Shown: positions 1-64,000 of the stretch, one piece after another | Layout: every line of letters starts with the position of its first letter | How positions within the stretch are numbered: the stretch's first letter is position 1 | DNA from: Candidatus Marinacidobacterales bacterium | Lineage (GTDB): Bacteria > Acidobacteriota > Vicinamibacteria > Marinacidobacterales > DATDRI01 | Assembly (NCBI GenBank): GCA_965219415.1 | Contig: CBDCNP010000002.1 | Span: forward strand, 2,624,001-2,688,000 | Direction of reading: 5' to 3' | DNA: 64,000 nucleotides | Program-made: the position numbers and the translations under genes | Notes under the pieces: model-generated | What the model was told of the DNA's origin: nothing | Databases searched by the model: none | The model's input: the letters and a program-made list of their open reading frames with translations, nothing else

Positions 1-77
1 GCGCGCTATATGGAGCGTAAGTACCTTTTTTGCAAAGGGATACGTACACATCACCAACAGTAAACAGCGCAAGCACC
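1..77. repeat. Type B1 MITE, partial (cut by window edge)
   Basis: Ends in CACCAACAGTAAACAGCGCAAGCACC; near-identical to the ends of copies 21199-21364 and 37918-38082. Confidence 0.85.
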
Positions 78-129
78 TGGCTACTCGCCGGAGGCCGCCA
101 GTACATTTCCTTCGTCGATCCGAAAGGCA

Positions 130-447
130 TCATTCCTTCGCCGTGGGAGGTCGGCCTGGACTCCGGTTCTTGCTGCCATCGTACTTGGCTGCGATGAGGT
201 AGCGGTACCAACGCAGCAGCGTAGCGGGTGTGGCAACGGAGGCAATCTCGGCCAGCGCCTCGCGGCCCAAAGCCTGAGCCTTGACGGCGAGCCTGCGCCG
301 GTCGTCGTCAGAGAGCCTGAGACGCTTGCCCCGAAGCCCGGCTCGGAGCACACGGTTCTCCTCTCGCAGGTAATCAATCACATCCTGCTGCTGGCGGTTG
401 ACCCAGCCAGCCAGAACGAGCAGTAAGAATTGCACGTGGTACGTCAT
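130..447 (-). pseudogene. 5' fragment of rve/DDE (IS481-like) transposase associated with type A ends
   Basis: [34 protein letters not shown]...[10 protein letters not shown]...[13 protein letters not shown], homologous to the N-terminus of 24868-25935; no catalytic domain. Confidence 0.85.
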
Positions 448-580
448 GATGGGCTCCGAAGATAACACCCTCAGGCCAGACGATTGTGAAGCCCACGGCC
501 CTTAACCCGGTCGCAAAACACAGACTCTAAGCTGTTGATTTATGGGCTATTTCAAAAGGGCCGAGTTTTGGCACAGGACG
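448..580. repeat. Type A element left end
   Basis: CTATTTCAAAAGGGCCGAGTTTTGGCACAGGACG directly upstream of the transposase fragment. Confidence 0.9.
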
Positions 581-583
581 GGG

Positions 584-918
584 TGAAACAATACAAAGTT
601 GATCACGGTGAAGGTCCACGCGAGGCTCTGACGACGGCGGAACGTAGCGAATGAGATTCAAGTTCATTCACGCGGAGCGGGTCAACTACCCGGTGCGGTT
701 GATGTGCCGAGTCCTGAGGGTATCGACCAGCGGCTACTACGCTCAGATGAAGCGCGCGCCCAGCAAGCGACAGTGTGAGGATGGGAAACTGAAGCTGCGC
801 ATCCAAGCGATCCACTCGTCACTCGATTACAACAGCCCAATGGTGTTCGAACGGATTCATGACCTCAAAACTGCTCATGCGAGATAATCAAACTGTCCAC
901 TTTTCCTGGGCAAGGTCA
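584..918 (+). mobile_element. IS3-family remnant with internal deletions
   Basis: OrfB start (MRFKFIHAERVNYPVRLMCRVLRVSTSGYY) fused to C-terminal LDYNSPMVFE; right end TGTCCACTTTTCCTGGGCAAGGTCA. Confidence 0.75.
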
Positions 919-928
919 AGAGTGTTAT

Positions 929-1220
929 TCAGGGCGCGGTGTTGGCGGTCGGTCGAGCTCGATGGTCGACCATGACGCGCTGGTGGATCTCGCGGGCCAG
1001 GAAGCGCTTGAGGCATCGGATGAGGTCGCGCTTGGCGAAGCCCTCAGCGGTCCGTCGAGTGACATAGTCGATGGTCGGCTGGTGGAAGCGCATGCGCACG
1101 ATCACGGCGCTGCGTTGATCGCCGCCCGACCGGTGCCGACAGATCAACGCCAAGGCACTCCGGCCAGTCGTAAGCAAGGGTCAGACACCAGCCGAACGAC
1201 CCCACCATCATGCTCACAAT
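929..1220 (-). mobile_element. IS110-family remnant (C-terminal coding fragment plus probable left non-coding region)
   Basis: HQPTIDYVTRRTAEGFAKRDLIRCLKRFLAREI is a typical IS110 C-terminus. Confidence 0.7.
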
Positions 1221-1383
1221 CGTAGGAGTCGCCACGGCTGCCGACGGACGGCTCAATGCCCGCCTCGGCGAGCCGCTCGGTGTAACGGATCGAACGGATC
1301 CTCAGATTTTAACGTCACCGGACTTCAGCTTGCGCCAAACTGTGCATAAGTGCCGTCCTCGCACGACGACGTGGACGAGCCGG

Positions 1384-1425
1384 CAACAGTAAACGGAGCA
1401 AGCACCACTTGATGGCAGAAGCACC
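1384..1425. repeat. Two tandem type B termini
   Basis: CAACAGTAAACGGAGCAAGCACC followed by ACTTGATGGCAGAAGCACC. Confidence 0.75.
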
Positions 1426-1465
1426 GCTTATCGAGTGTATTTGAGCGAGGCTTCGCGGAGCATAA

Positions 1466-1900
1466 TTGATGCACGAGTCCAGTTTTACTATAAGAACTCC
1501 TCGTGACTTCTTACACGAGATGGTCATCCCGCAACACGAAGATTTTATAGGGGAAAATTCTTCCTCACGACACGCATTGCTCACGATTATCCTCGTCTAC
1601 CACATGTATGAGTGGGTGCACGGCAGGAAATTCTGCGGCAATCATTTCAGATCAACCTATGAAAACGAGAGTGGCATAGCTGAAATGTTCGGACTAGCAA
1701 GGAAAATCGCTAATGGTACAAAACATTTTTTACCGAAAGCCAAAACACAGGTACAGGTTGGCTTCTCATCCGATTTTAGCGATGAATTCGAGCGACCCCT
1801 AAACGTAGAATTTGATGATGGCAGGAAAGAGTCAGTAGACATTTTCTTACGCAAGATGGTGGGATTTTGGGTTCTACAAGAAAAAGTCGGTGCTTTTTGA
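1466..1900 (+). CDS. Hypothetical protein, AT-rich, possibly HEPN-like
   Basis: 144-aa ORF visibly lower in GC than its flanks; RKIANGTKH motif. Confidence 0.6.
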   Translation: MMHESSFTIRTPRDFLHEMVIPQHEDFIGENSSSRHALLTIILVYHMYEWVHGRKFCGNHFRSTYENESGIAEMFGLARKIANGTKHFLPKAKTQVQVGFSSDFSDEFERPLNVEFDDGRKESVDIFLRKMVGFWVLQEKVGAF

Positions 1901-2279
1901 ACCGGAACGAACTCAAGACCTGCATCAGCCTGAGCGTTTCGGATAGACGCGTATACTATTGCGAACGGGCACCGCTGCGACCCGCTACGAAAAATAGTTG
2001 TCCGCCGCCCTGGGAATTCCGGCCCGGAATGTGCAGCGTGCCGAAGATTCGGAACAGTGACCCAGCCGAATCATGCCGAAACCGCCTCACGGCCGGGCTA
2101 AGCGAGACGGCGCATGATCGTTGTCGGCCACCGCGTCGCGTCAGGTTCCTCCATCCCGAACCGGACGTCCCGTTCCCGCCGGGGAGGTTCACATTGTGGA
2201 TAGAGTATCCTGAGCCCAACCTTGCTGCCGCTTTCCAATAGTCATATAAATGGTCAGATATATCGGCGCGGAGAAAAGC

Positions 2280-2547
2280 ATGAACAACACATGGCAGGTC
2301 CATGAGGCGAAGGCCCGGTTCAGCGAGTTTCTCGAAGCGAGCTCCAGGGAAAGGCCACAATTCGTGATCAAGCGTGGCGTGGAGGCGGCGGTGCTTCTGC
2401 CCATCGAGCAGTGGCGGAGGTTGCGGAACACGGCGCAACCCGATCTGAAGGAACTGCTGCTCGCGCCGGAAGCCCGGACCGACACCCTCACGCCGCCTCG
2501 CGCGCGGCATGGCCATCGCCCGGCATCGGCCTTCGAGGAAGGCGGTG
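2280..2547 (+). CDS. Phd/YefM-family antitoxin (stop codon apparently lost; end approximate)
   Basis: MNNTWQVHEAKARFSEFLE...PQFVIKRGVEAAVLLP; frame reads on into vapC. Confidence 0.8.
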
Positions 2548-2953
2548 TACCTTCTCGATACCGACATCGTCTCGGAACTCCGCCGTCCCAGGCCTCACGG
2601 GGGAGTGTTGAACTGGGTCGAGGGGATTCCCGCCGACCGGCTGTTCCTGTCAGCCGTGACGGTCGGAGAAATCCAGGCCGGCATAGAGATCACGCGCGAG
2701 CGGGACACGGCGAAGGCGCAGGAGCTGGAAACCTGGCTCGGCCGGGTTGTCCGCCGGTTACGGCGTTCTGCCGATGGATGCGGCCGCCTTTCGGGAGTGG
2801 GCGCGTCTCAAGCATGGCAAGTCGGACACTCTGATCGAGGACGCCATGATCGCGGCGACGGCGAGGGTGCACCGATTGACGGTGGCGACGAGAAACGTTC
2901 GCGACTTCCGGGAATTCGATGTGGAATTGTTCGATCCTTTCGAGCATGAATGA
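2545..2953 (+). pseudogene. vapC: PIN-domain VapC toxin, frameshifted near 2750
   Basis: YLLDTDIVSELRR in one frame; DAMIAATARVHRLTVATRNVRDF in another. Confidence 0.85.
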
Positions 2954-3169
2954 GAGGGACCGAACTGGAGAGAGCATGACGAAGGCTCCACCGATCCCTT
3001 TGCGAACCAGATATCGGCCGCAATCGCGGGTTCCGCCGCGCTTGTGGTTCTTCCCGACACGGTGTCGTGGTCCACAGCCGTCCGCCGCATGCAACCTTGT
3101 CGAGGCGATGAACGGGATTGGCCCGCCCGCGCCGGGCGGCCGCACCGTTCAACCGGCGGGACTTCCGCA

Positions 3170-5542
3170 TTGCTGACTGAAGCCGACACCTGCCGGAAGT
3201 TTGTCGTCCCCAGACTCCAGGCGGCGGGCTGGGACACGCCTCCGTACGCCGTCAACGAGCAAAGGACCTTCACGGATGGACGGATCGTTTTCGTCGGCCA
3301 AAAGGCCCGGCGCGGGCGGCAGAAGCGGGCGGACTACCTGCTGCGGTATCGGCCGGATTTTCCGATCGCCGTCGTCGAAGCGAAAGCGAAGTACAAGCAG
3401 GCCGGCGAGGGCCTCCAGCAAGCCAAGGAATACGCGGAGATACTGGGGCTGAAGTTTGCCTACGCGACCAACGGCGCCGAGATCATCGAGGTCGACTATA
3501 CAACCGGAATCGAACGCGTGGTCGCAGGCTTTCCCGCACCCGACGATCTCTGGCGGCGCTTGCGGGCCGCCGAGGGGATCGCGAACGACGAGATCGCCGA
3601 GAAGCTCCTCGCGCCCACCCGGCCCGACAGAAGCAAACCGCTTCGCTACTATCAGGAGATCACGGTCAATCGCGCGGTGCAGGCCGTTCTTCAAGGGCGC
3701 GCGCGGATCCTGCTCACACTCTGCACCGGCGCCGGCAAGACCGCCGTGGCTTTTCAGATTTGCTGGAAGCTCTGGTCCGCCCGTTGGAACGGCAAGGGCG
3801 TCAACCGAAGGCCGAGAATCCTGTTCCTGGCCGACCGGAATGTCCTGGTGGACGATCCGATGGCCAAGGACTTCAGCCCGTTCGGCGACGCGCGGCAGAA
3901 GATATCCGGAGGCCCCGCGGTCAAGAGCCGGGAGATGTACTTCGCCATCTATCAGGCCATTGCCCGCGACGAGAACCGTCCCGGCCTGTACCGCGAGTAT
4001 TCCAGGGATTTCGTCGATCTCATCGTCGTGGACGAATGCCACCGAGGCAGCGCCCGCGACGACAGCAACTGGCGGGAAATCCTGGAATGGTTCGAGCCAG
4101 CATGTCAGATCGGCATGACGGCGACGCCGAGGCGGCAGGACAACGCCGATACCTACGATTACTTCGGTGATCCGATCTATCAGTACAGCCTGGCCCAGGG
4201 GATCGCGGACGGATTTCTCGCACCGTATCGCGTCCACCGCGTGATCACCGACTATGACGCCGCCGGCTGGCGGCCGGACAAGGGCGAGTTGGACCGGTAC
4301 GGCCGGGAAGTTCCGGATACGGAGTACCACACCCGGGATTTCGAGCGCGTGGTCGCGTTGAAGGCCCGGACCCACGCAATCGCGCGCCACCTGACAAGTT
4401 TCCTGAAGGAAACGGACCAGTTCGCGAAGACGATCATCTTCTGCGTGGATCAGGAGCACGCCCTGGAGATGCGTCATGCCCTCGCGGCGCTGAATCTGGG
4501 CGTGATGAAGGATCATCCCGATTATGTCTGCCGGGTGACGGCGGACGAGGGCGACATCGGGAGCACCCATCGCGCCAAGTTTCAGGACGTGGAGACCAGG
4601 ACTCCCGCGATCCTGACGACGTCGCAACTCCTGACTACGGGCGTCGACGCCCCCACCTGCAGGAACGTCGTGCTGGCCCGGGTCGTGGGCTCCATGCCGG
4701 AATTCAAGCAGATCATCGGCCGCGGCACACGCCTGCGCCCCGATTACGGCAAGCTGGCCTTCAACATCGTCGACTACACCGGCACCGCGACCGAGAAATT
4801 CGCCGATCCCGATTTCGACGGGGAACCGGTCGGCGAGCGGAAAGACGTGATCGACGCCGAGGGCGAAATCGTCGAAGAGACAGAAGAACATGATACCGCC
4901 CCCGAACAGCTGGATATGCCGGACATTGCGGTCGGGCACGCCGATGTGCCGGACGGGCGGGACACCCTGCCGCGCAAGTACTATGTGGACGGTGGCGAGG
5001 TCGAGGTCGTTCGGCATCTGGTCTACGAGCTGGATACCGACGGCAAGAAGCTCACCTGCCGACAACTTACCGACTATGCCAGGGATAGGGTCCGTACGCT
5101 CTACCCGAACGCTTCCGAACTCCGCCGCGACTGGCTCGATCCGGAGCGCCGCGCGGAGATCATCGAGCGGCTGAAGGAAAACGGTATCGATCCGGACACG
5201 CTCGGAGAAACGGTGGGCAAGCCCGAGGCCGATCCGTTCGACCTGTTGTGCCATCTCGCCTACAACGCTCCTCTCAGGACTCGCCGGGAGCGGGCCGAAC
5301 ATCTGCGGCGGGAAGAAAGCGATTTCTTCAAGCGGTTCGAATCCGAAGCCCGGCAAGTGCTCGATGCGCTTGTCGAGAAATACGCCGAGCATGGAAGCAC
5401 CCAGTTCAAGCTGCCCGACGTGCTTGAAGTGCCGCCATTGAACGAGTGGGGCAACGTGATCGAGATCGCAGCCCGCTTCGGCGGCAGTCGGCAACTCCGT
5501 GGCGCCGTCGGGGAGCTTCAGCGTCTGCTTTACGGAGCTTGA
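3170..5542 (+). CDS. hsdR: Type I restriction enzyme R subunit (EcoEI/EcoAI-like)
   Basis: TEADTC N-terminus, ADYLL..VVEAK nuclease motif, TGAGKT Walker A, DECHR, MTATP, QIIGRGTR. Confidence 0.95.
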   Translation: MLTEADTCRKFVVPRLQAAGWDTPPYAVNEQRTFTDGRIVFVGQKARRGRQKRADYLLRYRPDFPIAVVEAKAKYKQAGEGLQQAKEYAEILGLKFAYATNGAEIIEVDYTTGIERVVAGFPAPDDLWRRLRAAEGIANDEIAEKLLAPTRPDRSKPLRYYQEITVNRAVQAVLQGRARILLTLCTGAGKTAVAFQICWKLWSARWNGKGVNRRPRILFLADRNVLVDDPMAKDFSPFGDARQKISGGPAVKSREMYFAIYQAIARDENRPGLYREYSRDFVDLIVVDECHRGSARDDSNWREILEWFEPACQIGMTATPRRQDNADTYDYFGDPIYQYSLAQGIADGFLAPYRVHRVITDYDAAGWRPDKGELDRYGREVPDTEYHTRDFERVVALKARTHAIARHLTSFLKETDQFAKTIIFCVDQEHALEMRHALAALNLGVMKDHPDYVCRVTADEGDIGSTHRAKFQDVETRTPAILTTSQLLTTGVDAPTCRNVVLARVVGSMPEFKQIIGRGTRLRPDYGKLAFNIVDYTGTATEKFADPDFDGEPVGERKDVIDAEGEIVEETEEHDTAPEQLDMPDIAVGHADVPDGRDTLPRKYYVDGGEVEVVRHLVYELDTDGKKLTCRQLTDYARDRVRTLYPNASELRRDWLDPERRAEIIERLKENGIDPDTLGETVGKPEADPFDLLCHLAYNAPLRTRRERAEHLRREESDFFKRFESEARQVLDALVEKYAEHGSTQFKLPDVLEVPPLNEWGNVIEIAARFGGSRQLRGAVGELQRLLYGA

Positions 5543-5549
5543 ACCGGAA

Positions 5550-7118
5550 ATGGCGACCACCGCCCGCAAGAGGAAGGCCGCGACCGGGCCGTCCACCACC
5601 GCCCAGCGGCTTGACAACGTCGTCAAATCCGCGCGCAAGGTCATGCGCAAGGACAAGGGCCTCAACGGCGACCTCGACCGGCTGCCGATGCTGACCTGGA
5701 TCATGTTTCTCAAGTTCCTTGACGACATGGAGCGGATCGAGGAAGAGCGCGCCGCGCTCGCGGGACACGAGTTTCGGCCGGTCATCGAACCGCCCTACCG
5801 CTGGCGCGACTGGGCGGCCTCCGCCGACGGCATCACCGGGACCGATCTCCTGACGTTCCTGACTGCCGAAGAGGCCGTTCTACCCGACGGCTCGACAGGC
5901 CCCGGACTGTTTCCCCATCTGCAGAGCCTGAGCGGCGACAACGGCCGTCGCGAACGCCGCGATGTCGTCGCCACGGTTTTTCAGGGCTTCGCCAACCGCA
6001 TGGAGAGCGGTTATCTCCTGCGCGACGTCATCGTGCTTATCGACCGCATCCACTTCGACTCTTCCGAGGAGATACATATCCTCGGCCGCCTTTACGAGAT
6101 GCTGCTTCGGGAGATGCGGGACGCTGCCGGCGATTCCGGCGAGTTCTATACGCCCCGCCCGGTGGTGCGATTGATGGTCGAGGTCACGGCGCCACGTCTT
6201 GGCGAGACGGTCCTCGATCCGGCCTGCGGCACCGGCGGCTTCCTCGTGGAAGCATTCGAGCATCTGGAAAAGCAAGCCAACACCGTCGAAAAGCGGGAAG
6301 TTCTTCAACGCCGGAGCCTCCAAGGCGGCGAAGCCAAATCCCTTCCGTTCCTGCTCGCCCAGATGAACCTGCTCCTGCACGGGCTCGAAGCGCCGCACAT
6401 CGATCCGGGGAATTCTCTGCGTTTCCGGCTTGGCGAAATAGGGGAGGATCAGCGCGTCAACGTCATCCTCACCAATCCGCCGTTCGGCGGCGAGGAAGAG
6501 GCCGGCATACTGAACAACTTCCCGGAAGACCGCCGCACGGCGGAGACGGCGCTTCTGTTCCTGCAACTCATCATGCGCCGGCTGAAACGTGGCGGAAGGG
6601 GACGAGCCGCCGTCGTCGTGCCGAACGGCACGCTGTTCGGCGACGGCATCTCGGCCCGCGTCAAGGCCGATCTGCTCGCGCGCTTCAATCTGCACACCAT
6701 CGTGCGGCTACCGGAAGGCGTGTTCGCCCCTTACACCGACATCCCGGCCAACCTCATCTTCTTCAACACCGGCGGGCCGACCCGAAACATCTGGTTCTAC
6801 GAGCAGCCCCGCCCCGAGGGCCGCAAGAAATACACCAAGACCAAGCCCCTTGTACACGAGGAGTTCGCGGACTGCCTCGCCTGGTGGAAGAACCGGGAGG
6901 AGAACGAACGTGCCTGGAAGGTGGATGCGGAGGACATCATCAAGTGCGACGAACAGGGTCGCGTGATCGCCTGCAATTTGGATACCAAGAACCCGTATTC
7001 GGGCGAAGCCATGGAGCATCGCGAGCCCGCCGAGATCGTGGATAGCATTATAGAGAAGGAGCGTCGCATCCTCGCCATAATGGGAGAGATCAAAGACACG
7101 CTGGCAGAGGAAGTGTGA
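5550..7118 (+). CDS. hsdM: Type I R-M methyltransferase M subunit
   Basis: GEFYTPRPVV, DPACGTGGF, NPPF motifs. Confidence 0.95.
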   Translation: MATTARKRKAATGPSTTAQRLDNVVKSARKVMRKDKGLNGDLDRLPMLTWIMFLKFLDDMERIEEERAALAGHEFRPVIEPPYRWRDWAASADGITGTDLLTFLTAEEAVLPDGSTGPGLFPHLQSLSGDNGRRERRDVVATVFQGFANRMESGYLLRDVIVLIDRIHFDSSEEIHILGRLYEMLLREMRDAAGDSGEFYTPRPVVRLMVEVTAPRLGETVLDPACGTGGFLVEAFEHLEKQANTVEKREVLQRRSLQGGEAKSLPFLLAQMNLLLHGLEAPHIDPGNSLRFRLGEIGEDQRVNVILTNPPFGGEEEAGILNNFPEDRRTAETALLFLQLIMRRLKRGGRGRAAVVVPNGTLFGDGISARVKADLLARFNLHTIVRLPEGVFAPYTDIPANLIFFNTGGPTRNIWFYEQPRPEGRKKYTKTKPLVHEEFADCLAWWKNREENERAWKVDAEDIIKCDEQGRVIACNLDTKNPYSGEAMEHREPAEIVDSIIEKERRILAIMGEIKDTLAEEV

Positions 7119-8272
7119 TGGCGACAGTGTACCGCCCGCTTTCCGAGTTTCTACAGAAATCCGAGGACTGGACGCAACCCGAACCGGATAAGACTTACAA
7201 GCAGATCACGGCGCGCCTTTGGGGCAAGGGGCTTTCACTGAGAGCCAAGACTGCCGGTATCAACATAGTCGCCAACCGCCAACTTCGTGCATCGACCGGA
7301 CAATTTTTGATTTCTCGCATTGATGCGCGGCATGGAGCCTTCGGTATCGTGCCGGAGGACTTGGACGGCGCCTTGGTGAGCAATGATTTTCCTTGCTTCG
7401 ATATCAATGAGAACGTGATCTTTCCTCGTTACCTTGAATGGTACGCTCACACCCGAGAGTTCATCGAACTTTGCCGTCGGGCAAGCGAGGGATCGACAAA
7501 CCGGGTTCGTCTGAAAGAAGCCATGTTTCTGGCAACGAAAATTCCTGTTCCACCTCCATTTGAGCAAAGGCGGATCGTGGCAAAGCTTGACAAGGTCGCG
7601 GCCCTGGTCAGCGAGCGGCGACGAAATGTCGAAGCGGCTCAGCGCGAATCGCAAGCCCTATTGCTCAAAGCGTTCGAGAACGTGATTACCGGTGCGCCAT
7701 ACCGCCCCATGGCCGAGATCGCCCCGCTCATCCGCCGCCCGGTCGATGTACAGCCGGACCGAATCTATCCCGAACTCGGGGTCCGGTCATTCGGACGAGG
7801 CACGTTTCACAAAGCCGCAATAGCGGGTGTGGAAGTCGGTTCGAAGAAGCTCTTTCGGATTCAGAACGGGGATCTACTTTTCAATATCGTCTTCGCATGG
7901 GAAGGGGCGGTCGCGGTCGCACGGGAGCAGGACAACGGCCGTGTGGGTTCACATCGCTTTCTCACATGTGTTCCTAATCCAGACATGACCAATAGCAATT
8001 TCCTGCGCTTCTACTTTCTGACAGCAGAGGGACTTCAGAAACTTGGGGAGGCTTCACCAGGCGGTGCTGGGCGAAACCGAACTCTCGGTTTGAAAAAACT
8101 GGCTGCCGTCGAGGTTCCGATTCCAGCCGTTGATAGGCAGCGCCGATTCAATCGATTGCAGCGTCAAATCCACGAGATTGAGGCGATGCACAAATGCACG
8201 GTTCGGGACGTGGACTCGCTGATTCCCATCCTCTTGCATCGCGAGTTCAGTGCTGAAGCGTCCTCCGCATGA
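7115..8272 (+). CDS. hsdS: Type I R-M specificity subunit
   Basis: Two TRD repeats with IPVPPPFEQRRIV and VPIPAVDRQRRF; overlaps hsdM stop. Confidence 0.9.
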   Translation: MMATVYRPLSEFLQKSEDWTQPEPDKTYKQITARLWGKGLSLRAKTAGINIVANRQLRASTGQFLISRIDARHGAFGIVPEDLDGALVSNDFPCFDINENVIFPRYLEWYAHTREFIELCRRASEGSTNRVRLKEAMFLATKIPVPPPFEQRRIVAKLDKVAALVSERRRNVEAAQRESQALLLKAFENVITGAPYRPMAEIAPLIRRPVDVQPDRIYPELGVRSFGRGTFHKAAIAGVEVGSKKLFRIQNGDLLFNIVFAWEGAVAVAREQDNGRVGSHRFLTCVPNPDMTNSNFLRFYFLTAEGLQKLGEASPGGAGRNRTLGLKKLAAVEVPIPAVDRQRRFNRLQRQIHEIEAMHKCTVRDVDSLIPILLHREFSAEASSA

Positions 8273-8494
8273 CCGCTCCTAATGTAATGTACGTGCCCTT
8301 CCCACATCCAAGTAAAGAGTCACAGCTCTCGATAGATAATATCGCGCGAAACATACAAGGTGGGAATCGCACGAGTGCGGATCGTTTGTGCGACCGGCGC
8401 GACCGAGCGGGAAGGCGACGCGTGACGACCCGGAACTGGCACGAAATCTGGATGGAGCAGTGCGAGACCGCCGAGACCATCAAGCTGCGGTACG

Positions 8495-8514
8495 GGTGCT
8501 TCCGCCATCAAGTG
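8495..8514. repeat. Type B terminus truncated by the following IS110 element
   Basis: GGTGCTTCCGCCATCAAGTG. Confidence 0.8.
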
Positions 8515-8819
8515 ATGGAATGGACTCCTCCACTGACATAGACGGCATCGATGTGCCAAAGTCAGTCGAATACGCATCGAAAAGGAGGAGTCCGAATGAA
8601 AGATACGACGATCGCTGTGGATCTTGCAAAGAACGTCTTCGAGATTGCCATTTCGGGAGAAGCGGGGAAGGTGTCCAAGCGACTCCGTGTGAGTCGACCC
8701 AAATTGGTGTCGTTCTTTGCCAAACAGAGCGCTGCCACCGTGCTTCTCGAAGCCTGCGGCTCGGCTCACTTCTGGGCAAGGACGTTCCGAAGGTTGGGAC
8801 ACGACGTCGTCCTGCTCCC
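8515..8819 (+). mobile_element. IS110/IS1111-type 5' fragment
   Basis: AATGGACTCCTCC end, RBS AGGAGGAG, MKDTTIAVDLAKNVF...LEACGSAHFWAR (DEDD N-terminus); cut by an A end at 8820. Confidence 0.85.
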
Positions 8820-9136
8820 CGTCCTGTGCCAAAACTCGGCCCTTTTGAAAAACCATGTCTGTAATTTAATGCACCGTAAAGTCTTAGTGTCATTTTACCA
8901 ACACTTAATGGCGGAAGCACCCATGAGGTCTGTGTGAGCGGCAGGGCTGCCCGATCGAACAACGGCTGCCTGACCAACAGTAGGAATTGCACATGGTACG
9001 TCATGATGGATCCGAAGATAACACCCTCGGGCCAGACGATTGTAAAGCCCACGGCCCTTGGCACCATCGCAAAACACAGACGCTAAGCTGCTGATTTATC
9101 AGCTATTTCAAGAGGGCCGAGTTTTGGCACAGGACG
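8820..9136. mobile_element. Composite mini-element: two inverted A left ends enclosing a B end and a transposase start fragment
   Basis: CGTCCTGTGCC at 8820, GGCACAGGACG ending 9136, B end 8858-8921. Confidence 0.85.
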
Positions 9137-9139
9137 GGG

Positions 9140-10136
9140 AACTCGCGAGCTCCGGGTGCCACGAGCCCGCGTGCGAGACGAGGAAACGGGAGAAACGACA
9201 GAGTTCAGGAGCGAGCTGTTGCCCCGGTACGCGCGCCGGACTCGTGAGGTCGACGAGGCGCTCTTGGGGACGTACTTGTCGGGCGCGAATAGCCGCCGGG
9301 TCCGCAAAGCGCTGAAACCACTGCTCGGTGAGGAGCACCTATCGAAGAGCGCGGTGTCTCGCGTGGTTAGCCGTCTGAAGGAGCGCTTAGAGGAATGTCA
9401 GAACCGTGCTCTCAGCGAGGAGGTCTACGCGATCGTTTACCTGGACGGCTTCCACCTGAAAGTGCGGATGGCGAAACGTGTGATCAGCGTACCCGTACTG
9501 GCCGCGCTCGGGGTCGCGCCAGACGGGCACAAACGTCTGTTGTCATTGCGTCTGGCGGTGAGCGAAGCCTCGACGCATTGGGGCTCCGTGCTGGAGGGAC
9601 TCCAGGCTCGAGGACTCCGGGCTCCCAAGCTAGTGATCAGCGACGGCCACAAGGGGCTGACGAAAGCGCTGGAGAAGTGGCCGGGGTGCCGGTTGCAGCG
9701 ATGTACCGAGCACAAGCGCGCCAACTTGCTCCAACATTGCCCGGCGCACGCACGCCGTGAGCTCCGGCGTGACTACAACCGGATCGTCTACGCCAAGAAC
9801 GGGTTCGATGCTCGCAAAGCCTATGACGAGCTCGTCGCCAAGTGGACGCCTCTCGCGCCGGCCGTCGTCCGAAGCCTAGAGGAGGCCGGTAATCAGCTGC
9901 TGACCTTCTACGAATTCCCTCGTGCCATGTGGAAATCGATTCGAACGACCAAAGCTCTGGAGAATCTCAACCGCGAGTTTCGACGCCGGACGAAAACCCA
10001 AGCGTCGTTCTCCAGCGAGGAGTCTGCGGTCGCTTTGCTGTTTGGGCTTATCGCCTCTGGCCAGATTCAACTACGACGCATCGACGGCTACCAATGTCTG
10101 AGCGAGGTTCTCGAACACGCGGAGGTTGCCGCCTGA
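9140..10136 (+). pseudogene. IS256-family transposase, 5' truncated
   Basis: VPRAR, YLDG, VISDGHKGL, QRCTEHK, RTTKALENLNREFRRRTK; begins right after an A end. Confidence 0.9.
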
Positions 10137-10265
10137 TATGATACTCTGATGACGGAGTGGAGGGCGCCGTTCTTTTTCCACGGACCTCGGGACACATCCC
10201 ATGGGTGCGCCAGGGAACAATGGCCCCACCCTCTAGTCTGGGCAAATCAAAAAGGAAGGAAATCG

Positions 10266-10715
10266 ATGAATAGAATCATAGCAGTTGTAGCGATTATCGC
10301 ACTCTCACTGAGTACGGTCGGTGCCGCATTTGAACAAACCACCGCAACCTTCAAGAAGTCACGAGTGTTAGATCCAGAAGGAAAGGAGAGAAAGGCAGAA
10401 CTCGTTTTCAAAGACAACATGTTGACGATTCACCGGAAAGGTCACAGCGACGAAGTCTATTCATCCATTCCGTACAAGGGTATTACGTCGCTGCTGTACG
10501 AACGCGCTAAAAGTGCTCGCCTGAAATCAGCTCTCTTCCTTTCACCACTCGTGCTGTTCTCGAAGGGGAAAAAGCACTGGTTGACCATTCAATGGACCGA
10601 AGGCGACAAACGTGATGCGGCGATCCTAAAGCTCGACAAGAAGGAGTATCGAGCCATCCTGGGACAAATATCTGCACGTGCTGATGTCGAGCTCGTAAGG
10701 GAGGAATCAAAATAA
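10266..10715 (+). CDS. Hypothetical secreted protein
   Basis: RBS AGGAAGGA, signal-peptide-like MNRIIAVVAIIALSLSTVGA. Confidence 0.7.
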   Translation: MNRIIAVVAIIALSLSTVGAAFEQTTATFKKSRVLDPEGKERKAELVFKDNMLTIHRKGHSDEVYSSIPYKGITSLLYERAKSARLKSALFLSPLVLFSKGKKHWLTIQWTEGDKRDAAILKLDKKEYRAILGQISARADVELVREESK

Positions 10716-10763
10716 CGAACGGAGTGGGAGGTCGCGCCTGTGCCTTCTATTTATTCATCCGCG

Positions 10764-10913
10764 TAATGGAGATCACGGATATACTCAGCCAGAACGTGCC
10801 CCTGGAGGACGTGCAGTATCTGGCCGGACACTCCAACCCCTCGGGCCACACAGATCTATGACCGGCGTAGACAGCACGTCACTCGCAACATCGTGGAGCG
10901 TGTCTCGATATGA
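10764..10913 (+). pseudogene. C-terminal fragment of a tyrosine recombinase
   Basis: ITDILSQNVPLEDVQYLAGHSNP then frameshifted TQIYDRRRQHVTRNIVERVSI; starts immediately after a C end (10737-10763). Confidence 0.75.
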
Positions 10914-11017
10914 AAGAAGGACCAAGGAAGAGAGACATCCTTTCGAGGCCTGCTAGCAAGAAAGCCGCTGCACGGCCTCGTTCGGCTCCCCGCAATGAAC
11001 CCAAGCCGGTGCCGGTT

Positions 11018-11071
11018 CCTGTGCTTTCTATTTATTCATCCGCGCGCACCGAACTTGATTAGTCTCCGGTC
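11018..11071. repeat. Type C terminus (partner end of type A)
   Basis: CCTGTGCTTTCTATTTATTCATCCGCGCGCACCGAACTTGATTAGTCTCCGGTC. Confidence 0.85.
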
Positions 11072-11237
11072 GGTGCTTCCGCCATTAAGTGTTGGTGATG
11101 TGTACGTATCCCTTTGCAAAAAAAGAGCTTACGATCCATTTAGCGCGCGGCGAAGGTCGTGAGCGCTATTTTGGCTGTAATTTAATGCAGCGTAAAGTCT
11201 TAGCGTCATCCCACCAACACTTAATGGCGGAAGCACC
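11072..11237. mobile_element. Type B1 MITE, 166 bp, complete
   Basis: Perfect TIR GGTGCTTCCGCCATTAAGTGTTGGTG / CACCAACACTTAATGGCGGAAGCACC. Confidence 0.9.
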
Positions 11238-11322
11238 GCCTCACACGGTCAAACCTCTGCGAGTCACCCCGGCAGAGCCGGAGGTTTACCTGTGATAATT
11301 AAAGATCCAGGGGACTAGTGGC

Positions 11323-12786
11323 ATGAGCACATCCAAAGAAGAGTTCACGTCTCGATGGGGGATCCTGCTGACCTCGATCGGCATGGCGGTCGGCACCGGG
11401 AACATCTGGCGTTTTCCACGAGTTGCCGCCGCGAATGGAGGAGGATCGTTTCTCATCCCCTGGGTGATCTTCCTGTTCGCGTGGGCGATCCCGCTTCTTC
11501 TCGTCGAGTTCGCTCTCGGCAAGACCACCCGCCGCGGCCCGGCGGGCGCCGTTGGAACGTTGATAGGAGAACGCTACAACTGGTTGGGCGTTTTCGTGGG
11601 ACTGGTGACGTGCTTCATCACGTTCTATTACTCCGTCGTCACCGGGTGGTGTCTGAAGTACTTTACCGTTTCCTTGGGCACGGTGTTCTCCGCCGACAAT
11701 GCCGAGAGTTACTGGACGCGATTCACTAGCGATCCCATCCAACCGGTCATCTTCCACGCCATAGCACTCGCTATAGGATGCTCCATCATTTATAGAGGCG
11801 TCGTCCGTGGTATCGAGCGGACCAACCGCATCCTCATCCCGGCGCTTTTCGTGCTCCTCATCATCGCGGCCATCCGTGCGGTCACTCTTCCCGGGGCCGT
11901 GAAAGGCCTGGCCTATCTGTTCACGCCGAACTGGGAAGACCTCGGAAACTACCAAGTCTGGCTGGCAGCGCTAACCCAATCCGCGTGGAGCACCGGCGCG
12001 GGCTGGGGCCTGGTCACGACCTATGGCGTGTACTTCCGCAAGAAAGACACGTTCACGCTGACGACGCTCACGACCGCGTTCGGCAACAGTTCGGCTTCGC
12101 TTCTCGCCGGCATCGCGGTGATGTGTACCGTCTTCGCCCTTCTTCCCGAAGACCAGGCCTCGGCCGCTCTCGCTGCCGGCAACGAAGGCCTGACGTTCAT
12201 CTGGATGCCGCAGCTTTTCTCGTCGATGCCCGGAGGGCGACTCTTTCTCCCCATTTTCTTCCTCGCGCTGAGCTTCGCGGCGATTTCGTCGCTCATCGCC
12301 ATGCTCGAAATGGCATCCCGCATGATGATGAACCTGGGTTTTTCGCGCACCCGCGCCGTGGCCACGGTCGGCGTGGTGTCGTTTGTGCTCGGCCTTCCCT
12401 CGGCGTTTTTCATGGGCTTTTTCAAGAATCAGGATTGGGTCTGGGGCATCGGCCTCATGTTCTCCGGTTTCTTCATCGCGGTGACCGTCATCAAGTACGG
12501 AGCGGCGAAATTCCGGGAGGAGCTCATCAACACCGAAGATGAGAAGCATCCGATCGGTAGCTGGTTCGTGTGGGTCATCTCGATCGTCGTGCCGCTCGAG
12601 TTTCTTGCCATGCTGGCATGGTGGTTCTACCAATCGGCGACGCAATTCGATCCCGATGGCTGGTGGAAGCTCCGGAGTGAATCGAGCGTTGGGACCGCCG
12701 TCATCCAAATTTCGGTGCTCGTCGTCGTGGTTGTCATCACCAACACCTACTGGGTCCACCGCCTGAAAAAGAGTAGCGGATCGTGA
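11323..12786 (+). CDS. Sodium-dependent transporter, NSS/SNF family
   Basis: GMAVGTGNIWRFP, NGGGSFLIPW, many TM helices. Confidence 0.95.
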   Translation: MSTSKEEFTSRWGILLTSIGMAVGTGNIWRFPRVAAANGGGSFLIPWVIFLFAWAIPLLLVEFALGKTTRRGPAGAVGTLIGERYNWLGVFVGLVTCFITFYYSVVTGWCLKYFTVSLGTVFSADNAESYWTRFTSDPIQPVIFHAIALAIGCSIIYRGVVRGIERTNRILIPALFVLLIIAAIRAVTLPGAVKGLAYLFTPNWEDLGNYQVWLAALTQSAWSTGAGWGLVTTYGVYFRKKDTFTLTTLTTAFGNSSASLLAGIAVMCTVFALLPEDQASAALAAGNEGLTFIWMPQLFSSMPGGRLFLPIFFLALSFAAISSLIAMLEMASRMMMNLGFSRTRAVATVGVVSFVLGLPSAFFMGFFKNQDWVWGIGLMFSGFFIAVTVIKYGAAKFREELINTEDEKHPIGSWFVWVISIVVPLEFLAMLAWWFYQSATQFDPDGWWKLRSESSVGTAVIQISVLVVVVVITNTYWVHRLKKSSGS

Positions 12787-12970
12787 GCTTGGAGCTCGCG
12801 GAGAAGGACAAAGCACTCCTCGCGGGCGAACTCGGTCGTGCTGCGAAGATGGCGATGTCCATCCTCGTGCGCATGGCCGACGTGTACCGCGCGGAGCGCA
12901 TGCTCGACATCACCGGCGCTCACGTCGACAGCACCATCTACGTTGGCGACGCTGGGCTCGAGTTCAGATC
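12783..12970 (+). pseudogene. Aconitase X (DUF521)-like N-terminal fragment
   Basis: LLAGELGRAAKMAMSILVRMADVYRAERMLDITGAHVDST; cut by the MITE at 12975. Confidence 0.7.
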
Positions 12971-12974
12971 AGAT

Positions 12975-13154
12975 CCTGTGCCTTCTATTTATTCATCCGT
13001 GCGCGCCGAACTTGATCGGTCTCCGGTCTCCCGGGACCATGCCTGCATGATCTCGTCGTTTGTTCGCGCTCGGCCCTTGGCACGGCCGCAAACACAGACA
13101 CTAAGTTGCTGATTTATGGGCTATTTCAAAAGGGCCGAGTTTTGGCACAGGACG
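12975..13154. mobile_element. C-A MITE, 180 bp
   Basis: CCTGTGCCTTCTATTT ... GAGTTTTGGCACAGGACG. Confidence 0.9.
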
Positions 13155-13500
13155 GGGGTGCTGAATTGAAATTGAAATATCCGACCATCCGAAACGGTTG
13201 TCCGTGCCCTTGCCATCCTGACAAGCTGGCGTGGTGTGGGCGGTGCCTTGACCGCCATCGACCGACCAAGGGTAAAGACGAGGGAGACGAGTCCGGGTTC
13301 GTCGATACCTCCACGGTGATAGGTGCAGGTGTTCCGGTGGCAAGGCGCGATCTAAGGAGATCATCGTCTCCCACGAAAACAGGCTTGCACATTCGCCGTC
13401 TAAAAGCTCTGTGAAGGTCCGCCCTTGCCATACCCCTCTGGCGGCTCACGGACCGCTTAGCAAAATCAAATATAACAAAGGCTTACGGGTGGAAAATCTC

Positions 13501-14019
13501 ATGGTTAAAATGACCAATTGGTTGCGGAGGGCGATCGAATCGTCGAAAGTTCGACCTCTTGAAGTCCGGGAGGACGTGGCCATGGTCCATATCAATGCGA
13601 GCGCCGGCTATGCCCAGGTTGAAAGCTATCGCGATTCCAACTCCGTGTTGATTGAGCGCCTGCGACCACGAACGCGGCTGACGATTGATTCCGCGAAGCT
13701 GGTCGAGATTGGTCCTGACGTTTGGCTTCGAGCGCACACCGTCCAAGAGAAAGGTGGCCCCGTGTTCAAGTTTCAGATATGGCTAGCGCCCACGTCCGAG
13801 GATACGGCTCACATTGCGGCCGGCGTTTTCTTCAGTCGGCCAAGTCCGATTTGCTCCGGGCGATTTACTAACGTGAAGGATCTCGATCGGGATTACGCGC
13901 TCGGGTGGGAGTCGGCCGTCGCTTGGAGCTTTTTGGTTTGGAGCGATACACCCCTGTACCTCAACGATCGCGACGTCGGCCGTTGGCCTCGGTCCATTAC
14001 CGATCCCAAATGTTCTTAG
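13501..14019 (+). CDS. Hypothetical protein
   Basis: Open frame of about 170 aa, no recognised motif. Confidence 0.45.
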   Translation: MVKMTNWLRRAIESSKVRPLEVREDVAMVHINASAGYAQVESYRDSNSVLIERLRPRTRLTIDSAKLVEIGPDVWLRAHTVQEKGGPVFKFQIWLAPTSEDTAHIAAGVFFSRPSPICSGRFTNVKDLDRDYALGWESAVAWSFLVWSDTPLYLNDRDVGRWPRSITDPKCS

Positions 14020-14149
14020 TTCGAGGCTCGCGAGCGGCCATCAGCACGCCTTTTACTTCCTTAAAGATCGGTCGGAAAACACGGCGGTTCAGGGCGCTGA
14101 GGACTCTAATATTGCGCCGCCGTTTATGCTTGGAGGAGGGAATGTACCT

Positions 14150-16951
14150 GTGACCGTCAGCCAACTCGATTTCGCTCGTTTTCTTCGACGATCTCCGACC
14201 TCCCGGATTCGATCAGCGGCGTTCGCCTTGGGAACGATGTTGTTAGCCCAAGCCGCCAGTGCGCAGACGCTAGAGGTGAAGGTTGTCGATCCGCTTTCTT
14301 TCGCCGTGACCAACGCGACGGTCGCGATTGGCGATCGGGAGGTGCGGACCGACGGTACGGGTACGGCAGTGTTTCAAAGCCTGGGTGCCGGCCCGCACTC
14401 CGTTGTGGTTTCGGCTCCCGGCTTCGCGACAGCAATTGAGGAGGTGGCCGAGTCGGAAGGAACTGTCACGATCGAACTGCAGGTACAGTCGGTCAGCGAG
14501 GTCATCAACGTGCAAGCCAACGTCGGCACCCGAGCGCTGCCGCGGACGGTCACAGAGTCGGTCGTACCCATCGACGTCATCTCGTCCAACGACATGGTCG
14601 GCCGAGGTGATACGGACATCGCGGATCAGTTGAGAACCGTCCTGCCCTCCTACAATGTCAACGCCCAGCCCGTCGGCGACGCGGCCAGGATCGTTCGGCC
14701 AGCAACCCTCCGTGGCCTGGCACCCGATCACACGCTGATCCTGGTCAACGGGAGACGGCGGCATCGGTCGGCGATCATCACTTGGCTGGGGGGCGGATTT
14801 GCAGACGGCGCCCAGGGACCGGATATCTCGGTTATCCCGTCGATCGCGCTGCGGCAGGTCGAAGTGCTGCGGGATGGCGCCTCGGCCCAGTACGGCTCAG
14901 ACGCCATCGCAGGTGTCATGAACTTCCGACTCAAGGACGACTCCTCCGGTGGCAGTTTGGAGTTTCGTACCGGCCGTTTCATCGCGGGTGACGGTGGCAC
15001 GCACACCATTTCCGGCAACCTCGGTCTGCCGTTAGGGCCGGCCGGTTTTGCCAACCTGAGTGTCGAGTACGGCAACTCTGGCGATACCAGCCGCAGCGTC
15101 CAGCGTACCGACGCTGCGGCTCTCATTAGGAGTGGCAATACCCATGTCGCGGATCCGGCGCAGATCTGGGGCTCTCCGAAAATCGACGACGATTTCAAGT
15201 TTTGGGGCAACTTCGGACGCGTCTTCAACAAGGTACAACTTTATGGTCATACGAATTACGCCAGCAGGAGGGTAACCGGCGGGTTCTTCTTCCGTAATCC
15301 CAATACCCGGGCTGCGGTCTTCAGCGCTGATGCCGGCGAGACCCTGCTCATCGGCGATGTGCTCGACGCTCAAGACGGGATCCTCGATGGTTCGGCTAAC
15401 TGCCCTGAGGTGCCGGTCGTCAACGGGGTCCCCCGTCAGGAGACCCTTTCCAGAGTCTTCCTTGATCCCGGCTGTTTCTCTTTCCAGGAAATCTTCCCAG
15501 GGGGGTTCACGCCGCAGTTTGGCGGTGAGCGGACCGACGCATCCGTGGTCGCCGGTCTCCGCGGCCAAGCCGCGGGAAGAATGGTTTGGGATGCCAGCAT
15601 CAGCCAGGGCTACAGTGCAGTGGACTTTTTCATCTTCAACACAGTCAATGCTTCACTGGGTCCGACAACACCCACCGACTTCGATCCCGGTCTCTACCGG
15701 CAGCAGGACCGCGGCTTCAATCTGGATCTTAGCTACGCCGTCAACGAGCGCGTCCACCTGGCTGGCGGTGGCGAGTGGCGTGAGGAACATTTCGAGATTG
15801 GCCTTGGCCAGAGGGAGTCGTGGGAGATCGGCCCGTACGCCCCTCAGGGCTTCAGCGCGGGCTCCAACGGCTTTCCCGGATTCAGTCCCATCGCCGCCGG
15901 CCAATGGAGCCGCAGCAACATAGCGCTCTACGGCGATGTCGAGTTGCGGGGTAACGTAGGCAAGTGGGCAGTCGCCACCGCCGCCAGGTTCGAAGACTTT
16001 GAAGATTTTGGCGCCACCCTAAACGGCAAGCTCGCTGGCCGTTACCAATTGACCCAAGATTGGGCACTGCGCGGGAGCGTGAGTAGCGGATTTCGGGCGC
16101 CGACGCCCGGACAGCAGAATGCGTTCAACGTGTCGACCCGTTACGATCTCCGGCTCATGGACTTGGTCAACGACGGCATCATTCCTTCGACCTCGAGGGT
16201 GGCTCATCTCCGAGGCGGGCGGTTGCTGGAACCCGAGCGGTCGATCAACTACAGCCTGGGAGCGGTGATCGACAGAGGCCCGCTCAAGTTCACTGTCGAT
16301 TACTTCCGCATCGATCTTTCCAATCGACTCGCCTTGACACGGTCGTTCGTTCTCAGTCCCGAGGAAGCGGAGAACCTCATCGCAGAGGGCGTCACCAGTG
16401 CGCGCAACCTGCAGAACTTCCGTTTCTTCACTAACGACTTCGAGACCCGGACACAAGGAATCGACTTGGTGGTCACCTATAAGCCGGCGGCGCTCAGCGG
16501 CGACACGACGTTCGACTTCCTCTTCAACCACACCGATACTGAAGTCACTGAGTTCAATCGGGATGTGTTGGACACCGAACGGATCCGTCGATTGCAGAAA
16601 GCGGTTCCCGGAACGCGCTGGAACTTCACCATGCATCATGGTCTCAGCCGATGGCGTCTACTCGGACGCCTCAGCTACTATGGCGACTGGTACGATTCGC
16701 GGGACGTTCGAGTCTACAACGGCGAGTATCTCTTCGACTTTGAAGCTTCCTATCCCCTCAGCGAGTCCATCACCTTCACCGTTGGCGTCCAGAACTTGTT
16801 CGACAATCAACCGCAGGAGAACCCCAACGCCTCCGCCACCGGCAATCGCTACAGCGCATACACGCCGTTTAATTACAATGGTGCGTTCTACTACGTCCGG
16901 CTCGGCTACAACTGGAAGTGGAAGAGTGGTAGCGGCCGGAGTGTCCCCTGA
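14150..16951 (+). CDS. TonB-dependent receptor
   Basis: Plug motifs LRGLAPDHTLILVNGRRR and VEVLRDGASAQYGSDAIAGV; GFRAPT; beta-barrel C-terminus. Confidence 0.95.
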   Translation: MTVSQLDFARFLRRSPTSRIRSAAFALGTMLLAQAASAQTLEVKVVDPLSFAVTNATVAIGDREVRTDGTGTAVFQSLGAGPHSVVVSAPGFATAIEEVAESEGTVTIELQVQSVSEVINVQANVGTRALPRTVTESVVPIDVISSNDMVGRGDTDIADQLRTVLPSYNVNAQPVGDAARIVRPATLRGLAPDHTLILVNGRRRHRSAIITWLGGGFADGAQGPDISVIPSIALRQVEVLRDGASAQYGSDAIAGVMNFRLKDDSSGGSLEFRTGRFIAGDGGTHTISGNLGLPLGPAGFANLSVEYGNSGDTSRSVQRTDAAALIRSGNTHVADPAQIWGSPKIDDDFKFWGNFGRVFNKVQLYGHTNYASRRVTGGFFFRNPNTRAAVFSADAGETLLIGDVLDAQDGILDGSANCPEVPVVNGVPRQETLSRVFLDPGCFSFQEIFPGGFTPQFGGERTDASVVAGLRGQAAGRMVWDASISQGYSAVDFFIFNTVNASLGPTTPTDFDPGLYRQQDRGFNLDLSYAVNERVHLAGGGEWREEHFEIGLGQRESWEIGPYAPQGFSAGSNGFPGFSPIAAGQWSRSNIALYGDVELRGNVGKWAVATAARFEDFEDFGATLNGKLAGRYQLTQDWALRGSVSSGFRAPTPGQQNAFNVSTRYDLRLMDLVNDGIIPSTSRVAHLRGGRLLEPERSINYSLGAVIDRGPLKFTVDYFRIDLSNRLALTRSFVLSPEEAENLIAEGVTSARNLQNFRFFTNDFETRTQGIDLVVTYKPAALSGDTTFDFLFNHTDTEVTEFNRDVLDTERIRRLQKAVPGTRWNFTMHHGLSRWRLLGRLSYYGDWYDSRDVRVYNGEYLFDFEASYPLSESITFTVGVQNLFDNQPQENPNASATGNRYSAYTPFNYNGAFYYVRLGYNWKWKSGSGRSVP

Positions 16952-17075
16952 GAGACCGTGACAAGAAATCCGGTCCGATGACCAGGTTTCAACTGTGTCG
17001 ATCCGGCACCCCACAAATTTTCAAGGACTTGGGCGTTGCAAAACCCTATTTCAGTGTCGATTCGATTGGCGATAC

Positions 17076-17280
17076 CGTCGTGTCCAAAAATACAAACGAA
17101 CTCAAGACCGGCGCGCCGGCTGCTTGGAGTCGCTCCAGAACGGCCCCGTCCTGTGCCAAAACTCGGCTGTGCCTTCTATTTATTCATCCGCGCGCACCGA
17201 ACTTGATTAGTCTCCGGTCTGCCCGCTGTGCTCCGCAAGGAGTCGGTCCAGTGGTACGCGATCTTCTTTTTTGCGGATCA
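17076..17280. repeat. Cluster of element ends: G (17076), A+C (17147), F-like (about 17227), E (about 17258-17281)
   Basis: CGTCGTGTCCAAAAATAC; CGTCCTGTGCCAAAACTCGGCTGTGCCTTC; TGTGCTCCGCAA; GATCTTCTTTTTTGCGGATCACA. Confidence 0.85.
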
Positions 17281-17378
17281 CAGGTAGCCGCAACGAACGT
17301 TCGTCTCGATCATCTTTCGCGACTTGGAAACCGAATAGAACATCGGCAAGCCTGTCGCGGATCACTTATGATTCGGCC

Positions 17379-17870
17379 ATGCGCTCATTGCTCAAGATTG
17401 CCGTCGGCATTGCCGCCCTAGTCGCGACGTTCGGGGCCGGGTGGCTCGTCGCAGTCACCGGTACCGGTCAAGCGATCCCCCCGGCCTCACTCTCGGAACT
17501 TGAGCGGGTGTTCGCCGAGCGGATGCAGAACGTGGTACTCACAGGCCACTACACCATCGAAGGCCGCGAGCGTCGCGACGACAACTCGGAACGCTACGAG
17601 ATCACCAGCGTGGCGAAGGTCGGTGATCACAGGTGGCGGTTCGACGTTCACATGACCTACGGAAGCGTCGACGTGACGCTGCCGGTCGTCGTGCCCATCC
17701 AGTGGGCGGGTGACACTCCGATGGTCACCATGACCGACGTCGCCATCCCGGGGCTCGACGGCACTTTCACAGCGCGGGTCATGTTCCACGCAGAACGATA
17801 CGCCGGCAGTTGGCAGCACGGCGAGTCCGGTGGGTTCATGTACGGCACGATCGCGCCGCTGAGCGACTAA
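17379..17870 (+). CDS. Hypothetical membrane-anchored or exported protein
   Basis: N-terminal hydrophobic helix followed by beta-rich sequence, GC-rich third positions. Confidence 0.75.
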   Translation: MRSLLKIAVGIAALVATFGAGWLVAVTGTGQAIPPASLSELERVFAERMQNVVLTGHYTIEGRERRDDNSERYEITSVAKVGDHRWRFDVHMTYGSVDVTLPVVVPIQWAGDTPMVTMTDVAIPGLDGTFTARVMFHAERYAGSWQHGESGGFMYGTIAPLSD

Positions 17871-17871
17871 A

Positions 17872-17945
17872 GGATGGATGTGTGCTGGCTCGTGACCTTC
17901 ATTGCTGTAGAAGTGGAAGCAAAAGGCCTTGTACCTTATAGATGA
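17872..17945 (-). pseudogene. DUF4160-like fragment
   Basis: RYKAFCFHFYSNEGHEPAHIH. Confidence 0.6.
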
Positions 17946-18146
17946 TGTCGGCGTGCAGAGGAAGGTCAGGCACATGTGATCCGCAAAAAAGAAGATCGCG
18001 TTGGCCTACCTGTGTCGGCGAACGCCATAAATCCTAAGTAAGGATGTCGCCGAATGTCAGGCACCACGTGGTGAGTCCAGCCGGCATCGACGAAAGAACT
18101 GCGCCTCTCGAAATCAGGCTAAAACTCCTAGCGCGAACGGATTACG

Positions 18147-18396
18147 GGTGCTTCCGCCATCAAGTGTTGCTACGCCGTGTTCGAATGCTAGTGTCAGTTG
18201 GCCTGCCTGTGTCGGCGAACGCCATTAATGTTAATAAGGATGTCGGCGTGCACACGAAGGTGTCTCTGAACGTCAGGCACCGTGTGGTCAGCCCAGCCCG
18301 CATCGCCGAAAGAACTGCGTCTCTCGAAATCAGGCTCAAACTCTAGCACACGAGCGAGTTACGCGGCAGCCACCAACACTTGATGGCGGAAGCACC
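18147..18396. mobile_element. Type B2 MITE, 250 bp (partial internal copy at about 18001-18140)
   Basis: TIR GGTGCTTCCGCCATCAAGTGTTG at both ends; similar to 19059-19309. Confidence 0.9.
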
Positions 18397-18607
18397 CGAC
18401 GGTCCCGATCGAGGATCGCGGTGACCGTCTTACCCACGCAGTGTCGTCCGATGAGCCCGGCGAGCTCGGCCACGGCAGTCTCTAGCTCATCTCGACAACC
18501 GGTGGCAGCGCTTGGACGACTAGGACCGCCCTCCTCGTCTCCTCGGTCAGCTTGGTGCGATCGGCTTCCTTCCAGTTCCACCACTCGGGCCAGCGGTGAT
18601 TCTGCAA

Positions 18608-18955
18608 TCAAGTGTTGGCGGCCGCCGAGAGCTCATCGACCTTGGCGGCCAAGATGAAGTCGCTTTCCGTCAGGCCATCGATCTTGTGAGTCCAGATCGT
18701 GAGTCTAACCATACCCCATGCCAGGTGGATATCTGGGTGGTGTCCCTGGGCTTCAGCCAGCTCTCCGACTCGGTTGGTGAATGCGAGGGCCTCCCGGAAG
18801 TCTTTGAATCGAAACTCTCTCTCCAAATGATGTTGTTCAACGGTTCGCCAGTTGCCACCGAGCTTCTGCTGGAGTCCCTTTAGCGCGGGACCTCGGATCG
18901 GCGGCACCCCGCCCCGGCAGGGTACGCATTCCTTTTTCGCTAGCTCATTCGCCAA
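18608..18955 (-). CDS. phhB: Pterin-4-alpha-carbinolamine dehydratase
   Basis: CVPCRGG, FKDFREALAF, GHHPDI, WTHKIDGLTESDFILAAK; RBS GAGGAGG. Confidence 0.95.
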   Translation of the reverse strand: MANELAKKECVPCRGGVPPIRGPALKGLQQKLGGNWRTVEQHHLEREFRFKDFREALAFTNRVGELAEAQGHHPDIHLAWGMVRLTIWTHKIDGLTESDFILAAKVDELSAAANT

Positions 18956-19058
18956 TTGGACCTCCTCGCAGCATAACAGTGAACCTATTTTAACCGGCGG
19001 TCTACCAGATCTCCGTCAACCAGTTTTCCGTTCAGCACTTTGCCACCCCGTCCTGTGC

Positions 19059-19309
19059 GGTGCTTCTGCCATCAAGTGTTGCTACGCCGCTAGAGGCATT
19101 TGAATGCTAGTGTCAGTTGGCCCGCCTGTGTCGGCGAACGCCATAAATAAAGGATGTCGGCGTGCACACAAAGATGTCCTGAACGTCAAGCACCGCGCGG
19201 TCAGCCCAGCCTGCATCGCCGAAAGAACTGCGTCTCTAGAAATCAGGCTAAAACTCTAGCACGCGAGCGGGTTACGCGGCGGCCGACAACACTTGATGGC
19301 GGAAACACC
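19059..19309. mobile_element. Type B2 MITE abutting a truncated A end (19049-19058)
   Basis: CGTCCTGTGC|GGTGCTTCTGCCATCAAGTG ... CACTTGATGGCGGAAACACC. Confidence 0.9.
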
Positions 19310-19362
19310 GCGGTGACCTGACGGACACGACTTCTCGATCACCTAACGAGTGCCACTTCATT

Positions 19363-19533
19363 GCCTTGGTGCACAACTCGCGATCTCGGTCCACAATTGT
19401 CCTGTACTCGCGGATACGAGGTTCCCCATGAGCATTTTCAAACGCACTCAGCGGAAGTATGTAAAGAACGCCTATCGCGTGAGGAATTGGCGTGAATACG
19501 AGGCGGGTCTACGCAACCGCGGGAGCCTGACCG
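19363..19533 (+). mobile_element. IS5-family (IS903-like) left end and transposase start
   Basis: GCCTTGGTGCACAACTC end; YRVRNWREYEAGLRNRGSLT; cut by an A end. Confidence 0.8.
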
Positions 19534-19701
19534 CGTCCTGTGCCAAAACTCGGCCCTTTTGAAATAGACCACAAATCAGCAGCTTAGACGCCCTTGGAAT
19601 CCGCGCAGAATCCAGGGTATTTCGCGCCACAAGGCTGACTTCCGACCCATGGGCTGGCGGATGAATAAATAGAAGGCACAGCCGAATTTTGGCACAGGAC
19701 G
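19534..19701. mobile_element. Type A MITE with both 21-bp TIRs, 168 bp
   Basis: CGTCCTGTGCCAAAACTCGGC ... GCCGAATTTTGGCACAGGACG. Confidence 0.92.
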
Positions 19702-19775
19702 GGGTTCTGGTGATCCCCGTTCGGCGGGACATGGCTTGACTTCCTTAAAGACGCCTCGTCGAGGGAAGGACCGAT

Positions 19776-21140
19776 TTAGGAAACGTACCAGGTCGGAGCG
19801 GGGCTGATCTGGGGTTCCGGTCTCGCTGTGGCATGTACGCTGAGTCGGATCGAGTTCCACCGACCACAATGCTCGCAGTAGTCGGCCCACTCGGCGTAAG
19901 TGGTTCCGCAAGAACCACAACTGTAGTCATGCATCAAGCCACCGATCTCACCCAGCACCGTCTTGCTTTTGCTGAGTGCTTCCTTGAAGTCGCCCTTACT
20001 CTCCAAAACTCGCGCGATGTAGACGTGCAGAGCGGGGAGACCGCTTACCGCATCCTCGATCTGTCGAAACTCGTTCAAGGCTTCGTCCAACATGAACAGT
20101 CGGTAGTACAGTTTGCCGAGGCAATACCGTAACGGAGCCTCGTTATCCGACATCACGATCGCCTGCTTCCACGTTCCGATGGCCTCTTCCGGCCGCTCCG
20201 CTCCCAGGAAATGATTTTGCACCGCGGAGAAGAGCTCGGTGGATCCGGTGCTCTGAAACCCCTTTCGCCAAACCGACAATGCTTCGTCAACGTCGCTGGC
20301 CTCGATGCGCGCCTCCCCCAGCTTCAGGTACGCGGGGACGAACTCGCTATCGCGCTTCAGAACTGAGTTGAAAGATTGGATGGCTTCCTTGACATCGCCG
20401 CGGGCGAGCTGCTCACGCCCCACTTCGAACCGGATACCGATGGATGTTTCCTGCGCCGCTTCTTTTTCGGCGGTGAGCGTGAGCATCTTCTCTATCTTTG
20501 ACTGAAGCGCATCGGCGGCGGCCCAGTCTTTTTGTTTGATTTTCAGGTCACGTAGCTTGTGGTGGGCCGACACGGTCGCTTGAGGATCGAGCTCGATGAT
20601 CCGCGTCAACACCTGCTCCGCGTGTTCCCAATCTCCGAGATCGTGATAGGCATCGGACAAGCAGTAGAGCGCTATGAGGTGCTCGGGCGCTTCCACGATC
20701 GCCTTTTCCAGCGAGACCGCAGCTTCCCGGTACCGCTTCAGGGCGCGCAGGCTGTCACCTTGCTTGATGAGGGCGTCCAGATGGTTCGGCTCGCGTGCCA
20801 ACGCATCGTCGAACCTAGCAACCGCCTGTTCGTACCGCCCATTCACCATGTCGTCCAAGCCGTGGAGGTAGAGGTCCTCGGTTCTCTCGTGGGCACGGTG
20901 TAGTCGTTTCTCCTTCCAGTTCCGGGCAAACCGCCGCGCACCACCGGCGATGTCGAAGAACAGAATGAGCGCTGCACCCGCACCGAACGCCCCAAGGAGC
21001 ATCATCCAAAGCTCCAAGCTAAAGGGCTGCAGGAAGGCTAGGCTTATCTGGACCGGCTCCCGGTTCATGACGATGGTGGACGCCAGAATCCATGCCGCCA
21101 CGAAAATCAGCAGCAGGCTGAATAGGGTCTTGAACCTCAT
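19776..21140 (-). CDS. lapB: LapB-like TPR protein with N-terminal LapA-like TM segment and C-terminal rubredoxin-like motif
   Basis: Two TM helices, TPR repeats, YSCGSCG...CEHCGRWNSI. Confidence 0.8.
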   Translation of the reverse strand: MRFKTLFSLLLIFVAAWILASTIVMNREPVQISLAFLQPFSLELWMMLLGAFGAGAALILFFDIAGGARRFARNWKEKRLHRAHERTEDLYLHGLDDMVNGRYEQAVARFDDALAREPNHLDALIKQGDSLRALKRYREAAVSLEKAIVEAPEHLIALYCLSDAYHDLGDWEHAEQVLTRIIELDPQATVSAHHKLRDLKIKQKDWAAADALQSKIEKMLTLTAEKEAAQETSIGIRFEVGREQLARGDVKEAIQSFNSVLKRDSEFVPAYLKLGEARIEASDVDEALSVWRKGFQSTGSTELFSAVQNHFLGAERPEEAIGTWKQAIVMSDNEAPLRYCLGKLYYRLFMLDEALNEFRQIEDAVSGLPALHVYIARVLESKGDFKEALSKSKTVLGEIGGLMHDYSCGSCGTTYAEWADYCEHCGRWNSIRLSVHATARPEPQISPAPTWYVS

Positions 21141-21169
21141 CTCCGCTCCAGTTTAGTCCAGACCCGTCG

Positions 21170-21390
21170 CGTCCTGTACCAAAACGCGGCCCTTTTGAGA
21201 TGCTTCCGCAATTAAGTGTTGGTGAGATGATGCTAAGACTTTACGCTGCATTAGATTACAGCCAAAATAGCGCTCGCGACCTTCGCCGCGCGCTAAATGG
21301 AGCGTAAGCGCTTTTTTTGCAAAGGAATACGTACACATTACCAACAGCAAACAGCGCAAGCACCAAAGGGCCGAGTTTTGGCACAGGACG
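21170..21390. mobile_element. Two inverted A ends enclosing a complete B1 MITE (21199-21364)
   Basis: Direct reading of termini. Confidence 0.9.
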
Positions 21391-21506
21391 GGGGCACTGG
21401 TCGCGTTCAAGCTTCCGTCGTAATCCGACTCTGATCGAATCGTTGAAACGAAACTCCCGATCGCATAGGCTGCCCGTCTCTGTCGATCACGTCTGGAGGG
21501 CTAACA

Positions 21507-22466
21507 TGAAGGGGAGAGCTTCTCGCGTACTTGCGGCCTTGGCTCTGGCGGCAAACTGGGCATGTCAGCCGGTGCAGGCGCCCGATACCGCTATCGATAA
21601 GGCCGGACCGCCGCCGGGTGCCGTTTGGGAAGGCGAAGCGTTCACCTTTCAACAGGTTCGCGACGATATCTACCACGCCGTTGGTACGGGTAACTTGACC
21701 ATCGGATGCAACGGCAGCGTCATTATTAATGAGAACGACGTGCTCCTGGTGGACTCTCACATGACGCCGGCCGCTTCATGGGCGCTCTTGAAAGAGTTGA
21801 AAAGCATCACCCACAAGCCCGTGCGCTACGTCGTGAATACCCATTTCCATTTCGACCACGCGCACGGCAACCGTCAGGCGCTTCCTCAGCGTGATCGTCG
21901 GCGGCGTCGGGACTATCGCATCTGCGGAAACAAGTCTCGATTCTGAAAAATTATCAAGACGCGACGAATGGTCCCAGGCGCGACCTTCCATGGATGCCCC
22001 CGATACTAGCTGCTCGCGTTCCGCTTCGGCGTTCGGATCGGTCGCGTCGATGGCCATCTGAAGCTGCGGCCGAAGTACAGGAGCTGAATCTCCCGGCCTC
22101 CGCGTGTGAGCGGCCATCGTAACCGGTGACCTCTTGACCAACGGCCTCGCCTATATGGGGAACGCCTACTTGAACGAGTGGGCCGACACGCTCGACGAGG
22201 TCAAGAAACTCGACTTCGACGTCGTACTTCCCGGGCATGGCCGTGCGTTCGAGGACATCGAGAAGATCGATCACTTCCAGGCTTATCTGCGCGATTTGTG
22301 GCCCAAGATCGTAGCCAAGAACGAGGCGGGCGTCAGTGAGGAAGAAGCAGCCCAAACGATCGATATGACGAACCACGCGGAGCATTTCTCTCAAATCGAC
22401 GGGCCGGGCGTGCACCCTCACGCCGTGCAGCGCGCCTACGCGCTCCTCAACGGCACCGAGCACTAG
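21507..22466 (+). pseudogene. MBL-fold metallo-hydrolase with inverted and re-ordered central segment
   Basis: LVDSH, NTHFHFDHAHGN, TGDLL, VLPGHG on +; central coding pieces on - strand at 21872-22110. Confidence 0.85.
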
Positions 22467-22480
22467 CCGGAAGGACGACG

Positions 22481-24478
22481 ATGCGCGTGCATAGGGCCAT
22501 GTTGGCGCTCACACTCTTGTGCTGCGCCTCCGCATCCATCCTCGCACAGGACAAAAGGGCCATGACAGTCGACGATCTCCTCGAGCTCGTGAGGATCGGC
22601 GACGTTGCCATGACGCCCGACGGTTCCCGAGTCTTCTATTCCGAGCGGCATCTGGACTGGGAGACGAACAAGTACGAAAAGACTTTCTTCATGATTTCCT
22701 CCGAGGGCGGATCACCGGTTCCCTTCGTTCGCAAAGACGGCGGTGAGAATTTTCTCATCTCACCCGATGGGAAATACTTATCCATGTTGCGAAAGGTCGA
22801 GGAAAAACCACAGATATTCATCATGCCCCTGAATGGTGGCGAGGCTCGGCCCTTGACGGAGCACCGTGGAGAAATCACCGATTACAAATGGACCGGTGAT
22901 GCGCAGAGCATCGTGTTTATTGCTAAAGAGGCGATGGCCGAGGAAGAGGAGAACGAGTTCGCGCTCGGAGCCGATCCGATATTCGTCAATGAAGGAGCTG
23001 ATGGCAAGAACCATGGCCGATGGACGCATCTCTGGCACCTCGATATCACGTCCGAGAAGGTAGCTCGTATTACCGGAGAGGACTTTCTCATCGGCGGATT
23101 CGATGTGTCGAGCGACGGCTCTCGCGTCGTGTTTACGGCTCGACGCGACAACCGCGGGAATTTCCCTTTCTTGTCGGAGCTCTATCTCGTCCGGACGGAC
23201 GGGAACGACATGAAACCCCTGACCCGCAACCGGGCTCTCGAGAGGGATCCTGTCTGGGCGCCGGATGGGAGGCGTTTCGTATTCCACGCTACCGATGACC
23301 AAGAGTTGGGTCTGCGCAACGGCTACTTGTGGATCCTGAACCCCGACACCGGCGAGCTCAAGAAACTGCAGGGACAAAACACCGGTAAGATCGACCACCT
23401 CGTCTGGACACCCGATGGAGAGAGTCTCCTCTTCAACGAAGTGCACGGCACGAACACCAACCTCTACCAGCTCGAGATTGCGTCCGGCAAGGTCGAGGCT
23501 CTGACGACACGGACCGGTACGCACCGGGCGCTCGCCTATTCACAGGACAGATCTCGGTTCGCCTATACATTCGACGACTTCGATACCCCTGCCGATCTCT
23601 ATAGCTCTGATTCGAACGGGACGAGCGTTCGGCTCACACATTCCAATCCCTGGACGGAAGAAGAGATCCTGGCGCCGAAGAGTCGGGTCATTCGCTGGGA
23701 AAGTACGGACGGCACTCAGATAGAAGGTGTGTTCTTGCTTCCGGGGAACTATCGTGCGGGATCTCGGCTACCTCTCGTCCTCGAAATCCATGGCGGCCCC
23801 GCCAGCAATTGGGACAACGCCTTCGAGCCCCGGTTCATCATCTACACCGGATTGGGGTATGCGGTGCTCGGCCCGAATGTTCGGGGTTCGAGTGGCTACG
23901 GTGACGACATTCTACGGGGGTTGATGGGAGACGTTGGCGGCGGTGAATACGACGATGCGATGAAGGGGGTGGACCACGTGATCGAAGCCGGCTATATAGA
24001 CCCGGAAAAGATGGGTGTAGCCGGCTGGAGTTGGGGCGGTGTTGCCGCAGGATGGGTCATCACGCAGACAAACCGTTTCAAAGCCGCCTCCGTGGGTGCC
24101 GGCGTCAGCAACTGGATCGGCGAAAGCGGTCCGGGTTTCAACTGGGACGTGGCCAACTGGTACATCGGCGGCAAGCACTGGACCAACCGGGACGAGTGGC
24201 GTCGGCGTTCCGCCATCAACTACGTCGAGAACGTCCAGACACCGACCCTGTTCCTGCACGGAGCGAGAGACCAGACGAGCAGCACGAACCAGAGCATGGT
24301 GTACTTCGACGCCCTTCAGGATCTGGGCGTGCCGACCCGCTTCATCAAGTTCCCGAGACAGGGACACGGTGTCCGCGAACCGAGGCTGTTGCGAATCCGT
24401 GTCGTCGAGGAGATACGCTGGATGCAGAAATACGTCCTGGGTGAAGAATGGACTCCGTGGGAGCGAGTCAATCGATAA
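22481..24478 (+). CDS. S9 family serine peptidase
   Basis: Signal peptide, propeller repeats, IHGGP, GWSWGG, HGARD, QGHG. Confidence 0.95.
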   Translation: MRVHRAMLALTLLCCASASILAQDKRAMTVDDLLELVRIGDVAMTPDGSRVFYSERHLDWETNKYEKTFFMISSEGGSPVPFVRKDGGENFLISPDGKYLSMLRKVEEKPQIFIMPLNGGEARPLTEHRGEITDYKWTGDAQSIVFIAKEAMAEEEENEFALGADPIFVNEGADGKNHGRWTHLWHLDITSEKVARITGEDFLIGGFDVSSDGSRVVFTARRDNRGNFPFLSELYLVRTDGNDMKPLTRNRALERDPVWAPDGRRFVFHATDDQELGLRNGYLWILNPDTGELKKLQGQNTGKIDHLVWTPDGESLLFNEVHGTNTNLYQLEIASGKVEALTTRTGTHRALAYSQDRSRFAYTFDDFDTPADLYSSDSNGTSVRLTHSNPWTEEEILAPKSRVIRWESTDGTQIEGVFLLPGNYRAGSRLPLVLEIHGGPASNWDNAFEPRFIIYTGLGYAVLGPNVRGSSGYGDDILRGLMGDVGGGEYDDAMKGVDHVIEAGYIDPEKMGVAGWSWGGVAAGWVITQTNRFKAASVGAGVSNWIGESGPGFNWDVANWYIGGKHWTNRDEWRRRSAINYVENVQTPTLFLHGARDQTSSTNQSMVYFDALQDLGVPTRFIKFPRQGHGVREPRLLRIRVVEEIRWMQKYVLGEEWTPWERVNR

Positions 24479-24851
24479 ACTTCAACCGGCGGTGTAAGAC
24501 GGGAGCTGGACGACCATGAGGATACCCATCGGAACTTGTAATGACCGATTATGCTCATCGTTCACGAGGTCTTGGGTCGCGTCCCGCAAAAACTCGAAAT
24601 CCGCCAGCTCGCGTAATTAAACGGGTCAACGAGCGGTGCGGGAGTAGAAGTCCGCCTCGATCTCGTGAATGCGGTTGTCGTGCTCGGGCCAGCCCGTGAG
24701 TAGCGCGGGAACGCCGGAGGCGAAGCTCAACCAGTTGATCCGAAAAGCGCCCACCTGCCACTCGCTGATCGCGGAACCTCGTTCCACTTGGAAGCTGTGG
24801 ATGATTTCGTGACCGAGGACATGCCGATCGTCCCGGTGATCGACGCCGACC

Positions 24852-26050
24852 CGTGAGGTCAAAATACTCATGCGGCTTCCCGATGGTAGAAACGTAGCAA
24901 CCCGCCAAGCCGTTCACGGGAGCGCACCTTGCGCTCGGACTGAGGTAACTGGTCGCTGGCTGGGAACAGCAGCAGATTCTCCTTGCCTTGATGATTCCTC
25001 TCGTGGTGATAGTAGACGACGTACTCCCTAAGCGCATGACGGAGCGATTTCTCGCCGAACAGGATGAGCTTCGAGAGACATTCCTCTTTGACTGACTTCA
25101 CCCAGCGCTCCGCGAACGAGTTCAAATCCGGGCTCCGTGCGGGCAGCTTGACGGGCGCGACGCCAACCGCCTCGATGGTCCGGTGGAACGACTCGCAGAA
25201 CTTCGAGTCCCGGTCGTGAATGAGGTATCGGCTCGATGACAGAAAGCCGACATCTGCCATGGTCACGTTGCGAGCCACTTGAGTCATCCACTGTTCGTTC
25301 GGATGCGGCGTGATGCCGGCGACGTGGACTCGACGGGTAGCCAGGTGCATGAAGAACAGAACGTAGTACGTCACCAACCCGCCCTGAGTCCACACTTCCG
25401 TGGTGAAGAAATCTGTCGCCGCGAGCACGTCCATGTGCGAGCGGATGAATTCCCTCCACGTCGTGTTCTTCCGACGCTCTGGTGCGAGCGGAATGCCGTG
25501 GCGTTTCAGAATGTTACCGACGGTTTGGTCGGCCACTTCATGCCCAACGTTGGCTAGCGCCCCTGCAATCCGGTCGTAACCCCAGGACTTGTTCTCCTTG
25601 GCGAGACGCACTACCAGCTCTTCGATGTCGGCGTCGATCCGCGGTCGCCCTGGATACGGACGGTTCTCGGAGCTGTCGAACTTCTTCGCGACAAGCCTCC
25701 GGTGCCAACCTAAGATCGTGTCGGGGTTCACGATACTCGCGATCTCATCAAGGGCTTGCTTACCCAGACGCTTTCCGAGCTCGGCCAGAGACCGCCGTTC
25801 GCCATCGGTCAGGCGCAAGCGACCCTGGAGATGATTTCGAAGAACTTGATTCTCAGCCACAAGATACTCGTTGCGCAGGAGCAATTCCTCATCCACGGAT
25901 CCTGAGATGTAGCTCAGCATGGTCTTCCAGTCCATCGCAACTCCTTCCGCTGAACTGGAATACGTATCCGACAGCGATGGCGGATTCAAGCGGCCTTTGG
26001 AAAGGTGCAAACTGCTGACCCGCTGGGCGTTCGAGTATTTTGACCAGAAG
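24852..26050 (-). mobile_element. Apparently intact rve/DDE (IS481-like) IS with type H TIR
   Basis: CGTGAGGTCAAAATACTC at left and GAGTATTTTGACCAGAAG at right (13-bp core GGTCAAAATACTC inverted). Confidence 0.8.
24868..25935 (-). CDS. rve/DDE transposase (integrase core domain)
   Basis: AATDFFT, LIHDRDSKF, NSFAERWVKSVKEEC, RLGGLLRFY; uninterrupted frame. Confidence 0.92.
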   Translation of the reverse strand: MDWKTMLSYISGSVDEELLLRNEYLVAENQVLRNHLQGRLRLTDGERRSLAELGKRLGKQALDEIASIVNPDTILGWHRRLVAKKFDSSENRPYPGRPRIDADIEELVVRLAKENKSWGYDRIAGALANVGHEVADQTVGNILKRHGIPLAPERRKNTTWREFIRSHMDVLAATDFFTTEVWTQGGLVTYYVLFFMHLATRRVHVAGITPHPNEQWMTQVARNVTMADVGFLSSSRYLIHDRDSKFCESFHRTIEAVGVAPVKLPARSPDLNSFAERWVKSVKEECLSKLILFGEKSLRHALREYVVYYHHERNHQGKENLLLFPASDQLPQSERKVRSRERLGGLLRFYHREAA

Positions 26051-26735
26051 CGATCCCGAGGAGTTCGATGTGCTTGAGCCGCGGCTCTACCTCGCCAACG
26101 AACCTCGCCCAATGCTGCACATCACGGATCACCACGTGAATGGGGCTGGCTACTGCGACTGGCTGTCACAGCGAGAGGCCGGGGCGCCGCGCCTAGCTGG
26201 CCTCATTTCGTCTATTCTGTCGCAGACCGAAGCTTACCCGCTGTCAGCGTTTCTCCACAGCGAACATACTGGATGCGATACTTCCTGCTATCGCTGTTTG
26301 AGGCGGTACGGCAATCAGTCCTACCACGGCCTGCTGGACTGGCAGTTGGGTCTGTCGTTTCTTCGGTGCATGGTCGATCCAGCTCATAGAGCCGGTCTCT
26401 TGCCAAGAGAGTGTGAATCGTGCCTTGAGCTCAGGCGGTGGCCGATGCTCGCGAAACGAGTCGCCCGCGAGATGAAGGAAAGGTTCTCAGGCGAGACGCG
26501 TGAGTTTGGGGAGGTCCCTGCGTTTCGCCTGCCCTACAAGAGGAACGAGCTGTCTCCGTGGGTGCTTGTGCGCCATCCGCTATGGGACTGGGACGACTCT
26601 GCTGAACCACAGCCCGGCACCATCCTCGCCGCTGCCTGGGACGCCGCCCAGGCCGATGGCCCGCCGCTCTGCTGGGACACGTTTAATCTGGATCGTCGGC
26701 AGGTCATGGTTCGCGAGAGAGTCGTCCAAACGTCG
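26051..26735 (+). pseudogene. C-terminal fragment of a DUF1998-containing helicase (Druantia/DISARM-like defence helicase)
   Basis: ITDHHVNGAGYC, CDTSCYRCLRRYGNQSYHGLLDWQLG. Confidence 0.7.
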
Positions 26736-26744
26736 TGGTTCTCG

Positions 26745-26938
26745 GCGCATGTCATCTCATCCGGCTCGTGCGAGCTTACATCAGCTACTATCATGAGGAC
26801 CGTTGCCACTTGGGGCTGAACAAGGACACACCGAGCTTGAGAACGGTCACGCACCGACCGTCTCCTACGGCGAAAGTAGTCGCACTGCCGCGAGTCGGTG
26901 GACTGCACCATCGATACGAGTGGCGAGAGGCAGCCTGA
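26745..26938 (+). pseudogene. rve transposase 3' fragment
   Basis: YYHEDRCHLGLNKDTP...PRVGGLHHRYEWREAA. Confidence 0.8.
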
Positions 26939-27029
26939 GTCAGCTTGGTCGCTCGCGTTACTCGGCTGGTCGCCGAGAAGTTCGTCCTCAGCACCTTCCC
27001 TCGCGCGCTGACCACGCTCTCCAGCATGT

Positions 27030-27176
27030 TGTGCCTTCTATTTATTCATCCGCCAGCCCATGGGTCGGAAGTCAGCTCTGCGGCGCGAAATACCCTGGAT
27101 TCTGCGCGGATTCCAACGGCGTCTAAGCTGCTGATTTGTGGTCTATTTCAAAAGGGCCGAGTTTTGGCACAGGACG
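27030..27176. mobile_element. C-A MITE, inverted sibling of 19534-19701
   Basis: Same internal sequence in reverse orientation, lacking one outer TIR. Confidence 0.9.
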
Positions 27177-27275
27177 GGATAGTGTTGTGGTCGCGGCTGG
27201 CTCGGCCCAGCCTGCAGATAACGCGCAACTACGGAGCGGCCATGAACATCGTATACATCTTCTTACTCCCCTTCG

Positions 27276-28169
27276 CTACCTCGTCAGAATGAACCGCCGA
27301 TAGAGCGGCTGGACCGGACGCGCGTTGATCGGATATAGGGCCGCGAAGGCATCGACCTGTGCCTGCGAAACTGCAATTGCCTCGGTAAGCACCACCCAGT
27401 TGACCACCTCAGAGCAGGGTGGCGTCGTCAGGGAGCCGGCGTACCGGAAGTAGCTCCGGCCTCCGGGCAGGAAGGCGTTCGAATCGAGGTCGACCAGCGG
27501 TGTGGGCGCCTGATCGACGCCTGGTATGGCATCCCAGATGCTCTGGACGGCCGAGTGCACGCCGCCGACGTCCATGAAGACCCCGATCACCGCAAGATCA
27601 CCCTCCTCGGCCTGATGCACAAAGTGGACCTCCAACGGGTACTCTTCCCCATCGACTGTGTGTTCGCTCGGCAGATGGAAGTGGAACTGCAAGAGCGAGA
27701 ATTGCCGGCCCTGCAGAGTGATGGAACTCCCGGCGTCTATGTTGACCTGGATGGTATGTCCGTTATCCACGACCTCGCCCGCCGCGGGTTGCCACTGGAT
27801 TTCGAGTCCCCCTCCGCCTGCCGGGATCGCATCCGTCAAATCGATCGGAGATTGCTGGACCCCGCTGTCACAGACCGCGAAGGACGAATCCAGCCCACCC
27901 CATTGGTACGGTCCGGTGTCGCCTTCGTAGCTCCAGTGAACCTCGCCGGTCGCTGCGCCCTGCGCGCGCTCCGCGTCCATCTGGTCCTCTGCATCCCCCT
28001 GGCTCGGTGCATCCGCCCGGCAGGCGTATTGTGTGCCAGCGAGGAAGACAACCACGAGTACCTGCAGGAATGAATGACGATACTTCAAGTTTCTCCTCCT
28101 CTCGGGTTTCGACGGTCCGCTGCGAACCGGCCTGACCAAAGAAACGCTCGGCGACCGCATCTTGACCAA
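27276..28169 (-). CDS. Alpha-class carbonic anhydrase (start uncertain)
   Basis: HWSYEG, QSPIDL, QFHFHLPSEH, EVHFVH, GSLTTPPCSE, NARPVQP. Confidence 0.95.
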   Translation of the reverse strand: MVKMRSPSVSLVRPVRSGPSKPERRRNLKYRHSFLQVLVVVFLAGTQYACRADAPSQGDAEDQMDAERAQGAATGEVHWSYEGDTGPYQWGGLDSSFAVCDSGVQQSPIDLTDAIPAGGGGLEIQWQPAAGEVVDNGHTIQVNIDAGSSITLQGRQFSLLQFHFHLPSEHTVDGEEYPLEVHFVHQAEEGDLAVIGVFMDVGGVHSAVQSIWDAIPGVDQAPTPLVDLDSNAFLPGGRSYFRYAGSLTTPPCSEVVNWVVLTEAIAVSQAQVDAFAALYPINARPVQPLYRRFILTR

Positions 28170-28207
28170 GATCTGCGGTGCCGCCCAGCGGTGTGGTCCA
28201 TGACCAG

Positions 28208-28301
28208 CCTGTGCCTTCTATTTATTCATCCGCGCGCACCGAACTTGCTAAGCTGCTGATTTATGGTCTATTTCGAAAGATCCGAGTTTTGGCACAGGAC
28301 G
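28208..28301. mobile_element. Minimal C-A MITE, 94 bp
   Basis: CCTGTGCCTTCTATTT ... GAGTTTTGGCACAGGACG. Confidence 0.9.
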
Positions 28302-28716
28302 GGGTAAGTACGTGGCCGGGGTACCAGATGGCGTGCACCTGTGCCGACCGTTCACCCAATTGTTTGGCGAGCTGGGCCTCCTTCTCGGACTCCGCGAGCG
28401 CGGCGTCGATGTCGCCTCGGTAAATATGAGTCCACCCCCCCCATTTGGCTGATTCCAATTGCCACCGAAGATCCTTCGATGCGGCGAGCTTCTCATAGGC
28501 TTTGATGGCCTCCGAGTAGCGGCCGGCGAGCGCGAGACTGTGTCCCAGCTCGCGCTGGGCCTCGAGCGAGTCGGGCTGGCTGGCAAGGATTTCCTGGAAG
28601 GTGACGATGGCCTCCTCCAACTTTCCTTCTTGCCGGAGCTTTTTCCCGGGATCCAGATCCGGTGCTGAACTAGAAAGCAACGACGCGAGAATGAGCTGAG
28701 TCGCGATGAGCATCAT
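28302..28716 (-). pseudogene. TPR protein, 3' truncated by an A end
   Basis: Signal peptide and TPR helices running into the A terminus. Confidence 0.75.
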
Positions 28717-28807
28717 GGGCCTCAGATAATCACAACGGGTGGCGAAGAGTCAATGGGGTGTTGGTCGTCGTGTTAGACTCTGCTCCCGCAGGCGCGGCCC
28801 GCTTCCG

Positions 28808-30030
28808 ATGAGCCAATACCTCCCCCGACTCCGAACGACACTGGACGTCATGCCGTCACCCTTTCCCGATCAGCCGGGCATCGTCCTGCGTGACCCCTTT
28901 AGTTACAGTGAGGATCTGCTCTTGATACCGGAGTCTATGCTCACGATCCTGGCCTGCCTCGATGGGGCACATACCGAGCTCGAACTTCAAACGCTACTCA
29001 CCCGGCAACATGGAGGGCGGCTCGTCGCCGGAGAAGATGTGCGAGGATTCGTCTCGCTCCTGGACGAAAGAGGGTTCCTCGAGACTGACGCTTTTTTCAA
29101 ACTTCGCGACGGAAGGCATTCGGCGTTCGAAACGGCACACCAGCGCGTTCCCGCTCATGCCGGGATAGCCTACCCGGAGCAAGAGGAAGAGCTACGACAA
29201 ACTTTCGATGAAGAGTTTCGGGACGGTGTGAAGGAGGAGGTTTCGTCGCTCATGGGCTTGGCGGCTCCTCACGTCAGTCCGGAGGGGGGTTGGGCATCGT
29301 ACACGGCCGCCTATCGGCAGCTCGATGCTTCGCTCAGCGATCGGACCTTCGTCATCCTCGGCACGTCGCACTACGGTGAGCCCGAGAAATTCGGGCTGAC
29401 TAAGAAAGCCTTCTCGACACCCCTTGGCATTGCCGAGACCGCGTGGAGATGGTGTCGGCCTTGACCGAAGGCGCTCCCGGATCGGTGGTGGTGGAGGATT
29501 ACTGTCACGCCGTCGAGCATTCGATCGAATTCCAGGTGGTCTTCTTGCAGTACCGTATGAGATCTCCAGTGCGTATTCTTCCGATACTCTGCGGGCCCTT
29601 TGTGGAGAGTCTCACCACCGGAAAACCGCCCGAGTCTAACGCGGCGGTCGGTCGGTTCTTCGACGCGCTGGCCGAGCTCGCCGACCGCTATCGAGACAAG
29701 CTCTTCTGGCTGCTGGGAGTGGATCTTGCCCACATCGGGGCTCGATACGGAGACGCCGTCGCAGTACGGGCCGGCGAGGGCCGTATGGCCGAGCAGGATG
29801 GCAAGAGACTCGCGCGGATATGCGCCGGAGAAGCCGACGAGTTCTTCGAGCTGGTCAAACCGGGAGCCGACGAGCTCAAGTGGTGCGGGTTTTCACCGAT
29901 CTATACATTCCTAGCCTCGCTTCGCCGCCTCACCGAAATCCGAGGCCGGGTACTCCACTACGAACAGTGGAATAACGATCCTGAGTCGGTGGTGAGCTTT
30001 GCGGGACTCGAGTTCGTAGAGAAGTCGTGA
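28808..30030 (+). pseudogene. MEMO1-family (AmmeMemoRadiSam protein B), frameshifted near 29440
   Basis: PAHAG, AAPHVS, ILGTSH, EHSIEFQVVFLQ, VDLAHIG, WCGFSP, SVVSFA. Confidence 0.85.
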
Positions 30031-30037
30031 ATCGGAA

Positions 30038-31363
30038 CTAATTGCCGCCCGCGATCTCGGCCAGTGCTTCGTAGAAGATCCGGATCCCTTTCCCCATATT
30101 CGTAACCGGCACGCGCTCCGCGTCCCCGTGCATCGAGCCCACCACCTCTGCCGACAGTGCCAATGGAGTCAGCCCGTAGCTCTTGGCGCCCTTGTGGCGA
30201 AAGGCATTCGAGTCCGTGCCGTACGGAATGAGTATGGGAACCACCGTAGCGTCGGGATTGTGCCGGACGATCGCCTTCTCGAGCGCTCGGTAGAGGCCTC
30301 CTTCGAAAGGCGTCACGACGCTGTCATCCGATTCGTAAACCACTTCCAGCTGGATCTCGGGATCATCCAGCCGGCGTCGGATCTCCGCCAACCACTCGTC
30401 GGTCGAGGTTCCGGGAAGGAGTCGGCAGTCGAGCGTGGCTTCCGCCACCGAAGGAATGACGTTGACCTTCACCGGTTCACCTACTCCCGAACGCAAGGAA
30501 GTGAGGGAGATGGTCGAGTGCTGAATGGCACGAGTGAACTTGTTTTCTTCGAGGGGTCCCAACTCCGTTCGGAGCTGCTCCAGCACCGGGACCGACAAGG
30601 TGGGCAGTGGATGCGATAGTAGCCGAGTCAGAGCCCGCACTAGATGATCATTGGGGTTTTGCTGATGGGGCTGCGAGCCGTGACCGGCGACGCCTTCCGC
30701 CCGCACCTTGAGCCATACGATTTTCTTTTCCGCGACCGAGATGCCGAATACCAGCTTGCCGTCGACGAACAGGTCACGACTCCCAAACCCGCCTTCGTCC
30801 AAGACGTACTCGGGATCGAGCTCTGGGTAGCGATGCTCGATCATCCATCTTGCGCCCAACTCGCCTCCGATCTCTTCGTCGGCCACCGCCATGAAAATGA
30901 CGTCACGGGACAGTGGAGTTCCGGCGCGTTTGAGGGAGAGAAAGGCGTAAAGGTGGATCATGCCAAGAGCCTTCATGTCCACGGCGCCTCGGCCCCAGAC
31001 GTATCCGTCTTTCGAGACGCCGGCGAACGGATCCAACTTCCAGCGAGTGCGATCGGCAGGCACCACGTCCATGTGGTGGAGCAAGAGAATCGATTTGTCT
31101 TGCCCCGAGCCCGCAAGTCGCGCGTAGAGATTCACCTTGCCCGGCGCCGACTCGTACTGCGTGACCTCGATGCCTTCCGCCCTTAGGACACCAGAAAGAA
31201 GCTCGGCGGCGGCCGCGACATCTCCGGGAGGGTTGGAGGTATCGATGCGAATGTAATCCTCGAGGGTTCGGAGCGCTTCGTCGGCAGTTTGCTCCCAGTC
31301 GACATCTTGAGCCCCGGCCCCGAGAGGGGTCAAGAGAAGCACGAGCGGTAAGAGGGTTCTCAT
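30038..31363 (-). CDS. M20-family metallopeptidase
   Basis: HHMDVVP, WGRGAVDMK, ADEEIGG, DEGG, GHGS, HGDAER. Confidence 0.92.
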   Translation of the reverse strand: MRTLLPLVLLLTPLGAGAQDVDWEQTADEALRTLEDYIRIDTSNPPGDVAAAAELLSGVLRAEGIEVTQYESAPGKVNLYARLAGSGQDKSILLLHHMDVVPADRTRWKLDPFAGVSKDGYVWGRGAVDMKALGMIHLYAFLSLKRAGTPLSRDVIFMAVADEEIGGELGARWMIEHRYPELDPEYVLDEGGFGSRDLFVDGKLVFGISVAEKKIVWLKVRAEGVAGHGSQPHQQNPNDHLVRALTRLLSHPLPTLSVPVLEQLRTELGPLEENKFTRAIQHSTISLTSLRSGVGEPVKVNVIPSVAEATLDCRLLPGTSTDEWLAEIRRRLDDPEIQLEVVYESDDSVVTPFEGGLYRALEKAIVRHNPDATVVPILIPYGTDSNAFRHKGAKSYGLTPLALSAEVVGSMHGDAERVPVTNMGKGIRIFYEALAEIAGGN

Positions 31364-31607
31364 GATCATCACCTTAAGGCTTGGCCCGCCTTCGTCAGTG
31401 TCTACCACCTGACTTCGGCGGGCAACCTTCGCCCCAGTTTGGAATGCTGGCCTGCCAACCGAAGCCCAGCGGCTTTGATCAGTGGGCGAAGGTTGGCGGA
31501 TGGTGCAGGCTGGAGCCATCCGGTCTCTGTGAAAGGTGTTTTGCGAGTTTTGCAAGTCTGACGGGGCCCTTTCGCCGCTCGCGTGGTGGGGCAATGTAGC
31601 GAAAACT

Positions 31608-31817
31608 CGTAGTCGATCACATCCTGCTGCTGGCGGTTGACCCAGCCAGCCAGAACGAGCAGTAGGAATTGCACGTGGTACGTCATCATGGATCTGAAGA
31701 TAACACCCTCGGGCCAGACGATTGTAAAGCCTACGGCCCTTGGCCCGGTCGCAAACACAGACACTAAGCTGCTGATTTATGGTCTATTTCAAAAGGGCCG
31801 AGTTTTGGCACAGGACG
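31608..31817 (-). mobile_element. A left end with transposase start fragment
   Basis: MTYHVQ...QDVIDY; terminus GGCACAGGACG ends at 31817. Confidence 0.88.
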
Positions 31818-32756
31818 ACGTCGCCGGCCTGGCGAACCCGGAGCAGCTGCGGCTGTGGCTCAACGAGGGAAGTGGATCTGGCCAGCACGACCGACCTGTT
31901 CGTGGCGGATGCCACGCTGAGCGGCAACCTGGTCGAGAACGTGGCCGACTTCGCCGTGGGGTACCAGTACCGCGCGATGCGCGCCGACGGCAATCCAAAC
32001 GATGCCGGCGACGCCACACTGAACCCCTGCTCGGTGGCGGGCGACGCAGACTGCGCGGCGGGCGACCGGTTCGGCCCCTACCTCTTCACCAACATCACCA
32101 ACATCCACCGCCCCTATGACGCGGACCAGCAGGTGCAGCGGTTCTTCGGCGAGCTCGCGCTGAGCGTCGGCCCCAGAGTCAACACGCAGGTCGCTGCGAA
32201 CTACGAGTTCTACAATGTCGCCGGCCGCCACGTCAGCAGCTTCGACCCGAAGATCGGCGGGCGCCTGCAGGTGGCGGAGAACCTCCACTACTCGCTGGCG
32301 TTCCGCGGCTCGGTGCAGACCACCTTCCGGACGCCGTCGCTGGACGACCTCAACACCAGCCCGCTGACGACCCTCGAGTGGATCTCGGAGACGGGCGCCT
32401 ACCAGGCGGTGGACCGTTTCGGGCGCCCTGACCTCCTCCCCGAGCACGCGTTCACCTACAACGTCGGCGCCGTGCTCTTCCTGGAGGGAAGCATCGAAGC
32501 GACGGTCGACTACTGGAGCTACGACTTCGAGAACGTGATTGGGTCGATGCCCTACGATGCCGTCACCAGCCTCTACAACAGCGACAATCCGGTGACCCAG
32601 GAGGCCCTGTCACCATTCATCGTCTGTCCGGGAGGCAGGGCCTCGGACCTGATGCCTGAGAGCAGGTGCGCCGCCGCGAACCTTGAGCGTGTCCAGATCG
32701 ACCTCGTGAATTGGCCGGGGCTCACGACCTCCGGGATCGACACGCACTTTGTCTAG
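31818..32756 (+). pseudogene. Internal fragment of a TonB-dependent receptor
   Basis: FDPKIGG, RGSVQTTFRTPSL, LLPEHAFTYNVG, VDYWSYDF; begins at an A terminus. Confidence 0.8.
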
Positions 32757-32889
32757 TCAGTCACGATAACGGTCGGCGCAGTGCGTCGCGCTAAATGTGC
32801 AATTTACGTCCGCTGCTAACATTCTTGAACGTTAGGCACGGCGTGGTCAGCCGCGGCAGGCATCGCCCAAAGAACTGCGTCTCTCGAAA

Positions 32890-33183
32890 TGAACCGCTCC
32901 GGGTTTTCCGGAGATTGTTTTAGTTGAGTCTCGCCATCTCTAGCGAGCCTTCCTGCGACCGATAGTAGTTCATCTCGTACTCGACGGGGGCGACATTTCC
33001 GATCGGCTCCAAGAGTCGTTGCGTGTTGTACCAATGCACCCACTCGAGGGTGGCGAACTCGACGTCTTCGAGACCACGCCAGGGCCCACGTCGACGGATC
33101 ACCTCGGTCTTGTAGAGGCCGATGATGGATTCAGCCAAAGCGTTATCGTAAGAGTCGCCTCGGCTGCCGACGGACGGCTCAAT
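32890..33183 (-). mobile_element. IS3-family (IS51-like) right-end fragment
   Basis: Near-identical to 52959-53255. Confidence 0.9.
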
Positions 33184-35720
33184 CCGGCAAGTTCAACTGG
33201 CATGAAGCGGTCTGGCATTTGCGTGTAGCCAGTCCCTCGAGCACTGTTCCAGCAGCTCTCCGACCCCGGCCGCCTGCAACCGCTCGGCCTGGTCGAGGTG
33301 CTGGACTGGACTTCCGCCGCGCTTGACCGGGTAGACCGGTCGTCGTTCTTCACCCGCTTTAGGGAAGGCGAAGAGGTGCCTTATTTCTACGAACCGTTCC
33401 TGGAATCCTTCGACCCTCATCTGCGTAAGCAGTTGGGGGTTTGGTTACACGCCGACCGAGGTGGTGCGCTACATGGTTGCCCGCGTGGACAAGGCGCTCA
33501 AGGATGACCTCGACATTTCAGACGGGCTCGCGGCAGAGAATGTCTACGTGCTCGACCCGTGTTGTGGAACCGGAGCCTATCTCACCGAAGTGCTGCGCCG
33601 CATCGCGGCCAATCTAGAGAGAAGGGGCCTGGGTGCGCTCACGGGCGCGCGGGTCAAACAGGCTGCAATGGAGCGTGTGTTCGGTTTCGAGATCATGCCC
33701 GCACCGTTCGTCGTCTCCCATCTACAGGTCGGGATTACCATGCAAGACCTCGACGCGCCGCTGGCGGAGGACGGAGTGGAGCGCCCTGGCGTCTTCCTCA
33801 CCAATGCGCTTACCGGGTGGGAGCCGAAAACGACGAAACCACTGCCTTTCCCTGAACTGGAGGAAGAGCGCGACCGTGCGGAGCGGGTGAAGCAAGAGAC
33901 ACCCATCCTCGTGATCCTTGGCAACCCGCCCTACAACGGCTTCGCCGGTATGGCCGTGGAGGAAGAACGTGAACTTTCCGAAGCCTACCGCACGACCAAG
34001 CGCGTGCGGCGGCCCGAGGGCCAAGGCTTGAACGATCTCTATGTCCGTTTCTTTCGCATGGCGGAACGGCGCATCGTCGAGAAGACGGGCCGGGGCGTCG
34101 TCTGCTTCATCTCCAACTACTCCTGGCTCGACGGGCTGTCCTTCACGGGGATGCGGGAGCGTTACCTTGAAGCGTTCGACGCGGTCCGCGTAGACAATCT
34201 GAATGGCGACAAGTACAAGACAGGCAAGGTCGCGCCCGACGGCACATCGGACCCCAGCATTTTCTCGACGCCGGGCGATCCGGTCGGTATCCAGGTCGGA
34301 ACCGCCATCACGACACTTGTGCGCAAAGCCGACCATGCTCCGGCCGGGGAAGTTGGTTTTCGCCATCTGTGGGGACAAACCAAGTGCGCAGAACTGATGG
34401 CCACGGCGGAGGAGGCACCGGGTACGCTTTACGAAGGCGTCGAGCCGGTCCTGCCGCTCGGCTTGCCGTTCGTGCAGACAGCGGTGAGCGAGGGCTGGTT
34501 TGACTGGCCGTCGCTGCCCGATCTGTTCCCGATCTCGTTTCCTGGCGTCAAGACGAGCCGCGACGGATTTCTCGTCGACGTCGATCTGGACCGGCTCAAG
34601 GCGCGGATCGCCGATTACTTCAATACAGATGTAAGCCATGAAGAGATCGCGCGACGCTATCCGAGCGTGATGAAGACCACGGCGCGGTTTGATGCCCGAG
34701 CAATCCGCGATGCGCTGCTCGCGCGCGGCGGCCCGACCGAAGACGGTTTTGTCCGTTTCACCTACCGGCCTTTCGACAATCGCTGGCTCTATTGGGAGGC
34801 GGATACAAAGTTGCTCGACGAAAAGCGTGCAGACTACCGGCCCCATGTGTTCGAGGGAAATGTGTGGTTGTCTGCCGCGCAGCATCGGCGGAAGGGTGCC
34901 GAAGAACCGCAATCTTGTTTCACGAAGCATATGGGCTCGCTGCATCTGATCGAGCGTGGCGCACTGATGTTTCCGGTCCGGCTTCGGAATGACGGCATCG
35001 GCGGTAACGACACGAAACGGTGCCCCAACCTGTCGGGCGCGGCGCAACGCTATCTCGAACGTTCTCGGCGCGAGCGTGGAAGATCTGTTCCACCACGTCC
35101 TCGCAACCCTCCACGATCCCACCTACCGCAAGGCGAACGCCGGGGCACTGCACATGGAATGGCCGCGCATTCCGCTACCAGGTTGGCCGGACGGTGCGGT
35201 AGAGGGCGCGGCGGAGGTGCTCGCCGCGTCAGCGGTGCAGGGTCGGGATCTCGCCCGGCTGCTCGATCCGGAGACGCCCGTCCCGGGTGTCACGCAAGGC
35301 GCATTGCGGCCGGAGATTGCCGCAATCGCCGTACCCACAACGACGGACGGACACAACATGACCGGCGACGATTTTTCGGTGACGGCAGGATGGGGACACT
35401 TCGGAATTGGCGACGCCGTGATGCCTGGCCAAGGCCGGGTTGTCGAGCGTCCCTGCACGCCGGAGGAGCTGGTCGCTTTGGGCGAGACAGTTGCCACTCT
35501 CGGCGAGACGACGTTCGACGTGTATCTCAATGCCCGCGCCTTCTGGCGCAACGTCCCTGCTTCCGTCTGGCGCTACAAACTGGGCGGCTACCAGGTTCTC
35601 AAGAAATGGCTCTCCTACCGTGAGCGCTCTATCCTCGACCGTCCGCTCAAACCCGAGGAAATCCAGCATTTTGCTGACGCCGGTCGGCGGATTGCGACGA
35701 TGGCGCTTACCCCCGTTTGA
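33184..35720 (+). pseudogene. Type ISP/IIG-like N6-adenine methyltransferase with C-terminal specificity domain, 5' truncated and frameshifted
   Basis: YFYEPFLESFDP, LDPCCGTGAY, GNPPY, YRPFDNRW, YKLGGYQVLKKWLSYR. Confidence 0.85.
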
Positions 35721-36546
35721 AAACACTGCCGCTAGCCGCTTAGGAGTCTACGCCAGAGCTTTCTGAATGGTGCGTTGACGCGCCCGATCGACCCAGACCC
35801 GATTCTGCGCCGGCCCCTGCTGGGATTTTCCACGTCGCTGAAGACCCGACCTGTCGCTCGTGTCAGAAAATGCGAACGGAGCCGAAAGCTCGAATCCTGG
35901 AGGCGATCTCGAAATTCGCGGAGACCCGCCGGCGCCACCGGCGTCTTAGGAACGTGGAGAGGCTCGCTCGTGCGACTGTTTTCGAATATCCGGCTTATTT
36001 GTTCTGGACGCCAGGGCTGACCCCTAGGCGGTCGTGGAGATCCTCGCCTATTCGAACGAGGTGACACCAATACCCTAGGAGGGTGACCTTACGACCGGCG
36101 ATTCGAGTTCCCCAGTACGCGCAGGAAAACACCGTCCAGAAAAAAATGCCACGTTCCGAAGCGAAGCTCTGGATCCGGGCCTGGGGAAAGATGGACATCA
36201 AGGAAGCCTGGGCCGCAACTGGACCAGAACGTGCTAGCCGGCTACGCCACGGTAGCTCTGGCCTCGATTCTGGACCCCTCGGGTGACCTCTTTTTGGCGG
36301 CCGCACGACCCGGTCAGCGCCCGTTCTCCTATTTGGGCGCAAACATGGCACTCGAAAATCGAGATTAGAGACGAATACCGAAAATGAGGCCCATTCAGCC
36401 CTTCTAGCGCGTCTCTGGTGCCACCTGATCCTGCAAAACGCCGCCAACCGCGCGGAAAATCTCACCCGTCTCTGCAGTGCCACAATTTGCCAGACTGGGT
36501 GGCGGATGGTGCAGTTTGGAGCTAGCCGGTCTCAGCTGGCAGCCAT

Positions 36547-36710
36547 GAATAACAGGGAATTTAGGCTATTTGGGGGCTGATTGGGCCGTTTTTTGCATGT
36601 GGTAACCCTCTATATTTCAGATGGTTAGATAGCAATTCCCTGTTCCGAAATAGCAGGGAATTTGAGATGACCGAACAGGGAATTGCTCTGGAAGAACAGG
36701 GAATTGAGAT
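36547..36710. repeat. CAGGGAATT repeat cluster (probable mobile-element end)
   Basis: Four direct and one inverted CAGGGAATT; inverted near-identical copy at 59197-59325. Confidence 0.75.
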
Positions 36711-36799
36711 GAGCAGCACGTGACGGGTTGGTTAAAGAAGGGTGCGATGAAGTCCCGCCCGGAGTTGCGTCTGATTCCCAAGCTCAGGCGATACACCCA

Positions 36800-37441
36800 T
36801 CAGGGCAACCTTGTGCCATTCCTCGGAGGAGGCGTGGGTAGCATCGCCCAGCTAATGCACCGCTCGGCATCATCAAGCCAACTTGCCGCACCGGGATCCT
36901 TAAGCAGGGGTAGTCCAAGCTTGACCAGACAACAAGGCAAATCCAACTCCTCCGGTAGCTCCGTCCCCAACCAGCGCACGCCCTTTGCTGCGCCCTCAAT
37001 CGTCCAGGCTGTCACGCACTGAACCATGACCCGGTGCTCGGGTCCCTGGATGAGCCACCCCACTGCGCCGACCCAGGTGTTCCTGATGCTTAGAAAGTAT
37101 TCGGGGAATCCGGGTAACGGCACCGCTTGCCCGCCGGTGGCCACCTTGATGATGGACTGCAACGCAGCCAATGTCTCGGAGCGAACATCCGAGCGTGGCA
37201 TCTGGAACACGTGGTGCGTCGATAGGTGGTAGTGGTGCATCATCGACTCGCTGGCGAAGGAATGTCCAAGGGTAGCAACCCGTTCGCCAACATCTCCCTC
37301 GCCCGTTGGCTCCTCCGGCCGAATTGGTGGGGGTTCTGGAACCTGCAATGCTTTGGTTTCCGTCGGATTCTCAGTGTCCGCCTTCGCCCGCTTTTTACGC
37401 CGGGCACGTCGCCAGCGTGCATCCGTCGTTCGGTAGGACAT
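36800..37441 (-). CDS. Hypothetical protein downstream of HU
   Basis: MSYRTTDARWRRARRKKRAK...; 3' part duplicated at 60199-60710. Confidence 0.55.
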   Translation of the reverse strand: MSYRTTDARWRRARRKKRAKADTENPTETKALQVPEPPPIRPEEPTGEGDVGERVATLGHSFASESMMHHYHLSTHHVFQMPRSDVRSETLAALQSIIKVATGGQAVPLPGFPEYFLSIRNTWVGAVGWLIQGPEHRVMVQCVTAWTIEGAAKGVRWLGTELPEELDLPCCLVKLGLPLLKDPGAASWLDDAERCISWAMLPTPPPRNGTRLP

Positions 37442-37461
37442 TCCGAGGCGTCGCTTGTGAG

Positions 37462-37761
37462 CTACTTCTTCGGTGAGACGACGGCGTCCAGGCAAGCTTT
37501 CGCTACTCGAAACTTGACTACCGTCTTTTTCGGGATTCGAATCTGTTCGCCGGTCCGGGGGTTGTGTCCCTTGCGCGCCTTTCGTTGCGCCTTCACGAGT
37601 TTTCCAATTCCGGGAATGATGAACTGGCCCGTCCGCTTCGTCTCTTTCGCCGCGAGATCGGCAATCGACTTGAACCATGCCGCGGCCTGCTTTTTCGGAA
37701 CCTGCATCGCTTCCGACATCTGGGCCACGATTTGGGTTTTGGTCATGGGTTTTTTCGCCAT
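37462..37761 (-). CDS. hup: HU family DNA-binding protein
   Basis: MTKTQIV, IPGIGKL, RKARKGHNPRTGEQIRIP..TVVKFR; RBS GGAGGAG. Confidence 0.95.
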   Translation of the reverse strand: MAKKPMTKTQIVAQMSEAMQVPKKQAAAWFKSIADLAAKETKRTGQFIIPGIGKLVKAQRKARKGHNPRTGEQIRIPKKTVVKFRVAKACLDAVVSPKK

Positions 37762-37917
37762 TCCTCAAGTCTCCTCCGTTTTGAAGCTAACTCAACGTTA
37801 GCCGGTGCACCCACCGCGTGGGCGACCGGAGGTTGGTGCTCGAGCTTCGAGCGAAACTCAAACGGCACTATTTTAGTGGCGTTACACGAAGTTAGCAAGC
37901 CAGAACGGTGTTGGTGC

Positions 37918-38082
37918 GGTGCTTCCGCCATTAAGTGTTGGTGAGATGACGCTAAGATTTTACGGTGCATTAATTACAGCTAAAATAGAGCTCGTGACCT
38001 TCGCTGCGCGCTAAATAGAGCGTAAGCGCCTCTTTTGCAAAGGGATGCGTACACATCACCAACAGTAAACAGCGCAAGCACC
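37918..38082. mobile_element. Type B1 MITE, complete
   Basis: GGTGCTTCCGCCATTAAGTG ... AAACAGCGCAAGCACC. Confidence 0.9.
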
Positions 38083-38117
38083 GCGCGGGTTAGACCTACC
38101 ATAGTCGGCTGCTTCTG

Positions 38118-38248
38118 GCCGATTTTCTTTTTTGCGGATCACAAGAGACGAGAGCGCGAACAAACGACAAAATCATGCCGGCATGGTCCCGGCAGACCGG
38201 AGACTAATCAAGTTCGGTGCGCCCGGATGAATAAATAGAAGGCACAGG
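38118..38248. repeat. E end followed by extended C end
   Basis: TTTTTTGCGGATCACA; 38150-38248 is the reverse complement of 12975-13070. Confidence 0.8.
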
Positions 38249-38578
38249 TGGCTCAAACTGTTAAGCGACGAGCGGCGGAAGAAAATCTCGGACGAGGTCC
38301 GAACGGCCAAGGAGAAAGACGAGTTTGTCAGCGAGATCGTGTTCGCTCAACTCTCGGACAAGGCCACGATCGTACGCAAGCAGAGGCTGGTCTCTGGCAG
38401 TGGGACACAACTGCGACGCGATTTCAAAGACATCTGTAAGCTGCGCGATTACATCGCTCATGCAAACTACTATGCCGAGAAACCTGAAGCTGCTCGTCAA
38501 GTCTGCGAGGTTGTCAAGAAGATTCGCCGGATCCAAAAGGACCTGCTTACGGAAATCGAAGATCAATCACTCCCCTGA
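38249..38578 (+). pseudogene. C-terminal fragment of a HEPN-like protein
   Basis: FAQLSDKATIV...LRDYIAHAN (RxxxxH); bounded by C and A ends. Confidence 0.55.
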
Positions 38579-38597
38579 AGAGATCGGCCGTGGAGCC

Positions 38598-38827
38598 CGT
38601 CCTGTGCCAAAACTCGGCCCTTTTGAAATAGACCATAAATCAGCATCTTGGTGTCTGTGTTCGCGACCGGGCCAAGGGCCGTAGGCTTTACAATCGTCTG
38701 GCCCGAGGGAGCCTCTCCACGTTCATAAGACGCCGGTGGCGTCGTCGGGTCGATCGGCGCGAAAGCAGCTGAACATGGCAGGTCTAAACCGCGCAATCAA
38801 CGCTGGATCGACTTTTTGCGGAGCACA
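38598..38827. mobile_element. Hybrid A-F mini-element
   Basis: CGTCCTGTGCC ... GATCGACTTTTTGCGGAGCACA. Confidence 0.85.
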
Positions 38828-39135
38828 GTGAGCATCGAAAAGTCCACCACCCCCGGTGGGAGGAGCGCACGTAGGCAAAGACCATGTACCCACGCCCACG
38901 GTCGGCGAAGCGGGCAACTGGCAAGCGAGAGCGGTCACTGCGAGGCACCCGAGAGTTTCATGCGGTCGATATACTCAAGGAACTCGATCTTGCGGCTGAA
39001 ACGGTGGACATTCTTGGCGATTCGGCGAAAGACCTGAAGGCCGTGATGAGCGAATCGGGTCACGACCTCACCCTCGTCGATCTCAGCGCCGTGATGGACG
39101 AACCGTGACCGAAGTGAGTAGGCTTCCTTAACATC

Positions 39136-40570
39136 GAAAGTGTGCCAATCTCAGTTGGGAATTGAAACGGCTCCAAACCCCGTGGTTTGATGGCGTTGGA
39201 CAAAACAAAATCAAGCCGCGAAGAAAGGAGCCGAGATGGGAAGTCTGCTACGTTCGGTCAAGAAACGCAAGAAGTCGCGTCGTTTGGGTGAGGTCGAGAT
39301 GGTGAGGCACGAGGATTACGGGGAACTCGCGCTGGACGCCAAGGTAGAGATGATCCGTTGGTTGGTCCCCCTTGGTCTAATGCACGTTCACGAGTTGCTC
39401 GACGACGAAGTGAAGGCGTTGGCGGGAGAGCGATACTCTCGCAAGGACGAGCTGGAGCGCGGTCGCCGTCCCGGAAGCAACCCGGGCACGGTAGGGCTTG
39501 GCGGCCAGCGGGTACCGATCCGTGTGCCACGGGTTCGGAGCATCGAGGGAGGAGAGATTCCGCTTCGCTGCTACGAGGCGGTGAGCCACGGCGGTGAGGT
39601 GAATGATCTTCTGCTGAAACGAGTTCTCTACGGAATCTCTTGTCGCAACTACGAGGCGGCAGCGGAAGCGATTCCGGGCGCCATCGGGCTGTCGAGCTCA
39701 ACGGTGTCCCGAGGGTTCGTGCAAGCGAGCGCTGCGAAGCTGCGGGAGATGCAGGAACGGGATCTGACCGGCGAGGATGTGGTGGCGCTGTTTCTGGATG
39801 GGAAGACATTCGCCGAGGCAACGATGGTCGTGGCTCTGGGCATCACGCTTTGCGGGGAAAAACGCTTCTTGGGCTTCGTGGAGACGGACACGGAGAACGC
39901 GCAGGTGTTGACGCCGTTCCTGCGTTCACTGCTCGAGCGGGGACTCGATATCTCCCAGGGTCTGCTGGTGATCATCGACGGCGGCAAGGGTCTCCAAGCG
40001 GCAGTCAAGAAGGCATTCCGTAAGCGGGCCCTGATACAACGCTGCCAGTGGCACAAACGTGAAAACGTAGTGAGCTACCTGTCCAAGGGCGAGCAGGCGT
40101 CATGGCGCAAGCGGCTCCAGTGGGCCTACAACAGGCCGGAGTACGAAGAGGCCCTCACTGCGCTCGAGCAACTCCACGGTGAGTTAGAAGAGCGGAACCA
40201 ATCCGCAGCTGGCAGCCTGGAGGAAGGCCTCGAGGAGACGCTGACGTTGCATCGACTCGGCGTGCACGCGGTGCTGGGCCGTTCGTTCAAGACGACGAAC
40301 TGCCTTGAGTCCGTCAATGCTCTCGTCGAGGAACGCTGCGCGAAGGTCGACCACTGGAAGAACTCGAGCCAACGCCAGCGCTGGTTGGCAACGGCGCTCG
40401 TAGACATCGAACCGCGCTTGAGGAAGGTGGTGGGCTACCGCCATCTTCCCAAGCTTCGCGAAGCTCTCAAGCGGGAACTGAAGATCGAGGCGAAGACATC
40501 AACCGTATCGAAGAAGAAGGTCGCTTAAACGTGAGCCGTGGAGAGTTTCAACTAAGAATGGGCTTGACTC
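39136..40570 (+). mobile_element. Complete IS256-family element with 8-bp TSD
   Basis: TTAACATC at 39128-39135 and 40571-40578; imperfect TIR. Confidence 0.9.
39236..40528 (+). CDS. IS256-family transposase
   Basis: RVPRVR, LFLDG, IIDGGKGL, QRCQWHK, TTNCLES. Confidence 0.95.
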   Translation: MGSLLRSVKKRKKSRRLGEVEMVRHEDYGELALDAKVEMIRWLVPLGLMHVHELLDDEVKALAGERYSRKDELERGRRPGSNPGTVGLGGQRVPIRVPRVRSIEGGEIPLRCYEAVSHGGEVNDLLLKRVLYGISCRNYEAAAEAIPGAIGLSSSTVSRGFVQASAAKLREMQERDLTGEDVVALFLDGKTFAEATMVVALGITLCGEKRFLGFVETDTENAQVLTPFLRSLLERGLDISQGLLVIIDGGKGLQAAVKKAFRKRALIQRCQWHKRENVVSYLSKGEQASWRKRLQWAYNRPEYEEALTALEQLHGELEERNQSAAGSLEEGLEETLTLHRLGVHAVLGRSFKTTNCLESVNALVEERCAKVDHWKNSSQRQRWLATALVDIEPRLRKVVGYRHLPKLREALKRELKIEAKTSTVSKKKVA

Positions 40571-40609
40571 TTAACATCCTTCAAGGCGGCCGTCCGTTCC
40601 TGTACCGTG

Positions 40610-41734
40610 TCATAGGCAAACATCGCTAGTCGTTCGCTCAAGTTGTGAAGAAATAGGCTCCGAACTGTCTCGAAGCAGAATCGATTCCAGCCCGGCGCAG
40701 TACCAGATCATCTTCTCTCTGAGATCTGGCGTGAGTGCCGCCCGACCGAACGTGACCAAACCCATCAGAAGTGCCTCCTCGAACTCGGTGCGTGAGGCAC
40801 GCGCGAGGATATCGCAAACTTCCGAGAGGCAGACATCGAGCAAAATGTCACGCAGTTCGTCGCTAAGTACCATCGTCCTCGGGTGGTCAATGATCGCCCC
40901 GGAAGTGCTCAGCAACTTCCCCGTGGGGTCGGTAACGAAAACGCGGTTCGCCCGCCGCGGTGCGTAACCCCAGCGAGAAACCCTTGATGTGACCCCAGGG
41001 GGTGTGAAGAAGCGAAGCACACCGACCGCCAACTCAACTCGCTCACAGGCGATTTCTTGTGCTCGAATCGGCTCTCCGAAGACGCTGGTCTCCGCTACTG
41101 CGAGACCCTGAAAGTCTTGGCGCATCGATCGGCACAACTCAGCATGTGCTCCGGCAGACGGGCTATCAACCTGCTTGGATTCAAGCTCTTCGAAGATGTG
41201 CTCTGGGAAGGTCGACAGCGTGACCGATCCGAGCGTCAGCGGGGACTGCACATGGAGATCAGACACCGGGAAGAGTAGTCGGTGTTCTGCTGCCGCGCTC
41301 TCCAACGCCTGTAAGAGGTAGTCTACGCACCCCGTGGAACCCTGTCCACGGTGGCGCTCCATCACCCACTCGAAGATCTGCGTGCGCAAGAACTCAACAC
41401 TCGCCGTTGACTGGAACGGTCGGACCCTGGCCATCGACAACGCGAGGGCCTCCAGCTTCTCGTAGTCCGGTCCGATCAGACCTGTGCGCAAGCCTCCAGG
41501 CTCGGCGACGGCGATACCCGTTGGCCTTCCGTGGCGGTCCCGCCAGCCCAGATGGACATCGCCGTCGATGTCTGCGTCGGTAAGCGTTGGCCCCGTGAAA
41601 ACGTTTGGTGTGAAGCTAGGGCGTTCCCGAGAAGGGGCATCTCGGAACGTAGCAACACGGCCGAGTAGACTCCGTCCCAGCTCTTCGAACCGCCTTCTGG
41701 CATCCGCGTGCAACTGCTCGCTCAGGTGGCCCAT
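40610..41734 (-). CDS. Hypothetical protein downstream of R-M operon, possibly ApeA/HEPN-type, likely 3' truncated
   Basis: 374-aa ORF ending shortly after MIWYCAGLESILL. Confidence 0.5.
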   Translation of the reverse strand: MGHLSEQLHADARRRFEELGRSLLGRVATFRDAPSRERPSFTPNVFTGPTLTDADIDGDVHLGWRDRHGRPTGIAVAEPGGLRTGLIGPDYEKLEALALSMARVRPFQSTASVEFLRTQIFEWVMERHRGQGSTGCVDYLLQALESAAAEHRLLFPVSDLHVQSPLTLGSVTLSTFPEHIFEELESKQVDSPSAGAHAELCRSMRQDFQGLAVAETSVFGEPIRAQEIACERVELAVGVLRFFTPPGVTSRVSRWGYAPRRANRVFVTDPTGKLLSTSGAIIDHPRTMVLSDELRDILLDVCLSEVCDILARASRTEFEEALLMGLVTFGRAALTPDLREKMIWYCAGLESILLRDSSEPISSQLERTTSDVCL

Positions 41735-41870
41735 GGCGTAGGGTTCTCTCGCGGGAAGAGTCGGCGTCTCGGAGCACTACCGCGCCGGTCTGTGCCGCCG
41801 GCGTGCGCGGAGCACGACGGTCCGAAGACGGATGGTCCTGCGCCGTGTACCCGGTGCATGTGCGGTAGTC

Positions 41871-43051
41871 TCATGCAAGAGTGCCACGCGCCGACCCGTC
41901 GCTCCGGAACATCTCAGACGTGAGAGAAGTCATCGGGGTAGCAGCAACTCCCGTGCTGGACTCCCCCACGTGGGCGACCGCGCGCGCCGCATCGACGATC
42001 TCCGCGAATCGGCGTTGAAGATCGAGCGATGGAAGAAACACGCCGCAGGTTCTCACATCGGAGGTTGTAATGGTGTTGAGACCGGACGTGGTCTTACCAC
42101 GTCGCAGCAGGTGCTGGCGCCCGGACGACGAATTCAGGTAGGCAGCGGCGAATGCGGGCACAAGCCGGGAATTGTCAGGGCGCGCCCGGATGAGGTGGTT
42201 TTGGTGCACACAGCTCCGGATGTGACCATCCCATACCGCGACCCTGCCGATCTCGTTGGCGTTTCCGTGGCCCTCGACGATCAACAAGTCGCCTTGCACC
42301 AACCGGGTTCGCATGAGTTCACTTTCGGTGAGACGGATGAGCTTGATGTCGTCAAGAGCAAGCCGATCTCGAAGCACGTTCGCTACTCTGAGATACGGCG
42401 CTTCCATCGGGTAGACGCTTCGCTTCTTCGTGACCTGCAGCCCTCCCTGCACGTCGCACACGTCGCCAATCCCGCGTTGTGGCCAGCGCATGGGGTTCCG
42501 GCCTGGATCCCCGAACATCCTGATGAACAGCGCCGGCACGAACTCCCGCCAACACTCCGCGGTTCGCTTCCGCAGCCTCTCGATCCTGGCGGCCCGGTTC
42601 AGGATGTCCACGATCCGCCTCTGCTCGTCGAGCGGGAGAAGAGGAATTGGAAGTGATTTGAGATCCTTTTGCCTTCGTAGCGATTGGGTGCTTCCTTGTC
42701 CTTTGGCAACGAGTTGGGGTTCGCGGTACTTGATCATCCAGTGCACGAAATCACGGAGCGCTACAGTTTCATCGGGACGAACAGCCGCCAAGCCTCCGCC
42801 CGATGCAGCATCGCTCTCCTGCGATATTTGTAGGACCTATCGGAGCACGAACTGAAATGAGGATGTCGCCAGCTTCGGCGATCTTCCTCGGGGCCACACA
42901 CCACTTCCGAGCGATAGGACTAACCTTCTCCGAAGTCTGCCTTTCCCTGAAAAAAAGGTAAACCCAAGCCGTTCTCGTTGTGTGTACTGCCCGGAGGCGA
43001 CTGGCCAGCGGTGATAGTCGCGACTTCTCCGAGCGGGACTACATCTATACT
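41871..43051 (-). pseudogene. hsdS: Type I R-M S subunit, frameshifted
   Basis: ISVRAPIGPTN, IPLLPLDEQRRIV, MFGDP, VHQNHLIRAR. Confidence 0.85.
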
Positions 43052-44678
43052 CATGTACCAGCCGCCTCCCGCACCGCATCGGCCAGTTCGTCGATCTCCC
43101 CAAGAATATCCGTCTCAATGGCCCGCAATTCATCCAGGATTTCCAGCGGGTCGCGGTGTTCGACCTTCGAGCGATTCTGCGGCCGGTGGCGCCCTGCGCT
43201 CAAGTTGAAGTCGGTAGCACGAATAGCGTCAGCTCCAGCGAACCACCACTTTTCGGTCCAGTCGGCATCCGGGTCGCGGTTTCTCCATTGCTGTCGGCGC
43301 TCCTCCCGGTCTCGGAACGCCGCGATCAGCCCGGGCAGATCGTCCTCCTCAATCGGGGTGTCGTGGTTGGCGTCGAGCTTGAAACCGTCATTGTCGGCGT
43401 GCAGGAACATCACCCGCTGGGTCGCGCCGCCCTTGCGAAAGACCAGCACCGAGGTCTTGACGCCGGAATAGGGATTGAATACTCCTCCCGGCAGGGAGAG
43501 CACAGCCTCGACCGTGTTGTTCTCGACCAGTCGGCGGCGCAGCTCCTTGTGCGCTCCGGTCGAGCCGAACAGCACGCCTTCGGGCACCACGACACCGCAG
43601 CGACCGCCCTCCCTCAGGTGGTTCAGCATGTATTGCAGGAACAGAAGCTCGGTCTGCGCCGTGCGGCCAATTTTGACTTCCTCGACGATGCGGTCCTTGT
43701 CCAACCGCCCGGAAAAGGGGGGATTGGCCAGGATGACATCGAACCCATGCCCCGGCAGACCAAGCTCTGCCTTGGCAGTACGGTCAAGGGAACGGGTCAA
43801 TGCGTCTCGGCGCAGAACGCGCACCTTCTCCAGACCACGCAGGGTTCAGGTTCATGGTCGCAAGGCGGACCATCTGCGGGTCCACATCGGCCCCATAGAA
43901 GGTCGCGTCGTGAAGTCGGCGCACCGCGTCCCGGCTCAGCATATCGCCGAGGCCGCGCCGGGCCGCCTTGCCATCGGCTTCGACTTCCTCGATGCCGGCG
44001 GGTGACGAATTCGCCAGCCGGATGTGGTCCCATGCGCCGACCAGAAATCCGGCCGTACCCGCTGCCGGGTCGAAGATCGTCTCCCCGATCCGGGGATCGA
44101 CAAGCTGGACCAGGGCACGGATCACATGGCGAGGGGTACGGAACTGGCCGAGTTCGCCCGCTTGCCGGATCTGGCGCAGCACGTGCTCGAACAGGTCGCC
44201 TTTCGTGTCTGCGTCTACCCGGTCAAGATGCAGGTCGTTCAACTTGGCTGACCACTTGGGTGAGCACCGTCGGCTCATCAATCACCAGCCGCGCTCCGTC
44301 CATGAAGTCCGTAACGCCTCTGGCCGCAAGTTCGGCATGAAACGGAAAGACTTCCTCCCGCACCCAGTTCACTAAGCGCTCGCCGTTGAGCGCATACGCC
44401 CAGGAGGATCAACGCAGGAGTTCGCGCGGAACGACCTCAACACCTGGCTCGCGGGCATTGCGCGGGTTGCGCAGGTTCCAGTTGCCCTCGAAGGCACTGA
44501 CGTGGGGTTCAGCGCCCGGCCGCCTCGCGGCACGCACGCGCGCAGCGTCCGCCGCCTCGTACATGTAAAAGTAGATCAGAAAGCTCAGTTGTTCGGCGTT
44601 CTGGGCGGGGTTTGGGTAACCACCGCCGAACAGGTAGTCGCGGATGCGGTCGATCCCGTGCCGAAGTTCAGGAGTCAT
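43051..44678 (-). pseudogene. hsdM: Type I R-M M subunit with premature stop and frameshifts
   Basis: GQFRTPRH, DPAAGTAGF, ANPPF, VVPEGVLF split over frames; TGA near 44409. Confidence 0.9.
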
Positions 44679-44697
44679 GGGCATCTGAATGCTCTCG

Positions 44698-46842
44698 CTA
44701 AGCCATGGGGCGACTGCCACCGGACTGATCCGTCGCGTCAGCATGGCCGAAGACCGTTGCGTTGAGCCCGGCAATCAGCCTGCCAAGGGATTCCTCGCCG
44801 CCGAACACTCGCCGCGCCTGGTCGTATCCTCCCAGGGCGGTGAAGGGGTGCTCATCGAAATCGTAATCCACGAAGGATTCGATGTTCAGGGCATCAGCCT
44901 TCACCCGGCTACCGATCAGCCCCGCCCATCGGGCCTGTTCGGCAGTGGTGAACCCTTGCTCGCCTTGCCAGGCCTCGATGCGCAAGCCGACTTCGGCCGC
45001 GAGCGCCTCGTGCTCCGGCGTACGTACGATCCGGCCATTCTCGTCGAGAGTCACCCACTCGCGGGTCGCGGGATCGATATGGTCGTCCACATCGAGGGTC
45101 AGCAGGATGCGCGGATCGTCCGGCCCATCCCGCTTTGTCCTTTCCTTCACGACGCCGCCATCCATGCCGTCATCGTCGTCGCCATGGAAATCCGTCACGC
45201 CCACGAAATCAAAGATCGTGAAGCCGGTCTTGCCGATGTGCTCGGCCTTGCGCGTCCCACGCCCCCGCATCTGGCGGTAGAGGATACCGCTCTTGGTGAA
45301 CCGTGCCATTACCAGATTGACTACCTCTGGGCAGTCGAAGCCGGTATCGAGCATGTTCACACTGACCAGAATCTGGGGAAACTTCTCCTCCTTGAAGCGC
45401 TTGATGATCGCGCTCGTATCCGGTCCGGGACCGTCGCCCACGTCGCTCACCACAAAATCCGCGAAACGTGTCGTTGGATGCGGTTTCAGATCCGCGAAGT
45501 GCTCATCGAGCATCTGCGCCAGCGTCTCCGCATGGCGCCTCGTTACGGCGAACACAATGGTCTTGCCTCCAGGAAGGAAAACGCCTGATCCCATCCTTAC
45601 CCATGAACCCCTTCTCGAAGCAGTCACGATACTCGCGCACCATGGCGCGGTTGCGCTCGGGAATCGTGAATTTCCGTTCCAGCGCTTGCGGGTCCACGGT
45701 GATGCTGTCCGATTCGGCGAACAGTTTCTCGAACTCAGCCTTTGCGGCGGGGGCCATGGCGCTCCAGTCGAGTTCGTCGCGGCCGACCGCGAACCCATCA
45801 TCGGCAGCGGTCTTCACCGTCATCGCCTTGTAGATGCGATAGGGAACGAGATGGCCGCCTTCGATGGCCTGCCGCAGCGTGTATCGGAAGGTCGGCTCCT
45901 CAAGCTCGAAAAAGCGCAGCGTGTCGCGCACGAACAGGCCGTCCTCGGCGTCGGCGGCTGCATCCGCCTCGGCAGTGCATGGTGTGGCGGTCAACCCCAG
46001 TTGAATGCTGTCGAAATGCCGGAGCACGCCACTCCACTTGCCGTATATCGAGCGGTGGCATTCATCGGTAATCACCAGATCGAAGTAGCCAGGCGACAGT
46101 TCCCGGTACTCTGCAATCATCGTCTGCAAAGTCGCAATCGTGATCCGCTTGGCGCGGTCGAACCCCCGGCCAGGGCGCAACACATGGCAGGGATAATCGC
46201 GGAGATGGTCCGTGAAGGCATCCTCAGCCTGTCCCGCTAGGGCGATCCGGTCCACGAGGAACAGGACGCGCGTGACAAATGCCGGCCTCGAACAGGCGCT
46301 TGACAAAAGCCGCTGCCGTCCGGGTCTTGCCGGCGCCGGTTGCCATCTCGACCAGCAGTTTGCGGCGTCCGCGCAAAATCTCGGCCGACAGCACCTCGAT
46401 GCAATCGATTTGGTAGTCACGATCGACAATCCTGCTGTCGATTGCTACGCTGGACAGGTCTCGGCGAACCGTGCGCACGGCAATCCGCCGCTCCAGGTCA
46501 TCCTGCGAATAAAGGCCTGCGATCTTTCGGGCATGCGTGTTGGTTTCGCGGGTCTAGGAACCATACTTCCTCGCCGTTTGAAAGGAAGACAAACGGAACG
46601 TCGAGTTGTTCGGCATAGTGGCAGCCCTGGTCGCGGGCATCGACGGGATTGATGCTGGCGCGCTTGGCTTCAAGTGCCGCCATAGGGCGCCCGGACCGGT
46701 CGCAGAGCACGTAGTCGGACTGTGTGCCGTCCGGCAGCGCGCATTCGAAGCGGACACTCACGCCGTCAGTGAGATCCCAGCCGGCATCCCTCAGCAGGGC
46801 GTCGATCTTGACGCGGGAGAAGGCTTCGGTCGTTCCGCTCAT
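44698..46842 (-). pseudogene. hsdR: Type I R-M R subunit, several frameshifts
   Basis: EAFSRVKIDALL, LEAKR, MATGAGKT, DECHRS, GLTATP, QMRGRGTR in different frames. Confidence 0.9.
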
Positions 46843-47270
46843 GCGTCGTCCCATGGATTGAAGAGTTCGACCCCCATATCCTCGAAGTCCCGAACGTTGC
46901 GCGTCGCCACCGCCATGCCGCGTGCCCGGGCAATTGCCGCGATCTGGCAGTCCGCCGGTGCGACGGCACGCCCTGCGAACCGGCGCTTGGCGGCGATATT
47001 CGCATAAGCACGCGCCGCCCCGCTGTCGAACGGCAATATGCGGTTCTCGAAGGCGGCGTGCAGCATCGTCTCGATATCTGAGACGAGCGTTTCCCGGCGC
47101 TGGCCTGCCGACATGATCGCGGCTCCATAGCGCAGTTCGGATTCGCCGATCGCCGAGAAGAACAGGTCCTTGACGGGGTGCTCGGCAATCCACGCCTCGA
47201 CTGCGGGGTCCGGCGACGTGCGCATCAACTCCGATACGACATTGGTGTCGAGCAGGATCACGGCTGTTCC
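46839..47270 (-). CDS. vapC: PIN-domain toxin (VapC/FitB); start approximate
   Basis: ILLDTNVVSELMR, ADCQIAAIA, VATRNVRDF. Confidence 0.92.
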   Translation of the reverse strand, partial: GTAVILLDTNVVSELMRTSPDPAVEAWIAEHPVKDLFFSAIGESELRYGAAIMSAGQRRETLVSDIETMLHAAFENRILPFDSGAARAYANIAAKRRFAGRAVAPADCQIAAIARARGMAVATRNVRDFEDMGVELFNPWDDA

Positions 47271-47271
47271 C

Positions 47272-47514
47272 TCAATCGAAGGATGGTGGCTCACGACCTA
47301 CATCGCGCGGTGGCAACTCCAGGTCCACACCCTTGGAAGGCCCGAAATGCACACGGATGATGTCTGCTAGGTTATAAGAACTTGGCCTGCGTTCGACCGC
47401 ATCCCGCAGGATCAAGCGCGCCTCCTCTTCCATGGAACGGCCGTTGCCCGCCGCACGGACGCGCAGCCGCGACTTCACATCGTCGTCGAGATTGCGGATA
47501 GTAATGCTGGCCAT
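47272..47514 (-). CDS. FitA-like ribbon-helix-helix antitoxin
   Basis: MASITIRNLDDDVKSRLRVRAAGNGRSMEEEAR. Confidence 0.9.
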   Translation of the reverse strand: MASITIRNLDDDVKSRLRVRAAGNGRSMEEEARLILRDAVERRPSSYNLADIIRVHFGPSKGVDLELPPRDVGREPPSFD

Positions 47515-47615
47515 CGTGACACCTCCTTGCGTCGAGTCTATATTATGATTGCGCTGCAATCAAGACCGCTTCCCCTGCATCCATCCGGAGTGTGGGAATA
47601 TTAGAATTCGGAGGC

Positions 47616-49006
47616 TGTGATCCGCAAAAAAGAAGATCGCGTATTGACGGGCAGACAGCCATGGGAGTTGAGGTCCTGAGAACTCGTGTTCGCCTCGGTG
47701 GAGGTTCTGCACTCTGTCGCCGCCGAGCCACCGACGCAATAACGTGCTCAAGAAATAACGCATTATTCGCCGCGAGAGGCTAGCTCAGTCAGGCGACGCG
47801 TGACAACCGGTAATCGTGATGGAGCCCACCAAGGACCGGCCTCGAGGCAACGACGCGCTGGGCGGGTAATCGATGTCGGTGCTGGTCCCGGTTTCATCGG
47901 AAGCTCGACACAGGGGGTGGGAAGGCGTGGGCCGAGCGATGAATGTGGTCTCGCCCGATTGTAGTACTCACGCCATTTGGTCAAGAGTCGGCGAAGATGT
48001 TCCTCTGACAGCGGTATCAGAAAATCCAAGCACTCCCGGCGTGTGGTGCCGATGAGTCTCTCACAGTAGGCATTCGCCTGCGGTGCTCTGCGCGGCGTCC
48101 TCAACGGCCGAACACCCATCCCCCGGACGGAGCGGCGGAGGTTTGTTGAGAACTTGTCATCGCGGTCCACGATGACGAATCGATAGTCGTGCTCGCACCC
48201 AATCACCTCCCGGAACTGTTGCAGCGTCCACTCCGCGGTCGGATGCGCCGTCACGTTGAAGTGAAGCATCTTGCGGGTGCCGATTTCCATGATGACGAAG
48301 ACGTAAAGCACGCGAAAGCTGACGGTGACTACGTTGAAAAAATACGCAGCGACGACCGCTTTTGCGTGATTCCGCACGAATGTCGCCCAGCGATGCGACG
48401 CATTGCGCCGGTCCGGGCTGCCGTCATCTCGAATGGGTATGTACTTCCGAACGGTGCGCGGCGAGACGCGGATGCCAAGCTTGACGAGGAACTCGTTGGC
48501 GATTCTCTCTTCGCCCCACGTGATGTTCGTGACCGCCATTTCGGCGGTTCGTTTTTTTAGATCCTCTGGTAGTGTTGGACGTCTTTTGGGCCGAGACTTC
48601 CAACGCCAGAACAGCCGAAACCCTTTCCTGTGCCACAGAACAAGCGTATCGGGCTTGACCACGATAAGGGCTTCCTTCCAGTCGAATAGCCTCGCGAGAG
48701 TCGCCATCGTGAGCCGTGTGGCCTTATCCGTGCGCCGAGGCGCTTGCTTACGCTCGACAAAGAACGGGAGCTGCTTCCGAAGGAAAAGGTTCTCTGCGGC
48801 GAGGGCGCTGCGCGAGCGGCATAGGTTGCGAGCGAACGCGATGGCGTCCAGAACAATAGACCGGATATTCGAAAACAGTGGCACGAGCGAACCTCTCCTC
48901 GTTCCCAAGACGCTGGTGGCGTCGTCGGGTCGACCGGCACGAAGCAGCCGAGCATGGCAGCTCTAAACCGCGCAATCAACGCCGGATCGACTTTTTGCGG
49001 AGCACA
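47616..49006 (-). mobile_element. rve/DDE (IS481-like) IS with E/F TIRs
   Basis: TGTGATCCGCAAAAA ... TTTTTGCGGAGCACA; transposase 47763-48908 with first catalytic Asp apparently changed (AAYFF) and C-terminal frameshift. Confidence 0.85.
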
Positions 49007-49059
49007 GCTAGCGAATTCGTGGAACTTCAAGCGATTCGGGTCCGATTCCGCCTTCTGTG

Positions 49060-49302
49060 AGACGAAGCTTCCTCCCGCAAAGCCGAGCTTTGAGGACTCT
49101 GTTCTCCCCGAGCAAGTAGACCATAGCGGCCTGTTGGTCACGCTGGAGCCAACCAGCGATGACGACCACCAACAATATAAAGGGCTGGATCGGCGTGCTC
49201 ATGACCGAGGATTTTAGCTTCCATGGGCGAACCAAGCCTAGACACCTCTCATCCGAAACGTCCCGGCCCGCAGGTCTTGAGTTTGTATTTTTGGACACGA
49301 CG
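49060..49302 (-). mobile_element. G left end with transposase start fragment
   Basis: MSTPIQPFILLVVVIAGWLQRDQQ...ENRVLK; terminus TTTTTGGACACGACG. Confidence 0.8.
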
Positions 49303-49368
49303 GGCTTCCCGATGGTAGAAACGTAGCAACCCCGATAGGTCACATAACCCTTCGCGGGAAGTGTGCAG

Positions 49369-49519
49369 GAGCGCGTAGTGCGGGAAAGCCGTACGCTGCG
49401 TGCGATGTGGCCGGGGCTGGAAACGGACTTACGGTGCGGCTAGTGAGCCACTCCCACAGGAAACGGGGAGAAACAGATAGGCCGCGCCTACGGAGCACCG
49501 CGCCAGCCCTCGACCCTAC
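49369..49519 (+). ncRNA. Group II intron 3' remnant (domains V-VI)
   Basis: GAGCGCGTAGTGCGGGAAAGCCGTACGCTGCGTGCGATGTGGC (DV-like); GGGGCTGG...CCAGCCCTC stem ending GACCCTAC. Confidence 0.75.
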
Positions 49520-49750
49520 CGGGATAGGCGTCCAGCACGACCTTCACGGTGAGCGCGTTGTAGAATTTGATCCAGTACGCCATCTGCTCCGCACGGATGT
49601 ATTCCCGAGGGTCAATCTCTTCCAGGTATTCGAGGTATCCAGCCAGCTTCGCCGCGTCGGCGGGATTCGCTGCAAGCGCAGCATAATAGACGAGATTGAC
49701 GCCCGCGCGGTCGGGGTCGACGTAGCCGTCCAGGATCTCCTGCAACGGGT
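49520..49750 (-). pseudogene. DUF547-like fragment
   Basis: EQMAYWIKFYNALTVKVVLDAYP. Confidence 0.65.
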
Positions 49751-49794
49751 CCGGGGCGACCCTGGGTGCCCGCCTACGGTCTTGAGAAAACGAG

Positions 49795-50040
49795 TTACGA
49801 ATCCTTGGTCTTGAGCTGGGCTTTGTTTTCTTGAATGAAGGCGCGGATGTCATCTGTCATCTCAAGCAGTTTCTCCCACTGCTCCTTGTATAAGGTCACC
49901 GGGAAACGGCCCAGTCCGTAAACGGAGACGCCGCCCTTTTGGCTGACTTTGAGGGAGAGCTCTTTTTCACTGCGCTTCTTGAGCGTTTCATTCTCAGCTT
50001 GCAAGCGCTCTAGTTCTTTCTTCATTTCTTCCGGTGTCAT
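49795..50040 (-). CDS. Small conserved-looking hypothetical protein
   Basis: Coiled coil then LKVSQKGGVSVYGLGRFPVTLYKEQW; RBS GGAGG. Confidence 0.75.
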   Translation of the reverse strand: MTPEEMKKELERLQAENETLKKRSEKELSLKVSQKGGVSVYGLGRFPVTLYKEQWEKLLEMTDDIRAFIQENKAQLKTKDS

Positions 50041-50263
50041 GTCGCTCACGATTTGCCTCCGTGCTTTCGACTGTGTCGCCTCTATCCGATGAAACAGATG
50101 AGTCCCCGAGTGAGACACTAAAACGTAGCCCTGCCCCATCCCCGTCCGCGTACGATGCGGCCGGGCTTCGCTGGATAATAGCAGGTACGAGATTCGCCCA
50201 AGACCGTACGAGATGGCCCGTACGTCGTACTGCTCGGAGCGGGAGCCAGCCGAGCCGCGTTCC

Positions 50264-50345
50264 CGTCCTGTGCTAAAACTCGGCCCTTTTGAAATAGGCC
50301 ATAAATCAGCAGCTTAGTGTCTGTGTTCGCGACTGGGCCAAGCCC
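50264..50345. repeat. Type A end
   Basis: CGTCCTGTGCTAAAACTCGGCCCTTTTGAAATAG. Confidence 0.9.
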
Positions 50346-50730
50346 GAATTCTGATCGTTCGTGCATAGCATTTGTCGAAGGTCCTCACTCATTTTCTGGT
50401 GCGCTCAGCCTGGAGATAGGTCGCGTCGGTAGGACAGGGCCAGGACGCGCAGGCGGCCCCGTACTGTGATGCTGAACTGCGCCGAGAATCCCGGAGAGTG
50501 TTTTAGTTGAGTCTTGCCATCTCGAGCACGTTATTGCGTCGGTGGTCTGGCGGCGACAGCGTGCTGTATTTCCAACGCGTCGAAGAAGAGTTCGCAGGAC
50601 GTCGCTCTCATGGCTGTCTGTCCATCGATACGGGATCTTCTTTTTTGCGGATCACAGCTGACCGACACGTACTTGAGTCCCCGCACCTCGACACCGACGG
50701 AGGGCTTGTACTTCAGATACGGCAGCAGCT

Positions 50731-52186
50731 TCACGATGCCACCTCCTCCCAGGCTGGTCGCCTACTGACTCTGCGCACTCGCAACAGTTCTGCCTACAAG
50801 GGGCTCTATGCGTTGCTGATGCGTGACGGCGGCCGTGCCGCACTGGCGAGCCGATTGAGGCACAGGCTTTTTTCGACGACAAGATCGACATTGGGCTCCG
50901 CCGCCTCGCCACGGACCAGGGCGACGACCTCCGGTAGATCCCGCGCAAAACGGCTCTCAATAGCGCCGCCGTAGAGTTCGCCCAGCACACCGCACCAATA
51001 CCATCGTGCAATCTTGCGCCGCGCTCCCTCCGTTCTCACCGGCTTTGCCGAGGTCAGTAAAAATTGCCGCCAGGGGCACGAGCTGGGTACGGTAGGGCAG
51101 ATCGCGTGCCTTGAATATCTTCTGCCCGTGCAGAAAGCGCGCTGCTCGTACGAAGCCATCTTCCACCCGGTCGGCCCAGTCCTGCCAGTCCGCGACCTCG
51201 AGCTTAAGGATGTCCTTGCGCTTGCAAGTGATGCCAGGCGCCTTGTCCGTGGTCGTGCCGCCATCGAGCGCAGCGCGGCGGCGCGTTTGCGTCACTAGCA
51301 GCGACATGGCCTGGAGGAAGTCGTCGCTCTGCAGGTTGCGCAGCACCGGATGTTGAGTTTTTAGCCGAGTCTCGCGGCCGTTCCAGTCGTCGCGAAGCTG
51401 GAAGTCGTCTGCAGCGAACGAGGCTGTGAGCAGTTCGAACACAGTGAGCGCCACGCCGCCGGTATTGACGCGCTCAAAGACCAGGCACACCGCTTCCTTG
51501 GGGGTTTCCTTCTTTAGCTCAATGACCGGCACCTGGTACTGTTCGAAGCGCTTGATCACCTCAAGTTCGAACTCGTTGAACAGGCGCATCTCGTCCGTGT
51601 CAAAGCTCCAGTGCTCGCTGTAGGCTTGGCGCCACTTGGCACTGCCGAAGATCCGGTTGACGGGGAAGAGATCGACCGCGTACTCGCGCTCCGGGCTCGT
51701 CACATCCAGAGTGATGTCGCCGCCGAAGGCCTTGACCAAGCGGTCCTCGGGCACGCTCAGCACCACGTCCTCCTGGTCGGCTTCTGGGCGGACGGCTCCC
51801 TTCATGTCGATGTAGTACCAGCGATGGATCGGCTTGCCCTTGGCATCTCTGGTCTCCACCGCTGACTGACTCTTGAGGGCCTGGTAGAGCGAGGTCAGCC
51901 GTTGTTGGCCGTCGAGGATGAGAACCTCAGGCGCGATTTCGCGCAAGCGAGTGTCGGCCCCGGCCAGCGGTCGGGGCTTGAAGCGGATGTGCTCGCCGCC
52001 AGTCTGGAGCAGCATCACCGCGCCGATCGGGAAGGACACTGAGACACTCGCGAGCAGGCTCTTGATGTGCTCGTCGTCCCAGATCCAGCCGCGCTGGAAA
52101 TCGGGAAGCTGCAGGCTGCCGCGGGCAGCGAACCCGAGCAGGTCTTGCAAGGGTGTTTTGGTGCTGTCAAAGCTGGCGCCAATCAT
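50731..52186 (-). pseudogene. DUF262 (GmrSD-like) protein, frameshifted, with inverted 3' piece
   Basis: LQLPDFQRGWIW, LDGQQRLTSL, VFERVNTGG; continuation on + strand at 50731-50892. Confidence 0.85.
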
Positions 52187-52237
52187 GGGCTTACTCCATT
52201 GCTATCAGTCACCTCGGCGAGCCGATCGAGAATCTCG

Positions 52238-52330
52238 TGCTGCAGTGGGTGCTTCTGTCATGAGCTGTTGGCAGCCAAGCTCTAACCCGTGCGCGTGGTA
52301 AAGTTTGAGCCTGATTTCTAGAGACATGGT
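52238..52330. repeat. Degenerate B2 end
   Basis: GGTGCTTCTGTCATGAGCTGTTGG...TTTGAGCCTGATTTCTAGAGAC resembles the reverse complement of 18320-18396. Confidence 0.6.
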
Positions 52331-52958
52331 TTCTCTCATAGACAAGGTCCACGCAATGAGTGTGGTTCATCGGAATCGCATGGTCGCGCTCCGTCGACCG
52401 TCTAGCAGCGCCTCACCCGTATAAGCGCACCGCCCGCAGAACCAGTCGAGCGTCCGGTCCCATTCCAGTTCCGTCAGGCCGCCCAGCTTCTCCCCAGCGT
52501 CCGAGAGGATGACGCGCATAGATGCGTTTGCGGCATCGCCTGGATTCCATTTTCTGGTCTGCTGGGCTATTAGCTGAGCCTCCCGGCACGTATGTCTTCG
52601 ACTCTAATTTAGCGATGCCATGACAAGGGCCGCAAATTACCTCCGCCACCAGATACGCGCTTGTATCGCCAGGACTGCTTCCTACAATGACCCCCGGAAG
52701 CCGCGCAACAGGTCTGGAACCGTTTCATCGCGTTCGGGTTTCAGTGAACCTGTAACAGAGGGCACACCAAATCCTCTTAGCGCGGCTTGGTTACTTCGAG
52801 TCGGATGCCTGCGGCCCGGCACAGGAATTCCAACCTATCGGAGACTCGCTTCCAGCCGGCGTGCGTATCCACGTAATAGCCGCCGACGAGCTTGGCTGTC
52901 CCTTTGTTTACTTGATTCGGATTATTGATATACACAAGTTCTGGAGTTTCAGCGATAT

Positions 52959-54276
<1,318 letters not shown>

Positions 54277-54294
54277 ACGCCAACAAGGTCAAGG

Positions 54295-54417
54295 GCTGGA
54301 GCGGTGTGCTCATGACCGAGGATTCTAGCTCCCATTGGCCAACCAAGCGTAGACACGTTTATTATGAAACGTCCCGGCGAGCCGGTCTTGAGTTCGTTTG
54401 TGTTTTTGGACACGACG
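54295..54417. repeat. Type G end
   Basis: Similar to 49185-49302; terminus TTTTTGGACACGACG. Confidence 0.85.
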
Positions 54418-54434
54418 ACCACTGACGAAACCAT

Positions 54435-55988
54435 ATGGCTGAGGTCCCGAAGGTCGACTACAAGCTGGGTCAGGACAACGTCCAACTCCTCGGCCTCGAC
54501 ATCCACAATCCGGTCTTCGTCGTCTCCAGTCTGACCATCATCGCGTTCGTTTCAGGCGTGCTAGTGTTCCAGGCCGGGGCGGCGGCCGCCTTCGGGGCGC
54601 TGCGCGCATGGCTCATGTCGACCTTCGACTGGGTGTTCATGAGCGCGGGCAACCTCTTCGTGCTCTTCTGCCTGATGTTGGTGGTAACGCCGCTCGGCCG
54701 CGTGCGTCTGGGAGGCGCGAATGCCCGGCCGGACTACTCCCGCTCGGCTTGGTTCGCCATGCTGTTCGCTGCCGGGATAGGCATCGGCCTGATGTTCTTC
54801 GGGGTGTCGGAGCCGGTGGAGCACTTCCTGCAACCGCCGCTCGGTCTCAAGGCGACCGACACGGCGGCAGCCCGCCTCGGCTTGGCCAGCGCCATCTACC
54901 ACTGGGGAATCCATGGGTGGGCCATGTACGCAGTGGTGGCGCTGGGGATTGCCTTCGCATCGTACAACCTCGGCCTGCCGATGACACTACGGTCGGCGTT
55001 CTATCCGCTCATGGGGGATGCGGTGTGGGGCCGGTTCGGCCACGGCATCGACACCCTCGCCGTCTTCGCCACGCTCTTTGGGCTGGCCACGTCGCTCGGC
55101 CTGGGTGCCCAACAGGCGGCGGCGGGGCTGGCCCACCTGTTGGGCGCGCCGGCGACCAACACCACCACCACCCAGGTGCTGCTGATCGTCGGCATCACCA
55201 GCATGGCGCTGGCGTCGGTTGTTAGCGGGATGGAGAAGGGCGTCAAGCGGCTGAGCGAGGCCAACCTGCTGCTCGCCCTGCTACTGCTGGCGTTCATGCT
55301 GACGGTCGGACCGACGCTCGACATTGTCACCGGCACCGTGACCAGCCTCGGCCAGTATCTCGCGGCGATCGGCCCCCTCAGCAACTGGGTGGGCCGAGAG
55401 GATCTCGACTTCATGCACGGCTGGACTGTCTTCTTCTGGGCCTGGTGGATCTCATGGTCCCCGTTCGTCGGTTTGTTTATCGCGCGGGTCTCGCGCGGCC
55501 GGACGGTGCGCGAGCTGACTGCCTGCATGCTGATCATCCCGACGCTGGTTGCCGCGATCTGGATGAACGCCTTCGGCGGGACTGCGGTATCGCAGTACGT
55601 TGACCACGGTCATCCCGAGGTGATCGCGGCGGTGCAGGCGCAGCAGCCGGAGATAGCCCTGTTTACGATGCTGGAGACGCTGCCGCTTGCGAACATCACG
55701 TCGTTCCTCGGCATCGTGCTGATTGTAGTGTTCTTCGTCACATCCTCCGACTCTGGATCGCTGGTCATCGACACCGCCGGCGGCAAGCTGGATGCGCCAG
55801 TCGCCCAGCGAGTGTTCTGGTGCGTTCTCGAGGGGATCATCGCCATCGCGCTGCTGCTCGGCGGCGGCCTCGTGGCTGCACAGGCAGCCACCCTCGCCAC
55901 CGGCCTCCCCTTCGCTTTGGTGCTGGTCGCCATGTGCTACAGCACCTGGAAGGGGCTGCGCGCAAGCACAGTGGGCAGGGCCAGTTAA
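54435..55988 (+). CDS. BCCT family (betaine/carnitine/choline) transporter
   Basis: WFAMLFAAGIGIGLMFFG, YHWG, WTVFFWAWWISWSPFVG, FFVTSSDS. Confidence 0.95.
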   Translation: MAEVPKVDYKLGQDNVQLLGLDIHNPVFVVSSLTIIAFVSGVLVFQAGAAAAFGALRAWLMSTFDWVFMSAGNLFVLFCLMLVVTPLGRVRLGGANARPDYSRSAWFAMLFAAGIGIGLMFFGVSEPVEHFLQPPLGLKATDTAAARLGLASAIYHWGIHGWAMYAVVALGIAFASYNLGLPMTLRSAFYPLMGDAVWGRFGHGIDTLAVFATLFGLATSLGLGAQQAAAGLAHLLGAPATNTTTTQVLLIVGITSMALASVVSGMEKGVKRLSEANLLLALLLLAFMLTVGPTLDIVTGTVTSLGQYLAAIGPLSNWVGREDLDFMHGWTVFFWAWWISWSPFVGLFIARVSRGRTVRELTACMLIIPTLVAAIWMNAFGGTAVSQYVDHGHPEVIAAVQAQQPEIALFTMLETLPLANITSFLGIVLIVVFFVTSSDSGSLVIDTAGGKLDAPVAQRVFWCVLEGIIAIALLLGGGLVAAQAATLATGLPFALVLVAMCYSTWKGLRASTVGRAS

Positions 55989-55998
55989 CCCTGCCACG

Positions 55999-56069
55999 CG
56001 TCCTGTGCCAAAACTCTGCCCTTGGTGGATAGAGTCTTCGAGGGTTCGGTTGTATTTTTGGACACGACG
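55999..56069. mobile_element. Hybrid A-G mini-element, 71 bp
   Basis: CGTCCTGTGCCAAAACTC ... GTATTTTTGGACACGACG. Confidence 0.8.
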
Positions 56070-56159
56070 GGCTCGTGTCCTTGTTTGTCAACTACCGCCA
56101 AATCTCACGAAAGTAGCCGGTGAATCTCGGTCAACGTAGCCACCTGGAGCGAAGGCGTG

Positions 56160-56219
56160 GTCGGTCAAATGCTTGAAGCGCTTGAAGTCCTTGATTATGG
56201 CGCTCTTGAACTTCATCTT
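56160..56219 (-). pseudogene. N-terminal stub of an AAA/ABC ATPase
   Basis: MKFKSAIIKDFKRFKHLT. Confidence 0.45.
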
Positions 56220-56460
56220 CGTCCCTCTATCGCGGTAGCGGTTTTCGTTGCCATGGCTTTTCGTCCTAGCTGGCAGCGGCCAAGCCGGTGATGGCCTAGC
56301 GCAAGCCTTCCAGGTGAGCCGCGTCTTGCCGTAGGGGTCACTCCTCCATGGGTCAAAATCGCACGTCAAGGCGCTAAGGGTGCTTCTTAGGCCGTAGCAA
56401 GCGGATGACTGAGGTGTGCGACTGACCCCGAGGCGCTTGGCGATCTCCCGCCGGCGGGCT

Positions 56461-57097
56461 GCCTTGGTGCACAACTCCGATAGAGGCCGAGAGCTCGCTT
56501 GGCCCCGACTCCCATCATCCGATCATCTCGCTATCAGGCATCCCGAGCGCCGTCATGGTGTTGAGAATCTTGCACCCGATCCTTGCCTCACCTCTCTGTG
56601 CCGCCAACCCTTCTCGCTCGCATCGCTGAGCCCACGATAGCCTTGTAGCGATGGAACGTTGTCTCGACTTTGCTCCGTTTGCTGTAGCCCGATTCTGTGT
56701 GCCACTTTCGTTTGCCGAGCCGAGCTTGTGCTGCAATGTTGCGATTGCGCTGTCGGCTGCTCGCCGGCCCCGATGCGAGCAGGGCGCCCTTGCGCGGCGG
56801 TATCAGCACCCTCGGCGAGCGATGAGCGCTGTGATTCTCGATTGCCTCATAGACGCCGCCGGCGTCGTATGCGGTGTCAGCTCTGGCCGATGAGATGGGA
56901 CTGTCGATCTGTCCGACAAGCGATGCAACCCGCGATGAATCGCGGGCTCTTTTGCTCGTCAGCTCGCCGGCGACGACTTCGCCACTCTGCTCGTCGACAC
57001 ACAGATGGAGCTTGCGATAGTCCCTGCTCTTTTGTGCTCTGCGCAGCTGGCCGGCGTGGACAGCGAGACCGCTGCTGTCGAACAAGATGTGCAACGG
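56461..57097 (-). mobile_element. IS5-family (IS903-like) 3' part
   Basis: FDSSGL, YRKLHLCVDE, ADTAYD, IPPRK, GYSKRSKVETTFHRYK; end GCCTTGGTGCACAACTC. Confidence 0.88.
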
Positions 57098-57925
57098 CGT
57101 CCTGTGCCAAAACTCGGCCCTTTTGAAATAGGCCATAAATCAGCAGCTTAGTGTCTGTGTTTGCGACCGTGCCAAGGGCCGCAGGCTCTACAATCGTCTT
57201 GGGCGGACGGGTCGTCACCAGGCAGAAGACCACGTAGGCGAGAGCGAATATCCAAGCGTGTTCCTGAATCTGTCGCAGCGATAGCGCCCCAATGAGCCTT
57301 GATGAAGGTGCTCCACGGCATACTCTTGCTCCGCTCCGGGGCAGGCGCGATACCGTGCTCGGCGAGGGCCCCCTTGATGGTGTTGCGCCCAAGTTCATAT
57401 CCGAGGTTCTTGAGTGCGCCCTGCAGGCGCGTATATCCGCATGTCGGGTTCTCCCGTGCCACACGTACCATGAGCTCACGGACGTCTTTCGCCGTGGGAG
57501 GTCGGCCTGGACTCCGGTTCTTGGTGCCATCGTACTTGGCTGCGATGAGGTAGCGGTACCAGCGCAGCAGCGTAGCGGGTGTGGCAACGGACGCAATCTC
57601 GGCCAGCATCCAGCGGCCCAAGGCCTGGGCCTTGACGGCGAGCCTACGCCGGTCGTCGTCGGAGAGCCTGAGACGTTTGCCCCGAACCCGGCTCGGAGCA
57701 CACGGTTCTCCTCTCGCAGTTAGTCAATCACGTCCTGCTGCTGGCGGTTGACCTAGCCAGAACGAGCAGTAAGAATTGCACATGGTAGGTCATCATGGAG
57801 CTGAAGATAACACCCTCGGGCCAGACGATTGTAAAGCCCACGGCCCTTGACCTAGTCGCAAAACACAGACTCTAAGTGGCTGATTTATGGCCTATTTCAA
57901 AAGGGCCGAGTTTTGGCACAGGACG
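57098..57925. mobile_element. Two inverted A left ends enclosing a decayed 5' half of the A-type transposase
   Basis: Termini at 57098 and 57925; fragment reads to [16 protein letters not shown]. Confidence 0.88.
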
Positions 57926-58005
57926 GGGTGTCTCGGACAGTGAGGTCAAACGCATCCGCCGTTTCATCCGCGAGCCGTACGGAATGGTATTGGTGACGGG
58001 GCCCG
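57926..58005 (+). pseudogene. PilB/GspE ATPase internal stub
   Basis: IRRFIREPYGMVLVTGP. Confidence 0.6.
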
Positions 58006-58019
58006 AGCACGAGTCGGGA

Positions 58020-58454
58020 TCATCCGCCGATGCCGTCGGCAGAGAGGTAGGCGTCGAGCGAGTGGAGCTCCTGCGACAGGTCGTCGACCATGTTCCTCAA
58101 CAAGTGTCGCGTCGATAGCATCCCGGCGACGTTCCCCCCGCGGTCGATGATGGGAAGATGGCGAATGTGGTTGCTCGTCATCATCGCGAGAGCCTCGCGA
58201 TGATGCATGTTGCTGGCAGCAACGATGGGCGGCGAGGTCATCACGTCGCGGATTGGGGTCTCATCCAAGTGGCTTCCTTTGGCCACCACACGCTTCAGGA
58301 GATCGCTAGCGGTGAAGATGCCCTTCGCCGATTGGTTCTCCACCACCACGACTGCGCCGGCACCGCAGTCAACCATTGTTTCCACGGCGTGTCGGACCGT
58401 GGACTCGGTTCCGATCGTCACCGCCGGAGTCCGGGCGATCTTGAGCAGCTTCAT
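58020..58454 (-). CDS. CBS domain pair protein
   Basis: GIFTASDLLKRV, IRDVMT, IRHLPII. Confidence 0.9.
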   Translation of the reverse strand: MKLLKIARTPAVTIGTESTVRHAVETMVDCGAGAVVVVENQSAKGIFTASDLLKRVVAKGSHLDETPIRDVMTSPPIVAASNMHHREALAMMTSNHIRHLPIIDRGGNVAGMLSTRHLLRNMVDDLSQELHSLDAYLSADGIGG

Positions 58455-58849
58455 AAACTGGCCTCCTTGTCTCGCACCCTCGGCGTGGCGCTGGACGCGA
58501 TCCCCGTACGGGCGTTCAGTTAGGCAACCGAGAAATCAGGTATAGCGTGCCTCCTCACGAGTAGGGGGAGGGCGACTTGTAGACGTAGATCTTATACACC
58601 AATAAGCGGTCGGATTTCAACTCCAAGTCACATCGCAGCGCTGCTACTTCGACGTGAAAACATCTGGGTGTGGGCTCCGAGATATTGGGTCTGGGAACTA
58701 GCTCAGGGTTCGGGTTCCGGTTGCATTCTGGTGAGGAGGCGCCCGACGATTGCAGACCTGCTCGCATCGCGCTACCGTGGCGATGCTGGTCGTTTCCCCA
58801 CGAGACCGCACTTGCAATCAGCGCCCCCTCGACTTGGGACGGAAAGCCC

Positions 58850-59197
58850 ATGAACGCCATCGACCGTCCCTTTGCAAAAATCATCAATGGAGCCTCCCAG
58901 TTCCTAATCCCCGTCTTTCAGCGCGACTACAGTTGGAACGAGGCGGAGTGCAAACAGTTGTGGCAGGACATCCTCCAGATCGCATCGGATCCGTCCGAGC
59001 GAAGTCACTTCCTGGGGTCCGTCGTCTACATCTCGACGGGGGACACATCGGCAGCATTCACTCGCTGGCTCCTGATTGATGGTCAGCAACGCGTCACCAC
59101 GCTGACGCTCCTCCTGGCAGCGCTTCGCGACCACATCGCCGAAAGCGGATGGTCCGGGACCGATGATGGGCCCACCGCGAAGCGTGTCGAGGCGTAC
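58850..59197 (+). pseudogene. DUF262 protein N-terminal fragment
   Basis: IPVFQRDYSW, HFLGSVV, IDGQQRVTT; cut by the CAGGGAATT repeat block. Confidence 0.85.
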
Positions 59198-59325
59198 CTG
59201 TTCGGTCATCTCAAATTCCCTGCTATTTCGGAACAGGGAATTGCTATCTAACCATCTGAAATATAGAGGGTTACCACGTGGAAAAACGGCCCAATCAGCC
59301 CCCAAATAGCCTAAATTCCCTGTTT
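59197..59325. repeat. CAGGGAATT repeat block, inverted copy of 36550-36680
   Basis: Direct sequence comparison. Confidence 0.85.
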
Positions 59326-59329
59326 TTCC

Positions 59330-59490
59330 CCTCCTGTGCCAAAACTCGGCCCTTTTGAAATAGACCGCAAGAGCGAACCTTTCGACGTTTACAATGACGT
59401 CGGATCACCTCATCCGTTCGTCGCGAAACGGCCAATCCTTGCAGCTCTAAACTGCGGAATCAACGACGGATCGAGTTTTTGCGGAGCACA
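59330..59490. mobile_element. Hybrid A-F mini-element
   Basis: TCCTGTGCCAAAACTCGGC ... TTTTTGCGGAGCACA. Confidence 0.8.
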
Positions 59491-59509
59491 GGTAGTTGGT
59501 TCCTATATG

Positions 59510-59887
59510 TTATGTCGTGTTCGCGAGGTCGTACTCGCGTACAAGCACGTCGGCAGGAAGGTTCCATCCGATCGACAGGGCTCGGATCATCGGCAGAGTG
59601 AGCGGGCGCTGCTGTCGGTTGAGCACTTCCGAAGCACGTGGCTGGGAGCCAATCAGCGCTCCGAAGTCTTTCTGGCGCAGGCCACGGGCCTCCATGACGT
59701 GCTCAATCGCCGAGATCGGATCCGGTGCCTCTATCGGCCAGCGCTCGGCTTCGTAAGCTTCTACAAGGGTAACGAGAACCTCAAGTTTGTCGCTTTCGGG
59801 CGTGTCCGGCGCGGCGCCCATCAGGCCGTCGATTGCGGTTAACGCGGCGTCGTAGTCGGCTTCGCTCTTGATCGGTTTGATGTTCAT
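59510..59887 (-). CDS. higA: HigA antitoxin (HTH)
   Basis: MNIKPIKSEADYDAAL, PDPISAI, SEVLNR..PLTLPMIRAL. Confidence 0.92.
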   Translation of the reverse strand: MNIKPIKSEADYDAALTAIDGLMGAAPDTPESDKLEVLVTLVEAYEAERWPIEAPDPISAIEHVMEARGLRQKDFGALIGSQPRASEVLNRQQRPLTLPMIRALSIGWNLPADVLVREYDLANTT

Positions 59888-59896
59888 GTTGCACTC

Positions 59897-59990
59897 CTAG
59901 GCATTGGATGCATCGACCGCATCGTATTCGGCGTGCGTTCCCACGAAACGCACGAATCCGATCCGGCTCGCATAGTCGAAACGGACGACA
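59897..59990 (-). pseudogene. higB: HigB toxin 3' stub, truncated by B1 fragment (59991-60086)
   Basis: LVVRFDY..RIGFVRFVGTHAEYD. Confidence 0.85.
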
Positions 59991-60175
59991 AGCGCTCGTG
60001 ACCTTCGCTGCGCGCTAAATAGAGCGTAAGCGCCTTTTTTGCAAAGGGATGCGTACACATTACCAACAGTAAACAGCGCAAGCACCCCTCAAGCCATGCT
60101 TGGGGACAATCGAGTTTAGGGCCTCAACCATGACACGTACTTCTTTGTCATCGCTTGGATAGACGGCACTGCAAC

Positions 60176-60950
60176 GCCAAGCTCAGGCGATACACCCATC
60201 AGGGCAACCTTGTGCCATTCCTCGGAGGAGGCGTGGGTAGCATCGCCCAGCTAATGCACCGCTCGGCATCATCAAGCCAACTTGCCGCACCGGGATCCTT
60301 AAGCAGGGGTAGTCCAAGCTTGACCAGACAACAAGGCAAATCCAACTCCTCCGGTAGCTCCGTCCCCAACCAGCGCACGCCCTTTGCTGCGCCCTCAATC
60401 GTCCAGGCTGTCACGCACTGAACCATGACCCGGTGCTCGGGTCCCTGGATGAGCCACCCCACTGCGCCGACCCAGGTGTTCCTGATGCTTAGAAAGTATT
60501 CGGGGAATCCGGGTAACGGCACCGCTTGCCCGCCGGTGGCCACCTCGATGATGGACTGCAACGCAGCCAATGTCTCGGAGCGAACATCCGAGCGTGGCAT
60601 CTGGAACACGTGGTGCGTCGATAGGTGGTAGTGGTGCATCATCGACTCGCTGGCGAAGGAATGTCCAAGGGTAGCAACCCGTTCGCCAACATCTCCCTCG
60701 CCCGTTGGCTTCTGTTCGCCGGTCCGGGGGTTGTGTCCCTTGCGCGCCTTTCGTTGCGCCTTCACGAGTTTTCCAATTCCGGGAATGATGAACTGGCCCG
60801 TCCGCTTCGTCTCCTTCGCCGCGAGATCGGCAATCGACTTGAACCATGCCGCGGCCTGCTTTTTCGGAACCTGCATCGTTTCCGACATCTGGGCCACGAT
60901 TTGGGTTTTGGTCATGGGTTTTTTCGCCATTCCTCAAGTCTCCTCCGTTT
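60176..60950 (-). repeat. Second copy of the HU locus with internal deletion giving an in-frame HU fusion ORF (60199-60930)
   Basis: Near-identical to 36777-37783 minus about 37312-37541. Confidence 0.9.
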
Positions 60951-61860
60951 TGAACCGCCCCGGGTTTTCCGGAGACTGTTTTAGTTGAGTCTCGCCATCT
61001 CTAGCGAGCCTTCCTGCGACCGATAGTAGTTCATCTCGTACTCGACGGGGGAGACATTTCCGATCGGCTCCAAGAGTCGTTGCGTGTTGTACCAATGGAC
61101 CCACTCGAGGGTGGCGAACTCAACGTCTTCGAGACCACGCCAGGGCCCACGTCGACGATCACCTCGGTCTTGTAGAGGCCGATGATGGATTCAGCCAAAG
61201 CGTTATCGTAAGAGTCGCCTCGGCTGCCGACGGACGGCTCAATGCCCGCCTCGGCGAGCCGCTCGGTGTAACGGGTCGAGACGTACTGCACGCCGCGATC
61301 GCTGTGATGCACCAATGGATCTTCTGGGTTTAGTCGGCGCTCGTGCAGCGCCTGCTCCAACGCATCGAGAGCGATGCCGGCAGTCAACGATGTCGTCGCT
61401 CGCCAACCGACGATGAGTCGAGCGAAGACGTCGATGACGAAGGCGACATACACGAAGCCGCGCCACGTGGCGATGTAGGTCAGGTCCGAAACCCAGAGCT
61501 CGTTCGGGCGTGTGGCGTTGAAGTCGCGCTCCACGAGGTCCATCGGGTGAGCGCCGCTCGAATCCGGCTTCGTCGTCTTGAATCGACGTCCACGGACCGC
61601 CCCCTGGAGACCCATTTCACGCATCAGACGGGCCACCGTGCATCGAGCCACGTCGCGGCCCTCACGGCACAGCTGACGCCAGACCTTGCGCACGCCATAC
61701 ACGTCAAAGTTCTCTTGCCGTACACGACGAATCTCGCCGCGGAGTTGGACGTCGCGCTTCGCTCTCGCTGGCAGGCGGCTTGGGTCCTTCTCTCTCGCTT
61801 TCTGCTCGTAAATAGGTCGACGGGGCGATCGGAAGCATCCGGCAGATCGGCTCGACCCCG
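60951..61860 (-). mobile_element. IS3-family (IS51-like) partial copy
   Basis: Near-identical to 52959-53870. Confidence 0.92.
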
Positions 61861-61959
61861 TTCAAGAGGGGGGTTTCAGGCGGTCAAGCGCTAATTTTCC
61901 TGTCAAATCTCCGCATGGTTCCCCGAGCTCGGTTAAGCTACTGATTCCTCCGACGTGAG

Positions 61960-62327
61960 TTGTGGAAGAAGCTCGTTGCGAAGTTCCTCGACTTTCCTTG
62001 TCGTGAGGACATCCGTACTCACACGGCGCCATTTGCCGGCGACGGCCAACAGGACAGCAAAAGAGAGTTTCATCGCGGCCTCCTCGGTGAAGAAGTGAGG
62101 GATTACCTTCGTCCGACGTTTGTGCTCTCCGAAGGTGCGTTCGAGCAGGTTCGCCGTTCGAAGCCTTTTATGGAAGTCGAGGGGCCTGAAGACACGTTTC
62201 GAGGGTCTCCTCCATGCACTTCATCGCATTCGAGAATCGTTGACGGTACCGAGCGAGCACTTCCCGGCCCGTCTTCAGCTCTTGCTTGTAGCTCTGGCCA
62301 AGCTCGCCGTCGGAAAACGGTTACCAG
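61960..62327 (-). pseudogene. IS256-family transposase 3' fragment
   Basis: Minus strand reads RRTKVIPHFFTEEAAMKLSFAVL. Confidence 0.65.
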
Positions 62328-62387
62328 GAGAGCTTCAACGGTAAGCTACGCGACGAACTGCTCAACGGAGAGATTTTCTTGAAGGAG

Positions 62388-63644
62388 TGGGCTTGATCCG
62401 GTTTCGTAGACGGTTTAGTTAAGCTGGCGAAGTCCTCATCCGTCGTTCAAACTCGGCCGGACTGACCTGGCCGAGGGTCGAGTGTCGTCGTCTCTGGTTG
62501 TAGAATACCTCGATGAAGTCGAAGAGGGCCATCTTGGCCTCGCCGCAACTGAGGAAATGCTCCCCAAGCTCGTGCTTGACCGTGGAGAACCAGCTCTCGA
62601 TGACGGCGTTGTCGTAGCAGTTGCCCCGTCGGCTCATGCTCCCGGTCATGCCATGCGTCTCAAGGAGACGTTGGTAGTCTTTGCTGGCATACGGACTGCC
62701 CTGATCGGAGTGATGCAAGAGCCCCGCGGCCGGTTGGCGACGTTTCAGTGCCATCCGCAACGCCTTGATAACCAGGTGACGGTCGTTAATAGCACTTACG
62801 GCCCACCCAACGAGGAATCGCGAGTAGAGGTCGAGGAGCGCCGCGAGATAAAGCTTCCCGCCGCTGCCGATCACGAACTCGGTCGTGTCCCCGACCCACC
62901 GTTGGTTCGGCGCATCGGCGACGAAGTCTTGCCCGAGCACATTGGCCGCGACGGGCTGGCCATGACCGCTTACCGTCGTGCGCTTGAAGCGTTTGCGTAC
63001 TCGAGCAATGAGGCCTTCTGCCTGTTTCAACCGAATCACCCGCTTCCGACTCACTCGATACCCCTGCTCGTGCAGGTCGTGATAAATCCGCGGACTCCCA
63101 TAGGTGCGGCGACTCGCCTCATGGGAGGCACGAATCAACACGCGCAACTGGCGGTCCCGGCGCGCGTGGGCCGACGGCGGCCGACGTACCCAGGCATAAA
63201 AGCCACTCCGAGAGACGTTGAGAATCTGACACAGGTGAACGACCGGTACGGTGGCCTTCTCCGCCTGGATGAACGCGAATCTTACTCGCTCTCCTTCGCG
63301 AAGAAGGCCGCGGCTTTTTTTAAAACGTCGCGCTCCACCCGCAACCGCCGATTCTCTTTGCGGAGCCGCCGAAGCTCCTCGCGTTCCACGCCCGTCAAGC
63401 CCGTCCGGCCCTTCGTCCGATCGGCCCGGGCCTGACGGACCCAGTTGCGAAACGCCGATTCGGTGAGGTCAAGCTCCCGGGCCACCCGACCCACGCTCTG
63501 GCCCTCATCAAGCACCAGCCGGACCGCGCCTGCCTTAAACTCGTCATCAAACTCCCGGCGGGGTCGCCGGGGCTGCGTTGTCTTTGCCATTGTGGACATC
63601 GTATCCGCCTTTCAGAAAGTGTCCACGAAACTGGATCAAGCCCA
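62388..63644 (-). mobile_element. Complete IS3-family element with 3-bp TSD
   Basis: TIR TGGGCTTGATCCGGTTTCGTAGAC / GTCCACGAAACTGGATCAAGCCCA; GAG on both sides; orfA 63282-63599; orfB WVGDTT, HHSDQG, DNAVIES. Confidence 0.93.
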
Positions 63645-63835
63645 GAGGTCAAGGTCGTGATCGAAAGGTGGCGGCAAGAGTTCAATCGCCTTAGACCCCA
63701 CAGCTCGTTGGGTTACCGACCGCCGGCGCCGGAAACGATTTGGTTGAAACCGGCTCCGCTACGCCGGCTTCAACCAGCTCTTGTCAGCACCGAATGACTG
63801 AGATACAACGTGGTACTAACCGTGGGGTCAGATCA
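63645..63835 (+). mobile_element. IS3-family (IS407-like) 3' remnant, interrupted host of the preceding IS (left part about 62328-62387)
   Basis: [20 protein letters not shown] joins VKVVIERWRQEFNRLRPHSSLGYRPP across the insertion. Confidence 0.8.
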
Positions 63836-63837
63836 GC

Positions 63838-64000
63838 ACTCCGCGAACGAGTTCAAATCCGGGCTCCGTGCGGGCAGCTTGACGGGCGCGACGCCAACCG
63901 CCTCGATGGTCCGGTAGAACGACTCGCAAAACTTCGAGTCCCGGTCGTGAATGAGGTATCGGCTTGGGGACAGAAAGCCGACATCTGCCATGGTCACGTT
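63838..64000 (-). pseudogene. Fragment of the H-type rve transposase
   Basis: Near-identical to 25108-25270. Confidence 0.9.

Follow-up and report, generated by a model that had tools for sequence, protein, structure and literature searches.

A lattice of type A insertion-sequence ends in an Acidobacteriota genome resembles the product of IS26-like one-ended joining rather than an integron

Introduction

The IS481 family comprises elements of ~1 to 1.4 kb with a TGT core in the terminal inverted repeats and a target-site duplication (TSD) of 4 to 15 bp. Mobilization from one fixed IS end with a variable distal boundary is typical of ISEcp1-type elements, which use alternative ends, and of the ISCR/IS91 rolling-circle elements. 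ISEcp1 units carry a 5-bp TSD, and both ISEcp1 and ISCR/IS91 use other transposase families. For the IS26 family, gene clusters interspersed with IS copies are reported to form when the transposase catalyses one strand transfer at an end of the IS (PMC7885326).

The locus described here resembles the translocatable units and targeted conservative cointegration of IS26/IS6 in that gene units lie among IS copies (Harmer & Hall; PMC7885326). The apparent one-end reaction at an IS end without a TSD, and the IS tips that form the constant boundaries of moved segments, are further likenesses to IS26. TSD-less junctions at IS ends were indeed found for the elements studied here, called type A. However, MITEs and remnants of ends, rather than whole IS copies, make up most of the type A boundaries. 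Type A ends also appear to join non-IS "pseudo-ends" (cgAYCC^CGTnC), truncating genes, and direct orientation of type A neighbours is only weakly visible. Membership of the type A transposase in the IS6/IS26 family was rejected, since Pfam and NCBIfam place the enzyme with rve_3/IS481/IS3. The locus also recalls integrons, as it is an array of single-gene units with short repeated sites between them and with a unit pool common to several genomes. In contrast to integrons, the repeated sites are termini of several IS families, and the units, many of which are truncated, have no uniform orientation.

Results

Type A ends in the window

We searched the window, i.e., the whole 64,000-nucleotide stretch analysed (C3:2624001-2688000), for the type A end CGTCCTGTGCCAAAACTCGGC with up to 3 mismatches. 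Eighteen matches were found, compared to 0.00 expected (100 dinucleotide shuffles, maximum 0). Position 19049 carries a 19th end, reduced to 10 nt (CGTCCTGTGC), with another terminus (GGTGCTTC...) directly adjoining. The lattice of at least 19 type A ends, proposed in a preliminary description from the DNA letters, is thus real, and the end placed there at about 59331 has its outer base at 59330. That description was also correct that most copies sit in mini-elements of 70 to 830 bp (71 to 828 bp were found) and that the end precedes the start of a transposase beginning MTYHVQ. None of the 11 full-length type A copies of the genome lies in the window, which agrees with its remark that an intact transposase of this type is absent from it. 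The elements and units are listed in Table 1. About 60% of the window is repeated sequence, and 55 catalogued termini of at least 8 interleaved families were counted.

Table 1. Type A elements, related insertion sequences and gene units of the window
Feature	Position	Strand	Outer base(s) of type A end
Type A IS 5' fragment: terminal repeat and first ~112 transposase codons (ORF 130-468)	134..580	-	580
317-bp A-A MITE, chimeric: ~32 nt of A end, ~70 nt of E1 terminus (to 8921), then A left end and first transposase codons; 1063-bp IS256-like fragment adjoins from 9137	8820..9136		8820, 9136
SNF-symporter gene unit; bounds are E1 tip (11237) and B tip (12976)	11238..12975	+	
179-bp A-B hybrid MITE; B tip 12976/12977	12976..13154	-	13154
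TonB-dependent receptor gene unit; 99.3% identical to G003:C2:105003-108092	14072..17146	+	
20-nt A-end remnant, right boundary of the TonB-receptor unit; B terminus adjoins at 17167	17147..17166	+	17147
10-nt A-end remnant; E1 terminus adjoins at 19059	19049..19058	+	19049
168-bp A-A element: 148-bp A-B MITE (19534-19681), then inverted A-end remnant of ~20 nt	19534..19701		19534, 19701
221-bp A-A element: A termini (29 and 26 nt) around a 166-bp E1-E2 MITE (21199-21364)	21170..21390		21170, 21390
Type G IS, third related element; 414-aa rve_3 transposase (24868-26112); CGTCTGGTCAAAATACTCG-like termini	24853..26048	-	
148-bp A-B MITE; 97% complementary to 19534-19680	27029..27176	-	27176
93-bp A-B hybrid mini-element	28209..28301	-	28301
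A left end and transposase gene start, truncated	31609..31817	-	31817
231-bp A-C hybrid mini-element	38598..38828	+	38598
Type C IS, second IS481-like element, with CTGTGCTCCGCAAAAA termini; 381-aa rve_3 transposase (47763-48908)	47614..49007	-	
Solo A end (~80 nt), continuing into unique sequence	50264..50342	+	50264
71-bp A-D mini-element	55999..56069	+	55999
828-bp A-A element: type A IS with internal deletion; 5 A-A pairs of such size in the genome	57098..57925		57098, 57925
162-bp A-C hybrid mini-element; A tip CCTCC, one mismatch	59330..59491	+	59330

The autonomous type A insertion sequence

Type A ends form the terminal inverted repeats of a 1428-bp IS, which has one ORF per element, for a predicted 356-aa transposase. 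Genome-wide, 516 type A ends were mapped at ≤2 mismatches and 525 at ≤3, and at least 7 other terminus families were also involved. Six of the 11 full-length copies have an intact ORF (355-356 aa), so that the intact enzyme sought by the preliminary description does exist in the genome; the nearest full-length copy lies 11 kb upstream of the window. The adjacent +/- end pairs, 119 in number, showed length modes at ~1428 and 317 bp. The type A end was present in 10 of the 40 relatives searched.

The transposase matched the Pfam families rve_3 (39.9 bits, cut-off 26.5) and HTH_21 (31.8 bits, cut-off 28.1), and also HTH_32. The best of 4 NCBIfam families was IS481 (NF033577; 97 bits, E 1.3e-27), below its curated equivalog cut-off of 224 bits, and the score for IS3 was 83.9 bits, under the cut-off of 160. 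Judged by these profiles, the putative transposase is nearest to IS481/IS3 and under both curated cut-offs. As 7,993 of 8,000 scored candidates reached E ≤ 1e-20, its family is a very large, generic IS family. Type A resembles IS481 elements in its single ORF, its HTH plus rve-type DDE transposase with NF033577 as best match, its size and the TGT core of its terminal repeats. However, apart from the low score, it differs from them in having no 4-15 bp TSD and a conserved CGTCC tip located 5 nt outside the TGTGCC core.

MITEs and chimeric families

Most type A ends were found in MITEs, many of them chimeric with termini of other families. The MITEs of the size modes 317, 148/149 and 179 bp (and others) have 54-100 nt in common with the ends of the 1428-bp IS. 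They are short, non-coding and high-copy and carry the termini of an autonomous IS of the same genome, as IS-derived MITEs of other bacteria do. Unlike those, they lack a TSD, and many of their families have two unlike termini from different IS families, yet are amplified as units. A-B MITEs of 148/149 bp (n=64) and 178-180 bp (n=37) and A-E1 MITEs of 102 bp (n=20) and 124-126 bp (n=28) were the chimeric forms counted. Flanking sequence is unique to each A-B copy. Those of exactly 148 bp (n=45) are on average 97.5% alike. The junction of a 20-nt A end with a B terminus, as at the right end of the TonB-receptor unit, was counted 15 times genome-wide. Most of the ~1,800 termini in the genome would escape IS and MITE finders that depend on TSDs and matched inverted repeats.

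Neighbouring A-B MITEs no more than 5 kb apart had the same orientation in 23 cases and the opposite one in 8 (p = 0.011, one of 12 tests), and those within 20 kb in 49 and 31 cases, respectively; for E1-E2 MITEs the numbers were 22 and 18. The direct orientation predicted by the explanation favoured below is thus only weakly seen. There were 38 B(+)...B(-) pairs within 8 kb, a number near chance by rough estimate. Composite transposons were rejected, since these pairs showed no direct repeats on inspection and the flanks of A elements never co-map without the element.

Target sites of type A ends

None of the 112 A-A pairs had a direct repeat of 4 bp or more (4-9 bp, several offsets), in agreement with the earlier observation that convincing TSDs are missing. 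A 3-bp direct repeat was found in 1 of the 112, compared to a shuffle mean of 1.9. TSDs were likewise at shuffle level in A-B (121), A-D (30), A-E1 (52) and D-D (20) elements. No A-B element had a TSD of 5 bp or more, shorter matches being at shuffle level, and A-C elements showed no TSD. In the IS3-like control, by comparison, a 3-bp TSD was present in 4 of 13 copies (0.8 expected), and clean empty sites with a 3-bp duplication were found. TSDs were also absent from the E1-E2 MITEs, which belong to an unrelated transposase, suggesting that some of the loss of TSDs may be a general feature of this genome. The preliminary description had noted that the flanks of an element do not rejoin, and indeed no true empty site and no filled/empty pair was found for any of ~250 A-containing elements. 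The true stagger (0 or 2 bp, e.g., a cryptic CG) is therefore not directly readable.

An asymmetric motif, cgAYCC^, was observed immediately outside the type A ends, left or right (516 ends), with A at -4 in 67%, C/T at -3 in 87%, C at -2 in 89% and C at -1 in 79%. The motif was identical at 58 IRL and 44 IRR ends, at D ends and at 161 ends of G003. Uninterrupted targets (93 distinct A sites) continued with C at +0 (44%), G at +1 (56%), T at +2 (54%) and C at +4 (43%), and CGT followed the junction in 18 of 109 A and D sites, as opposed to a 1.3% background. This continuation, CGTnC, resembles the IS tip. A GGRT half-site showed no preferred distance within 70 bp of the uninterrupted targets, and none of 114 junctions had an in-register reciprocal junction.

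Gene units shared between loci and genomes

Copies of end-bounded segments with 97-100% identity are present elsewhere in this genome, and gene-sized units (0.4-3.9 kb) recur in another genus (G003) at 97-99.8% identity. One core region compared with a same-genus genome was ~86% identical. Of 400,000 G003 bases, 208,666 match G000 at ≥90%, with almost no collinearity among the 62 low-copy HSPs. The units shared with G003 are in scrambled order. Unit boundaries fell at a repeat of at least 10 copies in 85 of 98 cases (87%), compared to 6 of 49 control midpoints (12%). Type A ends mark the points at which a unit stops short compared with its uninterrupted copy.

The SNF-symporter unit is 99.8% identical to C3:1826421-1828115 and 99% identical to G003:C2:444410-446143. 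The A-D element is duplicated together with a BCCT transporter unit (54430-56067) at C3:4236361-4238004 with 98.5% identity. The TonB-receptor unit has its left breakpoint inside an IS3-like terminal repeat and ends at ...GAACGGCCC, at the same base in both genomes, where an A end follows in this genome and a D end in G003. Among other copies at A junctions, 5 of 317 carry a D, B or C end instead. In all 4 copies of a 2.2-kb acyl-CoA-synthetase unit the left boundary is fixed at the B tip, and the right boundary is variable. This is reminiscent of one-ended mobilization by ISEcp1 and ISCR/IS91, from which it differs in the missing TSD and in that the unit usually lies outside the IS tip.

The cargo of the window includes transporters, peptidases and defence genes, as well as gene fragments of a TonB receptor (31779-32756) and of hsdR (44698-46429). 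Neither the integron tyrosine recombinase IntI nor any recombinase other than transposases was found among 30 window ORFs scanned with Pfam. A G000/G001 comparison revealed a variable hotspot holding a 9.9-kb nest of IS elements.

Discussion

The explanation that we favour, with about even confidence, is a selfish IS/MITE family whose single ends become joined, in an IS26-like manner, to sites resembling an end, and which thereby moves, truncates and duplicates adjacent genes. The type A IS has multiplied in this Acidobacteriota genome and in those of several relatives, chiefly in non-autonomous form (deletion derivatives, MITEs, and chimeric MITEs with a second end from other IS families). 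Rather than insert two ends into a single staggered target, its transposase would frequently attach one IS end in register to an end already present or to a sequence like one, and each one-ended event would swap the DNA attached to that end. Homologous recombination among the hundreds of copies probably contributes. With ~500 of them it must exchange flanks as well, to an extent that is inseparable from transposase action. Repetition of such events would tile accessory islands with ends and move IS-tip-bounded segments, as IS26 translocatable units do. The mechanism is read from static genomes of related MAGs, in which kin are not independent. The pattern looks like a by-product of one-ended, TSD-less joining that is closest to IS26 behaviour and not to integrons, and a by-product of a selfish element, as opposed to a dedicated cassette system, is its best reading.

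Ordinary IS/MITE biology, possible but somewhat unlikely, would involve two-ended insertion with a normal TSD that was later erased in an old "IS graveyard" through homologous recombination between copies, IS-mediated adjacent deletions and nested insertions. The repeat content and the many interleaved termini of the window are consistent with it, as are the TSD-less E1-E2 MITEs and the hotspot filled by an IS nest, and the 4 of 13 IS3-like copies that retain a TSD indicate that flanks do get scrambled. However, cgAYCC on both flanks would need a palindromic TSD, GGRT...AYCC, and no such signal was present at -12 to -5; the uninterrupted target continues with CGTnC, not GGRT. The complete lack of exact 4-9 bp repeats in A-A pairs also argues against erasure, and the young 148-bp A-B family, with 97.5% pairwise identity, already lacks TSDs of 5 bp or more. 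Reciprocal half-sites, expected from flank exchange, were not found either. If ordinary insertion and recombination did produce the locus, it would be a striking but unsurprising IS expansion. The preliminary description had proposed a dedicated, selected exchange of gene cassettes, in which the ends would be recombination sites used in the manner of an integron but by a DDE enzyme. Its view of the ends as mosaic junctions holds, given the recurring segments and the boundaries located at repeats; its integron-like shuffling system is not supported, as the ends belong to an autonomous IS and its MITEs together with at least 7 other terminus families. The close identity of single-gene units between genera, well above that of the core region within the genus, would fit such a system, as would boundaries at termini, one junction reused with different end types, and the nature of the cargo. 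But no cassette grammar is apparent: units have one fixed and one variable boundary, many units are truncated genes or pseudogene fragments, orientation is near-random, and the ends come from unrelated or distantly related families. There is also no platform or promoter and, among the 30 window ORFs scanned, no dedicated recombinase, the enzyme being the IS's own transposase from a generic family. We thus consider a cassette system improbable.

A false mosaic, created by MAG contigs mis-joined at repeats or by the collapse of co-occurring organisms, is highly improbable. The genome does belong to a set of MAGs, repeats at 95-100% identity are common to bins of different genera, and public short-read contigs break at repeats and cannot confirm the unit order. 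However, the contigs measure 5.7, 2.1 and 0.28 Mb without N, as opposed to repeats of only 0.07-1.4 kb. Shared units differ by 0.2-3% in different contexts and are thus not collapsed copies, and the same units and the G003-type breakpoint at 14072 occur in contigs of four independent studies. Mis-joins would not produce the sequence-specific motif at the flanks, the similarity of targets in register, or the discrete hybrid families, all of which are features of the DNA itself.

If the favoured one-ended joining holds, TSD-less, end-targeted joining would not be confined to IS26 and its family, which is of clinical importance. Its occurrence in a large environmental IS family would help explain how uncultured bacteria exchange accessory genes one at a time, including those for transporters, peptidases, restriction and other defences. 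Annotation of such islands by synteny will mislead. A bolder version, unlikely as it stands, is that an rve_3 family transposes without target duplication by placing a single end in register onto an end or end-like cgAYCC^CGTnC. The targeted reaction of the IS26 type would then have arisen independently a second time; in these Acidobacteriota it would act through unlike-ended MITEs and move single genes between genera as IS-tip-bounded units. The unnamed but very widespread rve_3 transposase family concerned has termini of the form CGT-N3-4-GTGCC-AAAACTCG and extends from Acidobacteriota to Myxococcota and Planctomycetota.

Identity and distribution of the type A element

We searched the window for the 21-nt terminus CGTCCTGTGCCAAAACTCGGC and found 18 matches with at most 3 mismatches, against 0.00 expected from 100 dinucleotide-preserving shuffles. 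All 18 fall on positions at which the preliminary description had placed type A transposon ends; of the nineteenth, at 19049, only 10 nt are left (CGTCCTGTGC), and a different terminus adjoins them directly. The window corresponds to C3:2624001-2688000 of the source genome (8.05 Mb in three contigs, C1 to C3, with no N), in which 494 A ends were counted at ≤1 mismatch (247 per strand; 0 for a reversed-pattern control), 516 at ≤2 and 525 at ≤3. By contig, C3 carries 480 ends, nearly all past 1.8 Mb, C2 (0.28 Mb) 35 and C1 (2.07 Mb) 1. The ends were scarce in C3:0-1.8 Mb and formed dense islands from 1.8 Mb on, and 33 of the 35 C2 ends lay within the initial 100 kb of that contig. The genome seems to be split between a clean core and IS-saturated plasticity zones. 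A strand or replication bias of A ends was rejected, with 92 ends on the plus and 74 on the minus strand in the first 400 kb of contig C2 of G003, a relative from another genus of the same family.

Adjacent plus and minus A ends formed pairs with length modes of ~1428 and ~317 bp. The 1428-bp unit contains a single ORF of 356 aa that starts with MMTYHVQ and carries the Pfam domains rve_3, HTH_21 and HTH_32. Its best NCBIfam matches were IS481, at 97 bits for a cut-off of 224, and IS3, at 83.9 bits for a cut-off of 160; the type A transposase is thus related to both families while scoring under the curated cut-off of each. When one copy was used as a BLAST reference against the genome, 11 full-length copies were found at 93-96% identity to it, and an ORF of 355-356 aa was kept in 6 of the 11. 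Copy depth was ~33-50 at any internal position versus ~410-440 at the terminal 40 nt. None of the 11 full-length copies lies in the window, the nearest being 11 kb upstream at C3:2611390-2612817. This agrees with the earlier statement that the window holds no intact A-type transposase, and the intact enzyme that was to be sought is present elsewhere in the genome, in the 6 copies with an ORF of 355-356 aa. The preliminary observation was correct in each particular that could be checked.

Among the best 80 of 522 confirmed stretches (547 candidates), the transposase occurred at 96-97% identity in MAGs titled Candidatus Marinacidobacterales bacterium, and homologues of 57-66% identity occurred in MAGs labelled Myxococcota, Planctomycetota, other Acidobacteriota, Gammaproteobacteria and others. 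Of the 40 relatives searched, 10 carried the exact A end, frequently with hundreds of copies, and in the remaining 30 it was not found. With 7,993 of 8,000 scored candidates at E ≤ 1e-20, the transposase family is very large; its members bear generic names only, such as "transposase InsO family". At 10 of 24 distant loci we found a shared terminal architecture, CGT followed by 3-4 nt, GTGCC or a near variant, and AAAACTCG, with no obvious direct repeats at these 10; at the remaining 14, the simple finder returned a spurious inverted repeat or none. Our literature search returned no paper with the word "Marinacidobacterales", and searches on sponge/Acidobacteria/transposase and on IS481/TSD/MITE turned up nothing specific to the type A element.

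Chimeric mini-elements and other terminus families

Only 138 of the 525 A ends pair with a second A end within 1.6 kb. Sequence read inward of the ends showed that many A ends in the window are partnered by an unlike terminus, and most "solo" A ends are halves of chimeric mini-elements. Genome-wide mapping gave, besides the 525 A ends and likewise at ≤3 mismatches, 241 termini of family B (CTGTGCCTTCTATTTATTCATCC), 116 of C (CTGTGCTCCGCAAAAAGTCGATCC), 218 of D (CGTCGTGTCCAAAAACACAAAC), 441 of E1, 192 of E2 and 58 of the IS3-like F. The first terminus facing each A end was B in 133 cases, E1 in 85, A in 81, E2 in 36, D in 34, C in 19 and F in 2, with none in 135. Sizes were discrete for both A-B elements (148/149 bp, n = 64; 178-180 bp, n = 37; 93 bp, n = 6) and A-E1 elements (102 bp, n = 20; 124-126 bp, n = 28). 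The listed A-B copies each have their own flanks on both sides, and those of exactly 148 bp (n = 45) share a mean identity of 97.5%, indicating that the chimeras were amplified as units. B-B pairs were rare (21 under 4 kb, with no modal size), and B is thus mainly the second end of the A-B MITE.

The C termini are owned by a second IS481-like IS at window 47614-49007, and a related IS, G, lies at ~24853-26048. A 166-bp MITE with the unlike termini E1 (GGTGCTTCCGCC...) and E2 (GGTGCTTGCGCTG...) is present in ~134 copies with a mean identity of 90% and no TSD. Its parent, a ~1200-bp E1-E1 form (25 copies), carries an ORF of 184-344 aa with the motif ERLNLT..R, which we take to be IS1-like. E-type termini adjoin A or D ends exactly past base 10 (CGTCCTGTGC/GGTGCTT and CGTCGTGTGC/GGTGCTT; window 19049-19082 and C3:~4784539), and B termini adjoin A ends past base 20 in 15 copies. 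Some families may target fixed positions within the terminal repeats of other families, as these junctions suggest.

Absence of target site duplications and empty sites

We compared the last k bases of the left flank with the first k bases of the right flank, at several offsets into the element, for 112 A-A pairs from the source genome and 400 kb of G003. Matches for k = 2-9 were at or under the level of shuffled pairings, with 0 for k ≥ 4. The A-B (121), A-D (30), A-E1 (52), D-D (20) and A-C (15) elements were also at shuffle level. The IS3-like F element (1313-1317 bp), used as a control, showed a 3-bp repeat in 4 of 13 copies (0.8 expected), with clean empty sites and a 3-bp duplication at five other places in the source genome and in G003, indicating that the method itself works. 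A palindromic TSD of 6-12 bp gave no signal and was rejected. Composite transposons bounded by B were likewise rejected, as the 38 pairs showed no TSD on inspection and their number was near chance by a rough estimate.

Joined-flank BLAST within the source genome revealed no empty site for the 69 A-A pairs, and none was found for A-type elements across genomes (43 pairs from G003 and 69 from the source genome). Among 510 elements of all classes, empty sites were obtained for the IS3-like control only and for none of the A-type. No flanks of A elements mapped close together elsewhere with a gap lacking the element. A candidate orthologous empty site in the same-genus relative G001 was rejected, the locus being a variable hotspot instead (C3:3796806-3806690 versus G001:C1:5612959-5614290). 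Its flanks are conserved (86-92% identical); between them the source genome has a 9.9-kb IS nest, composed of a 317-bp MITE, a ~2.6-kb IS, a full type A IS and another IS, and G001 has 1.3 kb of unrelated sequence.

Target sequence at the junctions

The flanks outside the 516 A tips were non-random, with A at -4 (67%), C (59%) or T (28%) at -3, C at -2 (89%) and C at -1 (79%). The same motif recurred when 58 transposase-proximal and 44 transposase-distal ends were taken separately, and it is likewise present at D ends and at 161 G003 ends. Homology to uninterrupted copies reaches the tip, so these bases are part of the target itself. At 144 A ends whose flank is low-copy, a second copy of the flank reached the junction; the 317 such copies continued into an A end (68), a D end (3), a B end (1), a C end (1) or other sequence (244). 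De-duplication left 93 distinct uninterrupted A targets with the consensus c-g-A-C-C-C^C-G-T-n-C (C 44% at +0, G 56% at +1, T 54% at +2, C 43% at +4). CGT lay directly past the junction in 18 of the 109 A and D targets, versus a background of 1.3% after CC. The asymmetric target therefore resembles the product junction, that is, flank plus the IS tip CGTCC.

An inverted second half-site, GGRT, showed no preferred distance within 70 bp of the targets. A search for in-register reciprocal junctions elsewhere gave 14 candidates for 114 junctions, of which 0 were clean. A cryptic 2-bp CG duplication in a palindromic AYCC-CG-GGRT was rejected as a rule, with a minority possible, because the uninterrupted targets read CGTnC rather than CGGGRT and 83 of 109 start without CG. 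The junction of each end looks like a separate one-ended, in-register event.

Exchanged and duplicated units

Several gene-sized units of the source genome have further copies of 98-100% identity, and the breakpoints coincide exactly with termini. For the SNF unit (11238-12932), the copy at C3:1826421-1828115 is 99.8% identical; an E1 tip of the window marks the left breakpoint, and a C-type tip of that other copy marks the right one. The BCCT unit together with a 71-bp A-D element (54430-56067) matches C3:4236361-4238004 at 98.5%. At C3:1825515-1828115, the SNF unit lies ~380 bp from a carbonic-anhydrase fragment (98.7% identical to window 27683-28209); in the window, 15 kb separates them. 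A segmental duplication of several kb with A-E1, E2-C and E1-E1 elements (C3:3082355-3085698 and 4979095-4982438) is 100% identical, which points to very recent large duplications within the islands.

Exchange also extends to another genus. The consecutive window segments 11244-12977, 13118-13969, 14072-17161, 17283-17871 and 18499-18971 have counterparts of 97-99% identity at five places dispersed over two contigs of G003; for comparison, one core region aligned with the same-genus G001 is ~86% identical. In the first 400 kb of G003:C2, 208,666 bases match the source genome at ≥90%, and 62 low-copy HSPs (0.4-3.9 kb, most at 97-99.8%) are non-collinear save for two short collinear runs. The preliminary description had called for a comparison of segment order and had named conserved order with simple, TSD-flanked MITE insertions as the contrary picture; the order in G003 is scrambled, and the A-type elements showed neither TSDs nor empty sites. 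Boundaries of units with ≥96% identity lay near repeats (a 14-mer occurring at least 10 times in the source genome, between -12 and +30 nt in one or both genomes) in 85 of 98 cases (87%), versus 6 of 49 midpoints (12%).

Both genomes have the TonB unit ending on the identical base (...GAACGGCCC); the adjoining end is A in the source genome and D in G003, so that one junction has been reused. The left breakpoint of the unit lies within an IS3-like terminal repeat. A 2.2-kb unit, present in two copies per genome, encodes a 595-aa ORF with the motif YTSGTTGDPKG, presumably the signature of an AMP-dependent acyl-CoA synthetase. Its left boundary is exactly the B tip in all four copies, and its right boundary varies (~3710, 3760 or 3805 in locus coordinates), the neighbor being an A-B MITE, an A-A mini-element, a 23-nt A remnant or nothing. 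In at least eight cases an A end in one genome corresponds to a non-IS continuation in the other, and in another case the end is D-like (CGTCCTGTCC), indicating that the ends mark truncation points.

Origin of the lattice

One-ended, end-targeted joining is most likely the origin of the lattice, judging from static genomes. The transposase would often join a single IS end to a second end or to a site that looks like flank plus tip, each time exchanging the DNA that this end carries. Many rounds of such joining, combined with nested insertions and with homologous recombination between the hundreds of copies, could then give rise to the lattice, the chimeric MITEs and the shuffling of units. For the IS26 family, a published account describes gene clusters interspersed with IS copies that arise through a targeted conservative route, which it interprets as one transposase-catalysed strand transfer at an IS end and the subsequent resolution of a Holliday junction (PMC7885326). 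The type A element would shuffle units likewise but is not a member of that family, as its transposase was not assigned to it. Neighboring A-B MITEs within 5 kb stood in direct orientation in 23 of 31 pairs (p = 0.011 in one of 12 tests, among kin that are not independent), which might lend slight support to the analogy; neighboring E1-E2 MITEs were in the same orientation in 22 cases and in opposite orientation in 18.

An ordinary IS combined with recombination is a serious, if rather unlikely, alternative. The E1-E2 MITEs also lack TSDs, so general scrambling of flanks contributes; however, the palindromic GGRT...AYCC duplication was not found. This duplication is precisely what would be needed if both ends attacked one staggered target symmetrically, whether or not the flanks were later exchanged, and that mechanism is taken as excluded. 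We consider it improbable that the lattice is a selected cassette system. The preliminary description had called the mosaic integron-like; the 30 window ORFs scanned include no tyrosine recombinase, the type A lattice is not taken to be an integron, and its existence follows from IS biology. An assembly artefact is very improbable. Six public sequencing runs contained 67-76% of the sampled words, and two more 46% and 31%. Contigs from four public runs are short-read and break at repeats, none spanning the whole stretch, so that the assembly is the sole source for the order of units; the many contig "joints", whose sides measure 18-29 nt, reflect ambiguity of the repeat graph and are neutral on the assembly. 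Runs with small shares of words were labelled sponge metagenome (16-18%) or sediment or seawater (5-6%), which has no bearing on habitat.

The type A element is related to IS481 and IS3 but falls below their curated scores and lacks a TSD. Its short derivatives fit the MITE concept loosely, having no TSD and, in many cases, unlike ends. The interest lies in TSD-less, end-like targeting by a very widespread, generically named transposase family, and also in the exchange of single genes between genera.

Gene content of the window

The window is an accessory and defence island, in which 38,136 of 64,000 bases (~60%) have at least one other genomic copy. The catalogue lists 55 termini of seven types in it.

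Features of the window, with genes from Pfam scans of 30 ORFs
Feature	Position	Basis
Type I restriction-modification hsdR/M/S	3044-8272	Pfam
IS256-like fragment	9137-10199	Pfam
E1-E2 166-bp MITE	11072-11237	
SNF symporter	11323-12786	Pfam
TonB-dependent receptor	14126-16951	Pfam
TPR protein	19776-21140	Pfam
E1-E2 166-bp MITE	21199-21364	
S9 peptidase	22481-24478	Pfam
rve_3 transposase	24868-26112	Pfam
Carbonic anhydrase	27276-28169	Pfam
M20 peptidase	30038-31594	Pfam
Type ISP restriction-modification fragment	33461-35623	Pfam
E1-E2 166-bp MITE	37918-38082	
Complete IS256-like element	39136-40570	Pfam
hsdR fragments	44698-46429	Pfam
rve_3 transposase	47763-48908	Pfam
GmrSD	50957-52186	Pfam
IS3-family transposase	53169-53849	Pfam
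BCCT transporter	54435-55988	Pfam

Defence genes are clustered in the island, with a complete type I restriction-modification operon (hsdR, hsdM and hsdS), a type ISP fragment and a GmrSD-type restriction enzyme. The hsdR fragments are two pieces of a second hsdR-like helicase, a pseudogene. The IS256-like (Transposase_mut) fragment, 1063 bp long, begins one base past the A tip at 9136. It has 22 near-full-length matches in G003 at 98-99%, in addition to partial ones, and ~40-57 copies in the source genome, and represents another very active family common to both genera.
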